Part shown: positions 1 through 64,000 of the stretch, piece after piece
Position numbering within the stretch: position 1 is the first letter of the stretch
Layout of the letters: every line of letters starts with the position of its first letter
Assembly (NCBI GenBank): GCA_963726745.1
Contig: CAVSDR010000004.1
Span: forward strand, 160,001 to 224,000
Source: an uncultured Verrucomicrobiae bacterium
GTDB lineage: Bacteria > Verrucomicrobiota > Verrucomicrobiia > Chthoniobacterales > UBA10450
Reading direction: 5' to 3'
Length of the DNA stretch: 64,000 nt
Made by a program: the position numbers and the translations under genes
Notes under the pieces: model-generated
Seen by the model: only the letters and a program-made list of their open reading frames with translations
Told to the model about the DNA's origin: nothing
Databases searched by the model: none

Positions 1-2163
1 CGGCGCGACCACCTGCGGTTTGGTGACCTTCTGGGCGCGCTTGACCACGCGGCCGCGCGCATCGGATTCCGGCTCCACGTCTGGATCGGCCGGCGCAGCG
101 GCAAGTTGCACGTTGGCGTTGTCGGATTGCTCGAGATTTTCCTCGTCGGTTCCGGGGACGTTCGGCCCGGAATCCTTGAAGTCGACCGCCTCGATCATGG
201 CAAAAGGATTCGGCTTATTCGCCGGCGCGATCCAGGCGAGCTGCGGATCGTATTTCCCCTCCTCCATCGCGAGCGCGCGCTCAAGGATGCGGGTGGCGAT
301 GGGCGCCGCGACCGAGCCGCCGTGCGCGCCGCCCTGCACCATGACCGCGATCGCATAACGCGGATTATCGTAGGGCGCGAAGCAGGCGAACCAGGCGATC
401 GTGTCCTTCTTGCCATCGGTCATCGCCTGGGCGGTGCCGGTTTTGCCGGCAACTTGCACATTTGCGAGCCGCGCTTTCCCGCCGGTGCCGCCTTCTTCGT
501 TGACGACCTTCCAAAGCCCGCGCCGCGCGATCTCGATCTGGTCGCGCGTAAAATCCGTGCGCAAGTCGCCGTGTAATTTCGGCTCGCGCGAGATCACCGG
601 CTGGCCCTTGTCATCCACGATCGACTTGCCGTTGGCATCGACCACGTCCTTGACCAGCCGCGGGTAATACGAGACGCCGCCGTTCGCGACCGTGGCGTAG
701 ACCATCGCGAGCTGCAGCGGACTCACGAGATCAAAGCCCTGACCGATGGAGACGTTCGCGGTATACGCCGAAGTCCATTTTTCGCGCGGGTAATTGATCC
801 GCATCCACTCCGGGCCAGGAAGCACACCCGGTTGCTCCCCGGTTACCTCGAGCCCGGAGCCTTTGCCAAGGCCAAGCGTCTCGCCGGTCTCATCGATCGC
901 GTTGATCCCGGCAGCGTTACCGAACTGATAGAAGAACGCATTGCAGGAAACCTTGATCGCATCCGAAAGGCCGAGGGTGCCATGCGCGCCGCCTTTCTCC
1001 GCGATCCAACATTTAAAGTAGTGGTCTCCATAGCTCACGCCGCCGGAGCAATTGAAGCGCTGGTTAGCCAACCCTTTGCGCAGGCCGGCAAGCGCGGTCA
1101 CGAGCTTAAAGGTCGAGCCTGGAGGAAAGGCGCTGATCGCGCGATTGATCAACGGGTTCGCCTCGTTTTGGCGCAGCGCTTCCCAGTCTTTCGCCTTGAT
1201 GCTGGGGATGAAAGTATTTGGGTCGAACGACGGCACCGAAGCCATCGCGAGGATGTTGCCGTTGTTTGGATCGACCACGACCGCGGCCGCGCGACCAACG
1301 GAACGGAGCGCCTCCTCGGTGATCGCCTGCAGGCGCGCGTCGAGGGTGAGGACAACGTTGTCGCCCGCTTGCGGTGGCTCTTCGCGAATCACGCCATCGA
1401 TCACGCCCTTGGCATTGCGCCGGAGATAACGCACCCCGGGCTTGCCGCGCAGGTAATCATCCATCGCCTTCTCGACGTTCGATTTTCCCTCCACGTCGCC
1501 TTGGTAGAAGGTGTATTTGCGCGCTTCCTCTTTGTTCGTGTCGTCGGGCGCGCCGACGTAGCCGAGGATGTGCGCCGCGAGTGCGCCGTAGACGTAGGAA
1601 CGCACCGGCTTGATCGCGATATCCACGCCCGGCAGGCCAACGTCGTGCTCGCTAAATTTAGCCATCGTCTCGAAGTCGATGTCCTTGAGATACGAGAACG
1701 GCACCTCGGTGTTCGTCCGGTAATGCTTCTGCAGGCGGTTGGCGTTGTAGTCGCGCGCCAGGTCGAGATCATCCAGCCGCGGAACGACACCATCATTCAC
1801 AATCTTGACGATGTCGGCCTCCTTCAGGTCCTTCGGCATGTTGTTGATCGTGGCGCGATACTCCGTAAGCGGCGGCGCCCCGAAACGTTGGCGGTATCCC
1901 TTGACCATCTCCGGCAGGTAGAAATCGACTTCGTAGCTCGCGCGGTTCTGCACCAGGGCGATGCCGTTGCGATCGCGAATCTCCCCGCGGATCGACGGAA
2001 TGCGCACCGTGGCCTCGGAGCTGCCGCGAATTTTCGAGGTCCACTCGGGCCCGTGCGCCACTTGCACCAGCCAAAGTTTACCCAGCACCGCGCCCAGGCC
2101 GAGGAGCATGAGCACACCGAGAATCTGGATGCGCAGGCGATGGCTGAGGCGGCGGCTTTTCAT
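1..2163 (-). CDS. mrdA: Penicillin-binding protein 2 (runs off the window start; C-terminus missing)
   Basis: Not in the ORF track; translated by hand from ATG at 2163: MKSRRLSHRLRIQILGVLMLLGLGAVLGKLWLVQV...IPSIRGEIRDRNG. In-frame PGSTFK (SxxK) near 1105-1125 and GKTGTAQ near 427-447. Lies downstream of mreBCD. Confidence 0.93.
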   Translation of the reverse strand, partial: MKSRRLSHRLRIQILGVLMLLGLGAVLGKLWLVQVAHGPEWTSKIRGSSEATVRIPSIRGEIRDRNGIALVQNRASYEVDFYLPEMVKGYRQRFGAPPLTEYRATINNMPKDLKEADIVKIVNDGVVPRLDDLDLARDYNANRLQKHYRTNTEVPFSYLKDIDFETMAKFSEHDVGLPGVDIAIKPVRSYVYGALAAHILGYVGAPDDTNKEEARKYTFYQGDVEGKSNVEKAMDDYLRGKPGVRYLRRNAKGVIDGVIREEPPQAGDNVVLTLDARLQAITEEALRSVGRAAAVVVDPNNGNILAMASVPSFDPNTFIPSIKAKDWEALRQNEANPLINRAISAFPPGSTFKLVTALAGLRKGLANQRFNCSGGVSYGDHYFKCWIAEKGGAHGTLGLSDAIKVSCNAFFYQFGNAAGINAIDETGETLGLGKGSGLEVTGEQPGVLPGPEWMRINYPREKWTSAYTANVSIGQGFDLVSPLQLAMVYATVANGGVSYYPRLVKDVVDANGKSIVDDKGQPVISREPKLHGDLRTDFTRDQIEIARRGLWKVVNEEGGTGGKARLANVQVAGKTGTAQAMTDGKKDTIAWFACFAPYDNPRYAIAVMVQGGAHGGSVAAPIATRILERALAMEEGKYDPQLAWIAPANKPNPFAMIEAVDFKDSGPNVPGTDEENLEQSDNANVQLAAAPADPDVEPESDARGRVVKRAQKVTKPQVVAP

Positions 2164-2166
2164 AGG

Positions 2167-2706
2167 TCAATAGCTCTCACGCGATGGGAGATAGGGATTG
2201 CCGGTGGCCTCGCCAATGGTGTGCAAAAGCCAGAAAAGAAGCGGCGCCATGATCATCGCGAGCACGCCCGGCCCGCCGATCTGCCACCACGCCTCCGGCG
2301 TGAAGACAATCGAGCCGCGGCGGAAAGTGATCATGAGATATTGCGAGAGAAGAATGAGGGAAGTGCAAACGCCACTCATGATGCAATGAATCTCCCACCG
2401 CCCCCGAATGAACAACGGCCGAAGGCCATGCATAATGGACGCCAGCACGGCGTAGACGATTATTGACCATCCCAGCGCAATTTCAACCTTCGGCCCCACT
2501 ACCTGCATGGTGAGCGCATCGAGCAAGAGCCCGGCGAAGAACGCCAGCCCGAGCACCAGCGGGAAAGGCAGCGCCATGGCGCCGTAGAAAACTACGATCG
2601 GCACCAGATAGATGTGCGCATTGTACATCCACTCCAGCGGCGGCAGGAAAAGCTCGATGATCTGCGCCACGAAGACGAGCACGAGCAGGATGCCGAAGAA
2701 GATCAT
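2167..2706 (-). CDS. mreD: Rod shape-determining membrane protein MreD-like
   Basis: 179 aa, multi-TM hydrophobic, GLLLD motif, between mreC and mrdA. Confidence 0.8.
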   Translation of the reverse strand: MIFFGILLVLVFVAQIIELFLPPLEWMYNAHIYLVPIVVFYGAMALPFPLVLGLAFFAGLLLDALTMQVVGPKVEIALGWSIIVYAVLASIMHGLRPLFIRGRWEIHCIMSGVCTSLILLSQYLMITFRRGSIVFTPEAWWQIGGPGVLAMIMAPLLFWLLHTIGEATGNPYLPSRESY

Positions 2707-3506
2707 TTTTGCCCGGTGATCACGAAGACATCCTGAAGCTTGGCGAGATCAACCGCCGGATTGAGATGCGCTTGCCCGTCCAGTTCGCGCACCTTGTAGT
2801 CCTTGATCACGCCCACGAGCAGGCCCGAGGGAAAAACGCCGCCCACGCCCGAGGTGTAAACCTTCTGGCCGGGCTGGAGATTGGCCTGCTTCGAGAGAAA
2901 ATTCAGGTCGAGCAGTGGCGTCAATGCGCCGGCTACGCGCTCGCCGGCCACGATCCCCTGCTCGCGCGTGCCCTCGACTTTCGCAGCCACGCGGCAGTTC
3001 TCGTCCGAGACCAAAATAACCACCGAGATGTTGTCGCTCACCGTGGTCGTCTTGCCGACTAAACCTTCCTCGGTTACCACCGGCATGTCGGTTTGGATGC
3101 CGTCATCCTTGCCGCGATTGATCGTCACGGTGCGCCACCAGGTCGAAGTGTCGCGGGTCACGATCTCCGCGGGCACGAGCTTGAAGACCGAGCGCTCGCG
3201 ATAGCTCAAGGCCATGCGCAGCCGATTCACTTCCAATTCCACGTCGCGCAGTGCCTGGTTGGTCGCTTTGAGCGCGCGATTTTCCACCCGCAGGGTGCCG
3301 TTCTCGCGTTCCAACTCCTCGAGCGACTTCAATCCTTTTCGCATCGCCGTGATCTGTTGCTCAAGGCCCGATCCCGTCGTCAAAAACGGCGAGATCACCT
3401 TGTAAAAGGCAGACTGCAGATTGCGCGTGCCTTCCGGTCCGAAGCTCAGGAAATAAGCCAGGACCGCCGCGAGCACGAGCAACGCGATGATGCTCGAGCG
3501 ATTCAT
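2703..3506 (-). CDS. mreC: Rod shape-determining protein MreC
   Basis: N-terminal TM, coiled coil, TINRG..GI...MPVV..GLVG and TSGVGGVFPSG motifs. Confidence 0.93.
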   Translation of the reverse strand: MNRSSIIALLVLAAVLAYFLSFGPEGTRNLQSAFYKVISPFLTTGSGLEQQITAMRKGLKSLEELERENGTLRVENRALKATNQALRDVELEVNRLRMALSYRERSVFKLVPAEIVTRDTSTWWRTVTINRGKDDGIQTDMPVVTEEGLVGKTTTVSDNISVVILVSDENCRVAAKVEGTREQGIVAGERVAGALTPLLDLNFLSKQANLQPGQKVYTSGVGGVFPSGLLVGVIKDYKVRELDGQAHLNPAVDLAKLQDVFVITGQK

Positions 3507-3524
3507 CGGAACCGCCGGCTCCTG

Positions 3525-4562
3525 CTATCGCCAGGAGCGATCAGCAGAAGCGACTTGGCGTAAAAATTTAAGTTCATTGAGGCACTTGCCCGTCCCTTCC
3601 GCCACGGCGCTTAGCGGATCTTCGGCCACATGGACAGGCAAGCCCGTCTCTTCGCTCAAAAGTTTATCGAATCCGCGGAGCAACGCGCCGCCACCCGCGA
3701 GCACCAGCCCGCGATCGACCAAATCAGCCGACAATTCCGGCGGGCAACGCTCGAGCGTAATGCGCACCGAATCCACAATCGTCGAGATCGGCTCGAGCAA
3801 CGCTTCGCGCACCTCCTGCGACGTAATCATGAGCGTCTTCGGCAATCCAGCCACGAGGTCGCGGCCCTTTACTTCCACGCTCGTTTCTTTCTCGCTCGGA
3901 TAGGCGCTGCCAATCTTGATCTTGATCTCTTCCGCCGTGCGCTCGCCGATCATCAAATTGTAAGCGCGCTTCATGTACTGCACGATCGCCTCGTCCAGTT
4001 CATCGCCGGCCACACGCACGCTTCGGCTAAAGACAATGCCCGAGAGCGAGATCAACGCGACCTCGGTCGTCCCGCCGCCGATGTCGATGATCATGTTGCC
4101 CGCAGGATCCTGCACCGGCAGGCCCACGCCGATCGCGGCCGCCATCGGCTCTTCGATCAGGTAAACTTCGCGCGCCCCGGCATGCGTGGCCGATTCGCGC
4201 ACCGCGCGCTTCTCCACCTCAGTGATGCCGGAAGGAACCGCGATCACCACCCGGGGCCGTGCGCGCACCCGGCGGCTGTGCACCTTGGTAATGAAGTGCC
4301 GCAGCATTGCCTCGGTCACCTCGAAGTCTGCGATCACGCCGTCTTTCAACGGGCGCACCGCCACAATGTTGGAAGGCGTGCGGCCGAGCATGCGCTTGGC
4401 CTCGTCGCCCACAGCCAGCACTTTGTTCGTGCCGGCCTGCACCGCCACCACCGAAGGCTCGCGCAGGACAATGCCCTGGTCCTTGACGTAGACGAGCGTG
4501 TTGGCCGTGCCGAGATCGATCCCGATGTCGCTGGAGAGCCAGCCGAAGATTCCGTTGAACAT
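3525..4562 (-). CDS. mreB: Actin-like rod shape-determining protein MreB
   Basis: [37 protein letters not shown] motifs. Confidence 0.98.
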
Positions 4563-4862
4563 GAATTAGAGTGAAATAAGTCGCCGCCGCGCGCCCGTTC
4601 TGTCGTCGGCACGCGGCCCTTGGCTTTTCAACTCAGCAGCGCTGGCGCTGCGAGCGCGGTGACGATCGGCGGAAACGCAGAGTATCTAGGAAGAGAGCTT
4701 CGTATCGTCAAGGGAAAGCTGGTGATGCGTCGCGGGAAGGGCAAGTTTTCGCCCCACGTCGCGTCCGATCTTCGTCGCCCCTTCCATCTTCGTCGCTGGT
4801 TGCGAGATTTAGCCAGCGAGATCACCGTCGACGCGCCCCGGAAATCCTGCTGAAAGGAGTGG

Positions 4863-6716
4863 GTGCGCACGATTCTTCGATTTCTCGCCGCGGTTCTGGC
4901 CTTCGCTCTCTCCGTCCAAGCCGAAACCACGCCGCCCGCGATCTCGCCTTCTCTCATCCTCCCACCCGCGCAACCGTGGAACGGCCAAAGCCGCGCGCTC
5001 GTGGTCCCGAAGGACGATCCGTGGATCACGCCGTCTGAGCGCGGCGACCTGAAGACTTCCCCCTCCTACGACGAAACCGTCGCCTGGCTGCAAAAGCTGG
5101 TCGCGGCCGCGCCGAACCTTTCCCTGCTTTCGCTCGGCAAATCGCCGGAAGGCCGCGACCTTTGGCTCGTCATCGCGGCGAAGGATAAAGTCTCCAAGCC
5201 CGAGGAGCTGCAGCGAAACGGCAAACCGACCGTCTTCGCCCAGGCCGGCATTCACGCCGGCGAGATCGATGGGAAGGATGCTGGCATGATGTTGCTGCGT
5301 GACCTGACCGTGCGCGGCACGAAGAAGGAACTGCTCGAGAATGCGAATTTCCTTTTCGTCCCGATCTTCAACGTCGATGGCCACGAGCGCGCCTCGCGCT
5401 TTAACCGCATCAATCAGCGCGGGCCCGAAGTCATGGGCTGGCGCACCAATTCCCAAAACCTGAATCTGAATCGCGACTACGCGAAGGTCGACACCGCCGA
5501 AATGACCGCGATGATCGGCGCGCTCCACCGCTGGTCGCCGGATCTGTATCTCGACCTCCACGTTACCGACGGCTCCGACCATCAATACGATGTCACCTTT
5601 GGCGGGAACGGCACGGACGCGAACGGCTCTTCGCCCGCAGGCGCGAAATGGCTGAACGAAGTGCTCCTGCCCGGCCTAACGAGTGCATTGCAAGCGCAAG
5701 GGCACATCCCTGGTCCGCTCGATGTCGCGAACCGCGCGGATCCTTACGATCTCACGAAAGGCCTGCGTGGGAGCCCGGGCGAGCCGCGTTACTCCACTGG
5801 TTATGGCGACACGCGGCACCTTCCGACAATCCTGGTCGAGAACCATTCGCTCAAGCCTTACGACCAGCGCGTCCTCGGGATGTATGTCCTGCTTGAGAAT
5901 ACCCTCCGCATCGCAGGCCAGCGTGGTGCCGAGCTGCGCACGGCGATCAAGGCCGATCAGACGCGCAATGCCAAGGCGGTCCCGCTCGTTTTCGGACCGA
6001 ATCCGGAACCGGGCCCGACCCCGATCGCCTATAAGGGAATCGAAGCGCGCGTCGCGCCTTCCGCGATTTCTGGCGCACTCCGGGTGGAATACACCGGCAA
6101 GCCGATCACGGTCACGATCCCGCATCAGTTCGACAACAAAGCGGTCGTCTCGGTCACGCGTCCAAAGGCTTACTGGATCCCGCCAGCCTGGAACGAGGTA
6201 ATCGCCCGCCTTCGCATCCACGGGATCGCGATGGAAACACTGAGCGCCCCGCGCGAGGTCAAAGTCGAGATGTATCGGACCGCGGACGAGAAGTTCGACG
6301 CGAAACCGTTCGAAGGCCACATGCGCGTCCAGGCCGCGACCAAGACCGAGACCCGAACCGAAAAATATCCGGCCGGTTCAGTGCGCGTGCCGGCCGATCA
6401 ACCGCTTGGCGATCTCGTGGTCCAGCTGCTCGAACCCGCCGGACCGGATTCGTTTTTCCAGTGGGGCTTCTTCGATCAAATCTTCCAGCAGACGGAATAC
6501 TTCGAGCCGTATGTGGTCGAGCCGATGGCGGCGCAGATGATGAAAGACGATCCAAAGCTGGCGGCGGAGTTCGAGGCCAAGCTGGCGAGCGACGAAGCCT
6601 TCCGCGCCTCCGCGCAAAGCCGGCTGCGCTGGTTTTACGAGCGCACGCCTTATTTCGATGAGCGCTGGCGCTTGTATCCGGTCGGGCGCGAGATGGCGGG
6701 CAGCGAAACGAAGTAG
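4863..6716 (+). CDS. Secreted M14-family zinc carboxypeptidase
   Basis: Signal peptide; GIHAGEIDG (HxxE), NVDGHER, NLNRD, DLH motifs. Confidence 0.88.
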   Translation: MRTILRFLAAVLAFALSVQAETTPPAISPSLILPPAQPWNGQSRALVVPKDDPWITPSERGDLKTSPSYDETVAWLQKLVAAAPNLSLLSLGKSPEGRDLWLVIAAKDKVSKPEELQRNGKPTVFAQAGIHAGEIDGKDAGMMLLRDLTVRGTKKELLENANFLFVPIFNVDGHERASRFNRINQRGPEVMGWRTNSQNLNLNRDYAKVDTAEMTAMIGALHRWSPDLYLDLHVTDGSDHQYDVTFGGNGTDANGSSPAGAKWLNEVLLPGLTSALQAQGHIPGPLDVANRADPYDLTKGLRGSPGEPRYSTGYGDTRHLPTILVENHSLKPYDQRVLGMYVLLENTLRIAGQRGAELRTAIKADQTRNAKAVPLVFGPNPEPGPTPIAYKGIEARVAPSAISGALRVEYTGKPITVTIPHQFDNKAVVSVTRPKAYWIPPAWNEVIARLRIHGIAMETLSAPREVKVEMYRTADEKFDAKPFEGHMRVQAATKTETRTEKYPAGSVRVPADQPLGDLVVQLLEPAGPDSFFQWGFFDQIFQQTEYFEPYVVEPMAAQMMKDDPKLAAEFEAKLASDEAFRASAQSRLRWFYERTPYFDERWRLYPVGREMAGSETK

Positions 6717-6765
6717 CGCGCTTCGACGTTGAACCGCGGAGGCGTCGCATGGAATCTTCCCGCAC

Positions 6766-7432
6766 ATGACCACGCCCGTCCTGATCGCGCCTTCCATTCT
6801 CGCGGCGGATTTTTCGCGGCTCGGCGAAGAGATCCGCGCGGTCGAAGCGGCCGGCGCGGACTGGATTCACTGCGACATCATGGACGGGCATTTTGTCGAC
6901 AACATCTCGTTCGGTCCGGCCCTCGTGAAGACGGTTCGCGGCCTAACGAAGCTGCCGCTCGATGTCCATCTCATGATCGAGCACGCCGACCATTATCTGC
7001 CGCGCTTCCTCGAGGCCGGCGCGAACTCGATCACGGTCCACGTCGAGCCGGAGGCGCACCATGATGTCGGCAAAACCTTGGCCGCGATTCGCGCCGGCGG
7101 CTGCCGCGCAGGGCTGACGCTCAATCCGGCGACGCCCTTTGAAGCCCTCGAGCCGCATCTCGCTTCGATTGATCTGCTGCTGGTCATGACGGTGCACCCC
7201 GGTTTCGGCGGGCAATCCTTCCGCGAAGATCAGATGGCAAAACTGCAGCGCGCCAGTTGCCTGGCGCGCAGAACACGGAGCGAATTTCGATCTCGAAGTC
7301 GACGGCGGGATTACCGCCGAAACCGCCCCGGTCGCTTTGCAGCACGGCGCCAATGTGCTGGTTGCCGGGACCTCGATCTTTAAAAGCCCGGATTACGCCG
7401 AGGCGATCGCAGCCCTGCGTTCCACTCGTTAG
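6766..7432 (+). CDS. rpe: Ribulose-phosphate 3-epimerase (apparent +1 frameshift near 7257, probably a sequencing error)
   Basis: APSILAADF, HCDIMDGHFVDN, DVHLM, MTVHPGFGGQ. The C-terminus DLEVDGGI...VAGTSIF continues in another frame to TAG at 7430-7432. Confidence 0.93.
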
Positions 7433-9171
7433 GCGACAGCCGGCGCGCTTTCGAGCGAAGTCTCGGCAATGACTTCGTCGTTCTGCGTTACGCGCACCAC
7501 TTCCTCGACCGTCGTCCGCCCCTGGCCCACGCGGCGCCAGCCGTCCTGCCGGAGCGTCTCCATTCCCTGTGAAACTGCTGCCTGTTTTAGCTCGCCGCCG
7601 TCGCGCCGGCCTACAATCAAGCGACGCATCGCTTCGTTGATGATGCAGATTTCGTAGATCGCCATGCGGCCTTGGTAGCCAGTTTGCCGGCAATTATCGC
7701 AGCCCTGCCCGCGCATGAACTGCGTCCCCATTTCATCCACCGGGAAGCTGATCTCGTGCAGGTACTCGCGCGGATACTCGACCAGTTGCGAGCAATCCGG
7801 GCAAACCGTGCGCACGAGCCGCTGCGCCAGAAACGCGCGCACGGTCGAGGCGAGGAGGAATTGCTCGACGCCCATGTCGAGCAGGCGCGTGATCCCGCCG
7901 ACGGCGTCGTTCGTGTGCAGCGTGCTGAACACCAAGTGACCGGTCATGGCCGCGCGGATCGCGATCTCCGCGGTCTCGAAGTCGCGAATTTCGCCGACCA
8001 TGATCACGTTCGGATCCTGGCGGAGAATGTGGCGCAAGCCCTTGGCAAAGGTCAGGTCGATCTCCGGTTTGACGTCAATTTGGGAAACGCCGGGCAGCCG
8101 ATATTCCACCGGTTCCTCGATCGTGATGATCCGGCGCTGGACCGAGTTGATGCTCGAGAGGAAACAGTAAAGCGAAGTCGATTTGCCCGAGCCGGTCGGC
8201 CCGGTCACGAGCACGATGCCGTTCGGCTGCTCGAGGAGCGATTGGACGATGCGCGAATGCTTCGCGCTCAAGTCGAGCCGCTCGAAACCGAAAGTCGCGT
8301 TCTGCTGGTCGCGGCTCAGCAGACGCAGCGAGATCGATTCGCCGTTGACCGTCGGAATGGTCGAGACGCGCACGTCGATGTTCGCGCCGCTCGATTGCAA
8401 ATTGATCCGGCCATCCTGCGGCAGGCGGCGCTCGGCGATGTCCATGTGCGCCATGACTTTCAGGCGTGAGATGATGGCCGATTGCAGGAGGCGCAACTGC
8501 GGCGGGACCGCGACCTCATGCAGGATGCCATCGATGCGATAGCGAATCCGCAGGTCGCCCTCGAGCGGCTCCACGTGGATGTCGGTTGCGCGTTCCACGA
8601 TCGCTTCGCGGATGATCTGGTTGACGAACTTGACCACCGACGCCTCGGGATCGTCGGCGTTCAGATCCATCGCCAGCTCGGTGTCCTGCAGGCCTTCGAA
8701 CGAGCGGTTGGTCTTCAGGATTTCGTCGAACGTTTCCGCACCGACGCCGTAAACCGTTTTCATCACGCGCAAGATCTGCACGCGTGAGACCAGGACCCAC
8801 TCGACCGGCCGCTTCAGGAGCTGCGAAGCGAGCTGGCGGCCGACGGAGTTGAAGAGATCGTAGGTCGCGAGCACGACCGCGTTTTCCTTCACCTCCAGCG
8901 GCAGGATGTGGTGCTGGAAGACGAAGCGACTGGGTAAAAGCGAGAGCGTCTGGCGATCGATGCTCTTGGCGTCGATCGAGCGCATTGGAACGTCGAAGTA
9001 GTTCCCGATCGCCTGGAGGAAACGCGTTTCGTCGACTTTTCCGGAGTCGAGCACCTGCGCGGTCCAGGAGCCGCCGTTCAGGTTCGACGCCAGCGCGGCC
9101 GCTTCCTCATGCGAGGACACGCCGGCCGCGAGCAGCAGCTCGATTAATGACTGCCCGACGGCGGCGTTCAT
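7429..9171 (-). CDS. gspE: Type II secretion / type IV pilus assembly ATPase (GspE/PilB family)
   Basis: ATDIHVEP, RYRIDG, ERRLPQDG, Walker A GPTGSGKST, LRQDPNVIMVGEIRD, CxxC...CxxC. Confidence 0.92.
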   Translation of the reverse strand: MNAAVGQSLIELLLAAGVSSHEEAAALASNLNGGSWTAQVLDSGKVDETRFLQAIGNYFDVPMRSIDAKSIDRQTLSLLPSRFVFQHHILPLEVKENAVVLATYDLFNSVGRQLASQLLKRPVEWVLVSRVQILRVMKTVYGVGAETFDEILKTNRSFEGLQDTELAMDLNADDPEASVVKFVNQIIREAIVERATDIHVEPLEGDLRIRYRIDGILHEVAVPPQLRLLQSAIISRLKVMAHMDIAERRLPQDGRINLQSSGANIDVRVSTIPTVNGESISLRLLSRDQQNATFGFERLDLSAKHSRIVQSLLEQPNGIVLVTGPTGSGKSTSLYCFLSSINSVQRRIITIEEPVEYRLPGVSQIDVKPEIDLTFAKGLRHILRQDPNVIMVGEIRDFETAEIAIRAAMTGHLVFSTLHTNDAVGGITRLLDMGVEQFLLASTVRAFLAQRLVRTVCPDCSQLVEYPREYLHEISFPVDEMGTQFMRGQGCDNCRQTGYQGRMAIYEICIINEAMRRLIVGRRDGGELKQAAVSQGMETLRQDGWRRVGQGRTTVEEVVRVTQNDEVIAETSLESAPAVA

Positions 9172-11522
9172 TTATAATCCCGCACCGGCGGGAGATCAGG
9201 CGGGGTCATGAACTTGTCGTCTGCGCCTTCGGCCTTCGGGCAATCCGGGCAATCGTCCTGGTCGAGCTCGGGGCCGAAGTGCGTTTTGTCCTCGTGCTTC
9301 GCGCGCAGGCGCACGAGGTCGAGCTTGGTCAAGGTCACCTCCGGCCGCATCAAGATGATCAGCTCCTGCCGCGTCTTGTTGTTCGTCGTGTTCCGGAATA
9401 ATCCGCCCACCAGCGGGATCCGGCTGAGCACCGGAATGCCGGCCTGGTTGCGGTCCTTCCGGTCCATGATCAACCCGCCAAGGATGATCGTGGAACAGTT
9501 CGGCGCGGTCACCGTCGTCTTGATGTAGCGCGTCGCGATCGTGGGGATCTGGTTGTTATCGATCGTGGTGCTGCCGGCGATGCTGTCGACCTTCTGCAGG
9601 ATGTCGAGCGTCACTTCCTTCTCGGAGTTAATCAGCGGCACGACCTCGAGCTGGAGCGCGATCTTCTTGAATTGGATATTCGATTGCTGCGCCAGGCCGG
9701 TGTTGATCAACCCGCCGCCACTAGACGACGAGATGGTGTTCACCGGGACCGGCACTTCCTGGCCGGAAGCGATAATCGCCTTCTTGTTGTTGCTCGTGAA
9801 AACCGTCGGCCGCGAGATCGTGCGGAAGCGCCCGGTGGAATCGAGCGCGCGCACGATCGCCGTCAGGCCATTGCCGGTGGAGAGAAAAATGTTCGTCCCC
9901 GTCGCCGCCGCGGTCGCGAGCTGGGTAAATCCGGTCAGGCTCGCGGGATTAACCCCGGCGATTCCCGTGTTGCCCGCCCCGCCGCCGATCCCGCCGTCGC
10001 CGCCGCGGAAGGAGGCGAACTTCGCGAAGTAATCGATCCCAAGTTGCTCGTTATTATTCAGCGTGAGCTCGCCGATGACCGTGCTCAGCGCGACCTGCGG
10101 CGCGCTCACGTCCATTTCGTTCAAGAGCTTTTGCACCTTCACCACGACCTCGCGATTACCCAGGATGATGATCGTATTCGCACGCTGGTCGGCGATGATC
10201 TTGGCGTTGCCGATCGTGACCGCTTTCGGCGTGGTGTCGACTGCCTGGGTCGAGAGTTCCTCCGAGAAATTCTGCGAGCCGCTGCTCCCACCGGAACCGA
10301 AGTCGCCACCGCTGGTGTTCGTGTTCCGGTTGCGATTCTGGTTGGGCACCTGCGGGTTCTGGCCGGGATTCGCGCCGCCGGCTTCGCCCGCGCCGCCGGC
10401 GTTGTTGCCACCCGGCTCGGTCAGCGCCTGCACGATCACCGGCAGCACGTCCGCCGCGGAGATGTAACGCAGCGGCCGCGTGACCGGTTTGGCAAAGTCG
10501 ACATTGGCGTCGAACTCCGCGATCAAGCGGCGGACAAACGGCATGTTCACCGGGCGCGTGATCACGTGGATGCGGTTCGTGCGCACGTCCGGCGCGAGCT
10601 TGATCTTGCCGATAATCACTGAGTCTTCCGAGAGGCCGGTGAGCGATCCGAACTCGTTATTCTCCGCCACGATCTGCGGCTGCGGCTGGCCCGGAGGAGG
10701 CTGCACTCCGGGACGCACCGCGCGGATATTTCCCGGAGCCCCGGGCACGCCCGGCTGGCCTTGCCCCTTCTCAAAGATCTCTTTCAGCATGTCCACCACC
10801 TTGCCGGCATCGGCCCGCTCGAGCTTGATGAACTCGCTGACTACTTCCGCCGGCGGGATGTCGACCTGGTTGATGATGTTCGCGAGGCTGCGAATGACGC
10901 TCGAGTTTTCGGTCACGAGAATGCTGGAGGATTTCGGGAGCGCGAGGAAGGAGGTGTAGGGCTGCGGCGGCGAAAGATATTGCCCGAGGACCTGCTGGAG
11001 CTCGGTCGGGTCGGCGTAGCGGAGCTTGAAGAGGAAACTGATCACCTGCTCGCCGAGCGGAATCTGCGATTCATCGGAAAGGATCGGGACGCCGGCGGTG
11101 CGCGGATTTTTCCCGGTGCCGATGACCTTGACCACGTCGTCTTCCGCCGGGACTAACGAGTAGCCGTTCATCAAGAGATTGATCTGAATGATGCGGATCG
11201 CTTCCTCGCGTGGGATTGGCTTGGCGATGAAAATGTTCACCTTTCCCTGCACGAAATTATCCATCACCAGTTTCTTCCCGGTGAGCTGCTCGTAAAGGCG
11301 GAGGACGTCGGTCACGTCGCTGTTTGGATATTGCAGCGTGACCATGTCGGGCGCGCCCGGAGGCGGCGTGGTGTTGCCGAGGGGCGCGGCGCCGGCCGAA
11401 CCAGCGGGACCGGCGGCGGCCACGTTTGGCAGCGGCTCTGGAACTTGAGCGGAAAGCAGCGAGGCGCCGAGCAGCGAGAGACACGCTCCGAAGGCGAAAG
11501 TGCTGGCTAAATTTTTACGCAT
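9168..11522 (-). CDS. gspD: Secretin, GspD-like
   Basis: Signal peptide, repeated N-domains (LRYADP, ADQRANTIII), secretin C-domain (GGLI...GIPVLSRIPLVGGLF...ELIILMRP). Confidence 0.9.
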   Translation of the reverse strand: MRKNLASTFAFGACLSLLGASLLSAQVPEPLPNVAAAGPAGSAGAAPLGNTTPPPGAPDMVTLQYPNSDVTDVLRLYEQLTGKKLVMDNFVQGKVNIFIAKPIPREEAIRIIQINLLMNGYSLVPAEDDVVKVIGTGKNPRTAGVPILSDESQIPLGEQVISFLFKLRYADPTELQQVLGQYLSPPQPYTSFLALPKSSSILVTENSSVIRSLANIINQVDIPPAEVVSEFIKLERADAGKVVDMLKEIFEKGQGQPGVPGAPGNIRAVRPGVQPPPGQPQPQIVAENNEFGSLTGLSEDSVIIGKIKLAPDVRTNRIHVITRPVNMPFVRRLIAEFDANVDFAKPVTRPLRYISAADVLPVIVQALTEPGGNNAGGAGEAGGANPGQNPQVPNQNRNRNTNTSGGDFGSGGSSGSQNFSEELSTQAVDTTPKAVTIGNAKIIADQRANTIIILGNREVVVKVQKLLNEMDVSAPQVALSTVIGELTLNNNEQLGIDYFAKFASFRGGDGGIGGGAGNTGIAGVNPASLTGFTQLATAAATGTNIFLSTGNGLTAIVRALDSTGRFRTISRPTVFTSNNKKAIIASGQEVPVPVNTISSSSGGGLINTGLAQQSNIQFKKIALQLEVVPLINSEKEVTLDILQKVDSIAGSTTIDNNQIPTIATRYIKTTVTAPNCSTIILGGLIMDRKDRNQAGIPVLSRIPLVGGLFRNTTNNKTRQELIILMRPEVTLTKLDLVRLRAKHEDKTHFGPELDQDDCPDCPKAEGADDKFMTPPDLPPVRDYK

Positions 11523-11655
11523 AAAGGGATCGACGTTGGGGCAGGACGAAGACGGTATCGGAAAAATGAATCCGGCGGAAGCGCAAGAAGTGTAGCAGCC
11601 TCGCCCGCAAATCGCTATCGCGCCTTTCGCCGGGAAAATTGCGCGTTGGCGGACG

Positions 11656-13054
11656 TCACCGCTTCGAGCGGAGCGCGGTCAGGAGCCGCTCGTGGATGCC
11701 GTCGAAGCCGCCGTTACTGAAGACGACGACGACGTCATTCCGGCTCGAGCAACGGGAGGAGCTGCTCCACGATGTGCGCGGCGTCCTTGACGTAGAAGGC
11801 CGGGCGACCGCTCTCGGCGATCGTTTGCACCACGGCCTCGGGATTGAGCCGGTCGCCCTCCGGGAGCTGATCAAGCCGCGCGACTTGCGCCAGGAAAACG
11901 CCATCGGCCAGCATCAAAGCGTCGGGTAATTGCTGCTGGAAAACGGCGCGCCGGGTGGTGTTCGAGCGCGGCTCGAAGATCGCCCAGAGCCGCTGCCCGA
12001 CGTAACGCCGGCGCAGGCCGGTGAGCGTCTGCGCGATCGCCGTTGGGTGATGCCCAAAGTCGTCGATCACGGTCACGCCGCCGACTTCGCCGCGCACTTC
12101 CTGCCGGCGCGCGATCCCGGTAAACGTCGCCAGCCCTTCGCGAATCTTCTCCAGCGGCGCGCCGTAGAAACGCGCCGCGCTGATCGCCATGGCGGCGTTG
12201 CGCACATTGAATTCGCCGACCAGCGGGAGCTGAAAGCGCTCCTCGCCTAACGAGAACTCGGAGCCCTCCGCGCTGTAGCCGATCTCGGTGATCCGCTGCG
12301 CGCAATTCTCCGAAAGCCCGATCTCGACGATCGGCGCGACCGCCTCCCGGCCGACTTCCACGCAATTCGGATCATCGCCGTTCAAAAGGACCATCCCGTT
12401 CTGCGGCACGATCCGCAGGAGGTGGCGAAAGCTGCGCTTGATTTGCTCGAGGTCGTCGAAGATGTCCGCGTGATCGAACTCGATGTTGTTCACGATCACC
12501 AGCTCCGGGAGGTAGTGGACAAACTTCGAGCGCTTGTCGAAAAAAGCGGTGTCGTATTCGTCGCCCTCGAGCACGAAATGCTTCGAGTCGTTAAAGAGCG
12601 CGCCCTGCCCGAGATTGCGCGGGATGCCGCCGATCATGAAGCTCGGGTCGAAGCCGGCCACGCGCAGGAGCCAGGTGAGGAGCGCGGTCGTGGTCGTCTT
12701 TCCGTGCGTCCCGGTGACCACGAGATTGTGCCGCCCGCGGAGGAACTCGTTCCGCAAAACCTCCGGGAGCGAGACGTAGTAGCGCTTCTCGTTCAAGGTC
12801 GCTTCGACCTCCGGGTTGCCGCGCGTCATCGCGTTCCCGATCACGATCACCGAGTCGTTAGCCGGCAAGTTCTCCGCGCGGAAACCTTCGCGCAGGATGA
12901 CGCCGCGGCTCTCGAGGAAAGTCGACATCGGCGGGTAGACGTTTTCGTCCGAGCCGGTCACGCCGTAGCCGCGTTCGCGCAATGCCGCCGCGACCGAGCC
13001 CATGGCCGTTCCGCAGACTCCGATGAAATGAAAACTCTTTTTGGCGCCGGTCAC
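11656..13054 (-). CDS. mpl: Murein peptide ligase Mpl (apparent +1 frameshift near 11740)
   Basis: HFIGVCGTAMG, GTHGKTTTT, EGDEYDTAFFDKRSKF, DDFGHHPTAI, FEPRSNT. The tail DVVVVFSNGGFDGIH is in another frame ending at 11656. Confidence 0.9.
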
Positions 13055-13108
13055 GCCGCGTTCTTTAAATGCACGCAGGCCATTTGGCGAATGCCGAGAA
13101 GTGGTCGG

Positions 13109-15208
13109 CTATTTTTTGGTGAAGACTTCCGCGGCGCTCCAAGATTCGTCGGGCGGATGAAGCTCGTATTCCGCCGCGCGGTCCCGGTAAAGCTGCGAGA
13201 GGTAGTCCTTCGGGTAAAAGGCGAGGAAGCGCTCGAATAACTCCCGCGCGCTGGTGAACTCGCGGCCACGAAATTTCGCGATCCCCTCCTCGTAGCCTTG
13301 CAGCCGCTCGAGCAGTTCCTGGTCGTAGTCATCCCCTTTCGCGCAAAGCAGCGTCGACACACTAACGGGCACGGTCTTCCCCTTCACCTGCACGCGCGCC
13401 ACGCTCCGCAGGTGAAAGTCACCTTTGATCAACTCGGCGGCGGCTTCTCCGACGAGAATATCGACCCCATAAGTCCTGGTAAGAGCCTCGAGGCGCGAGG
13501 CGAGGTTCACCGCATCGCCGATCACGGTTAAGTCCGCGCGGTCGCCCGAGCCGATGTTGCCGGCAATCGCCTCGCCGTGATTGATTCCCACGCCCATTCC
13601 CAGGGTCATCCGGCCTTCCCCGCGCCACCCAGCATTCAATTCCTTCAAGGCCCGCCGCATCCCCAGGGCCGCGCGCGCGCACTCTTTGGCATCGGCCATC
13701 GCTCCTTTGCTCTGCACATTTCCCCAGACGGCCATGATCGCGTCGCCGATGAATTTATCGAGCGTGCCTTCGTTCTCGAAGACCACGCCCACCATCCGGC
13801 TGAGGTATTCGTTCAGCTGCCGGACAAGCTCCTCGGGATTGGCCCGCTCGCTCAAGGTAGTGAAGCCGATCAAGTCGGAGAACAGCACCGTCACGGGGAT
13901 GCGCGCTCCTTTCATCGTGCTGTAAAAGCTGCCCGGATTATCGAGGATATCCTTGACCAGGTTCCTCGAGACGTAACGCTCCAGCGTGCGGCGGGTCTTC
14001 AGTTTTTCGCGGCGCTCGAGGATGTAATCGAGGCCAAGCGAAAACGCGCCGCCGCCGGCAAAGGCTGCCAGCACCGGGACGGTCAGCAGGAGCACGCCCA
14101 TCTGATCGTAGAGGACCCGCGCGACTGCCAGATAGGCCGCGGCCAGGCCGACGATCGCGAGCAGCTCCCAAATTGGGCGCTTCACGAAGGCGATGACCAC
14201 CCAAGCGGCTACGCCGGCTCCTAAAATCAGCAGATAGGACCAAAGCACCGGCGTGAAATGGAGAAACTCCCCGCTGAGCGCCGCTGCGAGCGTGTGCAGG
14301 TGCAGCGCCGGTCCGTAGAAAGCGCTGTCTACCGGAGTGTCGACCACGTCGTGCAGGATTTGCGCGGAACCGCCCACGACCACGACCTTGTCTTTGAAAA
14401 ACGCGCCGCCGCCGAAGTTTGCCTGCCAGATCGGCTCGGCAAAAATCTGCCAGAGCGCCAGCGGCTCGTAGGCGGTAGGCGCGCTGAAGCGGATGAGATG
14501 TCGCTGGCGGTCGCCCGGCAATTTCCCTCCCTCGCCAAGCTGCAAGAGGGCGCGTCCGGCGAGCGAAAGATAAATCGGGTCGCCGGGAAAATAAGCCATG
14601 TTCACCAGCTCGCGCTCGGATACCTGAAAGCGCGCCTCGCGCACTTTTCCATCCCCGTTAGGCCAAAAATTAACCAATCCCACGCGGCGATCCTCGACCG
14701 CTGGCGGCGGGATCAAGGTGTCGTTAGGGACCACCAAGGTGCCCGCAGCGGTGTCGAAATTGGCCCCGATGACCACCTGGTCGCGATACTTCTCCAAGGC
14801 CGCCGCAAAAGCCGGGTCCCCCGGGTTTGGCGGGTTAAAGAGCACGTCAAAAATAACCAGCCGCGCGCCCGCCGCGAAGAGCCGATCAAGCAAAACAGCC
14901 CAGACTTCCCGCGACCACGGATACGGCTTCTCGGTCATCAGCTGCAGCCCGCGACTCCCCGCGATTTCCTCGGGACTCGCTGCAGTAAGCTGGAGCGACT
15001 CCTGGTCGATTCCGATGAAGGCGAAGTCCGGTCGCGTGGCCGTGAGGCGACCTTCGCGCCGGAGCAGATCCTGGAAAGCGAGCTCGCCGCGAAGCATGCC
15101 GGAGAGGAACGGCTTGTCTGGAAAATTGATCGCCAGCACAACCGCGCCGATCCAGAAAGCGCAAATAACTGCCAGGGCAAGGCGGCGATGGCGCGCGATC
15201 CAATTCAT
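13109..15208 (-). CDS. CHASE2-domain adenylate/guanylate cyclase
   Basis: Likely start MNWIAR at 15208. YPWSR..A/FDVLF CHASE2 signature, three TMs, class III cyclase motifs TVLFSDLIGFT, DKFIGDAIMA, TVIGDAVNLASRLE, VKGK. Confidence 0.92.
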   Translation of the reverse strand: MNWIARHRRLALAVICAFWIGAVVLAINFPDKPFLSGMLRGELAFQDLLRREGRLTATRPDFAFIGIDQESLQLTAASPEEIAGSRGLQLMTEKPYPWSREVWAVLLDRLFAAGARLVIFDVLFNPPNPGDPAFAAALEKYRDQVVIGANFDTAAGTLVVPNDTLIPPPAVEDRRVGLVNFWPNGDGKVREARFQVSERELVNMAYFPGDPIYLSLAGRALLQLGEGGKLPGDRQRHLIRFSAPTAYEPLALWQIFAEPIWQANFGGGAFFKDKVVVVGGSAQILHDVVDTPVDSAFYGPALHLHTLAAALSGEFLHFTPVLWSYLLILGAGVAAWVVIAFVKRPIWELLAIVGLAAAYLAVARVLYDQMGVLLLTVPVLAAFAGGGAFSLGLDYILERREKLKTRRTLERYVSRNLVKDILDNPGSFYSTMKGARIPVTVLFSDLIGFTTLSERANPEELVRQLNEYLSRMVGVVFENEGTLDKFIGDAIMAVWGNVQSKGAMADAKECARAALGMRRALKELNAGWRGEGRMTLGMGVGINHGEAIAGNIGSGDRADLTVIGDAVNLASRLEALTRTYGVDILVGEAAAELIKGDFHLRSVARVQVKGKTVPVSVSTLLCAKGDDYDQELLERLQGYEEGIAKFRGREFTSARELFERFLAFYPKDYLSQLYRDRAAEYELHPPDESWSAAEVFTKK

Positions 15209-15383
15209 CGTGTCGACTCTAGAAACCTCCGGGCGCGCGACCAATGCGAAAATGAAAGCTGACGGCATCGTGCCGGGGCAAAATCCAGTTGCCATCCCGC
15301 GTCCTGCGCCTACTTTCCCGGCCCTGTCGCAACCCTGCGGCACGGCGATTGTCCCACCTGGCGGGTGAATTTTCCCTGCCAAC

Positions 15384-15458
15384 TCAGCGAATGAGGTCGG
15401 GCCGATCCGGTGAAACCAAAGAACAATTCGCTGAAAGAGGAACCCGGAGCGATCCGGG
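15384..15458 (+). promoter_or_regulatory. Putative structured 5' leader of rplT
   Basis: 9-bp inverted repeat TCAGCGAAT (15384-92) / ATTCGCTGA (15426-34), then hairpin CCCGGA-GCGA-TCCGGG (15443-58) ending 9 nt before the ATG. Confidence 0.5.
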
Positions 15459-15467
15459 AAACAACAC

Positions 15468-15857
15468 ATGCCAAGAGCAACCAACGCCCCGGCCAGCCGG
15501 GAGCGCCGCAAACGCGTGATCGACGCCGCCAAGGGCTACCGTGGCCGTCGTTCGAAACTTTTCCGCTACGCGAAGGACGCGACCATGAAGGGCAAATATT
15601 GGGCCTATCGTGATCGCAAGACGCGCAAGCGCACCTTCCGCTACCTCTGGATCCAGCGCCTGAACGCTGCCGTCCGCGCGCAGGGCCTGACCTACAGCCG
15701 TTTCGCCGAAGGCCTCAAGGCCGCGAACGTCGGCCTCGACCGCAAGGTCCTCTCCGATCTCGCGATCACCGACGAAGTCGCCTTTAAGGCGATCGTCGAG
15801 CAGGTGAAAACCGCGCTCTCGGAGAAGTCGAAGGCGAAGCAGCAGGCCGCGGCCTAA
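15468..15857 (+). CDS. rplT: 50S ribosomal protein L20
   Basis: AKGYRGRRSKLF, AYRDRKTRKRTFRYLWIQRLNAA, LDRKVLSDLA. Confidence 0.98.
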   Translation: MPRATNAPASRERRKRVIDAAKGYRGRRSKLFRYAKDATMKGKYWAYRDRKTRKRTFRYLWIQRLNAAVRAQGLTYSRFAEGLKAANVGLDRKVLSDLAITDEVAFKAIVEQVKTALSEKSKAKQQAAA

Positions 15858-15890
15858 CGAACAGAACGCGCCGGCGCGCGTTCGCTCGCG

Positions 15891-16907
15891 ATGACGCACC
15901 CGTTGGAAGAACTGCGCACCCAAGCCTTGGGCGAAATCGCCCAGGCGGGTGACGCGGCGGCTCTCGAACAACTGCGCGTCCAATACCTGGGACGCAGCGG
16001 CAGCATCTCTGCTTGGAGCGAGCGCCTGAAAGCGCTGCCTAAAGAAGAGAAGCCGCTCGTCGGCAAGCTGCTCAACGAAACCCGCAATGCCGTCGCTGCG
16101 GCGATCGAGGAACGCGCGGTCGCGGCCCGCGCCGCCGCCGAGTCCGCGGCCCTGGCGAACATCGACCTCACCCTGCCGGGCACGCCGGCCGAGATCGGCG
16201 CGCTGCATCCCCTCACCCAGATGCTCGATCGCGCGATCGCGATCTTCCGGCGGATGGGTTTTGCCCTGGCCGAAGGGCCGGACGTCGAGACCGAGTGGTA
16301 TTGCTTCGATGCGCTCAACACCGCGCCTGATCATCCGGCGCGGAACGAGCAGGACACCTTCTTCCTGCCGGATGGCCGCCTCCTCCGCACGCACACCTCG
16401 ACCGTGCAAATCCGGACGATGCAATCCGCGCCGCCGCCCATCCGGGTGATCGCTCCCGGCGCGGCCTATCGTCGGGACGAAGTCGACGCGACCCATAGCG
16501 CGCAATTTCACCAGATCGAAGGCCTCTACGTGGACGAGAACGTCAGCGTGGCCGACCTCAAGGGCACGCTTGAGTTCTTCCTCAAGGAGTTGTTAGGCGC
16601 CGAAACCGAGATTCGGTTTCGCCCGCACTTCTTCCCCTTCACCGAGCCAAGTTTCGAGATCGATGTGAAATCGAAAGCGCTTCGCGGCGGTGAAAAATGG
16701 CTCGAGCTCGCCGGCTGCGGGATGGTGCATCCGGCGGTCTACGAAGCGGTCAACGGCGCCCGCGGCGATCTGGCTTACGATCCGGAAAAGTTCTCCGGCT
16801 TCGCCTTCGGCCTCGGGATGGATCGCCTGGCGATGATCCTTTTCGACATCCCCGACATCCGCCTTTTCTCGCAGAACGATCTTCGTTTTCTGCGCCAGTT
16901 CGCATGA
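15891..16907 (+). CDS. pheS: Phenylalanine-tRNA ligase alpha subunit
   Basis: HPAR..QDTF, LLRTHTS, FHQIEGL, RFRPHFFPFTEPS, GFAFGLGMDR. Confidence 0.98.
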   Translation: MTHPLEELRTQALGEIAQAGDAAALEQLRVQYLGRSGSISAWSERLKALPKEEKPLVGKLLNETRNAVAAAIEERAVAARAAAESAALANIDLTLPGTPAEIGALHPLTQMLDRAIAIFRRMGFALAEGPDVETEWYCFDALNTAPDHPARNEQDTFFLPDGRLLRTHTSTVQIRTMQSAPPPIRVIAPGAAYRRDEVDATHSAQFHQIEGLYVDENVSVADLKGTLEFFLKELLGAETEIRFRPHFFPFTEPSFEIDVKSKALRGGEKWLELAGCGMVHPAVYEAVNGARGDLAYDPEKFSGFAFGLGMDRLAMILFDIPDIRLFSQNDLRFLRQFA

Positions 16908-19252
16908 AATTTTCCGTCAATTGGCTGCGTGAATTCGTCGACCTCCCCGCGAGCACCGAGGAATTAGCCGACATCCTCACCTTCGCCGGCATCGAGATCG
17001 AAGGGATCGAGCCGCGCGGCTTGAACCTCGAGCATGTCGTCATCGGCCAGATCAATTCCTTCGCGCAACATCCGAACGCCGACCGCCTGAGCGTCTGCGA
17101 CGTGAACGACGGCACGAACGAGCATCGGCAGATCGTTTGCGGTGCGAAGAATTTCAAAGCTGGCGACAAAGTCCCGGTGGCCCTCCCCGGCGCCGCCCTG
17201 CCCAACGGTCTCAAGATCAAAGTCAGCAAGCTCCGCGGCGTGGAATCGCAGGGAATGCTTTGCAGCCCGAGCGAGCTCAAGGTTTCCGAGGATGGCGACG
17301 GTTTGCTCATCCTCTCACCCGATGCCCCGGTCGGCGCGCCCATTGGCGATCTCTTCCCGCCGGACACGATTCTAGACGTCGAGATCACGCCGAATCGGAG
17401 CGATCTCCTGAGCTACCTCGGCCTGGCCCGCGAGATCGCCGCGCTCACCGGCAAGACCGCGCGGCTCCCGCAAATCGCCGAGCCGGCCACGGTGCGAAAC
17501 GAGAGCGTGAAGCTAAGCGCGCCCGAGGCCTGCCCGTTTTATTCCGCGCGTCGGATTGCCCACGTCCGGGTCGGCCCCAGCCCCGCCTGGCTCCGAGCGA
17601 AACTCGAGTCTGCCGGGCTGCGCCCGATCAACAACATCGTCGACGTGACCAATTTCGTGATGCTCGAGCTAGGCCAACCGCTCCACGCCTTCGATGCCGA
17701 TAAATTAGACGGCGGGATCAACGTCCGCCTCGCGGCCGAGGGCGAGAAATTCCTCGCGCTCGACGGGAAAACTTACTCGTTAGGCCCGGACAATTTGCTG
17801 ATTGCCGACCACTCGCGCGCGGTCGCGATTGGCGGCGTCATGGGCGGCGAAGACAGCGGCGTCACCGAGTCGACGGCGAACGTTCTCCTGGAGAGCGCCT
17901 GGTTTCTCCCATCGAGTATCCGCCGCACCGCCCGCACTCTCGCCTTGCCGAGCGATGCCAGTTACCGCTTCGAGCGCGGCGTCGATCCCGCAATGACCTT
18001 GCGCGCCTCCGCGCGCGCCGCGCAATTAATCAGCGAGCTGGCCGGCGGTGAACCGGCGGCTGAGACGGCGATTGCCGGCGAAATTCCCGCTCCGCCCGCA
18101 GACGTGACCTTTCGCAACGCCCGCAGCAATCAGCTTCTCGGCATCTCCCTGTCCGAAAGCGCGTCGGCCAAAATTCTCGAAGGCTTTGGCCTCACCAAAG
18201 TGTCGGCTAACGAGGAATCGAGCACCTGGAAAATCCCGAGCCATCGCCCCGACTTGAAGCGCGAGGCCGACCTGATTGAGGAAGTCGTGCGCGCCCACGG
18301 GATCGACAAAATCCCGAGCCGCAACCGGAGCGTCTTCACCGCGATCAGCGCGGCCGATCGCAGCTTCGACTTCCAGGCGCGCGTCCGCCAGCGCCTAAGC
18401 GCGCGCGGTTTTTCCGAGGCACGCACCTCAGCCTTGATCGCGCGCGGCGCGGAGCATTTCGCCGAGGGGGCGGTGGCCCTGCGCAATCCGCTGAGCGAAG
18501 ACCATGTCGCCCTGCGGCCGAGCTTGCTGCCTGGCCTCTTGCAGGTGCTCGAGCGCAACCTGCGCGCGGGGGCGTCGAGCGTCCGCCTCTTCGAGCTTGG
18601 ACGCGTCTTTCAACCGCCGCAGGCGGAGGAAGCGCGGCATCTCGCGCTCCTTTGCGCGGGCGAACTGCAAGGCGCGCCTCATTGGCGGGGCGGCGAAAAG
18701 CGGCGGCTTGACCTCTTCGACTTGAAGGGCGCGCTCGACTCGTTAGGCAGCGAGCTCAGTTTCCGTCGTGCGGAAAAGCCTGGCCTCGCCCTGGCCGCAG
18801 AAATCCTCCAAGGCGAGCGCGTGCTCGGATTTGCCGGCCAGTTGAGCAACGCGGTCGCGACCAGGCTGGGCGCGAGCGCTCCGGTGTTTCTCCTGGAGGT
18901 CGAATTCTCTTCCCTGAACGCCGCCACGGCGGAGACGACCAAGTTCCAAGAGCTGGAGAAGTTCCCTGCGATCACGCGCGACATCGCCCTGATCGTGCCC
19001 GAAAACGTCGCCCATCGCGAGATCACGCAGACCATCCGGTCGACTAACGAGCCGTTGCTCGCGCAGGTGGAGCTGTTCGATTTGTTTGCCGGGAAAGCAG
19101 GCGCAAGTATCGGTGCCGGAAGAAAATCCGTGGCATATACGTTGACATACCGGGACAGAAACCGGACACTCACGAGCGACGAAGTTGCCGTGGTGCACGC
19201 GCGAATTCGCGAGCGGTTGCGGAGCGAGCTCGGGGCGGAATTGCGGGAATGA
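16904..19252 (+). CDS. pheT: Phenylalanine-tRNA ligase beta subunit
   Basis: Start MKFSVNWLREF at 16904 overlapping the pheS stop; HPNADRL, IVCGAKN, ITPNRSD, ASYRFERG, FPAITRDIA. Confidence 0.97.
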   Translation: MKFSVNWLREFVDLPASTEELADILTFAGIEIEGIEPRGLNLEHVVIGQINSFAQHPNADRLSVCDVNDGTNEHRQIVCGAKNFKAGDKVPVALPGAALPNGLKIKVSKLRGVESQGMLCSPSELKVSEDGDGLLILSPDAPVGAPIGDLFPPDTILDVEITPNRSDLLSYLGLAREIAALTGKTARLPQIAEPATVRNESVKLSAPEACPFYSARRIAHVRVGPSPAWLRAKLESAGLRPINNIVDVTNFVMLELGQPLHAFDADKLDGGINVRLAAEGEKFLALDGKTYSLGPDNLLIADHSRAVAIGGVMGGEDSGVTESTANVLLESAWFLPSSIRRTARTLALPSDASYRFERGVDPAMTLRASARAAQLISELAGGEPAAETAIAGEIPAPPADVTFRNARSNQLLGISLSESASAKILEGFGLTKVSANEESSTWKIPSHRPDLKREADLIEEVVRAHGIDKIPSRNRSVFTAISAADRSFDFQARVRQRLSARGFSEARTSALIARGAEHFAEGAVALRNPLSEDHVALRPSLLPGLLQVLERNLRAGASSVRLFELGRVFQPPQAEEARHLALLCAGELQGAPHWRGGEKRRLDLFDLKGALDSLGSELSFRRAEKPGLALAAEILQGERVLGFAGQLSNAVATRLGASAPVFLLEVEFSSLNAATAETTKFQELEKFPAITRDIALIVPENVAHREITQTIRSTNEPLLAQVELFDLFAGKAGASIGAGRKSVAYTLTYRDRNRTLTSDEVAVVHARIRERLRSELGAELRE

Positions 19253-19365
19253 GTTCTTTGAAAGTGCCGGCAGTTTTTGTCTGAAGGCTGGGTGGAAACC
19301 AGCGTTTTTCGTCCAGTCTTCTGACAAGAGCTTCCGGCTCCGGCCTCACGCGAGGCTGTGCGAGT

Positions 19366-19544
19366 TTACCCTGCGGTGTTCGAGATTACAGGTGTGATTC
19401 CCGGACCGATATTTAGTTACAGAGGGGGCTTGTTCGTCGGTGGGAATGACATGCCTTAATTGGAAGTCAGACGTGCCGGCGATGGTTACCCGCCCGTTAC
19501 CGAAAGGGAACGGGATATCCTCCTAAACGGCATTGGCGGGGTAA
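19366..19544 (+). ncRNA. ssrS: Probable 6S RNA
   Basis: About 180-nt non-coding segment. Its 5' end TTACCCTGCGGTGTTCG pairs (with G-U) with its 3' end CGGCATTGGCGGGGTAA as a long closing stem. The 5' sequence resembles 6S RNAs, it lies downstream of pheT as ssrS often does, and a terminator follows. Confidence 0.75.
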
Positions 19545-19552
19545 TATTTTAG

Positions 19553-19586
19553 AGGCCCGGATGGCGCAAGCTGTCCGGGCTTTTTC
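19553..19586 (+). terminator. Intrinsic terminator after the putative 6S RNA
   Basis: GCCCGGATGGC-GCAA-GCTGTCCGGGC followed by TTTTT. Confidence 0.85.
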
Positions 19587-19674
19587 GTGCTCGTGGTCAA
19601 AATCGGACGCGGTGCTTCGGCGCGCACGACTTTCGCTTTCGCGCGCAGGCAATCCTGCTAACGGTCTCCCAGTC

Positions 19675-20812
19675 ATGAAAGCGCTCCTCGCCCTCGAAGA
19701 TGGACGAATTTTCCACGGCGAGGCCTTCGGCGACGCCGGCGACCGTCGTGGGCGAAATTTGCTTCAATACCTCCATGACTGGCTACCAGGAGGTGCTGAC
19801 CGATCCCTCCTATCGCGGCCAGATCGTGGCCATGACCTATCCGCACATCGGAAACTACGGGACGAACGCGCTCGACCAGGAGAGCGCCCGGCCGCACGTG
19901 CGCGGTTTCGTGATCGAGGAATTAAGCGACATCCCGAGTTCGTGGCGCTCGGAGCGATCGCTCGAGGATTACCTGCGGCATTGGAAAATTCCCGGTGTGC
20001 AAGGGATCGACACCCGCGCCCTGACCCGACACCTGCGCGAGCGTGGCGCGATGAAAGCCTGCCTAACGAGTGAAGCAATCAGCGACGAGGAAGCAGTGGC
20101 GCGCGCGGCGGAGGGCGCGGGCGTGATCGGGATGGATTACGTGCAGGAAGTGACCGCGACCTCGCCTTATCGCTGGGATCCGGAGGACACGGCCAGCCGG
20201 GTGTGGGGCACGGAAGACGAGCGGATGCAGCTCCCGCCGGTGCGCCACCAAATTGTCGCCTACGATTACGGGATCAAAGAAAACATCCTTCGGCGCCTGC
20301 GGCAGGAAGGGTTTGGCGTGACCGTGGTGCCGGCGCAGACGACCGCGGAGGAAGTGCTCGCGCTGCAGCCCGACGGCGTGTTCCTCTCGAATGGCCCGGG
20401 CGATCCGAGCGCGCTCCCGTATGCGCATGAGGCGGTGCGCGGCTTGATGGGCAAGACCCCGATCTTCGGCATCTGCCTTGGGCATCAGGTGCTCGGCTAC
20501 GCGTTTGGCGGCCGCACTTTTAAACTCAAGTTCGGGCATCGCGGGGGGAACCAACCCGTGAAAGACCTGCGTAGCGGGAAGGTCGCGATCACCTCGCAGA
20601 ATCACGGCTTCGCGGTCGACCCGGAATCGCTTCCGCCGGAAGTCGAGGTCACGCATGTGAACTTGAACGACGGCACCGTCGAGGGCATGCGGCACAAGGA
20701 GCTGCCGGTGTTTAGCGTGCAATATCATCCCGAGGCCGCGCCCGGCCCACATGATGCCGGCTATTTTTTTGCGCAGTTCGCCGAGTTGATCGACCGCCAA
20801 AAAAAGCCCTAA
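19675..20812 (+). CDS. carA: Carbamoyl-phosphate synthase small subunit (apparent +1 frameshift near 19733)
   Basis: [19 protein letters not shown] from 19675, joined across one extra base to [34 protein letters not shown]. Confidence 0.95.
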
Positions 20813-21519
20813 CGAGTCCGCAACTCCACGACCTCGCGGAACATCCGCAAGCTGTCGCGGGCGAAGCTGACCTTGCTGCCGTCGTGGTGATTCCAGCGCA
20901 CCGGGATCTCGCGCAGCCGCAAGCCGGCGGCCTGCGCCAGGTAGAGCCATTCGACGTCGAAGCTGAAGCCGTCGTGGCGCGATTGCTCCAGCACCGGCCG
21001 GAATGCCTCCATCCCAAAGGCCTTGAAGCCGCATTGCGTGTCCCAAAACGGCAGGCCGGTCCCGAGGCGCACGAGTAAATTGAAGACGCGCCCTCCCTGC
21101 TCGCGATGCCACGCCTGCCGCTGGCCGATGAGCCGCCGGTCGAGCGCGCGCGAGCCGAAAGCGATGTCTATTTCCCCGGCGTTAATCGGGTCGAGAAGCT
21201 TGGGCGCTTCCTCGATCGGCGTGGAGAGATCGGCGTCGCTGAAGAGCGCCACCGGCCGCGTGGCCGCGAGCAAGCCATCGCGCACGGCGGCGCCTTTGCC
21301 GCGGTTTGGTTGGTGGAACAGGAGCCGCGTCTCGCAAGCGGCGCCGGTAAAGACTTCGCGCACGACCGCGCTGGTGGCATCGGGCGAGCCGTCGTCGACC
21401 ACGATGACCTCGCTGCCCGGGCTTTCGCGCTCGAGGTAGGCCAGCACTTCGCGCAGCGTCTGGCCGATGCGCGCCGCTTCGTTGTACGCGGGAATGACGA
21501 GGCTGAAGGGCGGGAGCAT
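20809..21519 (-). CDS. GT2 glycosyltransferase (dolichyl/polyprenyl-phosphate glucosyltransferase-like)
   Basis: VIPAYNE, VVDDGS, NRGKG, DADLS, DTQCGFK, FDVE. Confidence 0.9.
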
Positions 21520-21534
21520 GCGCAGCGGCGCGGT

Positions 21535-22371
21535 CTAACGAGCGGTCGGTGGAGGCGTGGCCGGCGTGGTGCCGGTGGTGTCGCCGCCGAGAATGACGGG
21601 CAAGCCGTCCTTGCCGTTGCCGATGATGATGACCTTCGAGTTCCCGCTGAGCGCGAGTTCCTTGGTCGCCTCGATTCCTTTCCACTTCAGGAGATTTTCG
21701 TTGATCCCGTCGGTCACGATCTTTTGGAAACTGGAGATGCCCTCGGCCTCGATCGTCTTGCGCTCGGCTTCCTGTTTTTCCTTCAGGAGGACGAACTGCA
21801 TCCGCGAGGCTTCCTGCTCCGCGCTCAGCTTTTCCTGGATCGCCTGCTGGAGGCGCAGCGGCAGGGCGACATCGCGCAGGAGCACCCGCTCCACCGTGAC
21901 CCCGCGCGGCTCGATCGCGCCCACGATTTGGCGGGTGAGATCGCTGCTCATCCGCTCGCGCTCGGAGGAGTAGAGCGCTTTCGCCTCGTAAGAGCTGGTC
22001 GTCTCGCGGACTGCGCTGCGGACGTTGGGCCCCACGAGGACCTCGTCGTAGTTCAGCCCGACACTGCGATAAAGCTCCGGCGCCTTCTCGGGATCGAGAT
22101 GGAAAAGCACGCTGATGTCGAGATGCACCACCAGGCCCTCGCTTGAAGGCGTGTCCATCGCTTCCTTCACTTCGCGCGTTTGCACCGACATCCGATGCAC
22201 TCCGGCCAGCGGATTGATCAGGTGAAAACCGGCCGGCAACGCCTGCGGATAGACGCGCCCGAAAAGATCGACCACGCCCACGTGGCCTGCAGGAATCACG
22301 CGCGCCGAGCGAAACAACAACAGCCCGACGAGCGCCAAGAGGAAGAGGAAGGCCGTCGATTTCGGTTTCAC
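21535..22371 (-). CDS. SPFH/prohibitin-family membrane protein
   Basis: N-terminal TM, IPAGHVGV, VLLRDV.LP, AIQEK..AEQEA coiled coil. Confidence 0.88.
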   Translation of the reverse strand: MKPKSTAFLFLLALVGLLLFRSARVIPAGHVGVVDLFGRVYPQALPAGFHLINPLAGVHRMSVQTREVKEAMDTPSSEGLVVHLDISVLFHLDPEKAPELYRSVGLNYDEVLVGPNVRSAVRETTSSYEAKALYSSERERMSSDLTRQIVGAIEPRGVTVERVLLRDVALPLRLQQAIQEKLSAEQEASRMQFVLLKEKQEAERKTIEAEGISSFQKIVTDGINENLLKWKGIEATKELALSGNSKVIIIGNGKDGLPVILGGDTTGTTPATPPPTAR

Positions 22372-22477
22372 GGCGGCAGTCTACGGCCACCGCTGCGGGT
22401 GTCGAAATTTTTCGCGGCGCCGCGCCGGCCAGTTTCCCCTTTCCCGCCGGAGCAACTAAGGCAACTTCTCCGAGCGC

Positions 22478-23329
22478 ATGGCCGAGGCAGAGCACATCGA
22501 TCCCGAGAACGTCCCCATCCCGACCAATCCCGTGGTCGTGGTCCAGGGCGTGGGCGCGCTCGGCCGCAGCTTCCTGCACCAGATCGGGAGCATGTTCTGG
22601 TTCCTGATCAACACGGTCACGGAGACGGCCGACAACGTTCGCCGCGGCCGCGCGCCGTTCCGCGCCTCGAGCTTTTTCCGGCACACCGAACGCGCCGGCG
22701 TCGGCTCGGTGCCGCTGGTCGCGATGGTTTCGTTTTTCCTCGGGCTAACGATGGCGCTGCTAACTGGCTACCAGTTGCAACGTTTCGGCACCGAGCGGCT
22801 GGTGCCGGGGCTGGTGGCGATCGCGTTTACCCGCGAGCTCGGGCCGTTGCTCACCGGGATCATGCTCGCGGCGCGCATCGGTGCGGCTTTCACCGCGGAG
22901 CTCGGGACGATGCAGGTCTCGGAGGAAGTGGAAGCGATCGAGGCCATGGGCATCAGCCCGCTGCGTTTTCTGGTCGCGCCGCGCTTGCTCGCGCTCTTCG
23001 CGCTCATGCCCTGCCTCTCGATCATTTCCAGCCTGGCGGCAATTCTTGCGACCTCGCTGATCTCGCGCGCGTATTTCAACATCGCTTTCGTCTACTTCAA
23101 CGACCTTGTGCTCCACAGCCTGCTCATCCGCGACATCATTACCGGCGTGCTCAAGAGCTTCCTCTTCGGCTTGCTCATCGGCGCGATCGCCTGCTTCCGC
23201 GGCTTGAACGTCAAGGGCGGTGCCGCTGGCGTGGGCAGCTCCACCACCTCGAGCGTGGTCTCGGCGATCACCGCGGTGATCGCGTTCGATACCCTTTTCA
23301 ACGTCGTCTACGTGGTCTTCTTCCCGTGA
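22478..23329 (+). CDS. mlaE: MlaE-family ABC permease
   Basis: RELGPLLTG, AELGTM.VSEE..A...MG signature. Confidence 0.92.
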   Translation: MAEAEHIDPENVPIPTNPVVVVQGVGALGRSFLHQIGSMFWFLINTVTETADNVRRGRAPFRASSFFRHTERAGVGSVPLVAMVSFFLGLTMALLTGYQLQRFGTERLVPGLVAIAFTRELGPLLTGIMLAARIGAAFTAELGTMQVSEEVEAIEAMGISPLRFLVAPRLLALFALMPCLSIISSLAAILATSLISRAYFNIAFVYFNDLVLHSLLIRDIITGVLKSFLFGLLIGAIACFRGLNVKGGAAGVGSSTTSSVVSAITAVIAFDTLFNVVYVVFFP

Positions 23330-24129
23330 ACTTGCCGGCTAACGACAACCGCATCCCGCCGATCGTCGAGCTGCGCGACGTGGCGTTGCACTTCGAGAGC
23401 AAACGCGTGCTCGACGGCGTCTCGCTGCGGGTGGAACCGCTCGATCGCCTGGTGGTCATGGGCCAGAGCGGGAGCGGCAAAAGCACCCTCCTGCGCCTGG
23501 TTCTCGGGATTCTCTGGCCGACCAGCGGGCAGATTTTCTTTAAACAATTCGAGGTCTCGCGGCTCTCGCGCCGGAAGCTGCAAAAGATCCGCACGCAGAT
23601 CGGCATGGTCTACCAATACTCCGCGCTCCTGAGCTCGCGGAACGTGCGCGACAACGTCGCCCTCCCGCTCGAGGAATTAACCCGCAAGACCCGCGGCGAG
23701 ATCGAGGAAATCGTCGATGCCAAACTCGACCTCGTGGGCATGAGCGGGGTGAAACACCAGATGCCCTCGGAATTAAGCGGCGGGATGCGCAAACGCATCA
23801 GCCTGGCGCGCGCGCTTGTGATGGAGCCGGAGCTGATTCTCTTCGACGAACCCTCGGCCGGCCTCGACCCGGTGATCAGCTCGGTGATCGACGAGTTGAT
23901 CATCAGCCTGAGCGAGCAATCGAAAGTCACCTCGATCATCGTGACCCACGAGATGGACAGCGCTTTCCGCATTGGCACGAAAATGGCCATGCTTTACCAC
24001 GGCAAGATCATCGAGATGGCCGAGACGGAAGCTTTTAAAAATTCACAAAACCCGGTCGTGCGGCAGTTCCTCAGTGGGAGCACGGAAGGACCGATTCTGG
24101 AAGGAACCCGAGATGCAATTGCGACGTAA
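23326..24129 (+). CDS. mlaF: MlaF-family ABC ATP-binding protein
   Basis: GTG start overlapping the mlaE stop; GQSGSGKST, LSGGMRKR, DEPSAGLDP, VTH. Confidence 0.92.
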   Translation: MNLPANDNRIPPIVELRDVALHFESKRVLDGVSLRVEPLDRLVVMGQSGSGKSTLLRLVLGILWPTSGQIFFKQFEVSRLSRRKLQKIRTQIGMVYQYSALLSSRNVRDNVALPLEELTRKTRGEIEEIVDAKLDLVGMSGVKHQMPSELSGGMRKRISLARALVMEPELILFDEPSAGLDPVISSVIDELIISLSEQSKVTSIIVTHEMDSAFRIGTKMAMLYHGKIIEMAETEAFKNSQNPVVRQFLSGSTEGPILEGTRDAIAT

Positions 24130-25178
24130 CGAAATCCTCACCGGCCTGCTGGTGCTGGCCACCGTGGCCGTGCTCACCGGCGTGCTCATCCTCCTGGGCG
24201 CGCCTGGCCTGTTCAAACCGCTGGTGAAATACGAGATCTATTTCGACAACGCCGCGGGCATCAAATTGGGCGCGCCGGTGCTCCTCGCGGGCCGCAAGAT
24301 TGGGCAGGTCGAGAGCCTTTACTCGCCGCTCTCGAAGGAGGAGGAAGCGCGCGCCCGCGCCGCGGCCAACCGCGGCCGCATTCCGGTGCAGCCGGCGAAG
24401 GAAGACGGCCAGCCGTCGGAAGCGAAGTTCGAAGCGCGGGTCAACGTGCGCGTCGACAAAAGCGCCGTGGTCTACAAGGACGCGCGCGCGCGCCTGATCA
24501 CGCTTGGCTTGCTGGGCGAAACCGCAGTCGACTTTACCGAAGGCAACATCGACGCCGGGCTGGCGGAGAACGGACAACCCTTTGCGGGCGAACGCGTGCC
24601 CGATTTCGGCGAAGCCATCGCCAAGATGCTCGACATCATCCAGCCCGGTGGCCAAGGAAGCGACCGGCACCTTGAAGGAGCTGCAAACGACCGCGCAAAA
24701 CCTGAGCAAGATCACCGACGAACAGTCGCAGTTAAACATGGCCCTCGCGCAGATGCGCACCTTTGCCGAGAATCTCACCAGCATGACCGCGTCCGACAGC
24801 GCCCTGCAACTCGCGCTCAAGAATGTGGAGACGATCAGCACCAACTTGAGCAAGCTCACGACCGATATCTCGAGCAACAACAACATCGAGATCACGCTGC
24901 AAAACTTCCGCGATTCCTCCGAGAAATTGAAATCGGCGCTGAACGAGCTCACGCCGGATCTGCAGGCCACCGGGACCAACGTGAAGGAACTGACCGACAC
25001 CGTGAAACGCCAGCCGTGGCGGCTCGTGTGGCCCAGCACGAAGGCGTATCCGCAAGACCAGCCGCAAAGCGGCGACACTATCACCGTGCGAAAGTCGACT
25101 CGCTCACGCAGCAGCAGCAAACAGGAAAAACAGCCGGCAAAGCGTGTTCCGCGCGGAGTGCTCTACCAGGGCGAATAG
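24113..25178 (+). CDS. mlaD: MlaD/MCE-family protein (apparent +1 frameshift near 24645)
   Basis: TM, F.NAAGI..GAPV..AG..IGQV, GLLGE. The helical tail continues in the 24504..25178 frame. Confidence 0.85.
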
Positions 25179-25187
25179 TCAGCAAGC

Positions 25188-26306
25188 TCAGGCCGCTTTT
25201 TGCGCACTGCTCAGGCGTTCCTCGAGGAAATTCATCACCGCGACTTCGACGCTCCGCAGGTCCGGTGCGTTCTGCGCCAGCGCCTGGTCGGCCTTGCGCT
25301 TGAGCCCCTCGATCGTCCCGCCACGCAGGTAATTCTCGAAGATCTCCGGGTGCACGTAGCACTTCCGGCACACTGCCGGGGTGTTACCCAGCACTTTCGC
25401 CACCGCGGCCACGGCTTGCTTGATGTTCTTTTTCGCGGCCGCCTTCGTTTCGGACGCTTCGAGCGCGTTCAAGGCCACCGCCGCGAGCACCGTGCCCGCC
25501 CAGGTGCGAAAATCCTTCGCGGTAAATTCGCCGCCGGCGATCTCGCGCAGGTAGTCGTTCACGTCCTGCGAATCGATGTGCCGCGCCTCGCCCTCGTCGT
25601 CCACGTAGCCGAAAAGCTCCTGGCCCGGGAGCTCCTGCGCTTTCTTTACGATCCGCGCGAGCCGGCGGTCAGCCAGTTCCATCTGGTGGGTCACGCCGCT
25701 CTTGCCGCGAAACTTGAACGTCACTTTCGCGCCCTTCACGGCGGCGTGCTTGTTCCGCATGGTCGTTAGGCCATAGGACTTGTTTTCGCGCGCATACTCT
25801 TCGTTGCCGATGCGGATGAAGGTGCGCTCCATAATCGAGACGATCGTCGCGAGAACCTTGTTTTTCGGCAGGCCGGGCAACTCCAGGTCGGCCTGAACTC
25901 GCCGTCTAATTTTTGGGAGCGCCGCGCCGAACGCGAGCATCTTGTCGTATTTCGATTCGTCGCGCTGCTGGCGGAATTTCTCGTGATAGCGGTATTGCTT
26001 CCGCCCGCGGGCGTCGCGACCGGTGGCCTGGAGGTGGCCGTTAGGCGACGGGCAAATCCAGACGTCGGTGTAAGCCGGAGGCACCGCCAGCCGGCGACAC
26101 CGCAGAACCTTTCCTTCGTCGGTAATCAGCTTGCCGTGGGTGTCGTAAAATTCCCAGTCGTCGCCCTTTTTCTTGCGAGTGTAACCGGGGTGATCGTCGC
26201 TCACATAACGCAGCCCGGCTTCCTCCGCGGCCGCCTCCGGATCGAGGACCACACCCTCGAGCGACCCCGCTTTTCCATTCCCGTTCGCCGACCCTTTTCC
26301 AGCCAT
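25188..26306 (-). CDS. Bacterial (poxvirus-like) DNA topoisomerase IB
   Basis: GRKQYRYH, RIGNEEY, SYGLTT, FRGKSG, KDFRTW, LGNTPAVCRKCY (catalytic Tyr). Confidence 0.93.
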   Translation of the reverse strand: MAGKGSANGNGKAGSLEGVVLDPEAAAEEAGLRYVSDDHPGYTRKKKGDDWEFYDTHGKLITDEGKVLRCRRLAVPPAYTDVWICPSPNGHLQATGRDARGRKQYRYHEKFRQQRDESKYDKMLAFGAALPKIRRRVQADLELPGLPKNKVLATIVSIMERTFIRIGNEEYARENKSYGLTTMRNKHAAVKGAKVTFKFRGKSGVTHQMELADRRLARIVKKAQELPGQELFGYVDDEGEARHIDSQDVNDYLREIAGGEFTAKDFRTWAGTVLAAVALNALEASETKAAAKKNIKQAVAAVAKVLGNTPAVCRKCYVHPEIFENYLRGGTIEGLKRKADQALAQNAPDLRSVEVAVMNFLEERLSSAQKAA

Positions 26307-26375
26307 GAAAACAGATACGTGCGCAACCGGCGAAAAGGCTGCACTGCGCTTCCTGAGCGCCTCGCTTGCCCCGAG

Positions 26376-26816
26376 CTACGCGCCGTAGCTCTTGGTGAAT
26401 TTCTTGCGCGACTCGCCTTCGCTTGGGGAAGGCGCGGCCGGATCGCTCGCGCTTGGAGACGGCGCGTTCTCGGCGGGCGCGGAAGATTTCGGAGCCTCGC
26501 TGGAGCTGGAGGGAGCTGGGCGGCTGCCGCCTTTCTGCTCCTGCGAAACCTCCACGAAGACCATTTGCAAATTAGCCAGCGCATTGCGCAGGACGGTGGC
26601 CTCTTCGTTGCTCAAGTTGCCGCGGGTCTTTTCCTGAATCATCGCCAGCTGATCGATGAACATCTTCGCGAACTCGAGGTTCACCTCGCCCTCGCCGGTC
26701 TGCGGGTTCGGGATTTGCCCGAGGAAAAGGGCCGCGTTCTGCGCGTGCATCATCACGAATTCGATGAAGCGCTGCGCCATCTCGCCGCTTTGGGTGGTGG
26801 TTTGAACTTCGGCCAT
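26376..26816 (-). CDS. DUF1844-like protein with low-complexity C-terminal tail
   Basis: LGQIPNP.TG....NL..AK..ID.L..IQEKTRGNL..EE signature; start MAEVQ at 26816. Confidence 0.8.
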   Translation of the reverse strand: MAEVQTTTQSGEMAQRFIEFVMMHAQNAALFLGQIPNPQTGEGEVNLEFAKMFIDQLAMIQEKTRGNLSNEEATVLRNALANLQMVFVEVSQEQKGGSRPAPSSSSEAPKSSAPAENAPSPSASDPAAPSPSEGESRKKFTKSYGA

Positions 26817-26817
26817 A

Positions 26818-29404
26818 TTAGTTTTCTCCCTGCGTCTGCGGCCGCACGGTCGCGAGGACATACGGTTGCGCAAAATATTTCGCGGCCACACGCCGCACCT
26901 CCGCGGCCGTGACCGCCTCGACTTCCGCTTCCAGCTTTCGGTAATGATCAAACCCGATCCCGTAGAGCTCATCAAGCGCGCTCATGTAGCCGAGGCTGTC
27001 ATTGCTTTGATTTGAGATCTGCTGCTGGCCGATGAGTTTTTTCTTCGCGCGGACGAGTTCTTCATCAGTCAGGCCCTCGCGCGCGAGCTGGCCGATCTCC
27101 TCGAGCAGGGCCTGCTTCACGGCCGGGACTTTCTGCGGATCGGTCCCTAAATAGAAGGCAAACATGCCAGGCACCAGTCCCTGCAATTGCGTGGAGCCGA
27201 CGTAATAAGCCAGCCCCATCTCCTCACGGATGCGGATGAAAAAACGCGAGCCCAGGTCGCTGCTCGCTTCATCGATCAACTCGAGCGCTGCGCGGTCCGG
27301 GCTGAACATGTCCGCGCTGCGGAAGCCCACCATGAGCACCGCCTGCTCCTTCTCGCGCAAGCTGCCAACTTCCGCCATGGCGGCGATCGGCCTGCTCGCA
27401 GCTACCTGCTCGAGCGCGAGCGCGCCCGGGCGCATCGTCGCGAGAACTTGCTCGAAAAGCTCCCGCACTTCCGCCGCTTTCACATTGCCGAAGACCGAGA
27501 GCACACCGTTCCGCGCGACCACATGGCGATCGCGAAAGGCGACCAACTCTGTGCGCGCGAGCTTTTGCACCGCCTCAGCAGAACCCTTCCCGCGCAAGGA
27601 ATAGGGATGGTCCCGGAAGAGCGCCTGCGCGCACGAGATTGCGCGCGACCGCAGTGAGGTGTTCCTCCTCTTCCTTAATGAGCGCGAGCTGCACTTCCCT
27701 TTCGCGCACGATCGCTTCCTCCGGGAAGTTCGCGTTCAGGAGAACATCGGCGAGTAATTCGCCGGCCTGGCGGAGATCGGGCTGGGTGACCTCGAGAGAA
27801 ATGCAGAAGCTGTTGTTGCCGGAATCGCTTCCCAAGTGGCCGCCTATTTCCTCGACCTCGTTGGCAATTTGCTCGGCCGTGCGCGTGGTCGTGCCCTTGA
27901 GCAGCACCTTCGCCATCAGGCGCGTGATTCCATTCGTCTCCGGCGTTTCCGCGAGCAGTCCGCCGCGGAAAACCGCGGTCATCGAAACCAGCGGCAGGCG
28001 CGCATCCTCCCGCACGAGCAGGCGCAGGCCGTTGCTCAACTCCAGCTTTTGAATCTCGCCCGCGGTGATCGTTTTTCCCGGCGAGATTGGTGCCGCGAAC
28101 GCCGCCTTCGGGTTGAGCGAAATGACCGTGAGATTGCCCGGGGTGAGATACTGCCGGGCGACGCGCTGGATGTCCTCCGCGGTCACCTGCTGCACGTCCT
28201 CGAGGTAGTCGCGGGTGAAATTGAGATTGCGCGTGAGGAACCAGCTCGAGCCGAGATCGGAGGCCTGCCCGCGCATCGTCGTGAGCGTGGCGAGGTGCTG
28301 GCTGAGCGACATCTTGCGCGCTTTTTTCAACTCCGCCGCGGTCACACCACTTTCCTGGATTTCCGCGACAATCTGCAGGATCAACGCCTGCGCCTCGATC
28401 CGCTTTTCCGGTTCGGTGGCCGCATCGATCCCGAGCAAGCCCGCGTAGCCCGGCGTGTAGGAATAAGCGGAAACGCCGTAAGCCAGGCCTGCTTCTTCAC
28501 GCACCCGGCGGTAGAGCCGTGAACTGCGGCCATCACCCAGGATGGTGGACAAAAGATCGAGCGCGGGGACGTCGGGATGCGTCAGCTCCGGCACATGCCA
28601 GGCTAACGAGAGCCGGGTCAGCTCGGTGTTAAATTCCTGGTGAACCTCACGCGTCCCGAGCTGGATCGGCTCCTCGGGAATGAAGAGCGGCGGCAGGGAG
28701 CGCGCTGGGTATTCCGCAAAAAATTCCTCGAGCTGCGCGCGCACTGCTCGCGTATCGACATCGCCCACGATCACAAAGGTGAGATTGTTCGGCACGTAGC
28801 GCCGGCGGTAATAGGCGACCACTTGTTCCTGCGTGAGCTGGTTGAAGAGATCGAGCCAGCCGATCACCGGCAGCCGATAAGGATGCCGTTGGTAAGCGGT
28901 CGCGAAAAGTAGCTGCCCGGCCATGCGATCGGGATCGTCAAAGCCCATCGCAAACTCGCGCCGGATGACTTCCTGCTCCTTATCGTATTCCTCCTTCGGC
29001 AGGGTGGAATTCATCATCGCGTCGGCTAAAACGTCGATCGCCTCCGGCACGCCGGCTTTCGGCACATCGATCCAATACACCGTGCGGTCGAACGAAGTGT
29101 AGGCGTTGATGTAGCCGCCCACGTCCTGCACCGCCTGCGCGATTTCATTCGCGCCGCGCCGCTTCGTTCCCTTGAAAAGCATGTGCTCCAGGATGTGCGA
29201 AAGCCCCGCTCCGAGCTGCTCGCCCTCGTCGATGCTGCCGGTGCCGCACCACGCCTGCACGCTCGCGACGGGCGCGCTGTGGTCCTCCTGCACGATGATC
29301 GTAAGCCCGTTGACCAGGGTCCATTGCTCCGCGGAATTCGGCGGGAAAGTGATCGCCGCGCCTTGCGTGGGCGGAATGGTTTTCAGCTGAGCCGTCTCGT
29401 GCAT
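26818..29404 (-). CDS. M16 (pitrilysin/insulinase) zinc protease, two-lobe fusion (apparent +1 frameshift near 27630)
   Basis: HILEH (HxxEH), NAYTSFDRT, SSRLY..VRE, second lobe LSNGLR, C-terminal part in the 26818..27597 frame. Start position uncertain. Confidence 0.9.
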
Positions 29405-29442
29405 ATCGATGGAAAATGGCGCCAGCCGGGGCGCGGGCCGCA

Positions 29443-29881
29443 TCATGAGGCCTTTGGCGCGGGCAGCGCCGGCGGCACGGTTTTCGAGGCGGGCCTCGCC
29501 TCGGGCGCGAATGGCTTCACGAAGACTTCGTCGAAATCGTAGACATCCTTGAAGTCCTCGATCGAGTCCTCCTCGGTCTTCCCGAAAATGCCGGCGCCGA
29601 TGAGATTGAAGACCATGTGGCCGATGTCCTCGGAGCTGCGGATGCCCCAGTAGCTGAAGACCGTGGTCACCATCGGGCCGAATTCCTTGAGCGCGTATTG
29701 CCGCACGCCCTTCGAGCAACTCCGGGCCAGCCACGTGCCGCACCGCGCCTCCCTTGATCTTCTTCTGCTGCTTCGTGGTGTAATCCAGCGAGTCGCGCAG
29801 GAAGACGTAGGCCGCATGCGCATAGCGCGGATCACTGGCGGTGATAAGATCGAGAGCTTCGGCGAATCCAATTTTCTGCAT
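29443..29881 (-). CDS. Verrucomicrobia/Planctomycetes-restricted conserved protein (TIGR04138 / Minf_1886-like; apparent +1 frameshift near 29709)
   Basis: DPRY...AY.F...L..T...RHV.G.ELLEG joined to VRQYALKEFGPM...WGI...EDIG..VFNLI...KTE.DS..DF. Confidence 0.8.
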
Positions 29882-29944
29882 GGGCGTGCGTCCTGAGAGG
29901 CGCCTATGATACGCGTCCCGCGTGTTTCGGGCAACTGTCGCGCG

Positions 29945-31240
29945 CTAGAACTGCGACTCGAGCGCGTCGAGATAAACCGAGATCGCGTCGCGCCGCCGCA
30001 CCTGCCGTTCCTCCGCCGCCTCGGCTGCATGGTGATAGGCCTGGAAACTTCCGCTAAAGCTGCGCGTTTGTGTCGCCTCGTGCCAGTTCAGGTAATCCGC
30101 GATCGCGCTCATCCGCCGCACGATTTGCTCGCGGCGCGAGCGCAATTCCGCAAGGCGAGCCGGGAGGCGTTTGGGCTTTTTTTGGCGCGCGATCTCGCTG
30201 GCTATTTTCGCATACTCCGCCAGCACCGGGACAAAGAGCGGATTCGCGCGGCCGGAGAGGAGCAACAACTCGTCGACTAAATTCGACAGCGCTTTCGGCG
30301 CCGCCGGCAAGCCGGCGAATTTCGGGAATTCCTCGAGCGCGTAGCTTGCGATCGGCTTCTCGCCTTCGCGCAAATCCACTCGCAAAACCCGGAGCAATTC
30401 TCGCTCGGTCTCCTCGCAACTGAGCAGCCGATAGCGCTCGCTCGCCGCCGCCCGCGCGACCGCCAGCGCCCAGTGCTTGCGCATCGCTTCGAGATCCGCG
30501 CCTAACGAGGGAAAGTGCGCCCGCAGCTCGGCCAGCGGATCGTTTCCCGCCTGCGGCAAGTCGCCCAGATAACGCGCGAGCGCCGCCGGGCCGCCGGGCG
30601 CATCGCTGAGCAAGGTGACCAGCGCCGCGGCGTAGGCGCGATAGAGCGCACGCGACGGCGAGTCGAGCAGCTCCGGGCGTTGCCGGAGAAAATCCGCCAG
30701 CGGCAGGATGTTTCCCGAGGCCACCGGGACCGTGAGCGCGTCGGCTATTTTCCCGGAATCGTGCCCCGGCGCGAGCGCGAGCGTCCCCTCGAGGAGCCAA
30801 TCCGGCGGCTCGACATAAGCCGTGCCCGGCGGCGTGTCGGGCGCGGCGCGATACATCATCTCGAGAAAAATTGCGCGCAGGATCTCGCGTTCCACCACCG
30901 GCCCGGTGAGGTCCGCCACCAGGCTCAGGTCGAGTTGCAGTTTCAACCCAAAGCCGGTTTGGCTGAAGCTGAGCTGCGCCCGCGGAACATCCGGCAGATT
31001 TGCTTGCGGCAATTGCGCGTTGATCAGGATGGGCGTTTTCCAGGCATCGTTCTCGCCGAGCAAGCGCAGCGCGGCCGCCTTCGTCCGCTCCGCCAAATCG
31101 CAAACCGCGCCGCGCAAACGCGCATCGGGACCGTAGACGATGAACTGCCGGGAAACGCTGTAGCTCCGCGGCACCGGCGTGCTTTCGGCGTGGGTGATCG
31201 CCACCAGGAGAAGAAAAGCGATGAGCAGACGACAGTTCAT
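29945..31240 (-). CDS. Secreted hypothetical protein
   Basis: Long ORF with signal peptide from MNCRLL (31240) and a PDWLLEG segment; no confident family. Confidence 0.7.
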   Translation of the reverse strand: MNCRLLIAFLLLVAITHAESTPVPRSYSVSRQFIVYGPDARLRGAVCDLAERTKAAALRLLGENDAWKTPILINAQLPQANLPDVPRAQLSFSQTGFGLKLQLDLSLVADLTGPVVEREILRAIFLEMMYRAAPDTPPGTAYVEPPDWLLEGTLALAPGHDSGKIADALTVPVASGNILPLADFLRQRPELLDSPSRALYRAYAAALVTLLSDAPGGPAALARYLGDLPQAGNDPLAELRAHFPSLGADLEAMRKHWALAVARAAASERYRLLSCEETERELLRVLRVDLREGEKPIASYALEEFPKFAGLPAAPKALSNLVDELLLLSGRANPLFVPVLAEYAKIASEIARQKKPKRLPARLAELRSRREQIVRRMSAIADYLNWHEATQTRSFSGSFQAYHHAAEAAEERQVRRRDAISVYLDALESQF

Positions 31241-31268
31241 CCAGCGGGCGCGCGATCGCGCGGCTGAA

Positions 31269-32030
31269 CTAATTAGCCGAACGCGGCGCAAAGGACACGG
31301 ATTTATCGTGCACCTCGAGCGCGCCAACTTTTCCGAGCGACTTCAGCTCGCGCTGAAACATTCCCAGCGCGTCGCCGAAAAGAAATTTCGTGTACGGCAG
31401 AAGCGCTGGCGTTAACGGCAGCCGCCCGATCCATTCCCCCTGCGGCGTCGCCGTGATACGGCCATCGCGCAGCGCCGGTAGAAAACGCGCCTGGGTCGAA
31501 AGCGAGATGCCGTAAACGGTTCGTTGCACCGTCAGGAGCGCACTGTTTTCCTCCAGGGTCGCGACCACACGTTTGACCGGAAGATAATCACCCAGCGGGG
31601 ACTTCCGCGACTTGCTCGCCGAGGCGAGATAGGCATTCACCTGGCTTTCGGTATAGCGCACGCCGGCGCTTTGGGGGTCGGTGGCGAGATTCTCCAGGTC
31701 GAGGTTTACCTGCGGGGCCAAGGCACCATCCAGCCCAGGAGCCGGCGGCAACGAGACCGGCCGGAAAATTTGCACAAGCGCAGCAACCAAGAGCGCGGCC
31801 AAAAGTACGCCGGCGAAAGACTTCGCAACGAGACGCAATCTAAACCCGCGGGGATTGAGCATCGATTGAAGATGACGTCGAGCCGCGACCTGCGGATCCT
31901 CGGGCTTTTGCCCCTTGCTCTTCGACAGGACGGAGCGGTCGAGGCGGGCGCCGCACTCGTGGCAATAGACGCGCTCCGGTTCGTTCTCGTGCCGGCATTC
32001 CGGGCAAACCAGAGTGACGGCAGGCTTCAT
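31269..32030 (-). CDS. Zinc-ribbon membrane-anchored hypothetical protein
   Basis: CPEC...YCHECG at the N-terminus, followed by one TM segment. Confidence 0.75.
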   Translation of the reverse strand: MKPAVTLVCPECRHENEPERVYCHECGARLDRSVLSKSKGQKPEDPQVAARRHLQSMLNPRGFRLRLVAKSFAGVLLAALLVAALVQIFRPVSLPPAPGLDGALAPQVNLDLENLATDPQSAGVRYTESQVNAYLASASKSRKSPLGDYLPVKRVVATLEENSALLTVQRTVYGISLSTQARFLPALRDGRITATPQGEWIGRLPLTPALLPYTKFLFGDALGMFQRELKSLGKVGALEVHDKSVSFAPRSAN

Positions 32031-32365
32031 GATGCGCTGGGTTTGCTCTCGGTCTTTTTGGGCGCCGGAGTGCTCGCTTCTTTCGCCGGCGCAGCTTTCT
32101 CGCTCCCCGTGCCGGCGGCGGTGGCCGGCGCATCCTTCTTCGCGCCTTCCTTGTAGTTATTGCTCCGGTAGTCGGTGATGTAGAAGCCGGAGCCCTTAAA
32201 GATGAGCCCGGCGCCGGTCCCGAGGAGGCGCTTCACTTTCCCGTGGCCCCACTTCGCCTGCTGGCATTTCTCTTTCGGGCATTCAGTCAGCGCGTTGTCG
32301 CGCATTGACTGGAAAAGGTCGAAATTCTTCCCGCACTTTTCGCAATGATATTCGTAGGTCGGCAT
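32027..32365 (-). CDS. FmdB-family zinc-ribbon protein
   Basis: MPTYEYHCEKCG..F...Q...CP...IFKGSGFY.TDY signature. Confidence 0.9.
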   Translation of the reverse strand: MPTYEYHCEKCGKNFDLFQSMRDNALTECPKEKCQQAKWGHGKVKRLLGTGAGLIFKGSGFYITDYRSNNYKEGAKKDAPATAAGTGSEKAAPAKEASTPAPKKTESKPSAS

Positions 32366-32523
32366 AAGGCAGTGGCCGAGCGAGCCACGGCGCAGTGTGC
32401 GTGAACTCAAGCAGATTTCAAGCGAGGCGCCGTGGAACCCTCGTAGCCGGATGAAGCTGCCGGCAAAACCGGCCCGCTACCTTGACTTGGCGCAGGGCGA
32501 GAGTTATGGAGCCGCTCCCAAAA

Positions 32524-33138
32524 ATGTTTACTTCACGGTTCCTACTTCGCCTTTCAAAAACGCTGGCCGCCGCGGCTTTCGCCATCGCCCTGGTCTCTTG
32601 CGATGAGGACCCGTCGATGGGCACCCAATATCTCGGCGGCGTTTACGGCCCGGGTGGGGTCGCCTCCTCCGCACCGCAGGACACGGTCTCTTATTGGGAC
32701 GGCGACGGCGTGCCCGGAAAGCCCTCGATCAAGATCAAGCTGAGCGAGCAGCGCGCTTATTTCTACAAAGGCGACCGCCTCGTTGGCATCTCGCAACTCT
32801 CCACTGGCCGCGAAGGTCTCGACACCCCCACCGGCACCTTCAGGATTTCGCAGAAAGACAAGGACCACGTCTCGAGCAAGTACGGCGATTACGTCGATGA
32901 AGCCGGGAATGTCGTCGTCCCGAACGTCGATTCCACGAAGGACCCAAAGCCTCCCGGCACCCGCTTCAAGGGCGCGCCGATGCCGTTCTTCATGCGCATC
33001 GTCGGCGGCGTGGGCATGCATGCCGGCTATCTCCCGGGTTATCCCGCGTCGCACGGTTGCATCCGCATGCCGGAGTTCATGGCGGAGAATTTCTTCAAGG
33101 ACGTCGACAGCGGCACGCCGGTCACGGTCACGCAGTAA
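32524..33138 (+). CDS. L,D-transpeptidase-family lipoprotein
   Basis: Lipobox LVSC; STG....TP.G.F, MPFFMR, HAG..PGYPASHGCIR. Start could also be 32506. Confidence 0.9.
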   Translation: MFTSRFLLRLSKTLAAAAFAIALVSCDEDPSMGTQYLGGVYGPGGVASSAPQDTVSYWDGDGVPGKPSIKIKLSEQRAYFYKGDRLVGISQLSTGREGLDTPTGTFRISQKDKDHVSSKYGDYVDEAGNVVVPNVDSTKDPKPPGTRFKGAPMPFFMRIVGGVGMHAGYLPGYPASHGCIRMPEFMAENFFKDVDSGTPVTVTQ

Positions 33139-33190
33139 CCGCGGCCTTGCCCTTCCCGCGGCCTAACGACAGGATCAGGGCGCACCGCTC

Positions 33191-34207
33191 ATGATCATCA
33201 TCACGCAGCCCGGCGCGACCGAGGAACAGATCGCGGGCATCGTGGCGCACGTCCGGCAATTCGGCCTGGAAGCGCATGTCAGCCGGGGCGATTCCCGCGT
33301 GATTGTCGGAGTCGTCGGTCCGCAGGAATTACTCGCCGAGAAACCGCTGGCTGCGCTCCCCGGGGTGGAAGCGCTCGTGCCCGCGGCGCAGCCGTATAAA
33401 CGCGCCGCCTTCGAGGCCAGCGGCCGCGCGACCAAGGTCGACATCTGCGGCGTGAGCATCGGCGCCGATGCCGCCGTCGCCTTGATTTGCGGGCCCTGCT
33501 CGGTGGAAAGCCGCGAGCAAATCGTCTCCCTCGCGCACATGGTCAAGGACGCCGGCGCGCGCCTTCTCCGCGGCGGCGCGTTCAAGCCGCGCACTTCGCC
33601 TTACAGCTTCCAGGGATTGCAGGAAGATGGCCTGCGCTTGCTCGCCGAAGCACGGAACGAAACCGGCCTCCCGGTCATCACCGAAATCATGGACGCGCGC
33701 GACCTCGCGGTGGTCGAGCGTTACGCCGATTGCCTGCAAATTGGCGCGCGCAACATGCAGAATTATTCCCTGCTCAAAGAAGTCGGCCGCAGCCATCTGC
33801 CGGTGCTCTTGAAGCGCGGCTTTAGCGCGACCTTGCAGGAGTTCATCCTGAGCGCGGAATACATTCTCAACGCCGGCCAGGAGAACGTCCTCCTTTGCGA
33901 ACGCGGCATCCGCACGTTCGAAAACGCCACCCGTTACACGCTCGATCTTTCCGCGGTCCCGATCTTGAAGGCGAAAACGCATCTGCCCGTGGTGGTCGAT
34001 CCCGCGCATGCCGTCGGCTTGTCCGCTTTTGTCCCGCAGATGGCGCTGGCCGCGGTCGCCGCCGGGGCGGATGCGATCATGCTCGAGGTGCACGCCTCGC
34101 CGGAATCGGCCCGGAGCGATGGCGAGCAGGCGCTCCTCCCCGAGACGCTGCGCAAGCTTTTCCCGCGGCTGCGCGCGGTGGCCAACGCCATCGGGCGCGA
34201 TCTCTAG
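33191..34207 (+). CDS. aroF: DAHP synthase type I-beta with N-terminal regulatory domain
   Basis: GPCSVES, RGGAFKPRTSPYSFQG, QIGARNMQN, CERGIRTFE. Confidence 0.95.
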   Translation: MIIITQPGATEEQIAGIVAHVRQFGLEAHVSRGDSRVIVGVVGPQELLAEKPLAALPGVEALVPAAQPYKRAAFEASGRATKVDICGVSIGADAAVALICGPCSVESREQIVSLAHMVKDAGARLLRGGAFKPRTSPYSFQGLQEDGLRLLAEARNETGLPVITEIMDARDLAVVERYADCLQIGARNMQNYSLLKEVGRSHLPVLLKRGFSATLQEFILSAEYILNAGQENVLLCERGIRTFENATRYTLDLSAVPILKAKTHLPVVVDPAHAVGLSAFVPQMALAAVAAGADAIMLEVHASPESARSDGEQALLPETLRKLFPRLRAVANAIGRDL

Positions 34208-34209
34208 TC

Positions 34210-37200
34210 TTGAGCGCGGAGCTGCTGGCCCGGGTCGTTGCGACGCCGCCGATCGCGGAGCGGCTGGAGGCGATTCGCGCCGGCAAAAAACAGACAGCAT
34301 TCTCCCACGTCGCGGAGCAGGCGCAGGGCTTCCTGGTGGCGGCGATCGCGGGCGAGATCGGGAAAACGCTCTGGGTCCTCTGCCCCACGGTGCGCTCGCA
34401 GGAATTGCTCTACGAAAGCCTGCTCAACTGGAAACCGGGCGCGCTTTTCCTGCCGGAGGCGGAGTTCGCCGCGGTCGAAAACATCCTGCCCGATCCCGAG
34501 ATCGCGGCCGAGCGGCTGGCGCTTTTGAAGCAGGTCGCGGCCGGCGGCGGACCGCATGTGATCGTGACCACGCGCGCTGCGCTCGAGCAACCCGCCCCGA
34601 AAAAAGCCGCGCTCGGCTCGGCCGGCTTGAAGCTGAAACGCGGCCGCGGACTGGCGATGGAAAGCCTGATCGCGCAGTTGAGCGAGGCGGGTTATGAGCG
34701 CGTGCCGCAGGTGACCACGCGCGGTCAATTCGCCGTCCGCGGCGGCATTCTCGATCTCTACTCGTGGCAGGCGCAGCTCCCGGCGCGCGCGGAATTTTTT
34801 GGCGACGAGATCGAATCGCTGCGCGAGTTCGACGTCGATACGCAGACCTCCGTGCGCAACCTGCAAACGCTCGACCTCTTGTTAGGCGCAGCCGACGACC
34901 AGAGCGGCCAGGTGCGAGACTACGTAGGAAAGGATCACCTCTGCCTGGCGGTCGAGCCGGAGGAAGGCGACGCAGCGCACATCCTCGTGGGCGAAGGCTG
35001 GCTCGGGAAAGCGAAGAAGGAAGACTTCCGCGGAGCCTTCCTCGATGCCGAGGTGGGCGAGTTTGCTGTGGGCGATTTCATGGTCGCGGAGGCGAAGCGC
35101 GGGCAGTTTGCCGCCCGGCTCGCGCAGTGGAAAAACGAAGGCGCCCAGGTTGCTGTCTATTTCCAAACCGAAGGCGAAATCGAGCGCTTCCGCGAGATCA
35201 TGGACCGCGGCCTGGAGGGCGTGGACTTGCTCGAGGGCACGCTCCCGCGCGGCTTCACCTTTCCCGATGGGCAGCTCGTGGTCCTCTCGGGCGCGGAGCT
35301 TTTCGGGCGCGCGACCGCGCATGGCCGGCGGCGTTTGCAGCGCGCGGAACGCTTCGGCCGCAACCGCGCGCAAATCGACTTCAGCGAGCTGAACGAGGAC
35401 GATCTCGTGGTTCACCTGGAGCACGGCGTCGGCCGTTTCGTCGAGCTCACGAAGATGCCCGCGCCCGGAGGCGGGTCGCAGGAAGTGCTCACGCTCGAGT
35501 TTGCCGACGATGCGCGGCTCTACGTCCCGCTGGAGCAGGCTTACCTGGTTTCGCGCTACGTTGGCGTCGGCAAAAAATCGCCGCCGCTCTCCTCGCTGGC
35601 CGACGCCAAGTGGGCGCGCGCGAAGAAGAACGCGGTCGCGTCGATCTTCGACTACGCCGGCAAAATGCTCGCGGTGCAGGCAGAGCGCGAGACGCAGATC
35701 GGGCACACTTTTGGCCCGGACACGAAGTGGCAGAGCGAGTTCGAGCACTCGTTCCCGTATCGCGAAACAGCCGACCAATTGAAGGCCATCCAGGACACGA
35801 AGCGCGACATGGAGCAGCCGCGCTCGATGGATCGCTTGATCTGCGGCGACGTCGGCTTTGGCAAAACCGAGGTCGCGATCCGCGCTGCGTTCAAGGCGGT
35901 GATGGACGGCAAGCAAGTGGTCGTGCTCACGCCCACGACCGTGCTCGCGCAGCAGCATTTCGAGAACTTTCGCGCGCGCATGCTCGACTACCCGGTGCAG
36001 GTGGAAATGCTCAGCCGCTTCCGCACGCACGCGGAGCAAAAGAAAGCGCTCCAGGGCCTGGCCGACGGCAGCGTGGACATCGTCGTCGGGACGCACCGGC
36101 TCATTTCCGGCGATGTCGTGTTCAAGGACCTCGGCCTGGTGATCATCGACGAGGAGCAGCGCTTCGGCGTGCTCCACAAGGAGAAGTTCAAGGAGCTGTT
36201 TAAATTAGTCGACGTCCTTACGCTCTCGGCCACGCCGATTCCACGCACGCTCTACCTCTCGTTAGTCGGGGTGAAAGACATGTCCACGATCGAGACCCCG
36301 CCGCAGAATCGCCTGCCGGTGGAGACGGTCATCTGCGGCTACGACGAGCGCATCATCCGCGACGCGATCAACCGCGAGCTCGAGCGCCAGGGCCAGGTTT
36401 ATTTCCTGCACAATCGCGTGCAATCGATCCAGAAAGTGCGCGACCGCATCGCGGAGCTTTGTCCGGCGGCCCGGGTCGATATCGGCCATGGCCAGATGGA
36501 GGCCGACGAGCTCGAGGAAGTGATGGCGCGCTTCATCGCCGGGAAGACCGACGTGCTCGTTTGCACCACGATCATCGAAAGCGGGCTCGATATTCCAAAC
36601 GCGAACACGATCGTGATCGACCGCGCGGATCGTTTCGGCCTGGCCGATCTCTACCAGCTCCGCGGCCGCGTAGGCCGGGCGGAACACAAGGCCTACGCCT
36701 ACCTCATGCTTCCACGCGAGATGATGACCGTGGGCGCCGCGCGCAAGCGGATCAACGCGATCAAGCAATACAGCTCGTTAGGCGCCGGCTTCCGGATCGC
36801 GATGCGCGATCTCGAGATTCGCGGCGCGGGCAGCATTCTCGGCACGCAGCAAAGCGGCCACATCATGGCGGTAGGCTTCGACCTTTACTGCCAGCTCCTG
36901 AAGCAGGCCGTCGCGCAGATCAAGGGCGAGCGGCACAAGGCGCGCCTGGAGGTGGAGGTGCGGCTCGACTTCGTGGCCACGAACGAGGCCGAGTTTGTCG
37001 AGCAAGGACCGGCGGCGCGGCTGCCGGCGTTCCTCCCGACGAGCTTCGTGGGCGACACCACTTTGCGCATCCAGGCCTACCGGCACCTCGCGGAAATCAG
37101 CAGCCGCGAGCAGTGGGACAAGCTGCGCAAGGAGTGGCGCGACCGCTTCGGCAAGTTCCCCGCGGCCGTTGACAATTTGCTGGCTTTAACCGAGATAAAA

Positions 37201-37368
37201 CTCGCCGCAGCCAAAGCCGGGATCACCCGCGTGGAGGTCCGCGAAGGAAAGCTGATGCTGACTCGTCGCGGGGATTACATCCTTGTGGGCGGCAAATTCC
37301 CTCGCTTGAGCGCTGGCGACTTGAACCGCAATCTTGCCGAAGTAGTCGCACTAACAAAGAACGTCTAA
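34210..37368 (+). CDS. mfd: Transcription-repair coupling factor
   Basis: Likely TTG start at 34210; [47 protein letters not shown]. Confidence 0.96.
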
Positions 37369-38399
37369 TGATTCGTCCCCTGCTCGTCCTCGCCCTCCTG
37401 CTGGCCCTCGGCCTGCCTTTGTCGGCGCAAAAAACCACCCGCTCGAAAGCCTCGAAACCGTTGCTCGAGGCCACTGTGGGCGATCGTCCGGCGCGCGGAG
37501 AACCGGAGGTAATCGACGGGATTGCCGCGGTCGTGAACGGCGAGGTCATCACCTTCTCGCAGGTGCGCCAGGTGGTGGGACCGCGCGAGCGTTTGCTCCG
37601 CCAGCAATTCACCGGCGAGGAATTAGCCAGCAAGCTCAAGGAAGTGCGCGCGCTCGCCTTGAAGGATTTGATCGATCGCCAGTTGATCGTCCAGCAGTTC
37701 AAGAAAGAAGAGCTGCAGCTTCCCGAGTATTTCGTCGACCAGCGGATGAGCGAGATCATCCGGGAGAACTTCGGCGGCGACCGCAACGCCTTCATCAAGA
37801 CCTTGCAGGCGCAGAATTATTCCATTGGCCAGTTCCGCAAGGAAGAGTTCGACAAGATCGTGGTCGCGGCCATGCGCGGGAAAAACGTCAAGCCAAACGC
37901 GGCCGCTTCGCCCACGAAAGTGGAAGAATATTACCGCAAGCACCGCGACGAATTCACCAGCAAGGAAGAGGTCAAGCTGCGCCTGATCATGATCCCGAGC
38001 CACTCGTCCGACGGCAACGCCGCCTCACAAAAAGCGATGGCCGAGGAGATCCTCGGGAAGCTCGCCGGCGGCGCCGATTTCGAGCGCATGGCGCAGATGT
38101 ACAGCGAAGACAGCACCCGCGATAGCGGCGGCGATTGGGGCTGGGTCGCCCGCAAGACGCTCGCACCGGAACTCGAGAAAGTCGTCTTCAGCCTGCCGAC
38201 GAAAAAGATCAGCAACATCGTCTCGCTTGGCGGGAATTATTACATCCTGCGCGTGGACGAGAAACGCGGCGGCGTGACCAAGTCGCTCGCGGAAGTGCGC
38301 GACGAAGTCGAGAAAAAGCTCATCCAGGAAGAAGGCCAGCGGCTCCAGGAAAACTGGCTCGCCGGTCTCCGCCAGAAGGCCACCATCCGGACGTTCTAG
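37368..38399 (+). CDS. surA: SurA-like periplasmic chaperone / parvulin PPIase
   Basis: Signal peptide, IAAVVNGEVIT, F..MAQMYSED..GGDWGW; mfd-surA-pdxA gene order. Confidence 0.82.
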   Translation: MIRPLLVLALLLALGLPLSAQKTTRSKASKPLLEATVGDRPARGEPEVIDGIAAVVNGEVITFSQVRQVVGPRERLLRQQFTGEELASKLKEVRALALKDLIDRQLIVQQFKKEELQLPEYFVDQRMSEIIRENFGGDRNAFIKTLQAQNYSIGQFRKEEFDKIVVAAMRGKNVKPNAAASPTKVEEYYRKHRDEFTSKEEVKLRLIMIPSHSSDGNAASQKAMAEEILGKLAGGADFERMAQMYSEDSTRDSGGDWGWVARKTLAPELEKVVFSLPTKKISNIVSLGGNYYILRVDEKRGGVTKSLAEVRDEVEKKLIQEEGQRLQENWLAGLRQKATIRTF

Positions 38400-38417
38400 T
38401 CCGCCGTTGCTTACCCG

Positions 38418-39278
38418 GTGTCCCTCCGCATCGGCATTACCGTGGGCGACCCGGCCGGGGTCGGGCCGGAAATTGTTCGCGCCGCGCTCGCCGCAAGAGA
38501 ATTGCCGGCAGGATGTGAATTCCGCGTCCTTGGAAACTTAGCCGGCCACACGCCCGGCCAGCCTTCGCCGGATGGTGCGCGCGCCGCTTTCGCCGCGCTC
38601 GAGGAGTCCATCTCGCTGGCTAAAAATGGCGAGCTCGACGCCGTCGTCACCGGGCCGATCCACAAGGCGAACATGTATGAGGTCGGCTTCGCTTTCCCGG
38701 GGCAAACCGAGTTCTTCGCCCGGCGTTTGCATGTGGAAAATTTCGCCATGTGCCTGACGGGCGGCGCGCTCACCGTGGCCCTGGTCACGGCGCACATTCC
38801 ACTGCGCCGCGTGGCCGATCTCCTGAGCGTGGAGGAAATCGTGCGCGTGGGCCAGTTGCTGGAAGCATTCGTTAGGCAACGCGGGGTGCGCGTACCGCGA
38901 ATCGCGGTCGCGGGTTTGAATCCACACGCCGGCGAATCCGGCGCGCTCGGCCGCGAAGAGATGGAAACGATCCAGCCGGCCGTGCGGCAACTGCAGGCCG
39001 CGCACGCCGGTTTCGCAGGGCCCTTTCCGCCGGACACGATTTTCCACCACGCCGCCGCCGGGGAATGGGACGCGGTCCTCTGCATGTATCACGACCAGGG
39101 CTTGATTCCGCTGAAGCTGCACGCCTTCCACGAAGGGGTAAACGTCACCCTTGGTCTCCCCTTCCCGCGCACCAGTCCGGACCACGGGACCGCGTTTGCG
39201 ATCGCTGGGAAAGGCGTGGCTCGTCCCGACAGCATGCTTGCCGCGATCCGCCTGGCCGCCGAATTGGCCACGAAGTAA
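38418..39278 (+). CDS. pdxA: 4-hydroxythreonine-4-phosphate dehydrogenase
   Basis: GDPAGVGPE, GLNPHAGE, MYHDQGLIP, RTSPDHGTAF. Confidence 0.96.
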   Translation: MSLRIGITVGDPAGVGPEIVRAALAARELPAGCEFRVLGNLAGHTPGQPSPDGARAAFAALEESISLAKNGELDAVVTGPIHKANMYEVGFAFPGQTEFFARRLHVENFAMCLTGGALTVALVTAHIPLRRVADLLSVEEIVRVGQLLEAFVRQRGVRVPRIAVAGLNPHAGESGALGREEMETIQPAVRQLQAAHAGFAGPFPPDTIFHHAAAGEWDAVLCMYHDQGLIPLKLHAFHEGVNVTLGLPFPRTSPDHGTAFAIAGKGVARPDSMLAAIRLAAELATK

Positions 39279-40091
39279 ATGGTGATGTCGCTGGCTAAAT
39301 ATGTCGCCGTCTTCAAGCTCGGCCTGCAGAACACTTTTGTTTACCGCTGGAATTATCTCCTGCGCGCGGTCTTCGGCCTGATCCCGCTCGCGGGCACGAT
39401 TTTCCTCTGGCGCGCGGTCTTCCAGGAAAGCGGCGGCGGGATGCGAGGCTACGACTACGCCTCGATGATCTATTACTACTTGCTGACTATTTTGGTCTCG
39501 AACCTGGTCACGCCGACGGAGGATGAATGGCAGATTGCCTCGGACATTCGCGAGGGCCAGATCAATTCTTTCCTGACCAAGCCGCTGAGCTATCTGGCCT
39601 ACCGCTTCAGCATTTTCCTGAGCGGCCGGCTGGTCTACACGCTGGTTACGCTGGCGCCGATCGCCGCGATCTTCGTTTACTTCCGCAGCTTTGTAACCGT
39701 GCCGGCCGATCCGCTGGTCTGGCTGGCGGCGCTCGTCTCGCTGGCGATGGCGGCGATGATCCAGTTTTTCATCACCTACAGCATCGCGATGATGGCTTTC
39801 TGGATCCTCGAGATTTCGACCATAGTTTTCATCGTTTACTCCTTCGAGTACTTCCTCGGCGGCCAGATGTTCCCGGTCGACATCATGCCGGTGGGCGTGC
39901 AGGCGGTGATGAAGTGGCTGCCTTTTTACTACGAGCTCTTCTGCCCGATCGCGATCTTCTTGGAGCGCCTGCAAGGAGCGCGCCTGCTCGAGGCGCTCGC
40001 CATTCAGACCGGCTGGCTCCTCGCCAGCTGGGCCACGGCGCGCGCAATGTGGCGCCGCGGGCTCGGGCATTACCAAGCCGTCGGCGGCTAA
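39279..40091 (+). CDS. ABC-2 type permease (DUF990-like)
   Basis: Multi-TM; I.EG.IN.FL.KP, G..FP, GL..Y.AVGG C-terminus. Confidence 0.82.
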   Translation: MVMSLAKYVAVFKLGLQNTFVYRWNYLLRAVFGLIPLAGTIFLWRAVFQESGGGMRGYDYASMIYYYLLTILVSNLVTPTEDEWQIASDIREGQINSFLTKPLSYLAYRFSIFLSGRLVYTLVTLAPIAAIFVYFRSFVTVPADPLVWLAALVSLAMAAMIQFFITYSIAMMAFWILEISTIVFIVYSFEYFLGGQMFPVDIMPVGVQAVMKWLPFYYELFCPIAIFLERLQGARLLEALAIQTGWLLASWATARAMWRRGLGHYQAVGG

Positions 40092-40105
40092 CGAGAGCCT
40101 AACGA

Positions 40106-40900
40106 ATGCGGCGCTACCTCGAGATTTACGGCATCATGCTGCGGAACTCGCTCATTCGCGAGATGAGCTTCAAGGCGAACTTCATCCTTTGGATGCTGGT
40201 GGAGGTGCTCTGGTTCTGCGGGCAGATCGTTTTCTTCGGAATCATCTTCGGGCAGGTCGACCAGATCGGCGATTGGACCAAATGGGAGGTCGTGCTCCTC
40301 GTGGGCACGCACCAGATCATCGCGCAGCTCTTCCAGGCGTTCTTTTTCATGAACGTCTCCAATATCCCCGAGCTGGTGCGCACCGGGAAGCTCGACTCGC
40401 TCCTGGTCCTGCCGATGGACAGCCAGTTCGCCGTCTCTACGAAGCAGTTCGGTTTAGACAGCGTGATCAACGCGCTCCTTGGCGGCGTGGTTGTGATCGT
40501 CTCGCTGGCTAAACTGCACCTCGTCCCGGGCCTCGGCTACGTGCTGCTTTACCTCTGTGCGCTCGCCTTTGGGATCGCGATCCACTACTCAGTCATGCTC
40601 GCGCTGGCCGCCTTCAGCTTCTGGATCGTGCGCGCGCAGGGGCTGGTCTATGGCTACTTCAATTTCCTCCAGATCGCGCGTTATCCGGATGTGATTTTCC
40701 CCCGGCTTTTCCGGTTCGTCTTCGGCTGGATCATCCCGGTGCTGATTGTGGCCAATATTCCCGCGCGCCTCCTGGTGAAGCCGCTCGGGCAGCCCGGTTG
40801 GCTGGTCTTGCATCTCCTGATTGCCTCTGCCGGGGCGCTATTTCTCTCCCGAGTTTTCTGGCGTTTTGCCCTCCGGCGTTATTCGAGCGCGAGCTCTTGA
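40106..40900 (+). CDS. ABC-2 type permease (DUF990-like), second subunit
   Basis: Multi-TM; GDW, VRTG.LD.LL..P, RYP, RRYSSASS C-terminus. Confidence 0.82.
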   Translation: MRRYLEIYGIMLRNSLIREMSFKANFILWMLVEVLWFCGQIVFFGIIFGQVDQIGDWTKWEVVLLVGTHQIIAQLFQAFFFMNVSNIPELVRTGKLDSLLVLPMDSQFAVSTKQFGLDSVINALLGGVVVIVSLAKLHLVPGLGYVLLYLCALAFGIAIHYSVMLALAAFSFWIVRAQGLVYGYFNFLQIARYPDVIFPRLFRFVFGWIIPVLIVANIPARLLVKPLGQPGWLVLHLLIASAGALFLSRVFWRFALRRYSSASS

Positions 40901-41029
40901 TTTCCCCGGGTAAACCGCGAGGGTCGCAGACCCGTTTTTCCGGGGAAATCTCTCCTTGCGCTGGGTAGGCTTTGCTCTTAAGTAAGCGTCCGCTTCCGCC
41001 GGGCTGCCGGCGTTCCCCCTACTGAATTT

Positions 41030-41755
41030 ATGGCAAGTTCCAAGACGAAAAAGGCTGCTCCAAAAGCCAAGAAGACCGCGCCGGCCAAGAAGCCCGCGGC
41101 CAAGCCGGCGGCTGCAACGAAAGCGCCTGCGACCAAGGCTTCCGCCGCCAAGAAGGCGCCGGCTAAAAAAGCCGCCGCGCCGAAAAGCTCCGGCCGCTCT
41201 CCGATCAACGGTCAAAAGGGCCACAAAGAGCTCACGACCACGCAGGCGATTCTCGGCACCAATCACAAGCAGCAAAAGCTCGACCCATTCATTCGCGGCC
41301 AACGCGACAAGCTCCTGCAGCTCCGCGATTCCATGGTCGACTCCATGGCGGGCGTGGCCCAGGACACGCTCCGCTCGCGCGCCGAGGGGAGCGAAGCTTC
41401 CGCCTTCGGGATGCACCAGGCCGATGCCGGCAGCGACGCCTACGATCGCGACTTTGCCCTCAGCCTGCTTTCGCAGGAACAGGACGCGCTTTACGAGATC
41501 GACCAGGCGCTCAAGCGCATTGAGCTCGGCACCTACGGCGTCTGCGAAATGTCCGGGAAAGCAATCTCGCACGCGCGTCTGGAGGCAATCCCCTTTGCCC
41601 GGTTCACCGTCGAGTGCCAGTCGCAACTCGAGAAGCAGAACAAGCAATCGCGCGTCCGTCAGTCCGTCACTTCCCTCTTCGGCTTGACCGATGACGACGG
41701 CGCGGAGACCGAGGAAGAGGACTCCAAGAGCAGCAGCGACGACAGCAAGGAATAG
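41030..41755 (+). CDS. dksA: DksA/TraR-family RNA polymerase-binding factor with K/A/P-rich N-terminal extension
   Basis: HQADAGSD coiled-coil tip; EID.AL.RI..GTYG.CEMSG..I...RLEAIP. Confidence 0.88.
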
Positions 41756-41760
41756 TTTTT

Positions 41761-41934
41761 ATGGCCCAGGAAATCATCACCCTCGAGTGCACCGAGGCGA
41801 AAGCCGCCGGGATGCCCGTCTCGCGCTACATGAGCACGCGCAACAAGAAGAGCCCGCGCACGCCCAACCGTCTCGAGAAGAAAAAATACAACCCGTTCAT
41901 GAAGCGGCATACCCTCCACCGGGAGACTCGTTAG
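41761..41934 (+). CDS. rpmG: 50S ribosomal protein L33
   Basis: Below the ORF-track cutoff; translated by hand: [57 protein letters not shown]. Confidence 0.95.
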
Positions 41935-41937
41935 ACC

Positions 41938-42177
41938 ATGCAACCGAAAACCGCCAAACGCCGTTCCGCTTTCCGCCGCGCCAACCGCACGATGCCGCGG
42001 CGCCGCATCGACATCGCCACCGAGGCGATTGATTACAAGAACCCCGACCTCCTGAAGAAGTTCGTTACCGAAAGCGGCAAAATCCTGCCCCGTCGTGTCA
42101 CCGGCATGCCGGCGCACATGCACCGCAAGATCACGCGCGAGATCAAGCGCAGCCGGTCGGTTCTCTTGATGAAGTAA
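41938..42177 (+). CDS. rpsR: 30S ribosomal protein S18
   Basis: IDYKN...[22 protein letters not shown]. Confidence 0.96.
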
Positions 42178-42186
42178 GGCGGGGGC

Positions 42187-42555
42187 TCACGCTTTTCGCG
42201 TGCGCTCGCCTTGCTCGATCAAGTTCCAAAACTCGCGCGTCTGCCCGAGTTTTTCGTCCTCGGCTGCCGGCGTCGGCAGCTTGCTCCGGTAGAGGAAATC
42301 TTTCAGCGTGTTCTTGTGGAGCACGCGGTGCACCGTGATTCCTTCGTCACGTTTCTCGAAGTAGATCCGGTAGTCCTTCGCCCGGTAGCGGTGCAGCCGT
42401 TTGCCGCCGCGCTCGATGATTCCAAAGCGGGTCCCGTCGAGCTTCTCCAGATCGGTCGGCAGCACCTGGAATTCAGCCAGCAACTCGAGCTGGAGCAGCT
42501 TCGGCAAAGCCGACATCTCCGCTGCGCTCAATTCGTTGAAGATGATCTGGAACAT
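42187..42555 (-). CDS. RelE/ParE-fold-like small protein
   Basis: Pattern FQIIF...A..E...L / HRYRAKDYRIYFE / ITVHRVLHK resembles RelE; last gene of the alr operon. Confidence 0.6.
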   Translation of the reverse strand: MFQIIFNELSAAEMSALPKLLQLELLAEFQVLPTDLEKLDGTRFGIIERGGKRLHRYRAKDYRIYFEKRDEGITVHRVLHKNTLKDFLYRSKLPTPAAEDEKLGQTREFWNLIEQGERTRKA

Positions 42556-42564
42556 CGTGCTGGC

Positions 42565-43629
42565 TCACAGATACACGCGCGCCACCCGGCTGCCAATGCC
42601 GGTGAAAATCTCCCATGGAATCGTGTCCGCCCGGTCCGCCAGCTCGCGCGCGGGAAGACCCTCGCCTAGGAGCACCGCCTCGTCCCCTAACGAGACCTCG
42701 GCCGCATCGGTCACGTCCACCATCAGCAGGTCCATCGTCACCCGTCCGAGCACCGGGCAACGCCGGCCCCCGAGGAGCACCGCGGCTCCGCGGCTCGAGA
42801 CCGCGCGCGGATAACCGTCGGCGTAGCCGACCCCGAGGGTGGCCACGCGCGTCGGCCGCTCGGCCGTCCAGGTGTGGCCGTAACTCACCGTGCTCCCCGC
42901 GGGCAGCTCGCGGAGAAGGACCACGCGTGCCTTCCAGGTGAGCGCCGGCTGGAGCGTTTCCTGCAATTCCGGCTGCGGCGCCACGCCATAAAGCATCAAG
43001 CCCGCGCGCACCAAGTCGAACGCGTGCCCGCCAAAACCGAGCACGCCCGCGCTCGGGAGCGCGTGAATCCGATAGCCGCCTGGAACGGCCGCGCGCAGCT
43101 GCTGCACCACTTCGGCGAAGTGCGCCAATTGCGCGCGCGTGAAGACGGCATCTTCATCCGCCGCCGCCAGGTGGGTGGAGACGCTGTGGATGGTCACCTT
43201 GGGCAGAGCCGCGATTGCCTGGACTTGTTCCAGCGCCGCAGTTGCCGCCAGGCCCATCCGGCCCATCCCGGTATCGATCGCGCAGTTGACCGACACCGCA
43301 CCGCATTGCGCGAAAGCCTTCGCTTCCGCCAGGCTCGAGATCGAAGGAATGAATCCCTGTTCCACAATCCCGGCGCGCTCTTCCGCCAGCGCGGGCCCGA
43401 GGATCATCACCGGTCGCGCCCTGACCGCCGCGCGCGCTTCCAGTGCTTCCTGCAGATTCGCCACGCCAAATAATTCCACCTCCTCCGCGAGCGCTTGCGC
43501 AACCGCGGCCAGGCCGTGGCCGTAGCCGTTTGCCTTGATCACCGCGAGCACGCTGGCGCCGCTCCGTTCGCGCGCGACACGCGCGTTATGCCGCAGCGCG
43601 GCGCGATCGATTTCCACCCAGCAGCGCAT
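42565..43629 (-). CDS. alr: Alanine racemase
   Basis: Start MRCWVEID; AVIKANGYGHG, DTGMGRMG, GYADG, GRVTMD. Confidence 0.96.
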   Translation of the reverse strand: MRCWVEIDRAALRHNARVARERSGASVLAVIKANGYGHGLAAVAQALAEEVELFGVANLQEALEARAAVRARPVMILGPALAEERAGIVEQGFIPSISSLAEAKAFAQCGAVSVNCAIDTGMGRMGLAATAALEQVQAIAALPKVTIHSVSTHLAAADEDAVFTRAQLAHFAEVVQQLRAAVPGGYRIHALPSAGVLGFGGHAFDLVRAGLMLYGVAPQPELQETLQPALTWKARVVLLRELPAGSTVSYGHTWTAERPTRVATLGVGYADGYPRAVSSRGAAVLLGGRRCPVLGRVTMDLLMVDVTDAAEVSLGDEAVLLGEGLPARELADRADTIPWEIFTGIGSRVARVYL

Positions 43630-44207
43630 CAGGTTTTCGCGGCTCGCGGTGGAGTAATGTGCGGCTCTCGCAGGTAAATCGGCTCGAGCGGCGGATGCGT
43701 CGCGCAGTCGAGCGGCATCGCGGCGAGGAATCGCGCCGCCGGAAATGCGAGGGTCACTTGTGGAAAACGCGCGATCGTTTCCGTGCCGAAAACCGGCAGC
43801 GAGATGTCCTCCAGCTTGCTGTCTAATTCCTCCGCGCTCATCAGCTCCGGCCCGGCGAAGCAGCAGCGGTCGCGCACCGCGGCAAAGAAAAACGACTGCC
43901 GCCGCGCGTCCCCGATGACGACATACTCCGCCGCCGGAAACGCGCAGATCGAGGGCAGGCCATGAAGTTTCGCGGCTGTCGCCGCTTGCAAACCAATGGC
44001 TGCAGCGATGGCGATGCGCGTACCTGCATACGAGCCGGGACCGAGCCCGACGACGATCCGTTCCGGCCGGCCATGCGTCGCCAGGATGCGCTGGAGACAT
44101 TCAAAGAATGCGCCGGAATGCTTCCGGTCATTCGGGAATTCCTCCTCGCCGCCGGGCCAGGCGATGCTCCCGCGCGCGCTCGAGAGTTCCAGAGCCAACA
44201 CTTTCAT
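43629..44207 (-). CDS. tsaB: tRNA t6A biosynthesis protein TsaB
   Basis: MKVLALELS, GPGSYAGTR, DARR, PIYLR. Confidence 0.9.
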   Translation of the reverse strand: MKVLALELSSARGSIAWPGGEEEFPNDRKHSGAFFECLQRILATHGRPERIVVGLGPGSYAGTRIAIAAAIGLQAATAAKLHGLPSICAFPAAEYVVIGDARRQSFFFAAVRDRCCFAGPELMSAEELDSKLEDISLPVFGTETIARFPQVTLAFPAARFLAAMPLDCATHPPLEPIYLREPHITPPRAAKT

Positions 44208-44620
44208 CGCTCCGGCAATCCATCGATCGCGCGTTCCTCCTCGCTCGTCATCGCCAGAGAAATCCACCGCGTGCCCTCCGGGAGCAACTCGCGAAAACGA
44301 TCGGCCCACTCCACCAGGCAGACGCCGTCGCCCTCAAGGTAATCATCCCAGCCGAGCCGGAGCGCGGCCTGCGCGTTCTCCAGACGGTAGAAATCGAAAT
44401 GATAAACCGGCAGGCGACCGCCGGAGTACTCGTGCACCAGCGTAAACGTGGGGCTGGTGACCTCACCGCTACAGTCGAGCCCGGCGACGAAACCTTTGAC
44501 GAAATGCGTTTTCCCTGCGCCCAGATCGCCGGTGAGCGCGATCACATCGCCTGCTTGCGCGGTCTGCGCGAGCTCCGCGCCGGCGGCCTTGGTCTCCTCC
44601 GCGCTATTGGAAATGCGCAT
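44204..44620 (-). CDS. tsaE: tRNA t6A biosynthesis ATPase TsaE
   Basis: GDLGAGKT, VTSPTFTLV, HFDFYRL, VEW. Confidence 0.95.
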   Translation of the reverse strand: MRISNSAEETKAAGAELAQTAQAGDVIALTGDLGAGKTHFVKGFVAGLDCSGEVTSPTFTLVHEYSGGRLPVYHFDFYRLENAQAALRLGWDDYLEGDGVCLVEWADRFRELLPEGTRWISLAMTSEEERAIDGLPER

Positions 44621-45494
44621 AGCCGGCAGGGAATTTTCGATGATCGGTGTTCGATTTCTGCGTGAGCTGGCCGATGCGCGTGAGCGGGAGCTTCGGGAAT
44701 TTTTTCGCCCACGCCTTTTGCAATCTCGCTGTCTGTTTTTGAGGAAGGGCGAAGAGAAGCTCGTAATCTTCGCCGTCGGAGATCGCCTGCTCCACGCTGC
44801 AGCCGGACGTGCGAGGAATCGCCGCCTGGTCGACCACGTAGCCAAGGCCGCTGGCCTTGGCCAACCGTGGCAGGTCCGTGCCCAGGCCGTCGCTCAAGTC
44901 CATCATCGCGTGCACCGGGAAATGACTCGTTAGCCAACGCGACTCCGCAAGGCGCGGGGTAAACCGCAGGTGCTTGCCCCGGATGGAACCGCCGAGTTTG
45001 CCGGTGACGAAAAGCTCGTCGCCCGGCCGCCCGCCGGCGCGTCCCGTCCAGCGCTTCGCTTCGACGTAGCCAGCCAGGTGGACTGTGATCGCGAGCGGCC
45101 CGGTGGTGCCGCTGGTTTCGCCGCCGACGATCGCGACCCGGAAGTTGCCGGCTATTTTTGCGAGGCCGCGATAGAGGTCGGTGACCCATTTTACCGGCGT
45201 GCTGGGCGGGGCCATGAGCGTGACAAGGGCGAACTGCGGAACCGCGGAAGTCGCAGCGAAGTCGCTCAGAGGTCGCGCAAGTGCCTTCCATCCCACCGCC
45301 TGCGGCTTCGCCTTCGGCAGGAAATGCACCCCGGAAATGACGCAGTCTGTTTTCAAAACCAGCAGCCGATCCGACCCGGGGAAACGCGTGAGCGCGCAGT
45401 CGTCGCCCACGCCGGAAACGACCGCGCGACCGCCCGGCAGAAGCGGCGCGAGCTTTTCGAGCAGCCGGTCTTCACCGAGCTGGCGCAGATTCAT
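44604..45494 (-). CDS. thiL: Thiamine-monophosphate kinase
   Basis: GVGDDCA, GVHF, LSD.AA, GGET, DLSDGL, GEDYEL. Confidence 0.94.
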   Translation of the reverse strand: MNLRQLGEDRLLEKLAPLLPGGRAVVSGVGDDCALTRFPGSDRLLVLKTDCVISGVHFLPKAKPQAVGWKALARPLSDFAATSAVPQFALVTLMAPPSTPVKWVTDLYRGLAKIAGNFRVAIVGGETSGTTGPLAITVHLAGYVEAKRWTGRAGGRPGDELFVTGKLGGSIRGKHLRFTPRLAESRWLTSHFPVHAMMDLSDGLGTDLPRLAKASGLGYVVDQAAIPRTSGCSVEQAISDGEDYELLFALPQKQTARLQKAWAKKFPKLPLTRIGQLTQKSNTDHRKFPAGYAHFQ

Positions 45495-46312
45495 GGCTGC
45501 GGAAACTTGTCCGGAAAAGCCAGCGCCACCAGCGTCATGGAATTGAAGAGCGCGTGCATCGTCATCGAAACCACGATCGATTCGCTCCATTCATAGGCGA
45601 GCGCGAAGCAGGCCCCGAGGACAAAGAGCGGCGCGGCCGACGGCAGGTGAGCATGCACCGCGGCGAAAAGTGCCGCCGAGGCGACGAGCGCGACCCAACG
45701 CCCCAGATAACGCCGCGCGACTCCGTAGAGAAAGAAGCGAAAAAAGAACTCCTCGACCAGCGGCGCGATTCCGACCGCGAGGACAATGATGAGCACGCGC
45801 TGCTGGAGCGTTTGCGAGCTGGTGAAAAGCTCGACGATGTTCTGCTTGCTCGAGGAACCGCCCAGCACCAGCCGGGAGAAAAGGTCGGCTAAAAAGATCA
45901 GCGGGTAAGCCGCGAGCAGGAGCACGACCGCGGTCGCGAGCGACCGCCAGAAAGGCAACTTCGCAAAGCCGGCCATCGAAACCACGCGGCGGCCGCGCAG
46001 GGTTAGAAAAGCGGCGAGGAAAACGAAAAGGCCCACGGAGATGAGGGCGTTGGCCACCAGGTCGTTCGTGCCCAGGGCGATCTTCTCGGGCCGCGAAGGC
46101 GAGGCGACCGCGTTGAAGATGAAGAGCAGCGCGAGGAAGAGCGCGAGGACGACATCTGGCAGCGAAAACGTCGGCTCCAACTCGTCGGTGTGAACCTGAT
46201 CTCGCCGGCTAATTTGCCTAACGAGAGCAACGTAAAGATAGATCCCGCCGGCAAAAAAGATCGCGTTGAAGACCGCGGCGAGCGCGGAAAGGAGGCCGGC
46301 CGACATGGTCAA
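45491..46312 (-). CDS. CPBP (CAAX/Abi) intramembrane metalloprotease
   Basis: EEFFFR, FAAVH and HALFN motifs; multi-TM. Confidence 0.9.
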   Translation of the reverse strand: MTMSAGLLSALAAVFNAIFFAGGIYLYVALVRQISRRDQVHTDELEPTFSLPDVVLALFLALLFIFNAVASPSRPEKIALGTNDLVANALISVGLFVFLAAFLTLRGRRVVSMAGFAKLPFWRSLATAVVLLLAAYPLIFLADLFSRLVLGGSSSKQNIVELFTSSQTLQQRVLIIVLAVGIAPLVEEFFFRFFLYGVARRYLGRWVALVASAALFAAVHAHLPSAAPLFVLGACFALAYEWSESIVVSMTMHALFNSMTLVALAFPDKFPQP

Positions 46313-46321
46313 GCGCGCGGC

Positions 46322-47329
46322 CTAGGGCGCGTAATAGCTGGGGAGGAAATAGGCGCGGCCGGATTCCAGCTGCGGCATGAATTGATGCGGCAGCGCGATC
46401 TCGAGCTTCGCCGCGCGCGTCTCGCCGAGCGCGCGGAAGATGCGTCCGAAGCTATAGGGCGGCGCATACTTCACCACCGTCGCCTCATGCGCGCCGCTCA
46501 ACTCCTTCGCTTTCTTGTAGGCGTCCTCGATCTGGCCCAGGCCATCTATGAGCCGGCTCTGGAGCGCCGCATCGCCGGAGAGAATGCGACCGTCGGCGAT
46601 GGTGTTGCGCAATTCGTCCGCCGGCAGGTTGCGTTCTTTCGCCACGATCCCGAGAAATTTCTCGTAGGTGCTCATGACGAAGCCCTGCACATACTCGCGC
46701 TCCTCCGGGGTGATCGGGCGCGCGCCGTTGAGCATGTCCTTAAACTTGCCGCTTTTGAACACGACCGAGGCGAGGCCGACTTTGTTGAAGAGCTGCTCGT
46801 AGTTCAACGTCTGGATGATCACGCCGATGCTGCCGGTAATGGTGGTCTCGTTCGCCATCAAAAATTTCCCGCCGCAGGCCACGTAGTAACCGCCGGAAGC
46901 GGCTAACGAGTCCATATAGACCACCACCGGCTTCTTCGCGCGCGTCTTGACCACGGCGTTATAGATCACGTCGGAAGCGGTCACTTCGCCGCCGGGCGAG
47001 TCAATCTCGAGCACCACCGCGCGCACGTTCTCGTCTTCGCGCGCCTGCTCCAGGGCGTAACGCAGGTCGTCCACCATCGAGTCGCCGATGCTGCCGGGAA
47101 GCGAGGAACTAATCACCCCGCGCAGGGCGATGACCACGATCTTGCCGCGCTCTCCTTTCCCGCCGCGCTCGAGCACGGTCTCGCGAAAGCGGGCGAGCCG
47201 GTCCTGTTCCACCCCGCCGCCGCCGAGATGGCCAAAGGCCACGAGCACGAGGACGACATTGCCCAGGAGACTGGCGCACAATGCGAGGAAGAGAAAGATG
47301 CTCAGGCAGCCCAGTTTTCGATTGGCCAT
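46322..47329 (-). CDS. sppA: Signal peptide peptidase SppA (short type)
   Basis: IDSPGG, AASGGYY, TGSIGV, KSGKFKD. Confidence 0.93.
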   Translation of the reverse strand: MANRKLGCLSIFLFLALCASLLGNVVLVLVAFGHLGGGGVEQDRLARFRETVLERGGKGERGKIVVIALRGVISSSLPGSIGDSMVDDLRYALEQAREDENVRAVVLEIDSPGGEVTASDVIYNAVVKTRAKKPVVVYMDSLAASGGYYVACGGKFLMANETTITGSIGVIIQTLNYEQLFNKVGLASVVFKSGKFKDMLNGARPITPEEREYVQGFVMSTYEKFLGIVAKERNLPADELRNTIADGRILSGDAALQSRLIDGLGQIEDAYKKAKELSGAHEATVVKYAPPYSFGRIFRALGETRAAKLEIALPHQFMPQLESGRAYFLPSYYAP

Positions 47330-47392
47330 GACGGCTGCTAATTGATCGGAGAACCCGAGGCAAACAAGTGGTTTTGGCGGCGGCCCCGCCCA

Positions 47393-47409
47393 TGGCACAG
47401 ACGCTGCTT
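47393..47409 (+). promoter_or_regulatory. Putative sigma-54 (-24/-12) promoter
   Basis: TGGCACAGACGCTGCTT: GG at 47394-95 and GC at 47406-07, 10 nt apart, close to the consensus TGGCAC-N5-TTGC. Confidence 0.55.
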
Positions 47410-47421
47410 TTAGACAGCAGC

Positions 47422-47637
47422 ATGAACAGCAGTGGCCACCTTCCCATGAGCGACTCCGCCGTCCGACCGCTGGGCAAAGCCAAGCGCGGCCGGCCGCGCA
47501 AGCGCGCCGTGGAGGGAGCCAACGAAGCTCGCCCCCCGCGCCCGCAGGCGGCCGTCGGTACCCTTACCCGCACCAAGAGCCTGCTCGCCGCGGCCTTGCG
47601 CGTGTGGGAGCTTAAGCAACGCGGCCTCGGCAACTAA
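47422..47637 (+). CDS. Small basic protein with an AT-hook-like motif
   Basis: KAKRGRPRKR core; fills the gap between sppA and a terminator hairpin. Start uncertain (47392, 47422 or 47446). Confidence 0.55.
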   Translation: MNSSGHLPMSDSAVRPLGKAKRGRPRKRAVEGANEARPPRPQAAVGTLTRTKSLLAAALRVWELKQRGLGN

Positions 47638-47650
47638 GAGCCGCAAAACA

Positions 47651-47680
47651 AAACGGCTCCGGATCGCTCCGGAGCCATTT
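47651..47680. terminator. Hairpin between convergent genes, probable terminator
   Basis: GGCTCCGGA-TCGC-TCCGGAGCC flanked by an A-tract on the left and TTT on the right. Confidence 0.7.
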
Positions 47681-47703
47681 GCGTGGTTAGGCGTTTCGCG
47701 CGC

Positions 47704-49482
47704 CTATTGCTCGGGCGTTGCCGGCTGCGCCGGCTGCTCGCCTTTCTTCGGCTTGCGCTCCTTCCCCTCTCGGGGCGCTGGCGCTTCCCGGGGTGGCTGA
47801 GCGGCACGCGGAGCCTCTGCCTGCGGCGCGCGCTGCGGACGCGGCGCGGCTTCCATTTGCGGCGCACGCTCGGGGCGCGGCGCGGCTTCCGGTTGCGGCG
47901 CGCGGTCGGGGCGGCCGCCGCCACGATTTATCGGGCGCTCGAGGTTGCGCGGCGCGGCTTCCGGCTGCGCAGGCAGCGCGGTCGCCTGCGGGGCGCGCTC
48001 GGGTGCTGGAGTTAACTCGCGCACCCGGTTCGGCTTTTCGCGCTTCGGCGGGCGCTCCGCGCGGTCCGGAGCCGGCGCCGCTTGCGGTTCGCTGCGCTCC
48101 ACCTGGGGCGGCGTCTGCGGCGGCTCGCTTTGGATCTCGCTCGCGCGCGTGCCGCCCTTGCGATCGTTGCGCTGCATAATTTCGCTGGCAGCGTTCGCGC
48201 GCGGTTTCGCGGGCTTATCGGCCTTGGGCGCGATCGGCGCGTCGGTCTCGTTAGGCGTCGATGATGGCTGCTCCGAGCGGGCCGCGCGCTTATCGCCGGC
48301 TTTTCTGCCCGGAATTCTTTGCATCGCCGGGCTCCCCGCGGTCCCGGGCACGGGCGCGTCCGCCTGGACTCCGCGCTCCCCGCGATCGGCCCGGTCGGCA
48401 GGTGGAAGTTGCTGTCTATTTTTGCCTTTGCCATTCGGCTGCGGGGCGGCGGAAGCATTCGCGTCCGCTTGCGCCGGGGCGCCGGCACCTTCCGGTTTCT
48501 CCGCCATCGCCGGCGGTTTTTCTCCCGGCTGGAAGGTCGGCGGCGCGACGTTTTTCCGGTCTTCCTTCTTCATCTTCTCGGTTAACTGCGCCTTCGCTTG
48601 CTGATCGGCCATGCCACTCCACCCAGTCTCCAGCTTCGGCTGCTCCAGCTTCGTTTTTAACTTCCGGGGCGCGGCCGACTGCGGTGCGCGCTCGATCCGC
48701 TGCGGGGCCGCGATCATGAGGCGATTTCCCTGCACGCGGCTCATTTTGCCTGCTTGCAGCGCGGCGCGCGGATCGAGGTTGGTCTCGCGCTCGAGGGTCA
48801 AGCGCTGGATCGGCCGCGTGGAGTAACGGCTTAAACGATCGTAGTCCGGACCGTAGACCTGCACCCGGTTATCGTTGTAGGTGATGTTGGTCACGTTCAC
48901 CGTTTGGTTGATGTAGGTGACGTTGCGCGTAGGCTCGAAAATCCGGTCGCGCAGGACCGGCTCGCCGATGTAACGCACGTCGACGAAGTTGTAATAGGAG
49001 GGCCCGATGTTGAACTCGATGTCGACCTGCCCGCTGATCCCACGACCTTCATAGATGGGTTCGCCGCCGCGACCAGAGCGCGGTGGGAGCGGAGCCCAGC
49101 CGACATAATCGCCACCGGTGCGCCACGAGACCCAGGCCGGTCCCCACTCCGTTCCCGGCACCCAGACCCAGCCGTAATCTTCGAGCTGCGCCCAACGCCC
49201 GTAGTGGTAAGTGGCCCAGCCGAAGTCCTCGTAGGAAACCCAGGTCCAGCCGACATCGGTGTAAGCCCAGTAACCGTCGGTATAGGGACGCCAGTCGCGA
49301 TTGCTCGCAGCGACATTTGGCTGCCAGCAGTAGCCATAGTCGCCCGCTTCCACCCAGCTTCCATTGTCGCCGAGGTTATCGTAGAAAAAGTCAATCGAGA
49401 CATCGGTGCCGGCCGCTGCCTGACGCAGGGACGGCAGGACGAGCGCGCTGATTGCGAGGGCAAGAAGAAGGATTCGTTTCAT
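47704..49482 (-). CDS. Secreted DUF6600-like protein (W/Y/G-rich domain) with long Pro/Ala/Arg-rich tail
   Basis: Signal peptide; WRPY..G.W..TD.GWTWVS....GWA.YHYGRW....GW.WVPG..WGPAWVSWR; disordered C-terminal half. Confidence 0.8.
   Translation of the reverse strand: MKRILLLALAISALVLPSLRQAAAGTDVSIDFFYDNLGDNGSWVEAGDYGYCWQPNVAASNRDWRPYTDGYWAYTDVGWTWVSYEDFGWATYHYGRWAQLEDYGWVWVPGTEWGPAWVSWRTGGDYVGWAPLPPRSGRGGEPIYEGRGISGQVDIEFNIGPSYYNFVDVRYIGEPVLRDRIFEPTRNVTYINQTVNVTNITYNDNRVQVYGPDYDRLSRYSTRPIQRLTLERETNLDPRAALQAGKMSRVQGNRLMIAAPQRIERAPQSAAPRKLKTKLEQPKLETGWSGMADQQAKAQLTEKMKKEDRKNVAPPTFQPGEKPPAMAEKPEGAGAPAQADANASAAPQPNGKGKNRQQLPPADRADRGERGVQADAPVPGTAGSPAMQRIPGRKAGDKRAARSEQPSSTPNETDAPIAPKADKPAKPRANAASEIMQRNDRKGGTRASEIQSEPPQTPPQVERSEPQAAPAPDRAERPPKREKPNRVRELTPAPERAPQATALPAQPEAAPRNLERPINRGGGRPDRAPQPEAAPRPERAPQMEAAPRPQRAPQAEAPRAAQPPREAPAPREGKERKPKKGEQPAQPATPEQ
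47805..47970 (-). repeat. Degenerate 36-nt coding repeat (PEAAPRPERAPQ-like)
   Basis: GCGGCGCGGCTTCC recurs at 47841, 47877 and 47949 (spacing 36 and 72). Confidence 0.65.
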
Positions 49483-49608
49483 AGGTTGGCTCCAGAAAGA
49501 AGTTGGAATTATAGACCTCGCCACGAGGTCGCTTATTCACTCCAGCTTTGATTCGGCGCTGGTTGCGCGCCTGCGCGTGAAGCGAGCCAATCCCGCGGGA
49601 TCGCTCGC

Positions 49609-51162
49609 CTAACGATCGCGCAAAACGACAAACGAGCGCGTGCGATGCCGGCAAATCGACACCAGGTAAGGCCCGTTCGGATCGAGCGCGCTGATGATTT
49701 TACGGTAATCGGCCACGCTGGTCACCGGCTGTTGGTTGACCTCCTCGATCACGTCGCCTTTGCGCAACTCCCCGCTGGCGTCGTCCAGGCCGGTCACCAC
49801 CACACCATGCACGTTTGCCGGGAGATCGAGCTGGCGCGCCAGCTCCGCCGTCAACTCGGCTACCTGCACGCCTGCGAGCGGCGCTTCATCCTGCAGGTCG
49901 CTCTCGTCCTCGTTCGCGCCCGGCGCAGGATTCGGGCTCAGCCCACCGGGCGGAAGCAGTGGCTGGCGTTGCGCTGGCTGCGGCGAACGCGGCGCCACTC
50001 CGGCGGTCTGGTAGTTGACCGGCTGCTCCTTGATCACGGTGGAAACAGTCAGCGCTTTGCCAGCGCGCAGCAGTTCCACCTCGACCTTTTTATTCAGCTC
50101 CTTTTGCGAGACCACATTGCGCAACTCCGCGAAGCTCCGGACCTCGCGCCCGTCGAATTTTCGGATGACATCGCCGGGTTGGATCTGGGCCTCGGCCGCG
50201 GGTGAGTTTGGGACTACGTCGTCCACCACCACACCCTGCGCCTCGCGCTCTTCGCCCGGAGCCGGCGTCCGCATTTGAATTCCGAGATAGCCCCGGATGA
50301 TCCGCCCATTCTTGAGCAGACTCTCGAGAGCGTTCTTGGCTGTGTTCGACGGGATGGCAAAGCCAATCCCCTGCGAGCCACCACTGCGCGAGATGATTGC
50401 GGTGTTAATGCCGATGATCTCGCCCTGGAGGTTGATCAACGGCCCGCCGCTGTTCCCCGGATTGATCGCTGCGTTCGTTTGCAGGAAATCACCAAAGCCA
50501 TCGATGCGATTCGGCCGGCCTTTCGAGCTAATGATGCCGTCTGTGACCGTCTCCTCGAAGCCGAAGGGATTCCCCACCGCGAGCACGAAATCGCCCGCTT
50601 GCACCTCGTCGGAATCGCCAAACTTCAGCGGATGCACTCCGGGATCGTCAATCTTCAGCACGGCCAGATCGGCGATCGAATCCGCGCCGATCAAGCGCGC
50701 CTTCTTCGTGCGGCCATCGCTGAGCTGCACCTCGATTTCGTCCACCTGGTCGACCACGTGATTATTCGTCACGATGTGGCCCTCGCTGGAGACAATCACC
50801 CCCGAGCCAAGGGAATTTTGCACCGTCTCCTGCTCGCTGCGGTTCCGGAATTGGCGTGAGTTTCGATAGAAAAATTCAAACGGATCCATCCCCGAGCGGC
50901 GCACCGGAATTTTCTTTGAGGTCTTGATGCTGACAACCGAAGGCAGAACGGCCGAGACCAGCGCACGCCGCTCGCGGTCGAGCGCCTGCAAGGTCCCGAT
51001 CTTTCCGGGCTCGATGCTCGGGGTGCTCGCGAGGGTGTATTTTTCCGGCTGCGCCCGTCCGGCGAGGCTTAGCCCGCCATGTTTCATGCGGTAGTCGTAA
51101 AGCGCAGAAATGCCGGCGCTCAGGAGCGCGACGAAGAGAAGAAATTTAAGGAGATTTTTCAT
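49609..51162 (-). CDS. htrA: HtrA/DegP-family serine protease with two PDZ domains
   Basis: Start MKNLLK; GSGVI, TNNHV, DLAVLK, AAINPGNSGGPL, GYLG. Confidence 0.94.
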   Translation of the reverse strand: MKNLLKFLLFVALLSAGISALYDYRMKHGGLSLAGRAQPEKYTLASTPSIEPGKIGTLQALDRERRALVSAVLPSVVSIKTSKKIPVRRSGMDPFEFFYRNSRQFRNRSEQETVQNSLGSGVIVSSEGHIVTNNHVVDQVDEIEVQLSDGRTKKARLIGADSIADLAVLKIDDPGVHPLKFGDSDEVQAGDFVLAVGNPFGFEETVTDGIISSKGRPNRIDGFGDFLQTNAAINPGNSGGPLINLQGEIIGINTAIISRSGGSQGIGFAIPSNTAKNALESLLKNGRIIRGYLGIQMRTPAPGEEREAQGVVVDDVVPNSPAAEAQIQPGDVIRKFDGREVRSFAELRNVVSQKELNKKVEVELLRAGKALTVSTVIKEQPVNYQTAGVAPRSPQPAQRQPLLPPGGLSPNPAPGANEDESDLQDEAPLAGVQVAELTAELARQLDLPANVHGVVVTGLDDASGELRKGDVIEEVNQQPVTSVADYRKIISALDPNGPYLVSICRHRTRSFVVLRDR

Positions 51163-53252
51163 TAACTGACGTTGGAAAAGCTGCGTCCCTGTTCTTCGAC
51201 AATCAATCGGCGGAAACGTTGATTCTCCGGCGCCTCGAGAAATGGGTCCCATTCCATGATCGCGGTGGCCGCGGCGCGCGCGCGCAACATCAACTCGCGA
51301 TCGGTCTGCAAATTTCCCAGCTGCAATCCCGGTAATCCGCTTTGCGCCGTCCCCAGGAGGTCGCCCGGCCCGCGCTGTTCCCAATCCGCTTCCGCGACCT
51401 CGAAGCCGTCGCGCGTGCGCTCCAGCACAGAAAGTTTAGCCAGCGTCTCGGGCGACTTCTCATCGCTCAAGAGAACGCAATAAGACTTGTGCTCGCCGCG
51501 GCCGATGCGCCCGCGCAATTGGTGCAACTGCGCCAGGCCGAAACGCTCCGCATTTTCAATCAGCATGATGGTCGCGTTCGGCACATCCACCCCAACTTCC
51601 ACCACCGTGGTGCTGACTAAAACGCTCGTCTCCCCGCGGCGAAATGCCTCCATCGTCGCCTGCTTTTCCGGCGCCGGGATGCGGCCATGCAGCAACCCGC
51701 AACGAAACGGTCGCAGCCGCTCCTGCCATTGCGCGAACTCCGCCGCCGCCGCCTTCACGTCGAGCTTCTCGCTTTCTTCGATCAGCGGATAGATCACATA
51801 AGCCTGCCGGCCCGCTTCCAGTTCTTTGCGCAGGAAAGCGAGCACCTCGCCCAGCTTCGAGCTCTCGCGCAGCGCGGTTAAAATCTTCCCACGGTTAGAC
51901 GGCATCTCGTCGATCGTGGAAACGTCGAGATCGCCATAGATCGTCATCGTCAAGGTGCGCGGGATCGGCGTGGCCGTCATCACGAGCACGTCCGGCGCCG
52001 GCTCCCGACTCGTTAGCCGCGCCCGCTGAGAGACGCCAAACTTGTGCTGCTCATCGATCACCACCAACCCCAGGCGCGCAAACTCCACCGAATCGTAAAG
52101 CAACGCGTGCGTGCCGATGATGATCTGCGGCTGGTCGGCGCCGACAGCCGATGCCAGATCGCCCGTTTCGCCGCCGAACAACGGCAGCGGCGCGCTCTCT
52201 TCCTTGCGGGTTCCTGTGCGCAGCGCAAGACGGAGGCCGAGCGGCTCGAGCCAACGTCGGAGGACGGCGTAATGCTGCTCGGCGAGAATTTGCGTGGGCG
52301 CCATGAGCGCGGCCTGCGAGCCCGCCTCCACCGCGAGGAGCATGGCCGCGGTCGCGACGACGGTTTTGCCCGAGCCGACGTCGCCCTGCAGCAGCCGGTT
52401 CATCGGCTTGCCGGTGGCGAGGTCGCGCCGCACTTCGTCTAGCACCCGGACCTGCGCAGCAGTGAGTTGAAACGGCAGCGCGGCCAGGAAGCGCTCGAGA
52501 ATTTTGCCAGCACTTTGATGCGCCATGCCCAGCCGTTGCGCGGTGGTCGCGCGACGGGCGGCGATCGCCATTTGCAGCGCAAAGAACTCCGAGAAAACCA
52601 GATGCTCGCGCGCAGCTTTGAGCGAATCCCAGTCGTCCGGAAAATGAATTTGCCCCAAGGCCACGCGTCGCGAACCGGCCGCGTGGTTCCGCGGCAGAAG
52701 CGTCTCCACCTCGCCTTCATCGAGGTGCTCGAGCGCGTGAAAAACCAGCCCGCGGAAAACCCGCTGCGAGAGCCCTTCGGTTGCCGGATAGATCGGCGTG
52801 ATCCGCCCGAAATGGATCGAGATCTCCTCGTCGCTCTCGATCACCTCGAACTCCGGATGCTCCATGCAGAGCCGCTGCCCGCGCAACCGCGGCTTCCCGA
52901 AAACCACCAGCCGCTGGCCGGTGGCGATCATCTTTTGCACGTAGTGCAGGTTGAACCAACGCAGGACCAGCGGCTGGCTGAGCGCATTGGCCTCGTCCTC
53001 CTGCAGCGTCGCCTCGAAGATCTTCTTCCAGCCGCCGAAACGCCGCACCGAGGTCTTCGTCACTTCGCCGCAAATGCAGACCGGCTTCTCGCTCTCGTCG
53101 CGCGGGAAGCCGGGAAACTGCGTCCGGTCCTCGTGCCGCCGCGGGAAATGCGTCAGCAAATTCTCCACCGAGATAATTCCGAGCCGCTTCAACGGCGCGA
53201 GCCGCGGGCGCGGCACCCAGTCGCAGTTCTCGAGCAGGTCGGAGAGTTGCAT
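51162..53252 (-). CDS. recG: ATP-dependent DNA helicase RecG
   Basis: LLQGDVGSGKT, DEQHKFG, TATPIPRT, AERFGLAQLHQLRGR. Confidence 0.97.
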   Translation of the reverse strand: MQLSDLLENCDWVPRPRLAPLKRLGIISVENLLTHFPRRHEDRTQFPGFPRDESEKPVCICGEVTKTSVRRFGGWKKIFEATLQEDEANALSQPLVLRWFNLHYVQKMIATGQRLVVFGKPRLRGQRLCMEHPEFEVIESDEEISIHFGRITPIYPATEGLSQRVFRGLVFHALEHLDEGEVETLLPRNHAAGSRRVALGQIHFPDDWDSLKAAREHLVFSEFFALQMAIAARRATTAQRLGMAHQSAGKILERFLAALPFQLTAAQVRVLDEVRRDLATGKPMNRLLQGDVGSGKTVVATAAMLLAVEAGSQAALMAPTQILAEQHYAVLRRWLEPLGLRLALRTGTRKEESAPLPLFGGETGDLASAVGADQPQIIIGTHALLYDSVEFARLGLVVIDEQHKFGVSQRARLTSREPAPDVLVMTATPIPRTLTMTIYGDLDVSTIDEMPSNRGKILTALRESSKLGEVLAFLRKELEAGRQAYVIYPLIEESEKLDVKAAAAEFAQWQERLRPFRCGLLHGRIPAPEKQATMEAFRRGETSVLVSTTVVEVGVDVPNATIMLIENAERFGLAQLHQLRGRIGRGEHKSYCVLLSDEKSPETLAKLSVLERTRDGFEVAEADWEQRGPGDLLGTAQSGLPGLQLGNLQTDRELMLRARAAATAIMEWDPFLEAPENQRFRRLIVEEQGRSFSNVS

Positions 53253-53255
53253 TCG

Positions 53256-54957
53256 TTAGACCGGCGCGGCCGCGCGCACCGCTTCCACGTGCATTTGCAG
53301 GCGCTTTTCGCCGAGATACTCGTCGATCTCCAAGCGGTAGGCCACGTCCCACGGCGGCGGCGGGAGCGGCGTGCTCGCAGCGCCGAAGAAAATGCCGCGC
53401 GCGCGATGATTCCGCTGGCGCAGGCGCAGCTGGAGATGCTTCTCCTTGACCACGCGCGGCGTCTCTGTCGGCTCGACCGCGCGCGAGAAAAACATCGGCT
53501 GCGGGTTGCCCGCGCCAAACGGCTCCAGCGCTTCGTGCCAGCGCAGGAGGTCGCTGTTTAATTCCGCGAAGGAGAGCTCGTGATCGAGCAGAAGCCGCGG
53601 CTGGAGCGCTTCCTCGCTGAGGAGCGCCCGGGCCGCGGCGCGGAAGTCGTCGGCAAATTTCTCGAACTCCGCCTCCCGAATGGTCAAGCCGGCCGCCATC
53701 TCGTGCCCGCCAAATTTCTCCAGTCGTGCGGCGCAACGCCCGAGCGCCTCGACCAACGAAAGCCCTTCGATGCTCCGCCCGCTCCCCTTTCCCACGCCGT
53801 TCGCGTCGAAGCCGACCAGGATGGTGGGCCGATGGAATTTCCGCGCGAGCCGCGAGGCGACGATCCCGAGCACGCCTGGGTGCCAATCACGCGCACCGAG
53901 CACGATCGCGGCGTCGCGCGCCGGATCGAACTCCTGGGCCACCCGCTCCTCGGCCGCCGCCGCGATCGCCTTCTCCACGCCCTGGCGCTCGCGGTTTTGC
54001 CCATCGAGGAACGCGGAAAGCTCCGTGGCCTCGGCATCGTCTTCCGTGAGCAAAAGCCGGAGCGCTTTCTCCGCGGTGGCGAGCCGGCCGGCGGCATTGA
54101 GCCGCGGCCCGAGACGAAAGCCAATGTCCGCCGCGCACGGCTGCGCGCGCACGCCCGCGACTTCGATCAAGCGGCGCACGCCGAGCCGCGAACTGCGCGC
54201 AATCTGCCGGAGACCATGTTGCACAAAGCACCCGATTCTCGCGCTCCAGCGGAACGATATCGGCCACGGTGCCAAGTGCCACCAGGTCGAGGTGCGCACG
54301 CAGATCGAAGCCGGAGACCGGACGCGTTTTCAGGAGCGCGTGGCAGAGCTTGAAGACCACGCCGACGCTGCAGAGGTAGCGCAGGGCGCAATCCTCCACC
54401 GCCTTCGGATTAACCAGCGCGACGCAAAGAGGCAGCGCGCTCTTTGGTTCGTGGTGATCGAGCACGATCACTTCCACCCCGCGGGTGCGCAGGAGCGCGA
54501 TCTCATCGAGCGAGGACGTCCCGCAATCGACCGCGACCAGGAGCTGCGGTTGATGCTCCGCGCAGCAGCGCTCCACGCTTTCGCGGCTAAGGCCGTAGCC
54601 TTCCTCCATCCGCAGCGGCAGGAAGAGCGCCGGCGTGGCGCCGTAAGCGCGGAGCATGGTCGAGAGCAGCGCGAGCGAAGTGACGCCATCGACATCGTAG
54701 TCGCCGAAAAGAACGATGCGCTCCCCGCGATCGATCGCCTCGAGGATCCGCGCGACCGCGAGCTGCATTTGCGGCAAGAGAAAGGGATCGCCTAACGAAC
54801 GCAGACGCGGCGCGAGAAAAGCGTTCACTTCGTCGGCGCAGGCAAAACCTTTGCGCCGCAGAAGCGCGGCGATGCAGGGCAAGCCGCAGAGTTCGGCCCA
54901 GGGAATGGCCCCAAGCTCCTCCGCTTTTGCCTCGTGAATGACCCAGCGCCGCTCCAT
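53256..54957 (-). CDS. recJ: ssDNA exonuclease RecJ (apparent +1 frameshift near 54226)
   Basis: GDYDVDG, VDCG, DHH, GTVAD in 53887..54957; PRLNAAGR, GSGRS, GGH.MAAG, PFG.GNP in 53256..54299. Confidence 0.94.
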
Positions 54958-54963
54958 CGCGCG

Positions 54964-55824
54964 CTACTGTAGCATCTGCGCGAGCGTCTGTGCGTTGAAG
55001 GGTGCGTGGACCTTGGCGTCGTTATCGAAATAGAGAAAAACCTCGCGCGCCCACCGCCGGATTCGCCGGGCCCAGGCGCGCAGTTCCGCATCCGAGTATC
55101 CGCTCACATAGAGCTGCTCCGCGCCATGCAGACGCACGTAGACGAAGTCCGCGGTTACCTCCTCGGCATAGGGAAATTTGCCGGCGGTATCGGCGACCAC
55201 GAAGGCGATCCCGAACTCGCGGAGAAGCGCGAAGAACTCCGGCACAAGAAAGGTCGGGTGCCGGATCTCAACTGCGTAGCGCAGCGGCCGGGAGCGATCG
55301 GTCTCCGCATGGACGCCGTGCTTCAGCTTGTCGTCGTGCAAGCGCGCGAGCTGCGCGGCTTCGGCGGTGGTTTTAGGCAGCAACTTGAAGAACTCGCGGA
55401 AGCGCGCGGGATTCCAGCCGAAGTTCGGCGGGAACTGCCAGAGGATGGGCCCGAGTTTCTCGCGCAGCGCGAGCACGCCCGAGCCGAAGAAATTAGCCAG
55501 CGGGATCTCGACCTCGCGCAGCTTCTTCATGTGGGTGATGAAGCGCGCGCCCTTGACCGCGAAGACGAATCCGGGCGGCGTCTGCGCATACCAGCTCGCG
55601 TAGCTCGACGGTCGTTGGAGCGAGTAAAAGGAGCCGTTAATCTCGATGCTGTTGAACTGGCGGCTGGCGTATTCCAGCTCGCGCTTTTGCGTGAGGTCTT
55701 GCGGGTAAAAGACGCCGCGCCACGGCGCGTAAGTCCAGCCGGAGATGCCGATGCGCGGTGGCTTCTTCAGACGAGCGGCAGCGGGCCGTCGTTTCCCGGA
55801 GGGAGCAGTGCGTGGCGTTGGCAT
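54964..55824 (-). CDS. DUF72 (YecE/YunF-like) protein
   Basis: IGISGW.Y..W...FYP, EINGSFY, LWQFPP, VEIRH, YVRLHG, YFDND. Start uncertain; may overlap the end of mqnA. Confidence 0.9.
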   Translation of the reverse strand: MPTPRTAPSGKRRPAAARLKKPPRIGISGWTYAPWRGVFYPQDLTQKRELEYASRQFNSIEINGSFYSLQRPSSYASWYAQTPPGFVFAVKGARFITHMKKLREVEIPLANFFGSGVLALREKLGPILWQFPPNFGWNPARFREFFKLLPKTTAEAAQLARLHDDKLKHGVHAETDRSRPLRYAVEIRHPTFLVPEFFALLREFGIAFVVADTAGKFPYAEEVTADFVYVRLHGAEQLYVSGYSDAELRAWARRIRRWAREVFLYFDNDAKVHAPFNAQTLAQMLQ

Positions 55825-56523
55825 AACTGGCGAAACTTGAGCAAGCCTTCCTGCTCGCGCGGGCCGAAGCCGAAGCGCAGGCAATCGTTGAAGTAGAATC
55901 GCAGAAAGTCGGGCGAGTAGTTTTCCTCCGCCGCGATCAATTGCTCGAGGCCTGCGAGATTCGCATCGCGCCGCGCGCGCAGCTGCTCGGCGATCGCCTT
56001 GCCTTCGCCCACCTCGGGGCGCACCAGCCAAAGCGCGAAGACGAACGGCAGGCCGGTCATTTCCTTCCACCATTGCCCGAGGTCGCGGTAGTGGAATCCG
56101 TCGCCATGCTCCTCGCGGAAGCGGATCGCCTGGTCGCCAATCAGGAGGCGCGCGGAGTCGTTAGCCGACGAGATCAGGCGCGGCGAAAGACCGGACTCGG
56201 CGAGGAGGCAGCGGAGGAGATTGACCGAGGTCAACGAAGCCGGGTCGAGCGCGATCTCGCCGGATTTCCTCGAGCGGCGCGCGGTGCGCCAGGACCACGC
56301 TGTAAACCGGGCCATCGGAACCCACGGCGACGCCTTCGACGATCCGATAGATCGGATGCTGCAGCAGCTCGAAGCTGGAAACGAAAGCGATGTCTAATTC
56401 TCCCGCAGCCAGCCGGCGGCAAAGGGCCGAGGGCGTGTCGAATTCAACCGGACCGGGCCAGCCGGCAATGAGCGGTCGGGAGTTGAGATATTGGACGCAG
56501 CCAATCCGCCGGTCGGCGCTCAC
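55767..56523 (-). CDS. mqnA: Chorismate dehydratase, futalosine pathway (apparent +1 frameshift near 56263)
   Basis: IG.VQYLN..PL and G.V.SV, then S.TS..L, LLIGD.A, DLG..W...TGLPFVFALW. Confidence 0.9.
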
Positions 56524-57662
56524 GCGCAGACCAGCTCGGCCTCGGCCGGGGGCTGCGCAGCGCGGGCCTTACCTAGGTGATGGTAATAGCTGTCGCGCTG
56601 CATCGGTTCGCGGCCAGCTTCGCGAATGGCGTTCTCGAGCATCTCGACGGTTAATTCCTGGGGCGTCTTCGCGCCCGCCATGTGAAAGATTTTCTCTTCC
56701 ATGATCGTGCCGTGGAGATCGTCGACCCCGTAGCCTAACGAGACCTGCGCCAGCGGCAGGCCCATGGAAACCCAGTAAGCGGTGAGGTGGTCGAAATTAT
56801 CCAGGTAGATGCGGCTGACCGCGAGATTGCGCAGTTGCTCGACGCCGGTGGCGCGCGGGATATGCGCGAGGATTTCGGTCTGCGGCTCGAAGGCGAATGG
56901 AACAAAACCAGTGAAGCCGCCGGTCTCGTCCTGCAGCTCGCGGAGTTGCCGCAAGTGATCGACCCGCTGCGCAAGCGTTTCGATATGGCCGTAAAGCATG
57001 GTCGCGGTGCTGCGCCCGCCCATTTGGTGCCAGGTGCGATGAACCTCCAGCCATTCCTCGGCGCTTTCCTTTCCGCGGCAGATTTCATCGCGCACCGCGG
57101 CGTCGAAAATCTCCGCGCCGCCGCCGGTGAGCGCGCCCAGGCCGGCATCGCGCAGCGTCGCCAAAGTGTCGGCAATCGAAAGCTTGAAGACGCGCTCGGC
57201 CAGATGGCGAATCTCGATCGCGGTGAACGCTTTCAGGATCAATCCGGGATCGAGCGCGCGCAGGCGCGTGAGCAATTCCAGATACCACTCCTTCTTCAAC
57301 GACGGATGCAGCCCGCCGACCATGTGCACTTCGGTAATGCCGAGTCGGAGAGCGTCCTGCACGGCGACCACAATCTCATCGATCGCGAGCTCGAAGGCGT
57401 GCGGGTCGCGCTTGCGCGCGGCGAAGGCGCAGAATTGGCAGGAGAGGATGCAGACGTTCGAATAATTGATGTAGCGATTGAGAATGTAGGTCGCGAAGTT
57501 GCCGTTCTTCCGTTCGCGGACGGCACTTGCCATGATCCCCAGGGCATTCAAGTCTTGCGCCTGGTAGAGCGCCAGCGCATCGGCCTCGGTGATGCGCTCG
57601 GCCGCCTCCACCTTCTCGGCGATGCGTCGGAGTGCGGGCGGAATGAGGGAAAAATTCATCAA
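56520..57662 (-). CDS. mqnE: Aminodeoxyfutalosine synthase (radical SAM)
   Basis: CILSCQFC, GGLHP, KAFTAIEI, GGGAEIF, TMLYGHIE, AYW, EKIFHMAGA. Confidence 0.9.
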   Translation of the reverse strand: MMNFSLIPPALRRIAEKVEAAERITEADALALYQAQDLNALGIMASAVRERKNGNFATYILNRYINYSNVCILSCQFCAFAARKRDPHAFELAIDEIVVAVQDALRLGITEVHMVGGLHPSLKKEWYLELLTRLRALDPGLILKAFTAIEIRHLAERVFKLSIADTLATLRDAGLGALTGGGAEIFDAAVRDEICRGKESAEEWLEVHRTWHQMGGRSTATMLYGHIETLAQRVDHLRQLRELQDETGGFTGFVPFAFEPQTEILAHIPRATGVEQLRNLAVSRIYLDNFDHLTAYWVSMGLPLAQVSLGYGVDDLHGTIMEEKIFHMAGAKTPQELTVEMLENAIREAGREPMQRDSYYHHLGKARAAQPPAEAELVCA

Positions 57663-57812
57663 GAAAGAGTGCGAAAATTAAGCGCTGAATGATGCACGCG
57701 CCCCTCAGCCAGCGCAACCAAAACGCCCCTGCGCGGGCTCTTTCCGCGCGACCATTTGCCAGAAGCCGGGTTCAAACGGCAGGACCGCGCGGGCGCAGTC
57801 CGTTAAATCTGC

Positions 57813-58418
57813 ATGATCTCGCCTGACCGACCGGCCAACGAGCCGACTGCGCCCGACGCAGAAGACGTCCGATGGATGGGCGCGATCAAAGCCGGCGACA
57901 TGGCCGCCTTTGAACGGTTGGTGGAGAAACACCAGACGCTCGTGGTGGGCACGGTCGCGCGCATGCTCGGGAATCCCTCGGACGCGGAAGACATCGCGCA
58001 GCAGGTCTTCGTGCGCGTGTGGAAAAGCGCCGGCCGCTACGAGGCGCGGGCGAAGTTCACCACCTGGCTGCTGAAGATCACGCGCAACCTCGTCTTTAAC
58101 GAGCTGCGTCGGCGGAAGCGCCACCCGGCCACGGCGCTGCAGGGAGCGAACGAAGGCGAAGAGCTACAGGTGAAAGATCCGCAGGGGCAGACGCCGCGGG
58201 ATTCACTCCTGGAGGGAGAGTTGCAGCAGGCGATCGAAGCGGCGATCGCCGACCTGCCGGAGACGCAGCGGATGGCGGTGGTGCTGCGGCGTTACGAGGA
58301 ATTGAGCTACGAGGAAATAGCCGACGTTTTGGAGCAATCGGTCTCCGCAGTGAAGAGCCTGCTCTTTCGCGCGCGCACGCAATTGCGCGAGACACTTGCG
58401 CGATACCTCGCCGAGTAA
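57813..58418 (+). CDS. ECF-type sigma-70 factor
   Basis: AEDIAQQVF, FTTWL..I.RN, LSYEEIA..L...VSAVKS.LFRAR. Confidence 0.93.
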   Translation: MISPDRPANEPTAPDAEDVRWMGAIKAGDMAAFERLVEKHQTLVVGTVARMLGNPSDAEDIAQQVFVRVWKSAGRYEARAKFTTWLLKITRNLVFNELRRRKRHPATALQGANEGEELQVKDPQGQTPRDSLLEGELQQAIEAAIADLPETQRMAVVLRRYEELSYEEIADVLEQSVSAVKSLLFRARTQLRETLARYLAE

Positions 58419-58420
58419 CC

Positions 58421-58457
58421 AAAAAAAGAGACGGGCTCTCTTGCGAGAACCCGCCTC
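58421..58457 (-). terminator. Intrinsic terminator of the secretin gene
   Basis: Minus strand reads GAGGCGGGTTCTC-GCAA-GAGAGCCCGTCTC-TTTTTTT; the stem is complete once G-U pairs are allowed. Confidence 0.85.
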
Positions 58458-58478
58458 CTCAACCCCACAATTTGCTGC

Positions 58479-60261
58479 CTAGTATTCGCGGTCTTTCGCG
58501 TCGGCCATGAAGCGCATCCGGCTCGCACCCTCGGTCTTCACCGGCGCCGGCGGCGTGCCCGGCTTTGGGTAGTCGGCCACGACTTGCCGCTGCGCGGTAG
58601 GAACCAGTCGCACCGCGCCCTTGGCGTTGTTCCGCCAGCCGTTCGGATCGGCAAATTCTTCGCCGCTGTGACGCAGCCCGCTCACCTGGTCCTCGAGACC
58701 GGTGCCGTAATTTTGATCAATGATCGTCGGGGTGACGAAGACCAGGAGGTTGCGCTTGGTGCGCGCATTCAGGCGTTCCTGGAAGAAGTAGCCGAGCACC
58801 GGGACGTCGCCGAGCACCGGGACCTTGCTGCGGGCCTTGGTCACTTCGTCCTGGAGCAAGCCGCCGATCGCGAGGGTGTCGCCGCTGCGGATGAGGACGT
58901 TCGAGTCGAGGCTGCGGGTGTCGATCACCGGGCTGGCCACGGTCGCGCCGGCGAAGACGAAGGTGGCATCGGCAACCTTGTTACTGATCTCCGGTTTCAC
59001 CTGCAGGGTGATGAAGTTGTCCTTGTTCACCGATGGGCGGACGACCAGCGTGTTGCCGTATTTTTTGTCCTGGAAGCCACCGAAGACGGCGGTCGCGGTT
59101 TGCTCGTTGAAGTTGAGCTGCGGCACCGGCTGGTTTCGGATGATCTCGATTTTAGCCTGCTGATTGTCGGCGGTGACGATGCGCGGGATTCGCGAGGAAC
59201 TCAGCATCGGCATCTTCATTCAAGGCGCGCATGGTCACGGACATCTGCGGCACCGTCAGGATGGCGAACTGGCCGGTCGCGATCTGGGAGAGGCTGTTGC
59301 CGATGTGGCTGAAGGCGTTGTTGGTTTTGCCGCCAAGCGCGAAGTCAGTCGTGGGGATGTTCGTGCTCGTGGGGCTGGAGGAAGCGGCGTTCGTCTGGCC
59401 GTAACCGAAGGTCTTGCCGCCGGCAGCACTGCCGACCACGCCGGCCCAGTTGATCCCGTAGCTTTGGCGCGGGTTCGCGGTCACTTCCACGAGGCGGGCC
59501 TCGATCATGACTTGCTTGGTCGGCTTGTCGATTTGCACCAGGAGCTTGCGGATGACGTCGATGTTGCTGCGGGTCTCGCGGTAGAACATCGTGTTCGTGC
59601 GCTCGTCGACCTGCGGGGCGTCCTTGCTCTGGAGCTGGGCGGCCACGAGCGGCGCGGTGTCTTTCGCGCGGCTGTAGCTGAACTGGTAGCTGTCGCTTTC
59701 GGTCGGCTCCGCAGTGCGCTCGGCCGCGGTCTTGATGTAGTAAACGTTGTCGATCTTGTCCATGAACAGGCCCTTGGCCTTGACGATGATCGCGATCGCC
59801 TGGAGCGCAGTCACATCCTCGAGGCGCATGGTTACGGTGGTGTTCGGCGGGATCTGGTCGCTTACGACCATGTTAATCTTCGATTGCCGGGCGAGCAGGC
59901 GCAGGACCTGGCCGACATCGTCGCCTTGGAACTCACGCACGCCGGCGTTGCCGGAATCAGCCGAGGCCTCCGCGGAGGAATCGGCGCTGACCGCGGCGGG
60001 CGCGGCGGTGACTGGCCGGGTGGCGCTCGGGGCTGGCGGAGTGGCCGCCTGCACGAGCATCATGTTGGAGTCGGAAGTTGCGCTGGAGAGAGCGGCGGCG
60101 TTCGCCGCTTTCGCGCTCGCAACCGGGGCAACAACCGTTTCTGGCGCCACCACTACGGGGCTGTCGAGCGGCGCAGGCGAACTGAGCTGCGCTTGAGAAA
60201 CGGACATTGCTCCGAGCAAAGCCGCCGCTCCGCAGACGATGTGGTTAAGACGAGTGGACAT
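58479..60261 (-). CDS. PilQ-like secretin (apparent +1 frameshift near 59186)
   Basis: Start MSTRLNH with signal peptide; STN/N domains, DERTN, QVMIEARLVE, GINW, then PRIVT.DN, IGGL...KVPVLGDVPVLG..F...LLVFVTP. Confidence 0.88.
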
Positions 60262-60298
60262 AGATTTAAGTAGGAGATTGATGACTGCGAATGCTTTT

Positions 60299-60316
60299 AA
60301 GCAGAAAGCAGACCAG
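60299..60316 (-). promoter_or_regulatory. Possible sigma-54 promoter of the secretin gene
   Basis: Minus strand CTGGTCTGCTTTCTGCTT, GG-N10-GC, about 40 nt upstream of the ATG. Confidence 0.4.
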
Positions 60317-60386
60317 CCCGGAAAAAGGCCGCGTTTAATCTTCCACCGGGCCTCCTCCTCCCGGGAAACGGCGATGAAGTTGCCGG

Positions 60387-61058
60387 CTAAATCTCTGCTG
60401 CCGCCGCGCGGGCCGCGGCCACAAACGCGCGCACCCGCGCGTGATCCTTCCGACCCGCCGACGCCTCGACCCCGCTGGTCACGTCGACCCCGAACGGCCG
60501 CGTCGCGCGCACCGCCGCGGCGACATTTTCCGGAGCCAGACCGCCCGCCAGGATCACTCGGTGTGCGGGATTCTCCGCCACGAAACGGCGCGCAATTTCC
60601 CACGGAAAAACTCTCCCCGTCCCGCCAAAAACTCCTGGCGCGTGCGAATCGAGCACGAAAATTTCCGTGGAGTAATCGGGCAACGCCGCCAGCGAATGCT
60701 CATCGCGCACCGGCAAAGCCTTGGCGAATTGCACTCCCGCAGCGGCGAGCCGCGCGCAAAACTCCGGCGTCTCCATGCCGTGCAGTTGCAGGCCGTCCAC
60801 GAAAGGGAGCCGCCCAAGCGCGAGCGCTTCCTCCCACGTCGGGTTCACCAGGACGGCGACCCGGCGCAAGCTTGCTGGCAATTTTCCGATCCACTCTCCG
60901 GCGGCGGCGATGTCCAGATAACGCCGGCTGCCCGGCCAGCCGTTCAAACCGATCGCATCCGCCCCCGCATCGACCGCGGCCCAGGCGTCCTCCTCGTGGC
61001 AGATTCCGCAAATCTTCACCCGCAGCCGTCGCGGCTGCTCCTCCGCCGGGCCGAACAT
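60387..61058 (-). CDS. trpF: Phosphoribosylanthranilate isomerase
   Basis: VKICGI, QLHG.E, GGTG..F.W, LAGGL..ENV, GVDV.SGVE. Confidence 0.96.
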   Translation of the reverse strand: MFGPAEEQPRRLRVKICGICHEEDAWAAVDAGADAIGLNGWPGSRRYLDIAAAGEWIGKLPASLRRVAVLVNPTWEEALALGRLPFVDGLQLHGMETPEFCARLAAAGVQFAKALPVRDEHSLAALPDYSTEIFVLDSHAPGVFGGTGRVFPWEIARRFVAENPAHRVILAGGLAPENVAAAVRATRPFGVDVTSGVEASAGRKDHARVRAFVAAARAAAAEI

Positions 61059-61474
61059 CAGCGCTCGATCACGCGGGCCTCTTTCACCTGCTTGATCTGC
61101 GTGTGATGCGTCAGCATGTGCACCCGGCCATCGCTCCCTTTAAAGAAAGCGCTCAAGAGCCAGCTGATGATCCCGATGATGATCGCGCCCCAGAAGGCGG
61201 TGCTGAAGTGGTCGACATGAAACCCCGGGACAAACGTCGGCACCCAGAGAAGGAGGAAGGCATTGATCACCAGAATGAATAATCCCAGGGTCACCAAGAT
61301 CAGAGGCGCGCTCAGAAGCAACAGCACCGGACGGACGAAAGCATTCAGGATCCCGAGCAAAAGCGCTGCCCCCAGCAGGCTGCCGGTGCTGTCAAAACGC
61401 ACACCGTCGAGCAGGGCCGAGGTCACCATGACGCCGACAGTGGTGACCAGCCAGCGAAAGACGAAGTGCTTCAT
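61058..61474 (-). CDS. YvlD/DUF360-type four-TM membrane protein (annotated as 'phage holin family')
   Basis: GILNAFVRPVL.LLS.P...TLGLF..VINA signature; start MKHFVFRW. Confidence 0.85.
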   Translation of the reverse strand: MKHFVFRWLVTTVGVMVTSALLDGVRFDSTGSLLGAALLLGILNAFVRPVLLLLSAPLILVTLGLFILVINAFLLLWVPTFVPGFHVDHFSTAFWGAIIIGIISWLLSAFFKGSDGRVHMLTHHTQIKQVKEARVIER

Positions 61475-61580
61475 CGCTCCAAGGTAAGTGCCAAAGCGCG
61501 AAGCTGCCAACGCTTTAGGAAAATCGCTTGCAAACTGCCTCGGTAAAAGTAATCGGTGCGGTTCAATCCCAATCATCAAA

Positions 61581-61976
61581 GTGCCCAAGAAAACCAAACC
61601 AGAATCAAGCAACGGATCGGCCGTGCCCGCGTCCGCCTCGACCGCCCCGGAAGCAGCCCCACCACCCGTGACTGCTCCCGCGACTGCCGAAGCGAAGCAG
61701 CCTGCGGCGAAGAAATCCTCCGCCAAGAAATCCAGCGCCAAGACCGCGGCCAGGAAGTCGTCGGCTAAAAAAGCTTCGACGCGCAAAGCCGCTCCCGCGG
61801 CGAAGAAAGGAACGCCGTTAATCGAGCCGTCCGACGACGAGATCCGCTTGCGCGCCTACTTCATCGCCGAGCGTCGCACCCGCCAGCAGCTTCACGGCGA
61901 CCAGGCAAACGATTGGCTGCAAGCGCGCCAGGAGCTCCTCGCCGAGCTCAATTCCAAAAGCGACGCGCAGGAATAG
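61581..61976 (+). CDS. DUF2934-domain protein with K/S/A-rich linker
   Basis: C-terminal EIRLRAYFIAE.R....G...DWLQA..EL; GTG start at 61581 inferred. Confidence 0.78.
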   Translation: MPKKTKPESSNGSAVPASASTAPEAAPPPVTAPATAEAKQPAAKKSSAKKSSAKTAARKSSAKKASTRKAAPAAKKGTPLIEPSDDEIRLRAYFIAERRTRQQLHGDQANDWLQARQELLAELNSKSDAQE

Positions 61977-61987
61977 CCGGCAAGCTT

Positions 61988-62404
61988 TCAGGCGCGCGGC
62001 TCGATCCCGGGAAGGCATTCCCGCACCTTTTCGAGCAGGCGATTAATCGCGAACGGCTTCGAGATGAAGCCGCGCACCCGCGGCTCCTTGAGCAGCTCCT
62101 GCGCGCGCGCCTCATCGCCCCGGCCGGAAACCAGGATCAGCGGCGGAACCACGCGCGCGGGCTGCGCTGCCTCGTAGACTTTGCTCACAAGGAAAAAGAG
62201 CATCGCGCCGTCGATCATCGGCATCGAGAAATCGAAGATTAAGAGGTCGTAGTCCCGCTTTAGGAGCAACTCGAAGGCATACTCTGGCCGGGGCGAGGAA
62301 TCGACCGTGCAAAGGAGGAACGCAGTGAGCGCTTCCCTCGTCACCCGCATCAGCGCGACGTCATCATCCACGATCAGGATTCGCTTTGGCTCTGGTGCGG
62401 GCAC
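61988..62404 (-). CDS. Single-domain response regulator
   Basis: ILIVDDD, D.SMP.IDG, SG, SKPF. Confidence 0.9.
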   Translation of the reverse strand: MPAPEPKRILIVDDDVALMRVTREALTAFLLCTVDSSPRPEYAFELLLKRDYDLLIFDFSMPMIDGAMLFFLVSKVYEAAQPARVVPPLILVSGRGDEARAQELLKEPRVRGFISKPFAINRLLEKVRECLPGIEPRA

Positions 62405-62452
62405 GGATGGACGCTTGCGCGAAAGCCGGGGGCGTTACAAGCTTTTCCCGCG

Positions 62453-62686
62453 ATGGACGAACCTTACCGGAAATTAGCCGACGCTTTGCGCGCACGCACG
62501 GCGATCATTGGCGACGAGCGCAGCCGGCAAAATCCCGAAGCGCATCTGGCGCGCCTGCAGGAAGTGTCGGAACGCCTGGAAGCGGCCGAGCGCGAACTGC
62601 CGCCAGCGATCGATCCGCAACTGCGGCACTATTTACAGCGACGCAGCTACTCGAAGGCGCTCGAGTTTCTCGAACAGCCAGCCTAG
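62453..62686 (+). CDS. Small conserved hypothetical protein
   Basis: 77-aa ORF filling the gap, with typical codon usage; ends L.HYLQRRSY.KALEFL. Confidence 0.65.
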   Translation: MDEPYRKLADALRARTAIIGDERSRQNPEAHLARLQEVSERLEAAERELPPAIDPQLRHYLQRRSYSKALEFLEQPA

Positions 62687-62688
62687 CC

Positions 62689-62705
62689 CCCGGAGAGCCT
62701 CCGGG
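62689..62705. terminator. Short hairpin between convergent genes
   Basis: CCCGGAG-AGC-CTCCGGG; no U-tract. Confidence 0.3.
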
Positions 62706-62724
62706 CGGGCGAAGCCATCGCGGC

Positions 62725-63336
62725 CTAGCGCGAATAAAGCTCGACGATTAACTGCTCGTTAACCATCGGCTGCATCTCGTCGCGGCTCGGGATCCGGGCC
62801 ACCTTGCCGCTGAGGGCATCGCGGTTCGCGACCAGCCAATCCGGCACCGGCGCGATCTGCGTGAGCTCAAGGTTGCGCATCGCGAGCTGGCGCGACTTTG
62901 GCTTGTCCTTGATCGAGACTTCGTCACCCGATTTCACGTTGTAGGAGGCAATGTCGACGCCCTTGCCGTTGACCATCACGTGACCGTGAGAAACGAGCTG
63001 GCGGGCGGCGCTGCGCGTGTTCGCGAGGCCGAGGCGGAAGACGACGTTGTCAAGACGGGTCTCGAGGAGTTGCAGAAGCGTCTCGCCGGTAACGCCGCGG
63101 CGCTGGAGCGCCGTCTGGAAGATCCGGCGGAATTGCTTCTCGAGCAGGCCGTATTGATACCGCAGCTTCTGCTTCTCGCCGAGCGCCACGGCGTAGTCGG
63201 ATTGCTTGCGGCGCGAACCCTTCGGGCCGTGCATGCCTGGAGGATAATTTTTGCGCTCGAGGGATTTCGAAGGGCCAAAGAGCGGGACGCCATAGCGGCG
63301 GCTGACTTTGGTTTTTGGTCCGGTATATCTGCCCAT
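62725..63336 (-). CDS. rpsD: 30S ribosomal protein S4
   Basis: MGRYTGP, PG.HG, EKQKLR, LETRLDNVV, ARQLVSHGH, IVELYSR. Confidence 0.98.
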   Translation of the reverse strand: MGRYTGPKTKVSRRYGVPLFGPSKSLERKNYPPGMHGPKGSRRKQSDYAVALGEKQKLRYQYGLLEKQFRRIFQTALQRRGVTGETLLQLLETRLDNVVFRLGLANTRSAARQLVSHGHVMVNGKGVDIASYNVKSGDEVSIKDKPKSRQLAMRNLELTQIAPVPDWLVANRDALSGKVARIPSRDEMQPMVNEQLIVELYSR

Positions 63337-63370
63337 GATCTAGAGAGTGCTGGCTAAAATAAGTGAAGAA

Positions 63371-64000
63371 TCAGACGCGACGCTGTTTTGGCGGGCGGCA
63401 ACCATTGTGCGGCACCGGGGTCACGTCGCGGATAACAGTAAGGTCGAGACCGATCGCCTGGAGCGCACGCACGGCAGACTCGCGGCCGGCGCCAGGTCCG
63501 CGGACGAGGACTTCGACTTCCTTCAAACCATGGCCCATGGCCTGACGGGAAGCGTCCTGCGCCACCATCTGGGCAGCATAAGCAGTGCTCTTGCGCGAGC
63601 CCTTAAAGCCAACTTTACCTGCGCTCGACCAACCGATGACGTTGCCGTTCATGTCGGTGATGGTGACGATGGTGTTGTTAAAGGTGGAAAGGATATGCGC
63701 CACACCCGAGTGGATGTTTTTGCTCCCCTTGGCCTTGATGATCTTCGGCTTCTCGACGTCGTTCGGGTCGAGCGAGAGATTTTCCTTCGGAGCTTCGGCT
63801 TTCTCGGCTTCGGCCTTCTTGGCCTTGGCGGTCTTCTTGGCCGGCTTTGGCGCGGCTGGAGCAGCAGCTTCCGCAGTAGGCGCTGGAGTGGCTGGGGCGG
63901 TCTCGGCCGCAGGAGCGGCCGTCGCTTCGGCCGGCGCGGCAGCGGACTCAGCGGCGGGCGCGGTCGACTCTGGCGCCACGGTGGATTCCGTTGGGGCGGC
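63371..64000 (-). CDS. rpsK: 30S ribosomal protein S11 with long Ala/Pro/Glu/Lys N-terminal extension (frame open to the window edge)
   Basis: [51 protein letters not shown]. Confidence 0.97.

Follow-up and report, generated by a model that had tools for sequence, protein, structure and literature searches.

A dispersed, hyper-abundant DNA word across an uncultured soil family of Verrucomicrobia

Dispersed words in a 64-kb window

The window, a 64-kb stretch of a Chthoniobacterales genome (Verrucomicrobiota) from a family of uncultured soil Verrucomicrobia, carries two short words scattered over both strands. Word A, (G)(C)CTAACGA(G), occupies positions 5674..56741. The original prediction counted 38 exact copies of CTAACGA/TCGTTAG, 23 on the plus and 15 on the minus strand, between 5676 and 56741, and this count is correct, as are the G two bases 5' of the 7-mer in 35 of the 38 copies (the form GNCTAACGA), the choice of GCCTAACGAG as the most frequent form (n = 11) and all seven positions given for one-mismatch copies. 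Dinucleotide shuffling predicts 0.82 copies of GNCTAACGA in the window (100 shuffles; maximum 4). The enrichment of the 7-mer stands, while the hand estimate of ~4 expected copies falls to 2.6 under an order-2 Markov model and the GC content, given as ~65%, is 63.3%. Word B, GYYGNCTAWWW (full profile SAWSYYGYYGGCTAWWWY), has 35 dispersed copies at 4807..63359 (23 plus, 12 minus) and has the core GNCTA in common with A. It had been overlooked, as had a word C in the family, the identity of A with an integron R-box form and the presence of A in another phylum.

According to our own gene calls, 26 of the 38 copies of A lie inside genes, nine form stop codons and three are intergenic. At 15852..15860 (plus strand) A supplies the TAA stop of rplT, encoding ribosomal protein L20, immediately 5' of pheS. 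Four copies lie within pheT (17777..19050; 17777 minus, 18205 plus, 18740 minus, 19042 plus), where the encoded residues are Ser-Leu-Gly or Asn-Glu; two of these copies can be aligned widely, and they are common to one of 11 and none of 10 alignments with relatives. In the gene for the carbamoyl-phosphate synthase small chain, the copy at 20061..20069 (plus), read as Cys-Leu-Thr, occurs at the same place in six of 16 such alignments. This gene ends at a further copy (20809..20815, plus) that provides both stops of a convergent pair, TAA for the small chain gene and TAG for a glycosyltransferase gene, an arrangement found 38 times across the genome. Copies of A rarely break the short-range self-avoidance described below; one such case is a pair separated by 11 bp where two genes meet (40086..40105, plus). 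A minus-strand trypsin/PDZ protease gene takes its TAG stop from the copy at 49607..49615 (plus), and the GTCTAACGA form at 53253..53261 (minus) is the TAA stop of a RecJ-like gene, directly ahead of the recG start.

Placement, spacing and spread of word A

CTAACGA occurs 2,025 times in the 3.41-Mb genome against 136 expected (order-2 Markov), and GCCTAACGAG 820 times against 4.4. The original prediction held that enrichment confined to the window, or counts matching a codon-preserving null, would speak against it; all seven contigs are enriched (0.45–0.70 copies of CTAACGA per kb), and in coding DNA GNCTAACGA reaches 1,285 copies against 45–66 (about 52) in 10 amino-acid-preserving codon shuffles, an excess of ~25-fold. 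Coding DNA is not depleted (0.45 vs 0.50 copies per kb in non-coding DNA), and sequence conservation around A does not reach beyond ~20 bp; its flanks are graded and vary from genus to genus. Occurrences of A use the rare codons TTA and CTA. Of the 2,806 TTA codons, 1,377 (about half) fall within A- or B-type words, as do 500 of the 1,823 TAA/TAG stops.

A arises by substitution at whatever sites the protein can accommodate, on both strands. The proteome contains 749 Ser-Leu-Gly tripeptides (455 expected) and 243 Pro-Asn-Glu (98 expected), of which A spells 59% and 62%, respectively; the corresponding ratios are 1.82 and 5.1 in the loci of high-A relatives and 0.89 and 0.52 in those of low-A relatives. 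In 293 orthologues, 24 of 324 aligned A sites lie near a gap, and residue identity at A sites is 57% compared with 71% overall. Uptake sequences are likewise reported to arise by substitution at poorly conserved residues (PMC2817400). The conservation of sites among relatives that had been proposed as a check is limited, since 36 of the 324 sites are shared and most are not.

A second copy is disfavoured within about 200–300 bp. Within single genes, 25 A-A pairs closer than 200 bp were found against 75.5 expected, compared with 231 A-B pairs (220 expected), which show no avoidance, and 54 pairs of a control word (55 expected). The density of A pairs is 0.3 below 100 bp and ~1 beyond 300 bp, so that spacing is more even than random. 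Inverted terminator pairs are not formed, the two inverted arrangements closer than 200 bp numbering 13 and 15 against 48 expected for each. Hairpin toxicity is ruled out as the cause of the spacing because all pair orientations are equally depleted (0.27–0.37).

A accumulates in DNA of long residence but is sparse in accessory islands, low-GC3 genes and islands serving as the proxy for recently acquired DNA. Low-GC3 genes carry 0.13–0.22 copies per kb vs 0.42–0.51, and the long gaps inspected are mostly polysaccharide and secreted-protein islands. A-free gaps of 8–25 kb occur, among them rpoC and most of rpoB. Of the depletion anticipated for islands and prophages, only that of islands was borne out: the one prophage examined, Mu-like, has 21 copies of GCCTAACGA in 26 kb, against 11.5 at the host rate. 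Temperate Pasteurellaceae phages build up USS (PMC6776037). Viral scans of 59 loci gave one host-like phage (L245) and five loci (L252, L253, L255, L257 and L322) that by appearance are attC-type arrays or short repeats; the others hold few copies. A terminase search matched three of 60 genomes, and two of these matches, which sat among host-like genes, were left out.

In the family, GCCTAACGA exceeds its control in 146 of 150 genomes, with up to 4,336 copies, and reaches at most 18 copies in each of 219 other genomes of the phylum. Density ranges several-hundred-fold, from the word-less genome G069, with 13 copies, to G093, the densest. The same word occurs in the Gemmatimonadaceae, another phylum. 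The source genome carries word B and another clade carries word C; A and C coexist in one genome, up to two words occur per genome, and neither B nor C avoids A. A quick ComEC tree with long outgroup branches was used only to place C and G069. The profiles of B and C match with a score of 2.79 (shuffled 95th percentile 2.65) in a test made after the fact, and that of A and C does not exceed the shuffled null; the reading of A, B and C as one bipartite site is suggestive only. As the original prediction had supposed, the literature searched contains no description of word A.

Competence genes and the integron R box

The search for competence genes suggested in the original prediction gave a mixed picture. 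The source genome has ComEC, DprA, ComM, PilB/PilC and pilins, whereas no ComP domain exceeded the cut-off in five genomes and the ComEA-like gene stops, in this assembly, before its HhH domain. ComEC is non-discriminating because it is present in 73 of 75 genomes, outgroups included, and ComEC, DprA, ComM and AddAB are all too broadly distributed to be the A-specific reader. AddAB-like genes occur in the source genome, most of the family and all 14 outgroups, in a search so patchy (it matched the source genome once and missed it once) that its blanks were left unused. No pilin group compared across five genomes follows A, and word-less G069 has the pilin cassettes of the source genome. The DUF7305 tip-pilin domain, for which no match to a solved structure was found, was rejected as reader, being present in none of six genomes of two high-A genera. 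A ComEA-like gene with HhH is present in 20 of 22 panel genomes with at least 300 copies of A per Mb vs 19 of 37 below that density, an association that weakens at genus level (6/7 vs 6/13), and no ComEA-like gene was found in G065, which carries 852 copies. An SNase-HhH ComEA-like protein, whose nearest clusters are all from Verrucomicrobiota, does not track A and has a counterpart in the outgroups. An orphan N6/N4 methyltransferase is kept at ~70% identity in five of five genomes, and was rejected as reader in view of its presence in G069. XerC is unsupported as the reader of B: B matches a dif candidate arm plus core at 12 of 14 positions in a comparison made after the fact, but its anchor rejects the dif-arm base (100 vs 1,009), and the dif-like arms of relatives show no variation that follows B or C.

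The reverse complement of A, CTCGTTAG, is the R box of attI (12 of 17 intI loci) and attC sites in the family, and CTCGTTAGGC is one of four common R-box endings there. The source genome contains an array of 14 attC and three single attC, the only copies of A that match the attC signature. The last two bases of 113 attC ends are AT (37), GC (31), AC (24) and GT (21). Among 2,009 copies genome-wide they include GC (1,305), CC (240), GG (134), TC (123), AC (79) and GT (51), and never AT. The flanks of genomic copies differ from those of attC, and partner boxes are scarcer than expected within 300 bp. No IntI was detected in either the source genome or G093, and it is present in word-less G069 and 11 of 14 outgroups; A density does not differ with IntI (median 131 vs 110 per Mb, p = 0.48). 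The absence of the commonest attC ending and the independence of density from the integrase therefore reject A as a cassette scar.

Interpretation and meaning

Among known systems, the USS of Pasteurellaceae (PMC2817400, PMC7811141, PMC6776037) resemble A in their 9-bp non-palindromic core and graded flanks, their density of 0.5–1.5 per kb, mostly genic and in both orientations, their roughly doubled tripeptides at poorly conserved residues, their rarity in accessory DNA and their presence in temperate phage. A differs in sequence and phylum, in its undepleted coding DNA, in its lack of inverted pairs (for USS, 17% have a neighbouring USS within 30 bp) and in the occurrence of up to two words per genome. 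PpdA/ComN is the predicted USS receptor (PMC12616744); the search of the ComP domain and pilin groups found none for A, whose proposed uptake role is read from sequence. The DUS of Neisseriaceae (PMC2397512, PMC3630211), read by ComP, likewise number thousands of copies, have lineage-specific flank variants and are more evenly spaced than random. They are mostly intergenic terminator pairs, whereas A is mostly genic, and their dialects, built on a common core, replace one another, whereas A and C are different words found together in one genome; the ComP domain stayed below the cut-off in the five genomes. Integron att sites, including attG (bioRxiv 10.1101/2022.09.11.507474; PMC12614218), have the R-box ending but differ from the single genomic boxes, which have neither partner box nor hairpin, never end in AT, tolerate non-RY endings and are distributed independently of IntI. 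The cyanobacterial HIP1 (PMC5861425) is similarly hyper-abundant in and between genes, with nucleoid and repair-ratchet models both proposed and its function unsettled; it is a palindromic octamer with known methylation sites, whereas A is non-palindromic and is not tied to a methyltransferase here. REP and MITE elements, unlike A, have a long conserved body and are intergenic.

The signature of DUS and USS is matched in most respects, and the best reading is therefore that A may be a self word at the level of DNA, maintained by an uptake-biased molecular drive that acts through recombination, as has been proposed for DUS and USS; to this reading we give about an even chance. The tag proposed in the original prediction thus fits mostly by its genomic signature and falls short in its receptor, its inverted terminator pairs and the HhH end of ComEA. 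In such a system, a sequence-specific protein would favour word-bearing fragments in natural transformation, whether during uptake itself or in the protection or recombination that immediately follows. An allele gaining A would be transmitted more often unless the same short fragment already had a copy, and such a copy would set the 200–300 bp avoidance range; two USS within 100 bp give no added uptake (PMC7811141). Since neither B nor C avoids A, the reading of these two words would be independent of that of A or would happen at a different time. Neisserial conversion fragments of 1.1–1.7 kb (PMC2397512) exceed the avoidance range and count against the model, which also does not predict the same word in two phyla or its identity with an integron box. 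In a bolder version, which we regard as rather unlikely, soil Verrucomicrobia and Gemmatimonadaceae would have a DNA receptor that favours the crossover box of integrons and so brings in environmental gene cassettes by preference; its bias would have written the word into chromosomes and prophages and reshaped codon, stop-codon and amino-acid use, while the family gained and lost independent readers (B, C), up to two self words per genome.

Alternatively, an intracellular nucleoid, repair or recombinase-like protein might bind A on resident DNA, with sites kept by selection or by biased gene conversion from one chromosome copy to another, and one site serving ~250 bp. This possibility, which we hold tentatively and as the less probable, fits the spacing and distribution data equally well and agrees with the dense prophage, the resemblance of A to a tyrosine-recombinase arm (the R box), the after-the-fact match of B to dif, and the nucleoid role argued for HIP1 (PMC5861425). 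Against it, gaps spanning rpoC and most of rpoB are tolerated, the family's density range extends down to 13 copies in G069, the anchor of B and the invariant dif-like arms of relatives disagree, and the candidate protein was not found. Alternatively, the integron integrase might write A, cassette insertion with imprecise loss, or abortive strand exchange, turning near-matches into R boxes. IntI integrates cassettes across the genome with no strand bias, and its excision may be off-site (bioRxiv 10.1101/2022.09.11.507474); the R-box identity, the attC sites of the source genome, the Gemmatimonadaceae word and the depletion of some near-matches (GCCCAACGA, 7 vs 44 expected) also favour it. Nevertheless, the missing AT ending largely refutes it, flanks, IntI distribution and density point the same way, as does avoidance equal in all orientations, and we consider it improbable.

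Repair directed by methylation, the ratchet put forward for HIP1, could convert near-matches to A, consistent with several core one-off variants at or below the null and with the conserved methyltransferase. The occurrence of that enzyme in G069, the non-palindromic word with its graded, genus-dependent flanks and the avoidance between copies 100–250 bp apart, which it leaves unexplained, make it quite improbable. The strand polarity that would mean Chi or KOPS, acting through AddAB or FtsK, is absent: counts on the G-rich strand are 682 vs 705 for A and 597 vs 602 for B, compared with 195 vs 54 for the positive control, KOPS-like GGGNAGGG, in the same windows. Such a signal is very improbable; AddAB-like genes, present in most of the family, are also universal in the outgroups. 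Stop codons are formed by 287 of the 2,025 CTAACGA copies, and convergent junctions touch A twice as often as other junctions, as a copied repeat (REP, MITE or transposon footprint) or promoter/terminator element might do. However, conservation ends within the short site, 1,437 copies are genic in all four open frames, intergenic density is similar whether the flanking genes are convergent (0.59 per kb), divergent (0.44) or co-directional (0.53), and rare codons are used; we practically discount this group, a codon artefact included.

If the uptake reading is wrong, the words would still point to a chromosome-wide DNA-reading system. Unlike the classic cases, the family includes losses of the word (G069), densities that differ several-hundred-fold and words that coexist, and the word recurs in a second phylum; taken together, these features should make the reader findable by comparison. 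The words already shape the genome through its TTA codons and TAA/TAG stops, and they can be used to link phages and contigs with their hosts. Only for Neisseriaceae and Pasteurellaceae is a sequence bias in DNA uptake established (PMC2817400); the present case, if true, would be the third and would mean that uncultured soil Verrucomicrobia exchange DNA selectively, in short pieces.

Abundance of word A and its relation to genes

The window holds 38 exact copies of CTAACGA, 23 on the + strand and 15 on the - strand, precisely the number and strand division of the original prediction; 35 of them read GNCTAACGA, for which shuffled sequence yields 0.82. The predicted enrichment extends outside the window. 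Over the whole source genome (G000; 3.41 Mb in 7 contigs, the window being C4:160001-224000), CTAACGA occurs 2,025 times against an order-2 expectation of 136 and GCCTAACGAG 820 times against 4.4, with copies spread evenly across every contig. The genome-wide profile of this word, designated word A, centres on a sharp CTAACGA core, preceded by G at -2 in 87% of copies and by C at -1 in 75%, and followed by G at +7 in 64%; the outer flanks are weak. PheS sequences with 74-92% identity to that of G000 belong to Chthoniobacterales and Spartobacteria records; one, at 76%, is labelled Candidatus Udaeobacter, and the family of G000, taken to be GTDB UBA10450, is probably the one holding that genus.

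With our own gene calls (3,153 genes), 1,437 of the 2,025 copies lie within genes, where they occupy all four open frames, 287 form stop codons and 301 are intergenic. Density is similar in coding and intergenic DNA, and no spacer class is preferred among the intergenic spacers of G000. Synonymous shuffling of coding DNA leaves 45-66 copies against 1,285 observed, so the predicted over-representation outlasts a codon-preserving null, and word A is a DNA-level signal. Words of the A type and of a second type, B, hold 1,377 of 2,806 TTA and 358 of 1,278 CTA codons, which word A uses and which are the rarest leucine codons, together with 292 of 998 TAG and 208 of 825 TAA stops; the tripeptides Ser-Leu-Gly (749 observed, 455 expected) and Pro-Asn-Glu (243 observed, 98 expected) are in excess. 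Stop usage in G000 is even for a genome of 64% GC (TAG 1,111, TGA 1,098, TAA 944), and TAA and TAG are likewise frequent in the word-less relative G069 (61 of 118 stops), so that the words account for only part of it.

In 293 genes aligned with relatives, 36 of 324 pairwise word A sites are common to both genomes and 24 of 324 lie near a gap, while residue identity is 57% at the sites and 71% overall. Where the tripeptide is conserved, both genomes spell the word in 27 of 60 comparisons with high-A relatives, against about 23 if spelling were independent (the pairs themselves are not mutually independent), and low-A relatives spell it in 0 of 13. These spelling and orthologue comparisons indicate that permissive positions tend to fill, by substitution, rather than that fixed positions are retained.

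Distribution in the family and arrangement along the chromosome

Every one of the 24 other genus members has more copies of GNCTAACGA (191-2,986) than of the reversed control; among 16 genomes from other families of the order, none does. Across 150 family genomes (30 genera), GCCTAACGA exceeds the control in 146 and reaches at least 1,000 copies in 35, with a maximum of 4,336 in 3.2 Mb; G069 has 13 copies, and low counts include attC arrays. None of 219 other Verrucomicrobiota genomes has more than 18. Flanks vary by genus, the densest genome, G093, having no G at +7 and T-rich upstream bases. The nested position of G069, on a long branch of a quick ComEC tree, suggests that it lost word A. 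Unpublished genomes are counted in the genus-level GNCTAACGA and word B comparisons (G001, G008), the 150-genome GCCTAACGA count (G001, G055, G165) and the AddAB search (G055); no claim depends solely on them.

Word B (profile SAWSYYGYYGGCTAWWWY; about 2,740 sites in G000 by mixture fit) was counted as GYYGNCTAWWW, with 1,570 copies in G000 against 152 for the control; elsewhere a clear excess over control was seen in just 2 of the 24 remaining members of the genus and in 0 of 26 further genomes. Word C (AAGATCGACAW) has 17 copies in G000; of 62 further genomes of the family, 15 have at least 400, with a maximum of 4,514 in 2.9 Mb, and 15 genomes outside the family have at most 13. The sampled C-rich genera form one clade in the ComEC tree. 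Pooled loci of one genus, g21 (154 kb), contain few copies of A, B or C and are weakly enriched in GGGATCCC and GGGATGAC, which may represent a fourth word or a repeat. Elsewhere, L100 (G065:C1:731600-751599) carries REP-like inverted pairs of a 20-bp element with GCGCCTCTACA, three pairs in 6 kb.

Copies of word A avoid one another in all three orientations, with a pair density of 0.3 below 100 bp, 0.43 at 100-200 bp, 0.66-0.78 at 200-300 bp and about 1 farther apart. Within single genes, 25 A-A pairs lie less than 200 bp apart where 75.5 are expected (control, 54 vs 55). B-B avoidance is weak (56 vs 74 expected), and none is seen for A-B pairs (231 vs 220) or, in small numbers, for A-C pairs in 60 kb of the genome G072; saturation within 200-300 bp is specific to each word. 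Word A also accumulates with residence time. Genes with GC3 below 0.75 carry 0.13-0.22 copies per kb against 0.42-0.51, and 38 gaps exceed 8 kb; most of the 16 whose gene content was listed are, by sequence reading, polysaccharide clusters, large secreted proteins or toxin-antitoxin islands, and one spans rpoB-rpoC-rplL.

A 26-kb contig of the genome G130, with terminase, portal and holin matches and a gene order that reads as Mu-like, has 21 copies of GCCTAACGA where the host rate predicts 11.5 (p = 0.007). L245, a viral locus, has an identical sequence, leaving a single phage case. The N-terminal motifs of a protein in the G130 prophage (L328:4820-5578) resemble those of a Dam-type DNA methyltransferase. 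Five other phage contigs (L252, L253, L255, L257, L322) have clustered repeats starting with word A, in several cases between small genes and in L322 matching the family attC end; these may be phage-borne cassette arrays.

The integron crossover box

At C6:736573-744900, G000 has 14 attC sites of 119-127 bp, closely related and arrayed with small cassette genes; three single attC sites lie near C3:633252, C4:150193 and C4:151065. The array sites fold into long hairpins, and no integron integrase (IntI) was found beside the array or elsewhere in the G000 assembly. The attC crossover end, CTCG-TTAG plus two bases, is word A reversed, and the same box (the R box) closes attI at 12 of the 17 intI loci of the family, as it does 113 attC sites. 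Among these 17 loci (L342-L358), attI regions follow a conserved plan in which a box is repeated upstream of the crossover; four of the loci have no attI before intI, and three of these have several attC sites on its other side. An intergenic dif-like site (L363, C5:120899-120926), the sole exact match in G000 to the dif search pattern, lies at the cumulative GC-skew maximum of its contig.

The match still calls for explanation because a second phylum has the identical word. Of at least 119 matching metagenome loci, 80, chosen for two word copies each, were fetched, and 20 of these were selected as GC-rich and at most slightly similar to G000; the 20 (116 kb) hold 122 copies of CGTTAGGC against 6.6 expected, 40 being present by selection. 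Five loci were tested: proteins from three group with Gemmatimonadaceae-named records, and a fourth locus points to Gemmatimonadota.

Competence genes and candidate mechanisms

The competence set of G000 includes an open ComEC frame, DprA, ComM and PilB/PilC, with three PilT/PilU-like ATPases recognized by similarity and sequence reading and about 16 pilin-like genes. In the secreted ComEA-like protein of the family, a nuclease-fold (SNase) domain is joined to HhH. Its G000 gene (C4:17242-17907) ends before the HhH domain, a frameshifted piece of which sits on a separate contig (C2:230100-230300); split genes are frequent in this assembly, so the truncation may be either genuine or an error. 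Of 59 genomes surveyed, 22 have at least 300 A per Mb, and the HhH form is present in 20 of these and in 19 of the other 37 (p = 0.002, treating kin as independent); counted by genus, the figures are 6 of 7 vs 6 of 13. With a full-length query, the protein was not found in four of five genomes tested for absence, and the fifth had a remnant. No receptor candidate among ComP domains, the DUF7305 tip pilin and pilin groups follows the word in the sets of five or six genomes compared.

Paralogous three-gene minor-pilin cassettes at C6:623578-626133 and C3:584422-586936 (L154, L155) end in a DUF7305 protein of 480-490 aa, and one, encoded on the opposite strand, is flanked by prs and the L25 gene and lies 3 kb from dprA. 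The window itself encodes type II secretion-like secretin and ATPase genes (7429-11522), separate from the C2 pseudopilin operon, and a bacterial type IB topoisomerase (25188-26252). An orphan N6/N4 DNA methyltransferase (C3:981251-982042) has counterparts of about 70% identity in 5/5 family genomes.

Biased uptake, as an explanation of the word, we hold to be evenly balanced between true and false. A putative reader would give word-bearing DNA a transmission advantage, which would vanish once the same fragment already bore a copy. This account is favored because it is the sole described process known to have the entire signature, including the protein-like preference profile of the word. The same statistics fit an intracellular protein that binds the word, a possible but distinctly less probable reading.

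Other accounts fare worse. That integrase scarring wrote the word is improbable: the commonest attC ending, AT, found in 37 of 113 attC sites, occurs in 0 of 2,009 genome-wide copies, among which the CC, GG and TC endings, not attC-like, are common, and copying from integron sites was rejected on this evidence. Further results argue against IntI as the reader: of 65 other genomes of the family, 48 have it, as do 11 of 14 outgroups and the word-less G069, it was not found in G093, and word density does not differ between genomes with and without it (48 vs 18 genomes, p = 0.48). A methylation ratchet, which fails a test in this analysis, is marginally less probable still. Least credible is a polar signal: the two-strand character originally noted holds genome-wide, with 682 vs 705 copies relative to the G-rich strand, while the control GGGNAGGG, a KOPS-like word, is polar (195 vs 54). 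The leftover probability belongs to mechanisms outside these.

The original prediction of a DUS/USS-like tag stands in part. DUS/USS and word A are alike in six tested features and differ in two, the terminator pairs with coding depletion and the ComP-type receptor of DUS/USS; because of these two, and because that class is defined by an uptake assay, word A is not filed as a member of it. A literature search for the lineage or the words, in which subscription journals were thinly covered, returned nothing relevant. Word A matches the integron crossover box and is, on the evidence of these genomes, a real family-wide genomic signal of what appears to be the uptake-sequence type.

Follow-up and report, generated by a model that had tools for sequence, protein, structure and literature searches.

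Why does one short word recur, on both strands and in several reading frames, inside the core genes of this Chthoniobacterales genome? In the window, by which we mean the whole 64-kb stretch of DNA analysed, the core of this word, CTAACGA/TCGTTAG, occurs 38 times on both strands between 5676 and 56741, compared to 3.9 copies expected under an order-3 Markov model. Genome-wide the full word, hereafter M1 (GCCTAACGA[G]), has 1312 perfect copies against ~20 expected; these 9-mers are split 681:631 between the strands and lie 41-fold above codon shuffles. The core is invariant within degenerate, graded flanks (consensus GCCTAACGAG, followed by T at +8 and by A/T at +11), and the word is not palindromic. 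Its most enriched one-off form is GCCTAACAA (104 versus 4), whereas the one-off neighbours GCCCAACGA (7 versus 54) and GCCTAACGC (1 versus 10.8) are depleted. M1 is a marker of one Chthoniobacterales family; 298 genomes of similar GC content outside the family carry only 0-18 copies each.

M1 is mostly intragenic and scarce in low-GC3 genes (occupancy 0.10 versus ~0.5), and its density by GC3 class, 0.12 versus 0.55 per kb, bore out the scarcity expected in accessory genes; its deserts are polysaccharide and surface-protein clusters. We found no depletion in promoter-bearing gaps (0.82 per kb versus 0.53 in coding sequence) or in the ribosomal-protein cluster (9 copies versus 11.2). Inverted M1 pairs of the kind found at terminators are absent, with 14 neighbour pairs closer than 40 bp among ~2020, 6 of them inverted.

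Reading frames, codons and conservation of M1

A sequence-only reading of the window had placed the word in at least four reading frames of named core genes. CTAACGA or TCGTTAG is present at all 24 coordinates it cited, 23 of the 24 frames are borne out inside the gene calls made here, and the remaining site (56158..56164, + strand, A-N-D in an apparently frameshifted mqnA-like gene) reads S-A-N-D in the frame that the gene uses after the apparent frameshift. Fitting NCBIfam matches supported the gene names for 16 of 18 proteins submitted, a set that left out mqnA; the M14 peptidase and topo IB had none.

Across the genome five frames and both stop-codon frames are filled, unevenly. Compared to synonymous-codon shuffles, the S-L-[G/A/V/D] frame holds 668 sites versus 22, L-T 308 versus 8, x-N-[D/E] 288 versus 57 and V-R 179 versus 28; the word supplies a TAG stop 120 times versus 3, and in a further 177 genes it contains the TAA stop. 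All of these occur in the window. On the minus strand, mfd carries S-L-G (TCG-TTA-GGC) at 36775..36783 and S-L-V at 36259..36265, and pdxA carries V-R (GTT-AGG) at 38869..38875, a reading shared by 46218. Four copies in pheT (17777..19050) use two frames, S-L-G at 17777 and 18740 and A-N-E and T-N-E at 18207 and 19044, respectively, and L-T (CTA-ACG) is read at 5676..5682 on the plus strand and likewise at 6943, 20063, 22745, 25763, 44927 and 52010. At 20809..20815 a plus-strand M1 provides TAG, the stop codon of a gene on the minus strand; the copies at 21535, 41928 and 49609 serve likewise, and M1 lies over the TAA stop of gene 15516-15857 (15854..15860, +) and over the stop of gene 39279-40091 (40088).

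The word also dictates the choice among synonymous codons. Leucine in TCG-Leu-GGC is TTA in 448 of 494 cases versus 24 of 1449 where the next base is not G, proline before AAC-GA is CCT in 236 of 351, and 949 of the 2035 places that synonymous recoding could convert to the 9-mer are filled. The encoded peptides are themselves enriched (SLG 1.65 versus GLS 0.89; PNE 2.45 versus ENP 1.33). The suggestion that M1 draws on otherwise rare codons held in part: TTA, CTA and AGG are overused in it, but are not mostly confined to it, with 668 of 2839, 308 of 1296 and 101 of 713 falling in M1 genome-wide and 11 of 60, 6 of 26 and 2 of 11 in the window. M1 is kept at orthologous codons. The mfd site at 36775 persists in 20 of 26 genus orthologues, the other six reading TCG-CTC-GGC (five) or TCA-CTC-GGC (one), and that at 36259 persists in 14 of 29. 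The word occupies both strands and every frame without an internal stop and sets several synonymous codons at once, in agreement with the proposal that the constraint acts on the DNA rather than the protein.

A second word and the spacing of both

Where a single motif had been described, that motif is real, but it shares the genome with a second, independent overlaid word that had been missed, and no mechanism had been put forward. This word, M2 (SAWnnYGYYGgCTAWWT), has ~2500 genome copies and accounts for another 520 TTA codons; the window holds 56 copies at posterior >0.8 between 1652 and 63354 (for example 4812, 11507, 30202, 37626 and 46209, giving the C of CTA). Within ~250 bp of a copy, further copies of the same word are avoided, whereas copies of the other word are not. 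Against a null that retains peptide opportunities, M1-M1 pairs number 3 versus 20.3 expected below 100 bp and 11 versus 26.8 at 100-200 bp. M1 occupancy is 0.21 close to another M1 and rises to 0.54 farther away, and it is flat with respect to M2. Because avoidance is restricted to self, M1 and M2 constitute two independent systems, and the absence of cross-avoidance (ratios of 1.1-1.25 for M1-M2 versus 0.27-0.73 for M1-M1) indicates that one word cannot stand in for the other at a shared step. Such a self-only spacing test offers a general way of counting independent word systems. A search for the reader of M2 found none, and none of the pilins profiled tracks M2.

Both words resemble Chi and KOPS as short, over-represented, non-palindromic words within genes. 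Unlike KOPS, neither shows replichore strand polarity: on contig C6 a KOPS-type word splits 21:84 by strand, compared to 317:324 for M1 and 405:395 for M2.

A candidate AP2-domain reader

The candidate reader of M1 is an AP2-domain protein of 121 aa that has a Lys/Ala/Arg-rich basic tail and no evident signal peptide, encoded outside the window at C6:137354-137716 (minus strand) of the genome analysed here (G000), convergent with a gene that we take to be rsmA/ksgA. It was one of ~10 candidates profiled, which were chosen by inspection among 175 small basic proteins and the pilins. Scoring absence as not found with the query sequence used, we detected the gene in 54 of the 80 genomes surveyed: G000 itself, 53 of the 68 other members of the family and none of 11 outgroups from 10 other families. 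It was also present in G311 and G116, beyond this survey. All 15 family genomes without it are M1-poor, at 4-45 9-mers per Mb (median 27), compared to 26-1355 per Mb (median 221) in 56 carriers. Seven of the 56 carriers are as M1-poor as non-carriers, so the gene is not sufficient. The number of independent contrasts behind this co-occurrence is small (clade g29, the basal G346, the fragmented G397 and G050, a non-carrier that a ComEC tree places within the carriers), and the same pattern could be shown by any gene specific to the family. Across the family the protein core retains 63-88% identity, a conservation that pairs with the unchanged M1 motif.

The gene carries a conserved M1 site in its own promoter. 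In 18 of 32 loci, which form one clade, a TCGTTAG on the strand of the gene precedes the ATG by 12-21 nt; these are all 16 loci of the genus plus G311 and G116. In G406 it is found at -29. The M1-poor G002 and G016 are among the genomes with the site. As background, the 7-mer falls within 110 bp upstream of 285 of 2883 genes, and at one intergenic control, the M1 at 33163..33169 (+) upstream of the 33191 gene, a site is found in only 3 of 13 orthologous regions of the genus, at two different positions. The site directly follows TTGC..(16-17)..TAnnnT-like boxes read by eye, although a sigma-70 scan gave no promoter at this position, and 13 of the 32 loci lack an exact site, among them those of the M1-rich g28 and g84 genomes, which have near-matches only.

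The candidate itself does not match PF00847, and one of 73 close members matches it weakly, but 15 of 36 distant homologues match at E<=0.01, so that the protein appears related to the AP2 domain transitively. Its structure model (pLDDT 75) is confident for two strands and the helix and of low confidence in the first-strand region. Matches to this model are weak throughout (E>0.5, Z<6) and include the PfSIP2 AP2-DNA complex 6sy0 (Foldseek prob 0.63, VIA Z 4.0) and, with prob 0.87 and Z 4.7-5.2, AP2-type chains of the T. gondii mitoribosome. AP2 domains are described as recognising 6-7 bp motifs through a three-stranded sheet in the duplex major groove (excerpts of PMC5104403). The candidate would share with AP2/ERF and ApiAP2 proteins (PF00847; PfSIP2, PDB 6sy0) a beta-sheet and helix, basic strand residues, a 6-9 bp motif and PF00847-matching homologues; unlike them it is one free-standing bacterial domain joined to a histone-like tail and, provided that our reading is right, would have thousands of chromosomal sites and no regulon. 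Two distant homologues contain weak HC2-like regions, and distant tandem-AP2 homologues are integron-type cassettes with attC ends GCCTAACAA...CGTTAGGC; the promoter M1 could be a relic of such a cassette junction.

Forces that may have written the word

Summing over two explanations, a nucleoid protein and molecular drive, we consider it somewhat probable that the AP2 protein reads M1. The former, in which M1 copies are binding sites under weak selection for a nucleoid protein whose binding is predicted, is the reading that we favour, tentatively and at slightly under an even chance. The 38 core copies in the window would then be targets of this family-specific cytoplasmic protein. Its sheet would recognise GCCTAACGAG through the major groove, its basic tail would hold or bridge the DNA on either side in the fashion of a histone-like nucleoid protein, and it may repress its own gene through the M1 at the transcription start. 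We infer that every bound site brings a tiny benefit, saturating over ~250 bp, which in large soil populations may suffice for motif-making substitutions, synonymous ones and some that alter amino acids, to become fixed throughout the core genome; M2 would be a parallel system with a different reader. The 'second code' proposed for these core genes is accordingly real as overlaid words, but they are better read as protein-binding sites than as a message. The ~50-fold spread of M1 density among carriers is odd and fits a structural need poorly. IHF, Fis, H-NS and chlamydial Hc2 are small, basic, autoregulated DNA-binding proteins; the candidate is likewise small and basic, with autoregulation proposed, but has a different fold, and we know of no nucleoid-associated protein whose strict 9-mer recodes codon use genome-wide.

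To our knowledge, iteration this dense inside genes is a feature of uptake signals and HIP1 only. That M1, and perhaps M2, is an uptake signal preferred by a type IV pilus receptor and driven into the core genome by transformation seems unlikely, despite a close resemblance. The DUS of Neisseriaceae and USS of Pasteurellaceae are thousands of non-palindromic 9-10-mers on both strands of core genes, with lineage variants (excerpts of PMC2817400, PMC3630211 and PMC7811141), and M1 shares their lack of strand polarity, their frame bias and ~2-fold tripeptide enrichment (compare PMC2817400, in part), their invariant core with degenerate flanks (compare PMC3630211, in part) and a scarcity in low-GC3 genes and polysaccharide islands. 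Self-avoidance is also explicable, as close pairs add no uptake in H. influenzae, although 23% of its USS lie within 100 bp of another (excerpt of PMC7811141) and close M1 pairs are rare. Competence genes are present (major pilin 62/62, ComEC 66/67, DprA in G000), but equally so in motif-free outgroups, and the ComEA-like gene of G000 is split. The DUS receptor is the pilin ComP (PMC3630211, in part) and PpdA is predicted to read USS (PMC12616744, in part). In contrast, none of the pilins profiled tracks M1: a PilX-like pilin (25/52) is absent from the M1-richest genomes, a PulG-like pilin (53/66) extends to outgroups, and no pilin cluster from 7 genomes fits M1, in pilin sets that were incomplete and with one PilX paralogue not queried singly. 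Inverted terminator pairs, present in all DUS dialect genomes according to an excerpt of PMC3630211, are lacking for the mostly intragenic M1; two alternative tags would be expected to avoid each other, whereas M1 and M2 are mutually indifferent within one genome; and uptake accounts for neither the AP2 profile nor the promoter site. The best candidate reader has no evident signal peptide.

Molecular drive, in which M1-bearing incoming or broken DNA is protected or recombined more through the AP2 protein at no organismal benefit, retains all of the AP2 evidence and accounts for the wide density spread (by differing recombination rates), the tolerated promoter sites and the loss of GCCCAACGA and GCCTAACGC. 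DNA entering via ComEC is single-stranded. AP2 domains, however, read the duplex major groove (PMC5104403, in part); no nuclease or recombinase partner gene was found linked to the AP2 locus and M1 has no Chi-like polarity, and we regard this explanation as distinctly unlikely. Quite improbable, too, is another family-specific protein with the AP2 gene among its targets: only ~10 candidates were profiled, and the missed reader of M2 implies that such proteins can be missed, but among those candidates the AP2 protein alone combines a sequence-specific DNA-binding fold with a fitting distribution and a fixed site in its promoter. We give little credence to M1 as a methyltransferase target enriched through methylation-linked repair or methylation-dependent transformation. 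Cyanobacterial HIP1 (GCGATCGC), a palindromic octamer, is likewise highly iterated, born of substitution, conserved in coding DNA, quasi-periodic and more even than chance, and is tied to methylases (excerpts of PMC13756078), and no specific binding complex has been detected for it. An orphan N6/N4 methylase of G000 is conserved in 4/4 family genomes and was not found in one outgroup; however, among the 5 genomes profiled it is equally present in M1-poor G346 and G205, no co-varying methylase was found, and M1 and M2 are non-palindromic with graded flanks. Other G000 methylases are a C5 enzyme in a contig-end region and a type I subunit split over contig ends. An integron R-box word (GTTRRRY/RYYYAAC, as attC is defined in part of PMC3053210), kept for integrase recombination or spread from attC, is very improbable. 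GTTAGGC is contained in M1, and M1 and GCCTAACAA match the two attC ends flanking tandem-AP2 cassettes in metagenome loci, but M1 sites are single and in frame and come about through substitutions in core genes that are intact; of 126 G[CT]CTAACAA, just one is paired in attC fashion (boxes 57-141 bp apart), pairs at 40-150 bp lack orientation bias, and among the called genes a motif scan turned up two XerC/D-like recombinases but no integron integrase. This largely refutes an integron reading of present function. A compositional or codon-context artefact, to which uneven frame use might point, is barely credible, being refuted by the shuffles, the outside genomes, conservation and spacing.

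The readers of HIP1 and USS have long been elusive or merely predicted. Here the candidate reader is small and expressible, its predicted site is sharp, its own promoter contains a likely operator, and there are lineages that have naturally lost it; together reader and site make the force that writes a word thousands of times into genes testable. Should a cytoplasmic AP2 protein prove to be the reader, a DUS-like genome pattern does not imply DNA uptake, and M1 would represent a new way to mark or organise a chromosome; if M1 serves uptake, it belongs to an already known type of system. In its broadest form, which we hold as a conjecture rather less likely to be right than wrong, this family of soil Verrucomicrobia may organise its chromosome through a sequence-specific AP2/histone-tail protein, which may derive by domestication from an integron cassette with the same word at its attC ends. 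Selection for its sites would have rewritten codon use and peptides, and some lineages would have added a second word-reader system, yielding a layered, chromatin-like code.

Abundance, codon choice and range of the M1 word

All 24 positions at which the sequence-only reading had placed its motif carry CTAACGA or the reverse complement, the 7-mer core of the word that we call M1, which is present in 38 copies in the window versus 3.9 expected. Across the source genome (3.41 Mb, about 64% GC), we found 2025 copies of the 7-mer versus 194 expected and 1312 copies of the longer 9-mer, GCCTAACGA, versus 19.7 expected. Among 2883 genes called with a simple dicodon model, which missed some genes and starts, the 7-mer exceeded synonymous-codon shuffles in all usable frames (668 versus 22, 308 versus 8, 288 versus 57 and 179 versus 28), bearing out the proposal that it lies inside genes in multiple frames. 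It also forms TAG stops (120 versus 3 in the shuffles), and another 177 genes have their terminal TAA inside M1. Several genes of this genome appear broken by single indels, probably through sequencing error; in the window, an mqnA-like gene (55767-56523) is apparently frameshifted and the recJ frame (53256-54957) has an internal break.

The suggestion that rare codons are tied to the motif holds in part: roughly one in four TTA and CTA codons lies in M1, as do 14% of AGG codons, and the majority fall outside it. A further 520 TTA codons sit in a second word, M2. Synonymous choice does follow the motif as predicted, TTA being used in 448 of 494 TCG-Leu-GGC contexts versus 24 of 1449 where a base other than G follows. 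The pull extends to the serine codon (494 TCG-Leu-GGC versus 71 with AGC and 19 with TCC), and the peptides SLG, PNE and PND show about twice the enrichment of their reversals. The 9-mer is present at 949 of the 2035 coding positions where a synonymous change could create it. One-base variants of the core CTAAC, such as GCCCAACGA, occur at 0.13-1.7 times the null, close to it or beneath it, and several are drained; by contrast, the word tolerates flank changes and a single G-to-A substitution. In mfd, two M1 sites occupy the same codons in 20 of 26 and 14 of 29 sequences without indels, in line with the expected synonymous-site conservation; this comparison covers 30 orthologues at 80% protein identity, with three rows from unpublished genomes (G001, G008, G042) and a quick version of the tree.

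The nearest named relatives of the source genome are Chthoniobacterales, and the family carrying M1, which we take to be UBA10450 in GTDB, is probably the one containing Ca. Udaeobacter. Across 251 family genomes the 9-mer ranges from 13 to 4633 copies, compared with 0-18 in 298 Verrucomicrobiota genomes outside the family; 249 of the other 250 members of the family lie above that range. Sister lineages are enriched for other words: YRAGTAC in G405 (loci L256-257, L293-294), AAGATCGACA in G050 (L222-225), G361 and G355 (L238-243), and ATAACTC in G311 (L253-254, L287-288). GTAC is the most avoided 4-mer of the source genome (0.16). In genome G005 (L039-L043), the words CCGACTCC, CCGACACC and CCAAGTCC cluster in a few 2-kb bins, probably as a tandemly repeated part of a large gene. 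The M1 pattern is a real and strong feature, and it is not in print as far as we searched. Searches for the 9-mers gave no match in the literature covered, which left out most subscription papers and in which supplementary genome-wide motif tables could list the word. Further searches returned no report on uptake sequences in Verrucomicrobia, and no paper on a bacterial AP2 nucleoid or histone-like protein or on Udaeobacter competence that dealt with M1 or M2. For comparison we used PMC2817400, PMC7811141, PMC3630211, PMC3053210, PMC5104403, PMC13756078, PMC1939737 and PMC12616744.

A second word and spacing within each word

Mixture models (posterior >0.8) separated 2094 M1 sites from 2525 sites of M2, SAWnnYGYYGgCTAWWT, of which 56 lie in the window; together with the offsets between sites, they rule out the two words as halves of one long site. 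M2 is patchily distributed: among 301 genomes of the order, its pattern matches 1120 times in the source genome and 570 times in the unpublished genome G205, where it takes the variant form GAKCGCGYYGnCTA, and among 34 genomes of the genus G011 has 153 matches and G015 has 120. Both words are unpolarised, whereas a KOPS-type word is polarised.

Pairs closer than 300 bp are depleted within each word (0.27-0.73 of expectation for M1-M1, 0.35-0.81 for M2-M2), whereas M1-M2 pairs are not (1.10-1.25). Under a null that keeps peptide opportunities, we counted 3 M1 pairs within 100 bp versus 20.3 expected and 11 at 100-200 bp versus 26.8 expected. M1 occupancy climbs from 0.21 to 0.54 with distance from another M1 and is independent of distance to M2. 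Because each word avoids only itself, these data point to two systems, with saturation in each extending over some 250 bp.

Candidate readers and receptors

Of about ten candidates chosen by eye from 175 small basic proteins and the pilins, one fitted as an M1 reader, a 121-residue AP2-domain protein (contig C6:137354-137716, minus strand) with a basic tail and no evident signal peptide. Searches detected its gene in 53 of the 68 further genomes of the family, in none of 11 outgroups, and also in G311 and G116, a profile that depends on few independent contrasts. The 9-mer reaches 26-1355 copies per Mb in 56 carriers, seven of them motif-poor, compared with 4-45 in 15 family genomes without the gene. 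Five tailless forms all occur at 44 or fewer 9-mers per Mb, which would fit tail loss as the reason for low density, but a long tail is present at 43 (G002) and short frames occur at high density (G062, G165). The predicted model of the protein has weak likeness to AP2 folds. No PDB sequence search in this analysis gave a significant match. We found 1197 homologues, and 15 of 36 distant relatives tested from the 150 listed match AP2. Two of the distant homologues (P0144, P0163) are AP2-TIR fusions, possibly defence-related, and two loci (L461, L466) have long reading frames with a similar AP2 start. A tandem AP2-like frame lies in G205 (L422:1471-1992), an M2-variant genome without the family gene.

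Neighbours of the AP2 gene are conserved in 31 of 32 loci, and in 18 of the 32, all from one clade, M1 occupies a constant position between the ATG and a promoter-like box pair, the exact site being absent from 13. This site occurs in motif-poor genomes too, and an intergenic M1 site taken as a control recurs in 3 of 13 orthologous regions. Promoters do not avoid M1. No RNA holder was found for the locus. Tandem-AP2 relatives in metagenome loci L443, L444, L447 and L449 are integron-type cassettes; by the attC definition in PMC3053210, the words before these genes are attC ends (GCCTAACAA ... CGTTAGGC), and those of L443, L444 and L447 correspond to M1 and to the G-to-A form, the most frequent M1 variant. 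We therefore dropped these relatives and their M1-like words as independent support. An attC or cassette relic is a possible origin of the promoter site, and the match suggests where the reader's specificity may have come from. A supposed dialect in the metagenome loci, AAGTTAT/AATTACA, proved to be repeated orthologous positions.

For M2, two HMMs and PF00847 found no AP2 paralogue in the source genome, and no clear candidate appeared among the listed rows (95 rows of at most 420 residues; 129 promoter-proximal M2 sites screened). None of the other candidates tracked the words: the major pilin (62 of 62 genomes), ComEC (66 of 67), a PulG-like pilin (53 of 66), a PilX-like tip pilin (25 of 52; not found in G311, G453, G013, G024 or G205), a ComEA-like SNase-HhH fusion (5 of 5, motif-rich and motif-poor alike), an E2F/DP-like winged helix (66 of 66) and an orphan N6/N4 methylase (4 of 5). 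Pilin clustering in seven genomes likewise gave no receptor tracking the words. The source genome has two paralogous pilV-pilW-pilX-like operons (DUF7305; C3:584383-586936 and C6:623578-626133), patchy in the family, the latter about 2.6 kb from dprA. The ComEA-like protein of the family is a secreted fusion (L210-L214); in the source genome the SNase part (C4:17176-17862) lacks the HhH, a remnant of which lies on another contig (C2:230150-230300). The E2F/DP-like protein (C3:581000-581353, C2:186156-186500; L154:3000-3350, L283), found in all 66 order genomes, is single-copy in most outgroups and duplicated in the family; CGGGAACG, a word of other Verrucomicrobia, presumably resembles an E2F site. 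The methylase (C3:981293-982042, L281) has 69-73% identity in four of four family genomes and was not found in one outgroup genome.

Proposed role of M1

We tentatively favour, at slightly less than even confidence, a reading in which the AP2 protein would act as a nucleoid-type factor, binding M1 sites all along the chromosome and repressing its own gene; each 250-bp neighbourhood with an occupied site would bring a slight gain, enough for motif-making substitutions to become fixed. That M1 is instead an uptake signal agrees with the genomic pattern; we consider it unlikely, since inverted pairs are missing, no co-varying pilin was found among those profiled, and alternative tags should avoid each other, whereas M1-M2 pairs are undepleted. 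An AP2-dependent drive acting at a cytoplasmic recombination step appears improbable. Recognition of M1 by some other reader is more doubtful still, a role in methylation is similarly remote, and use by integrons we regard as very improbable. Phage mimicry gained no support from three paired-site scans of viral contigs (4, 0 and 1 matches, none with M1-like flanks or density) or from a search of viral contigs for an AP2 relative, both weak negatives. What is new here is a second independent word, spacing that acts only within each word, and a testable cytoplasmic candidate reader.
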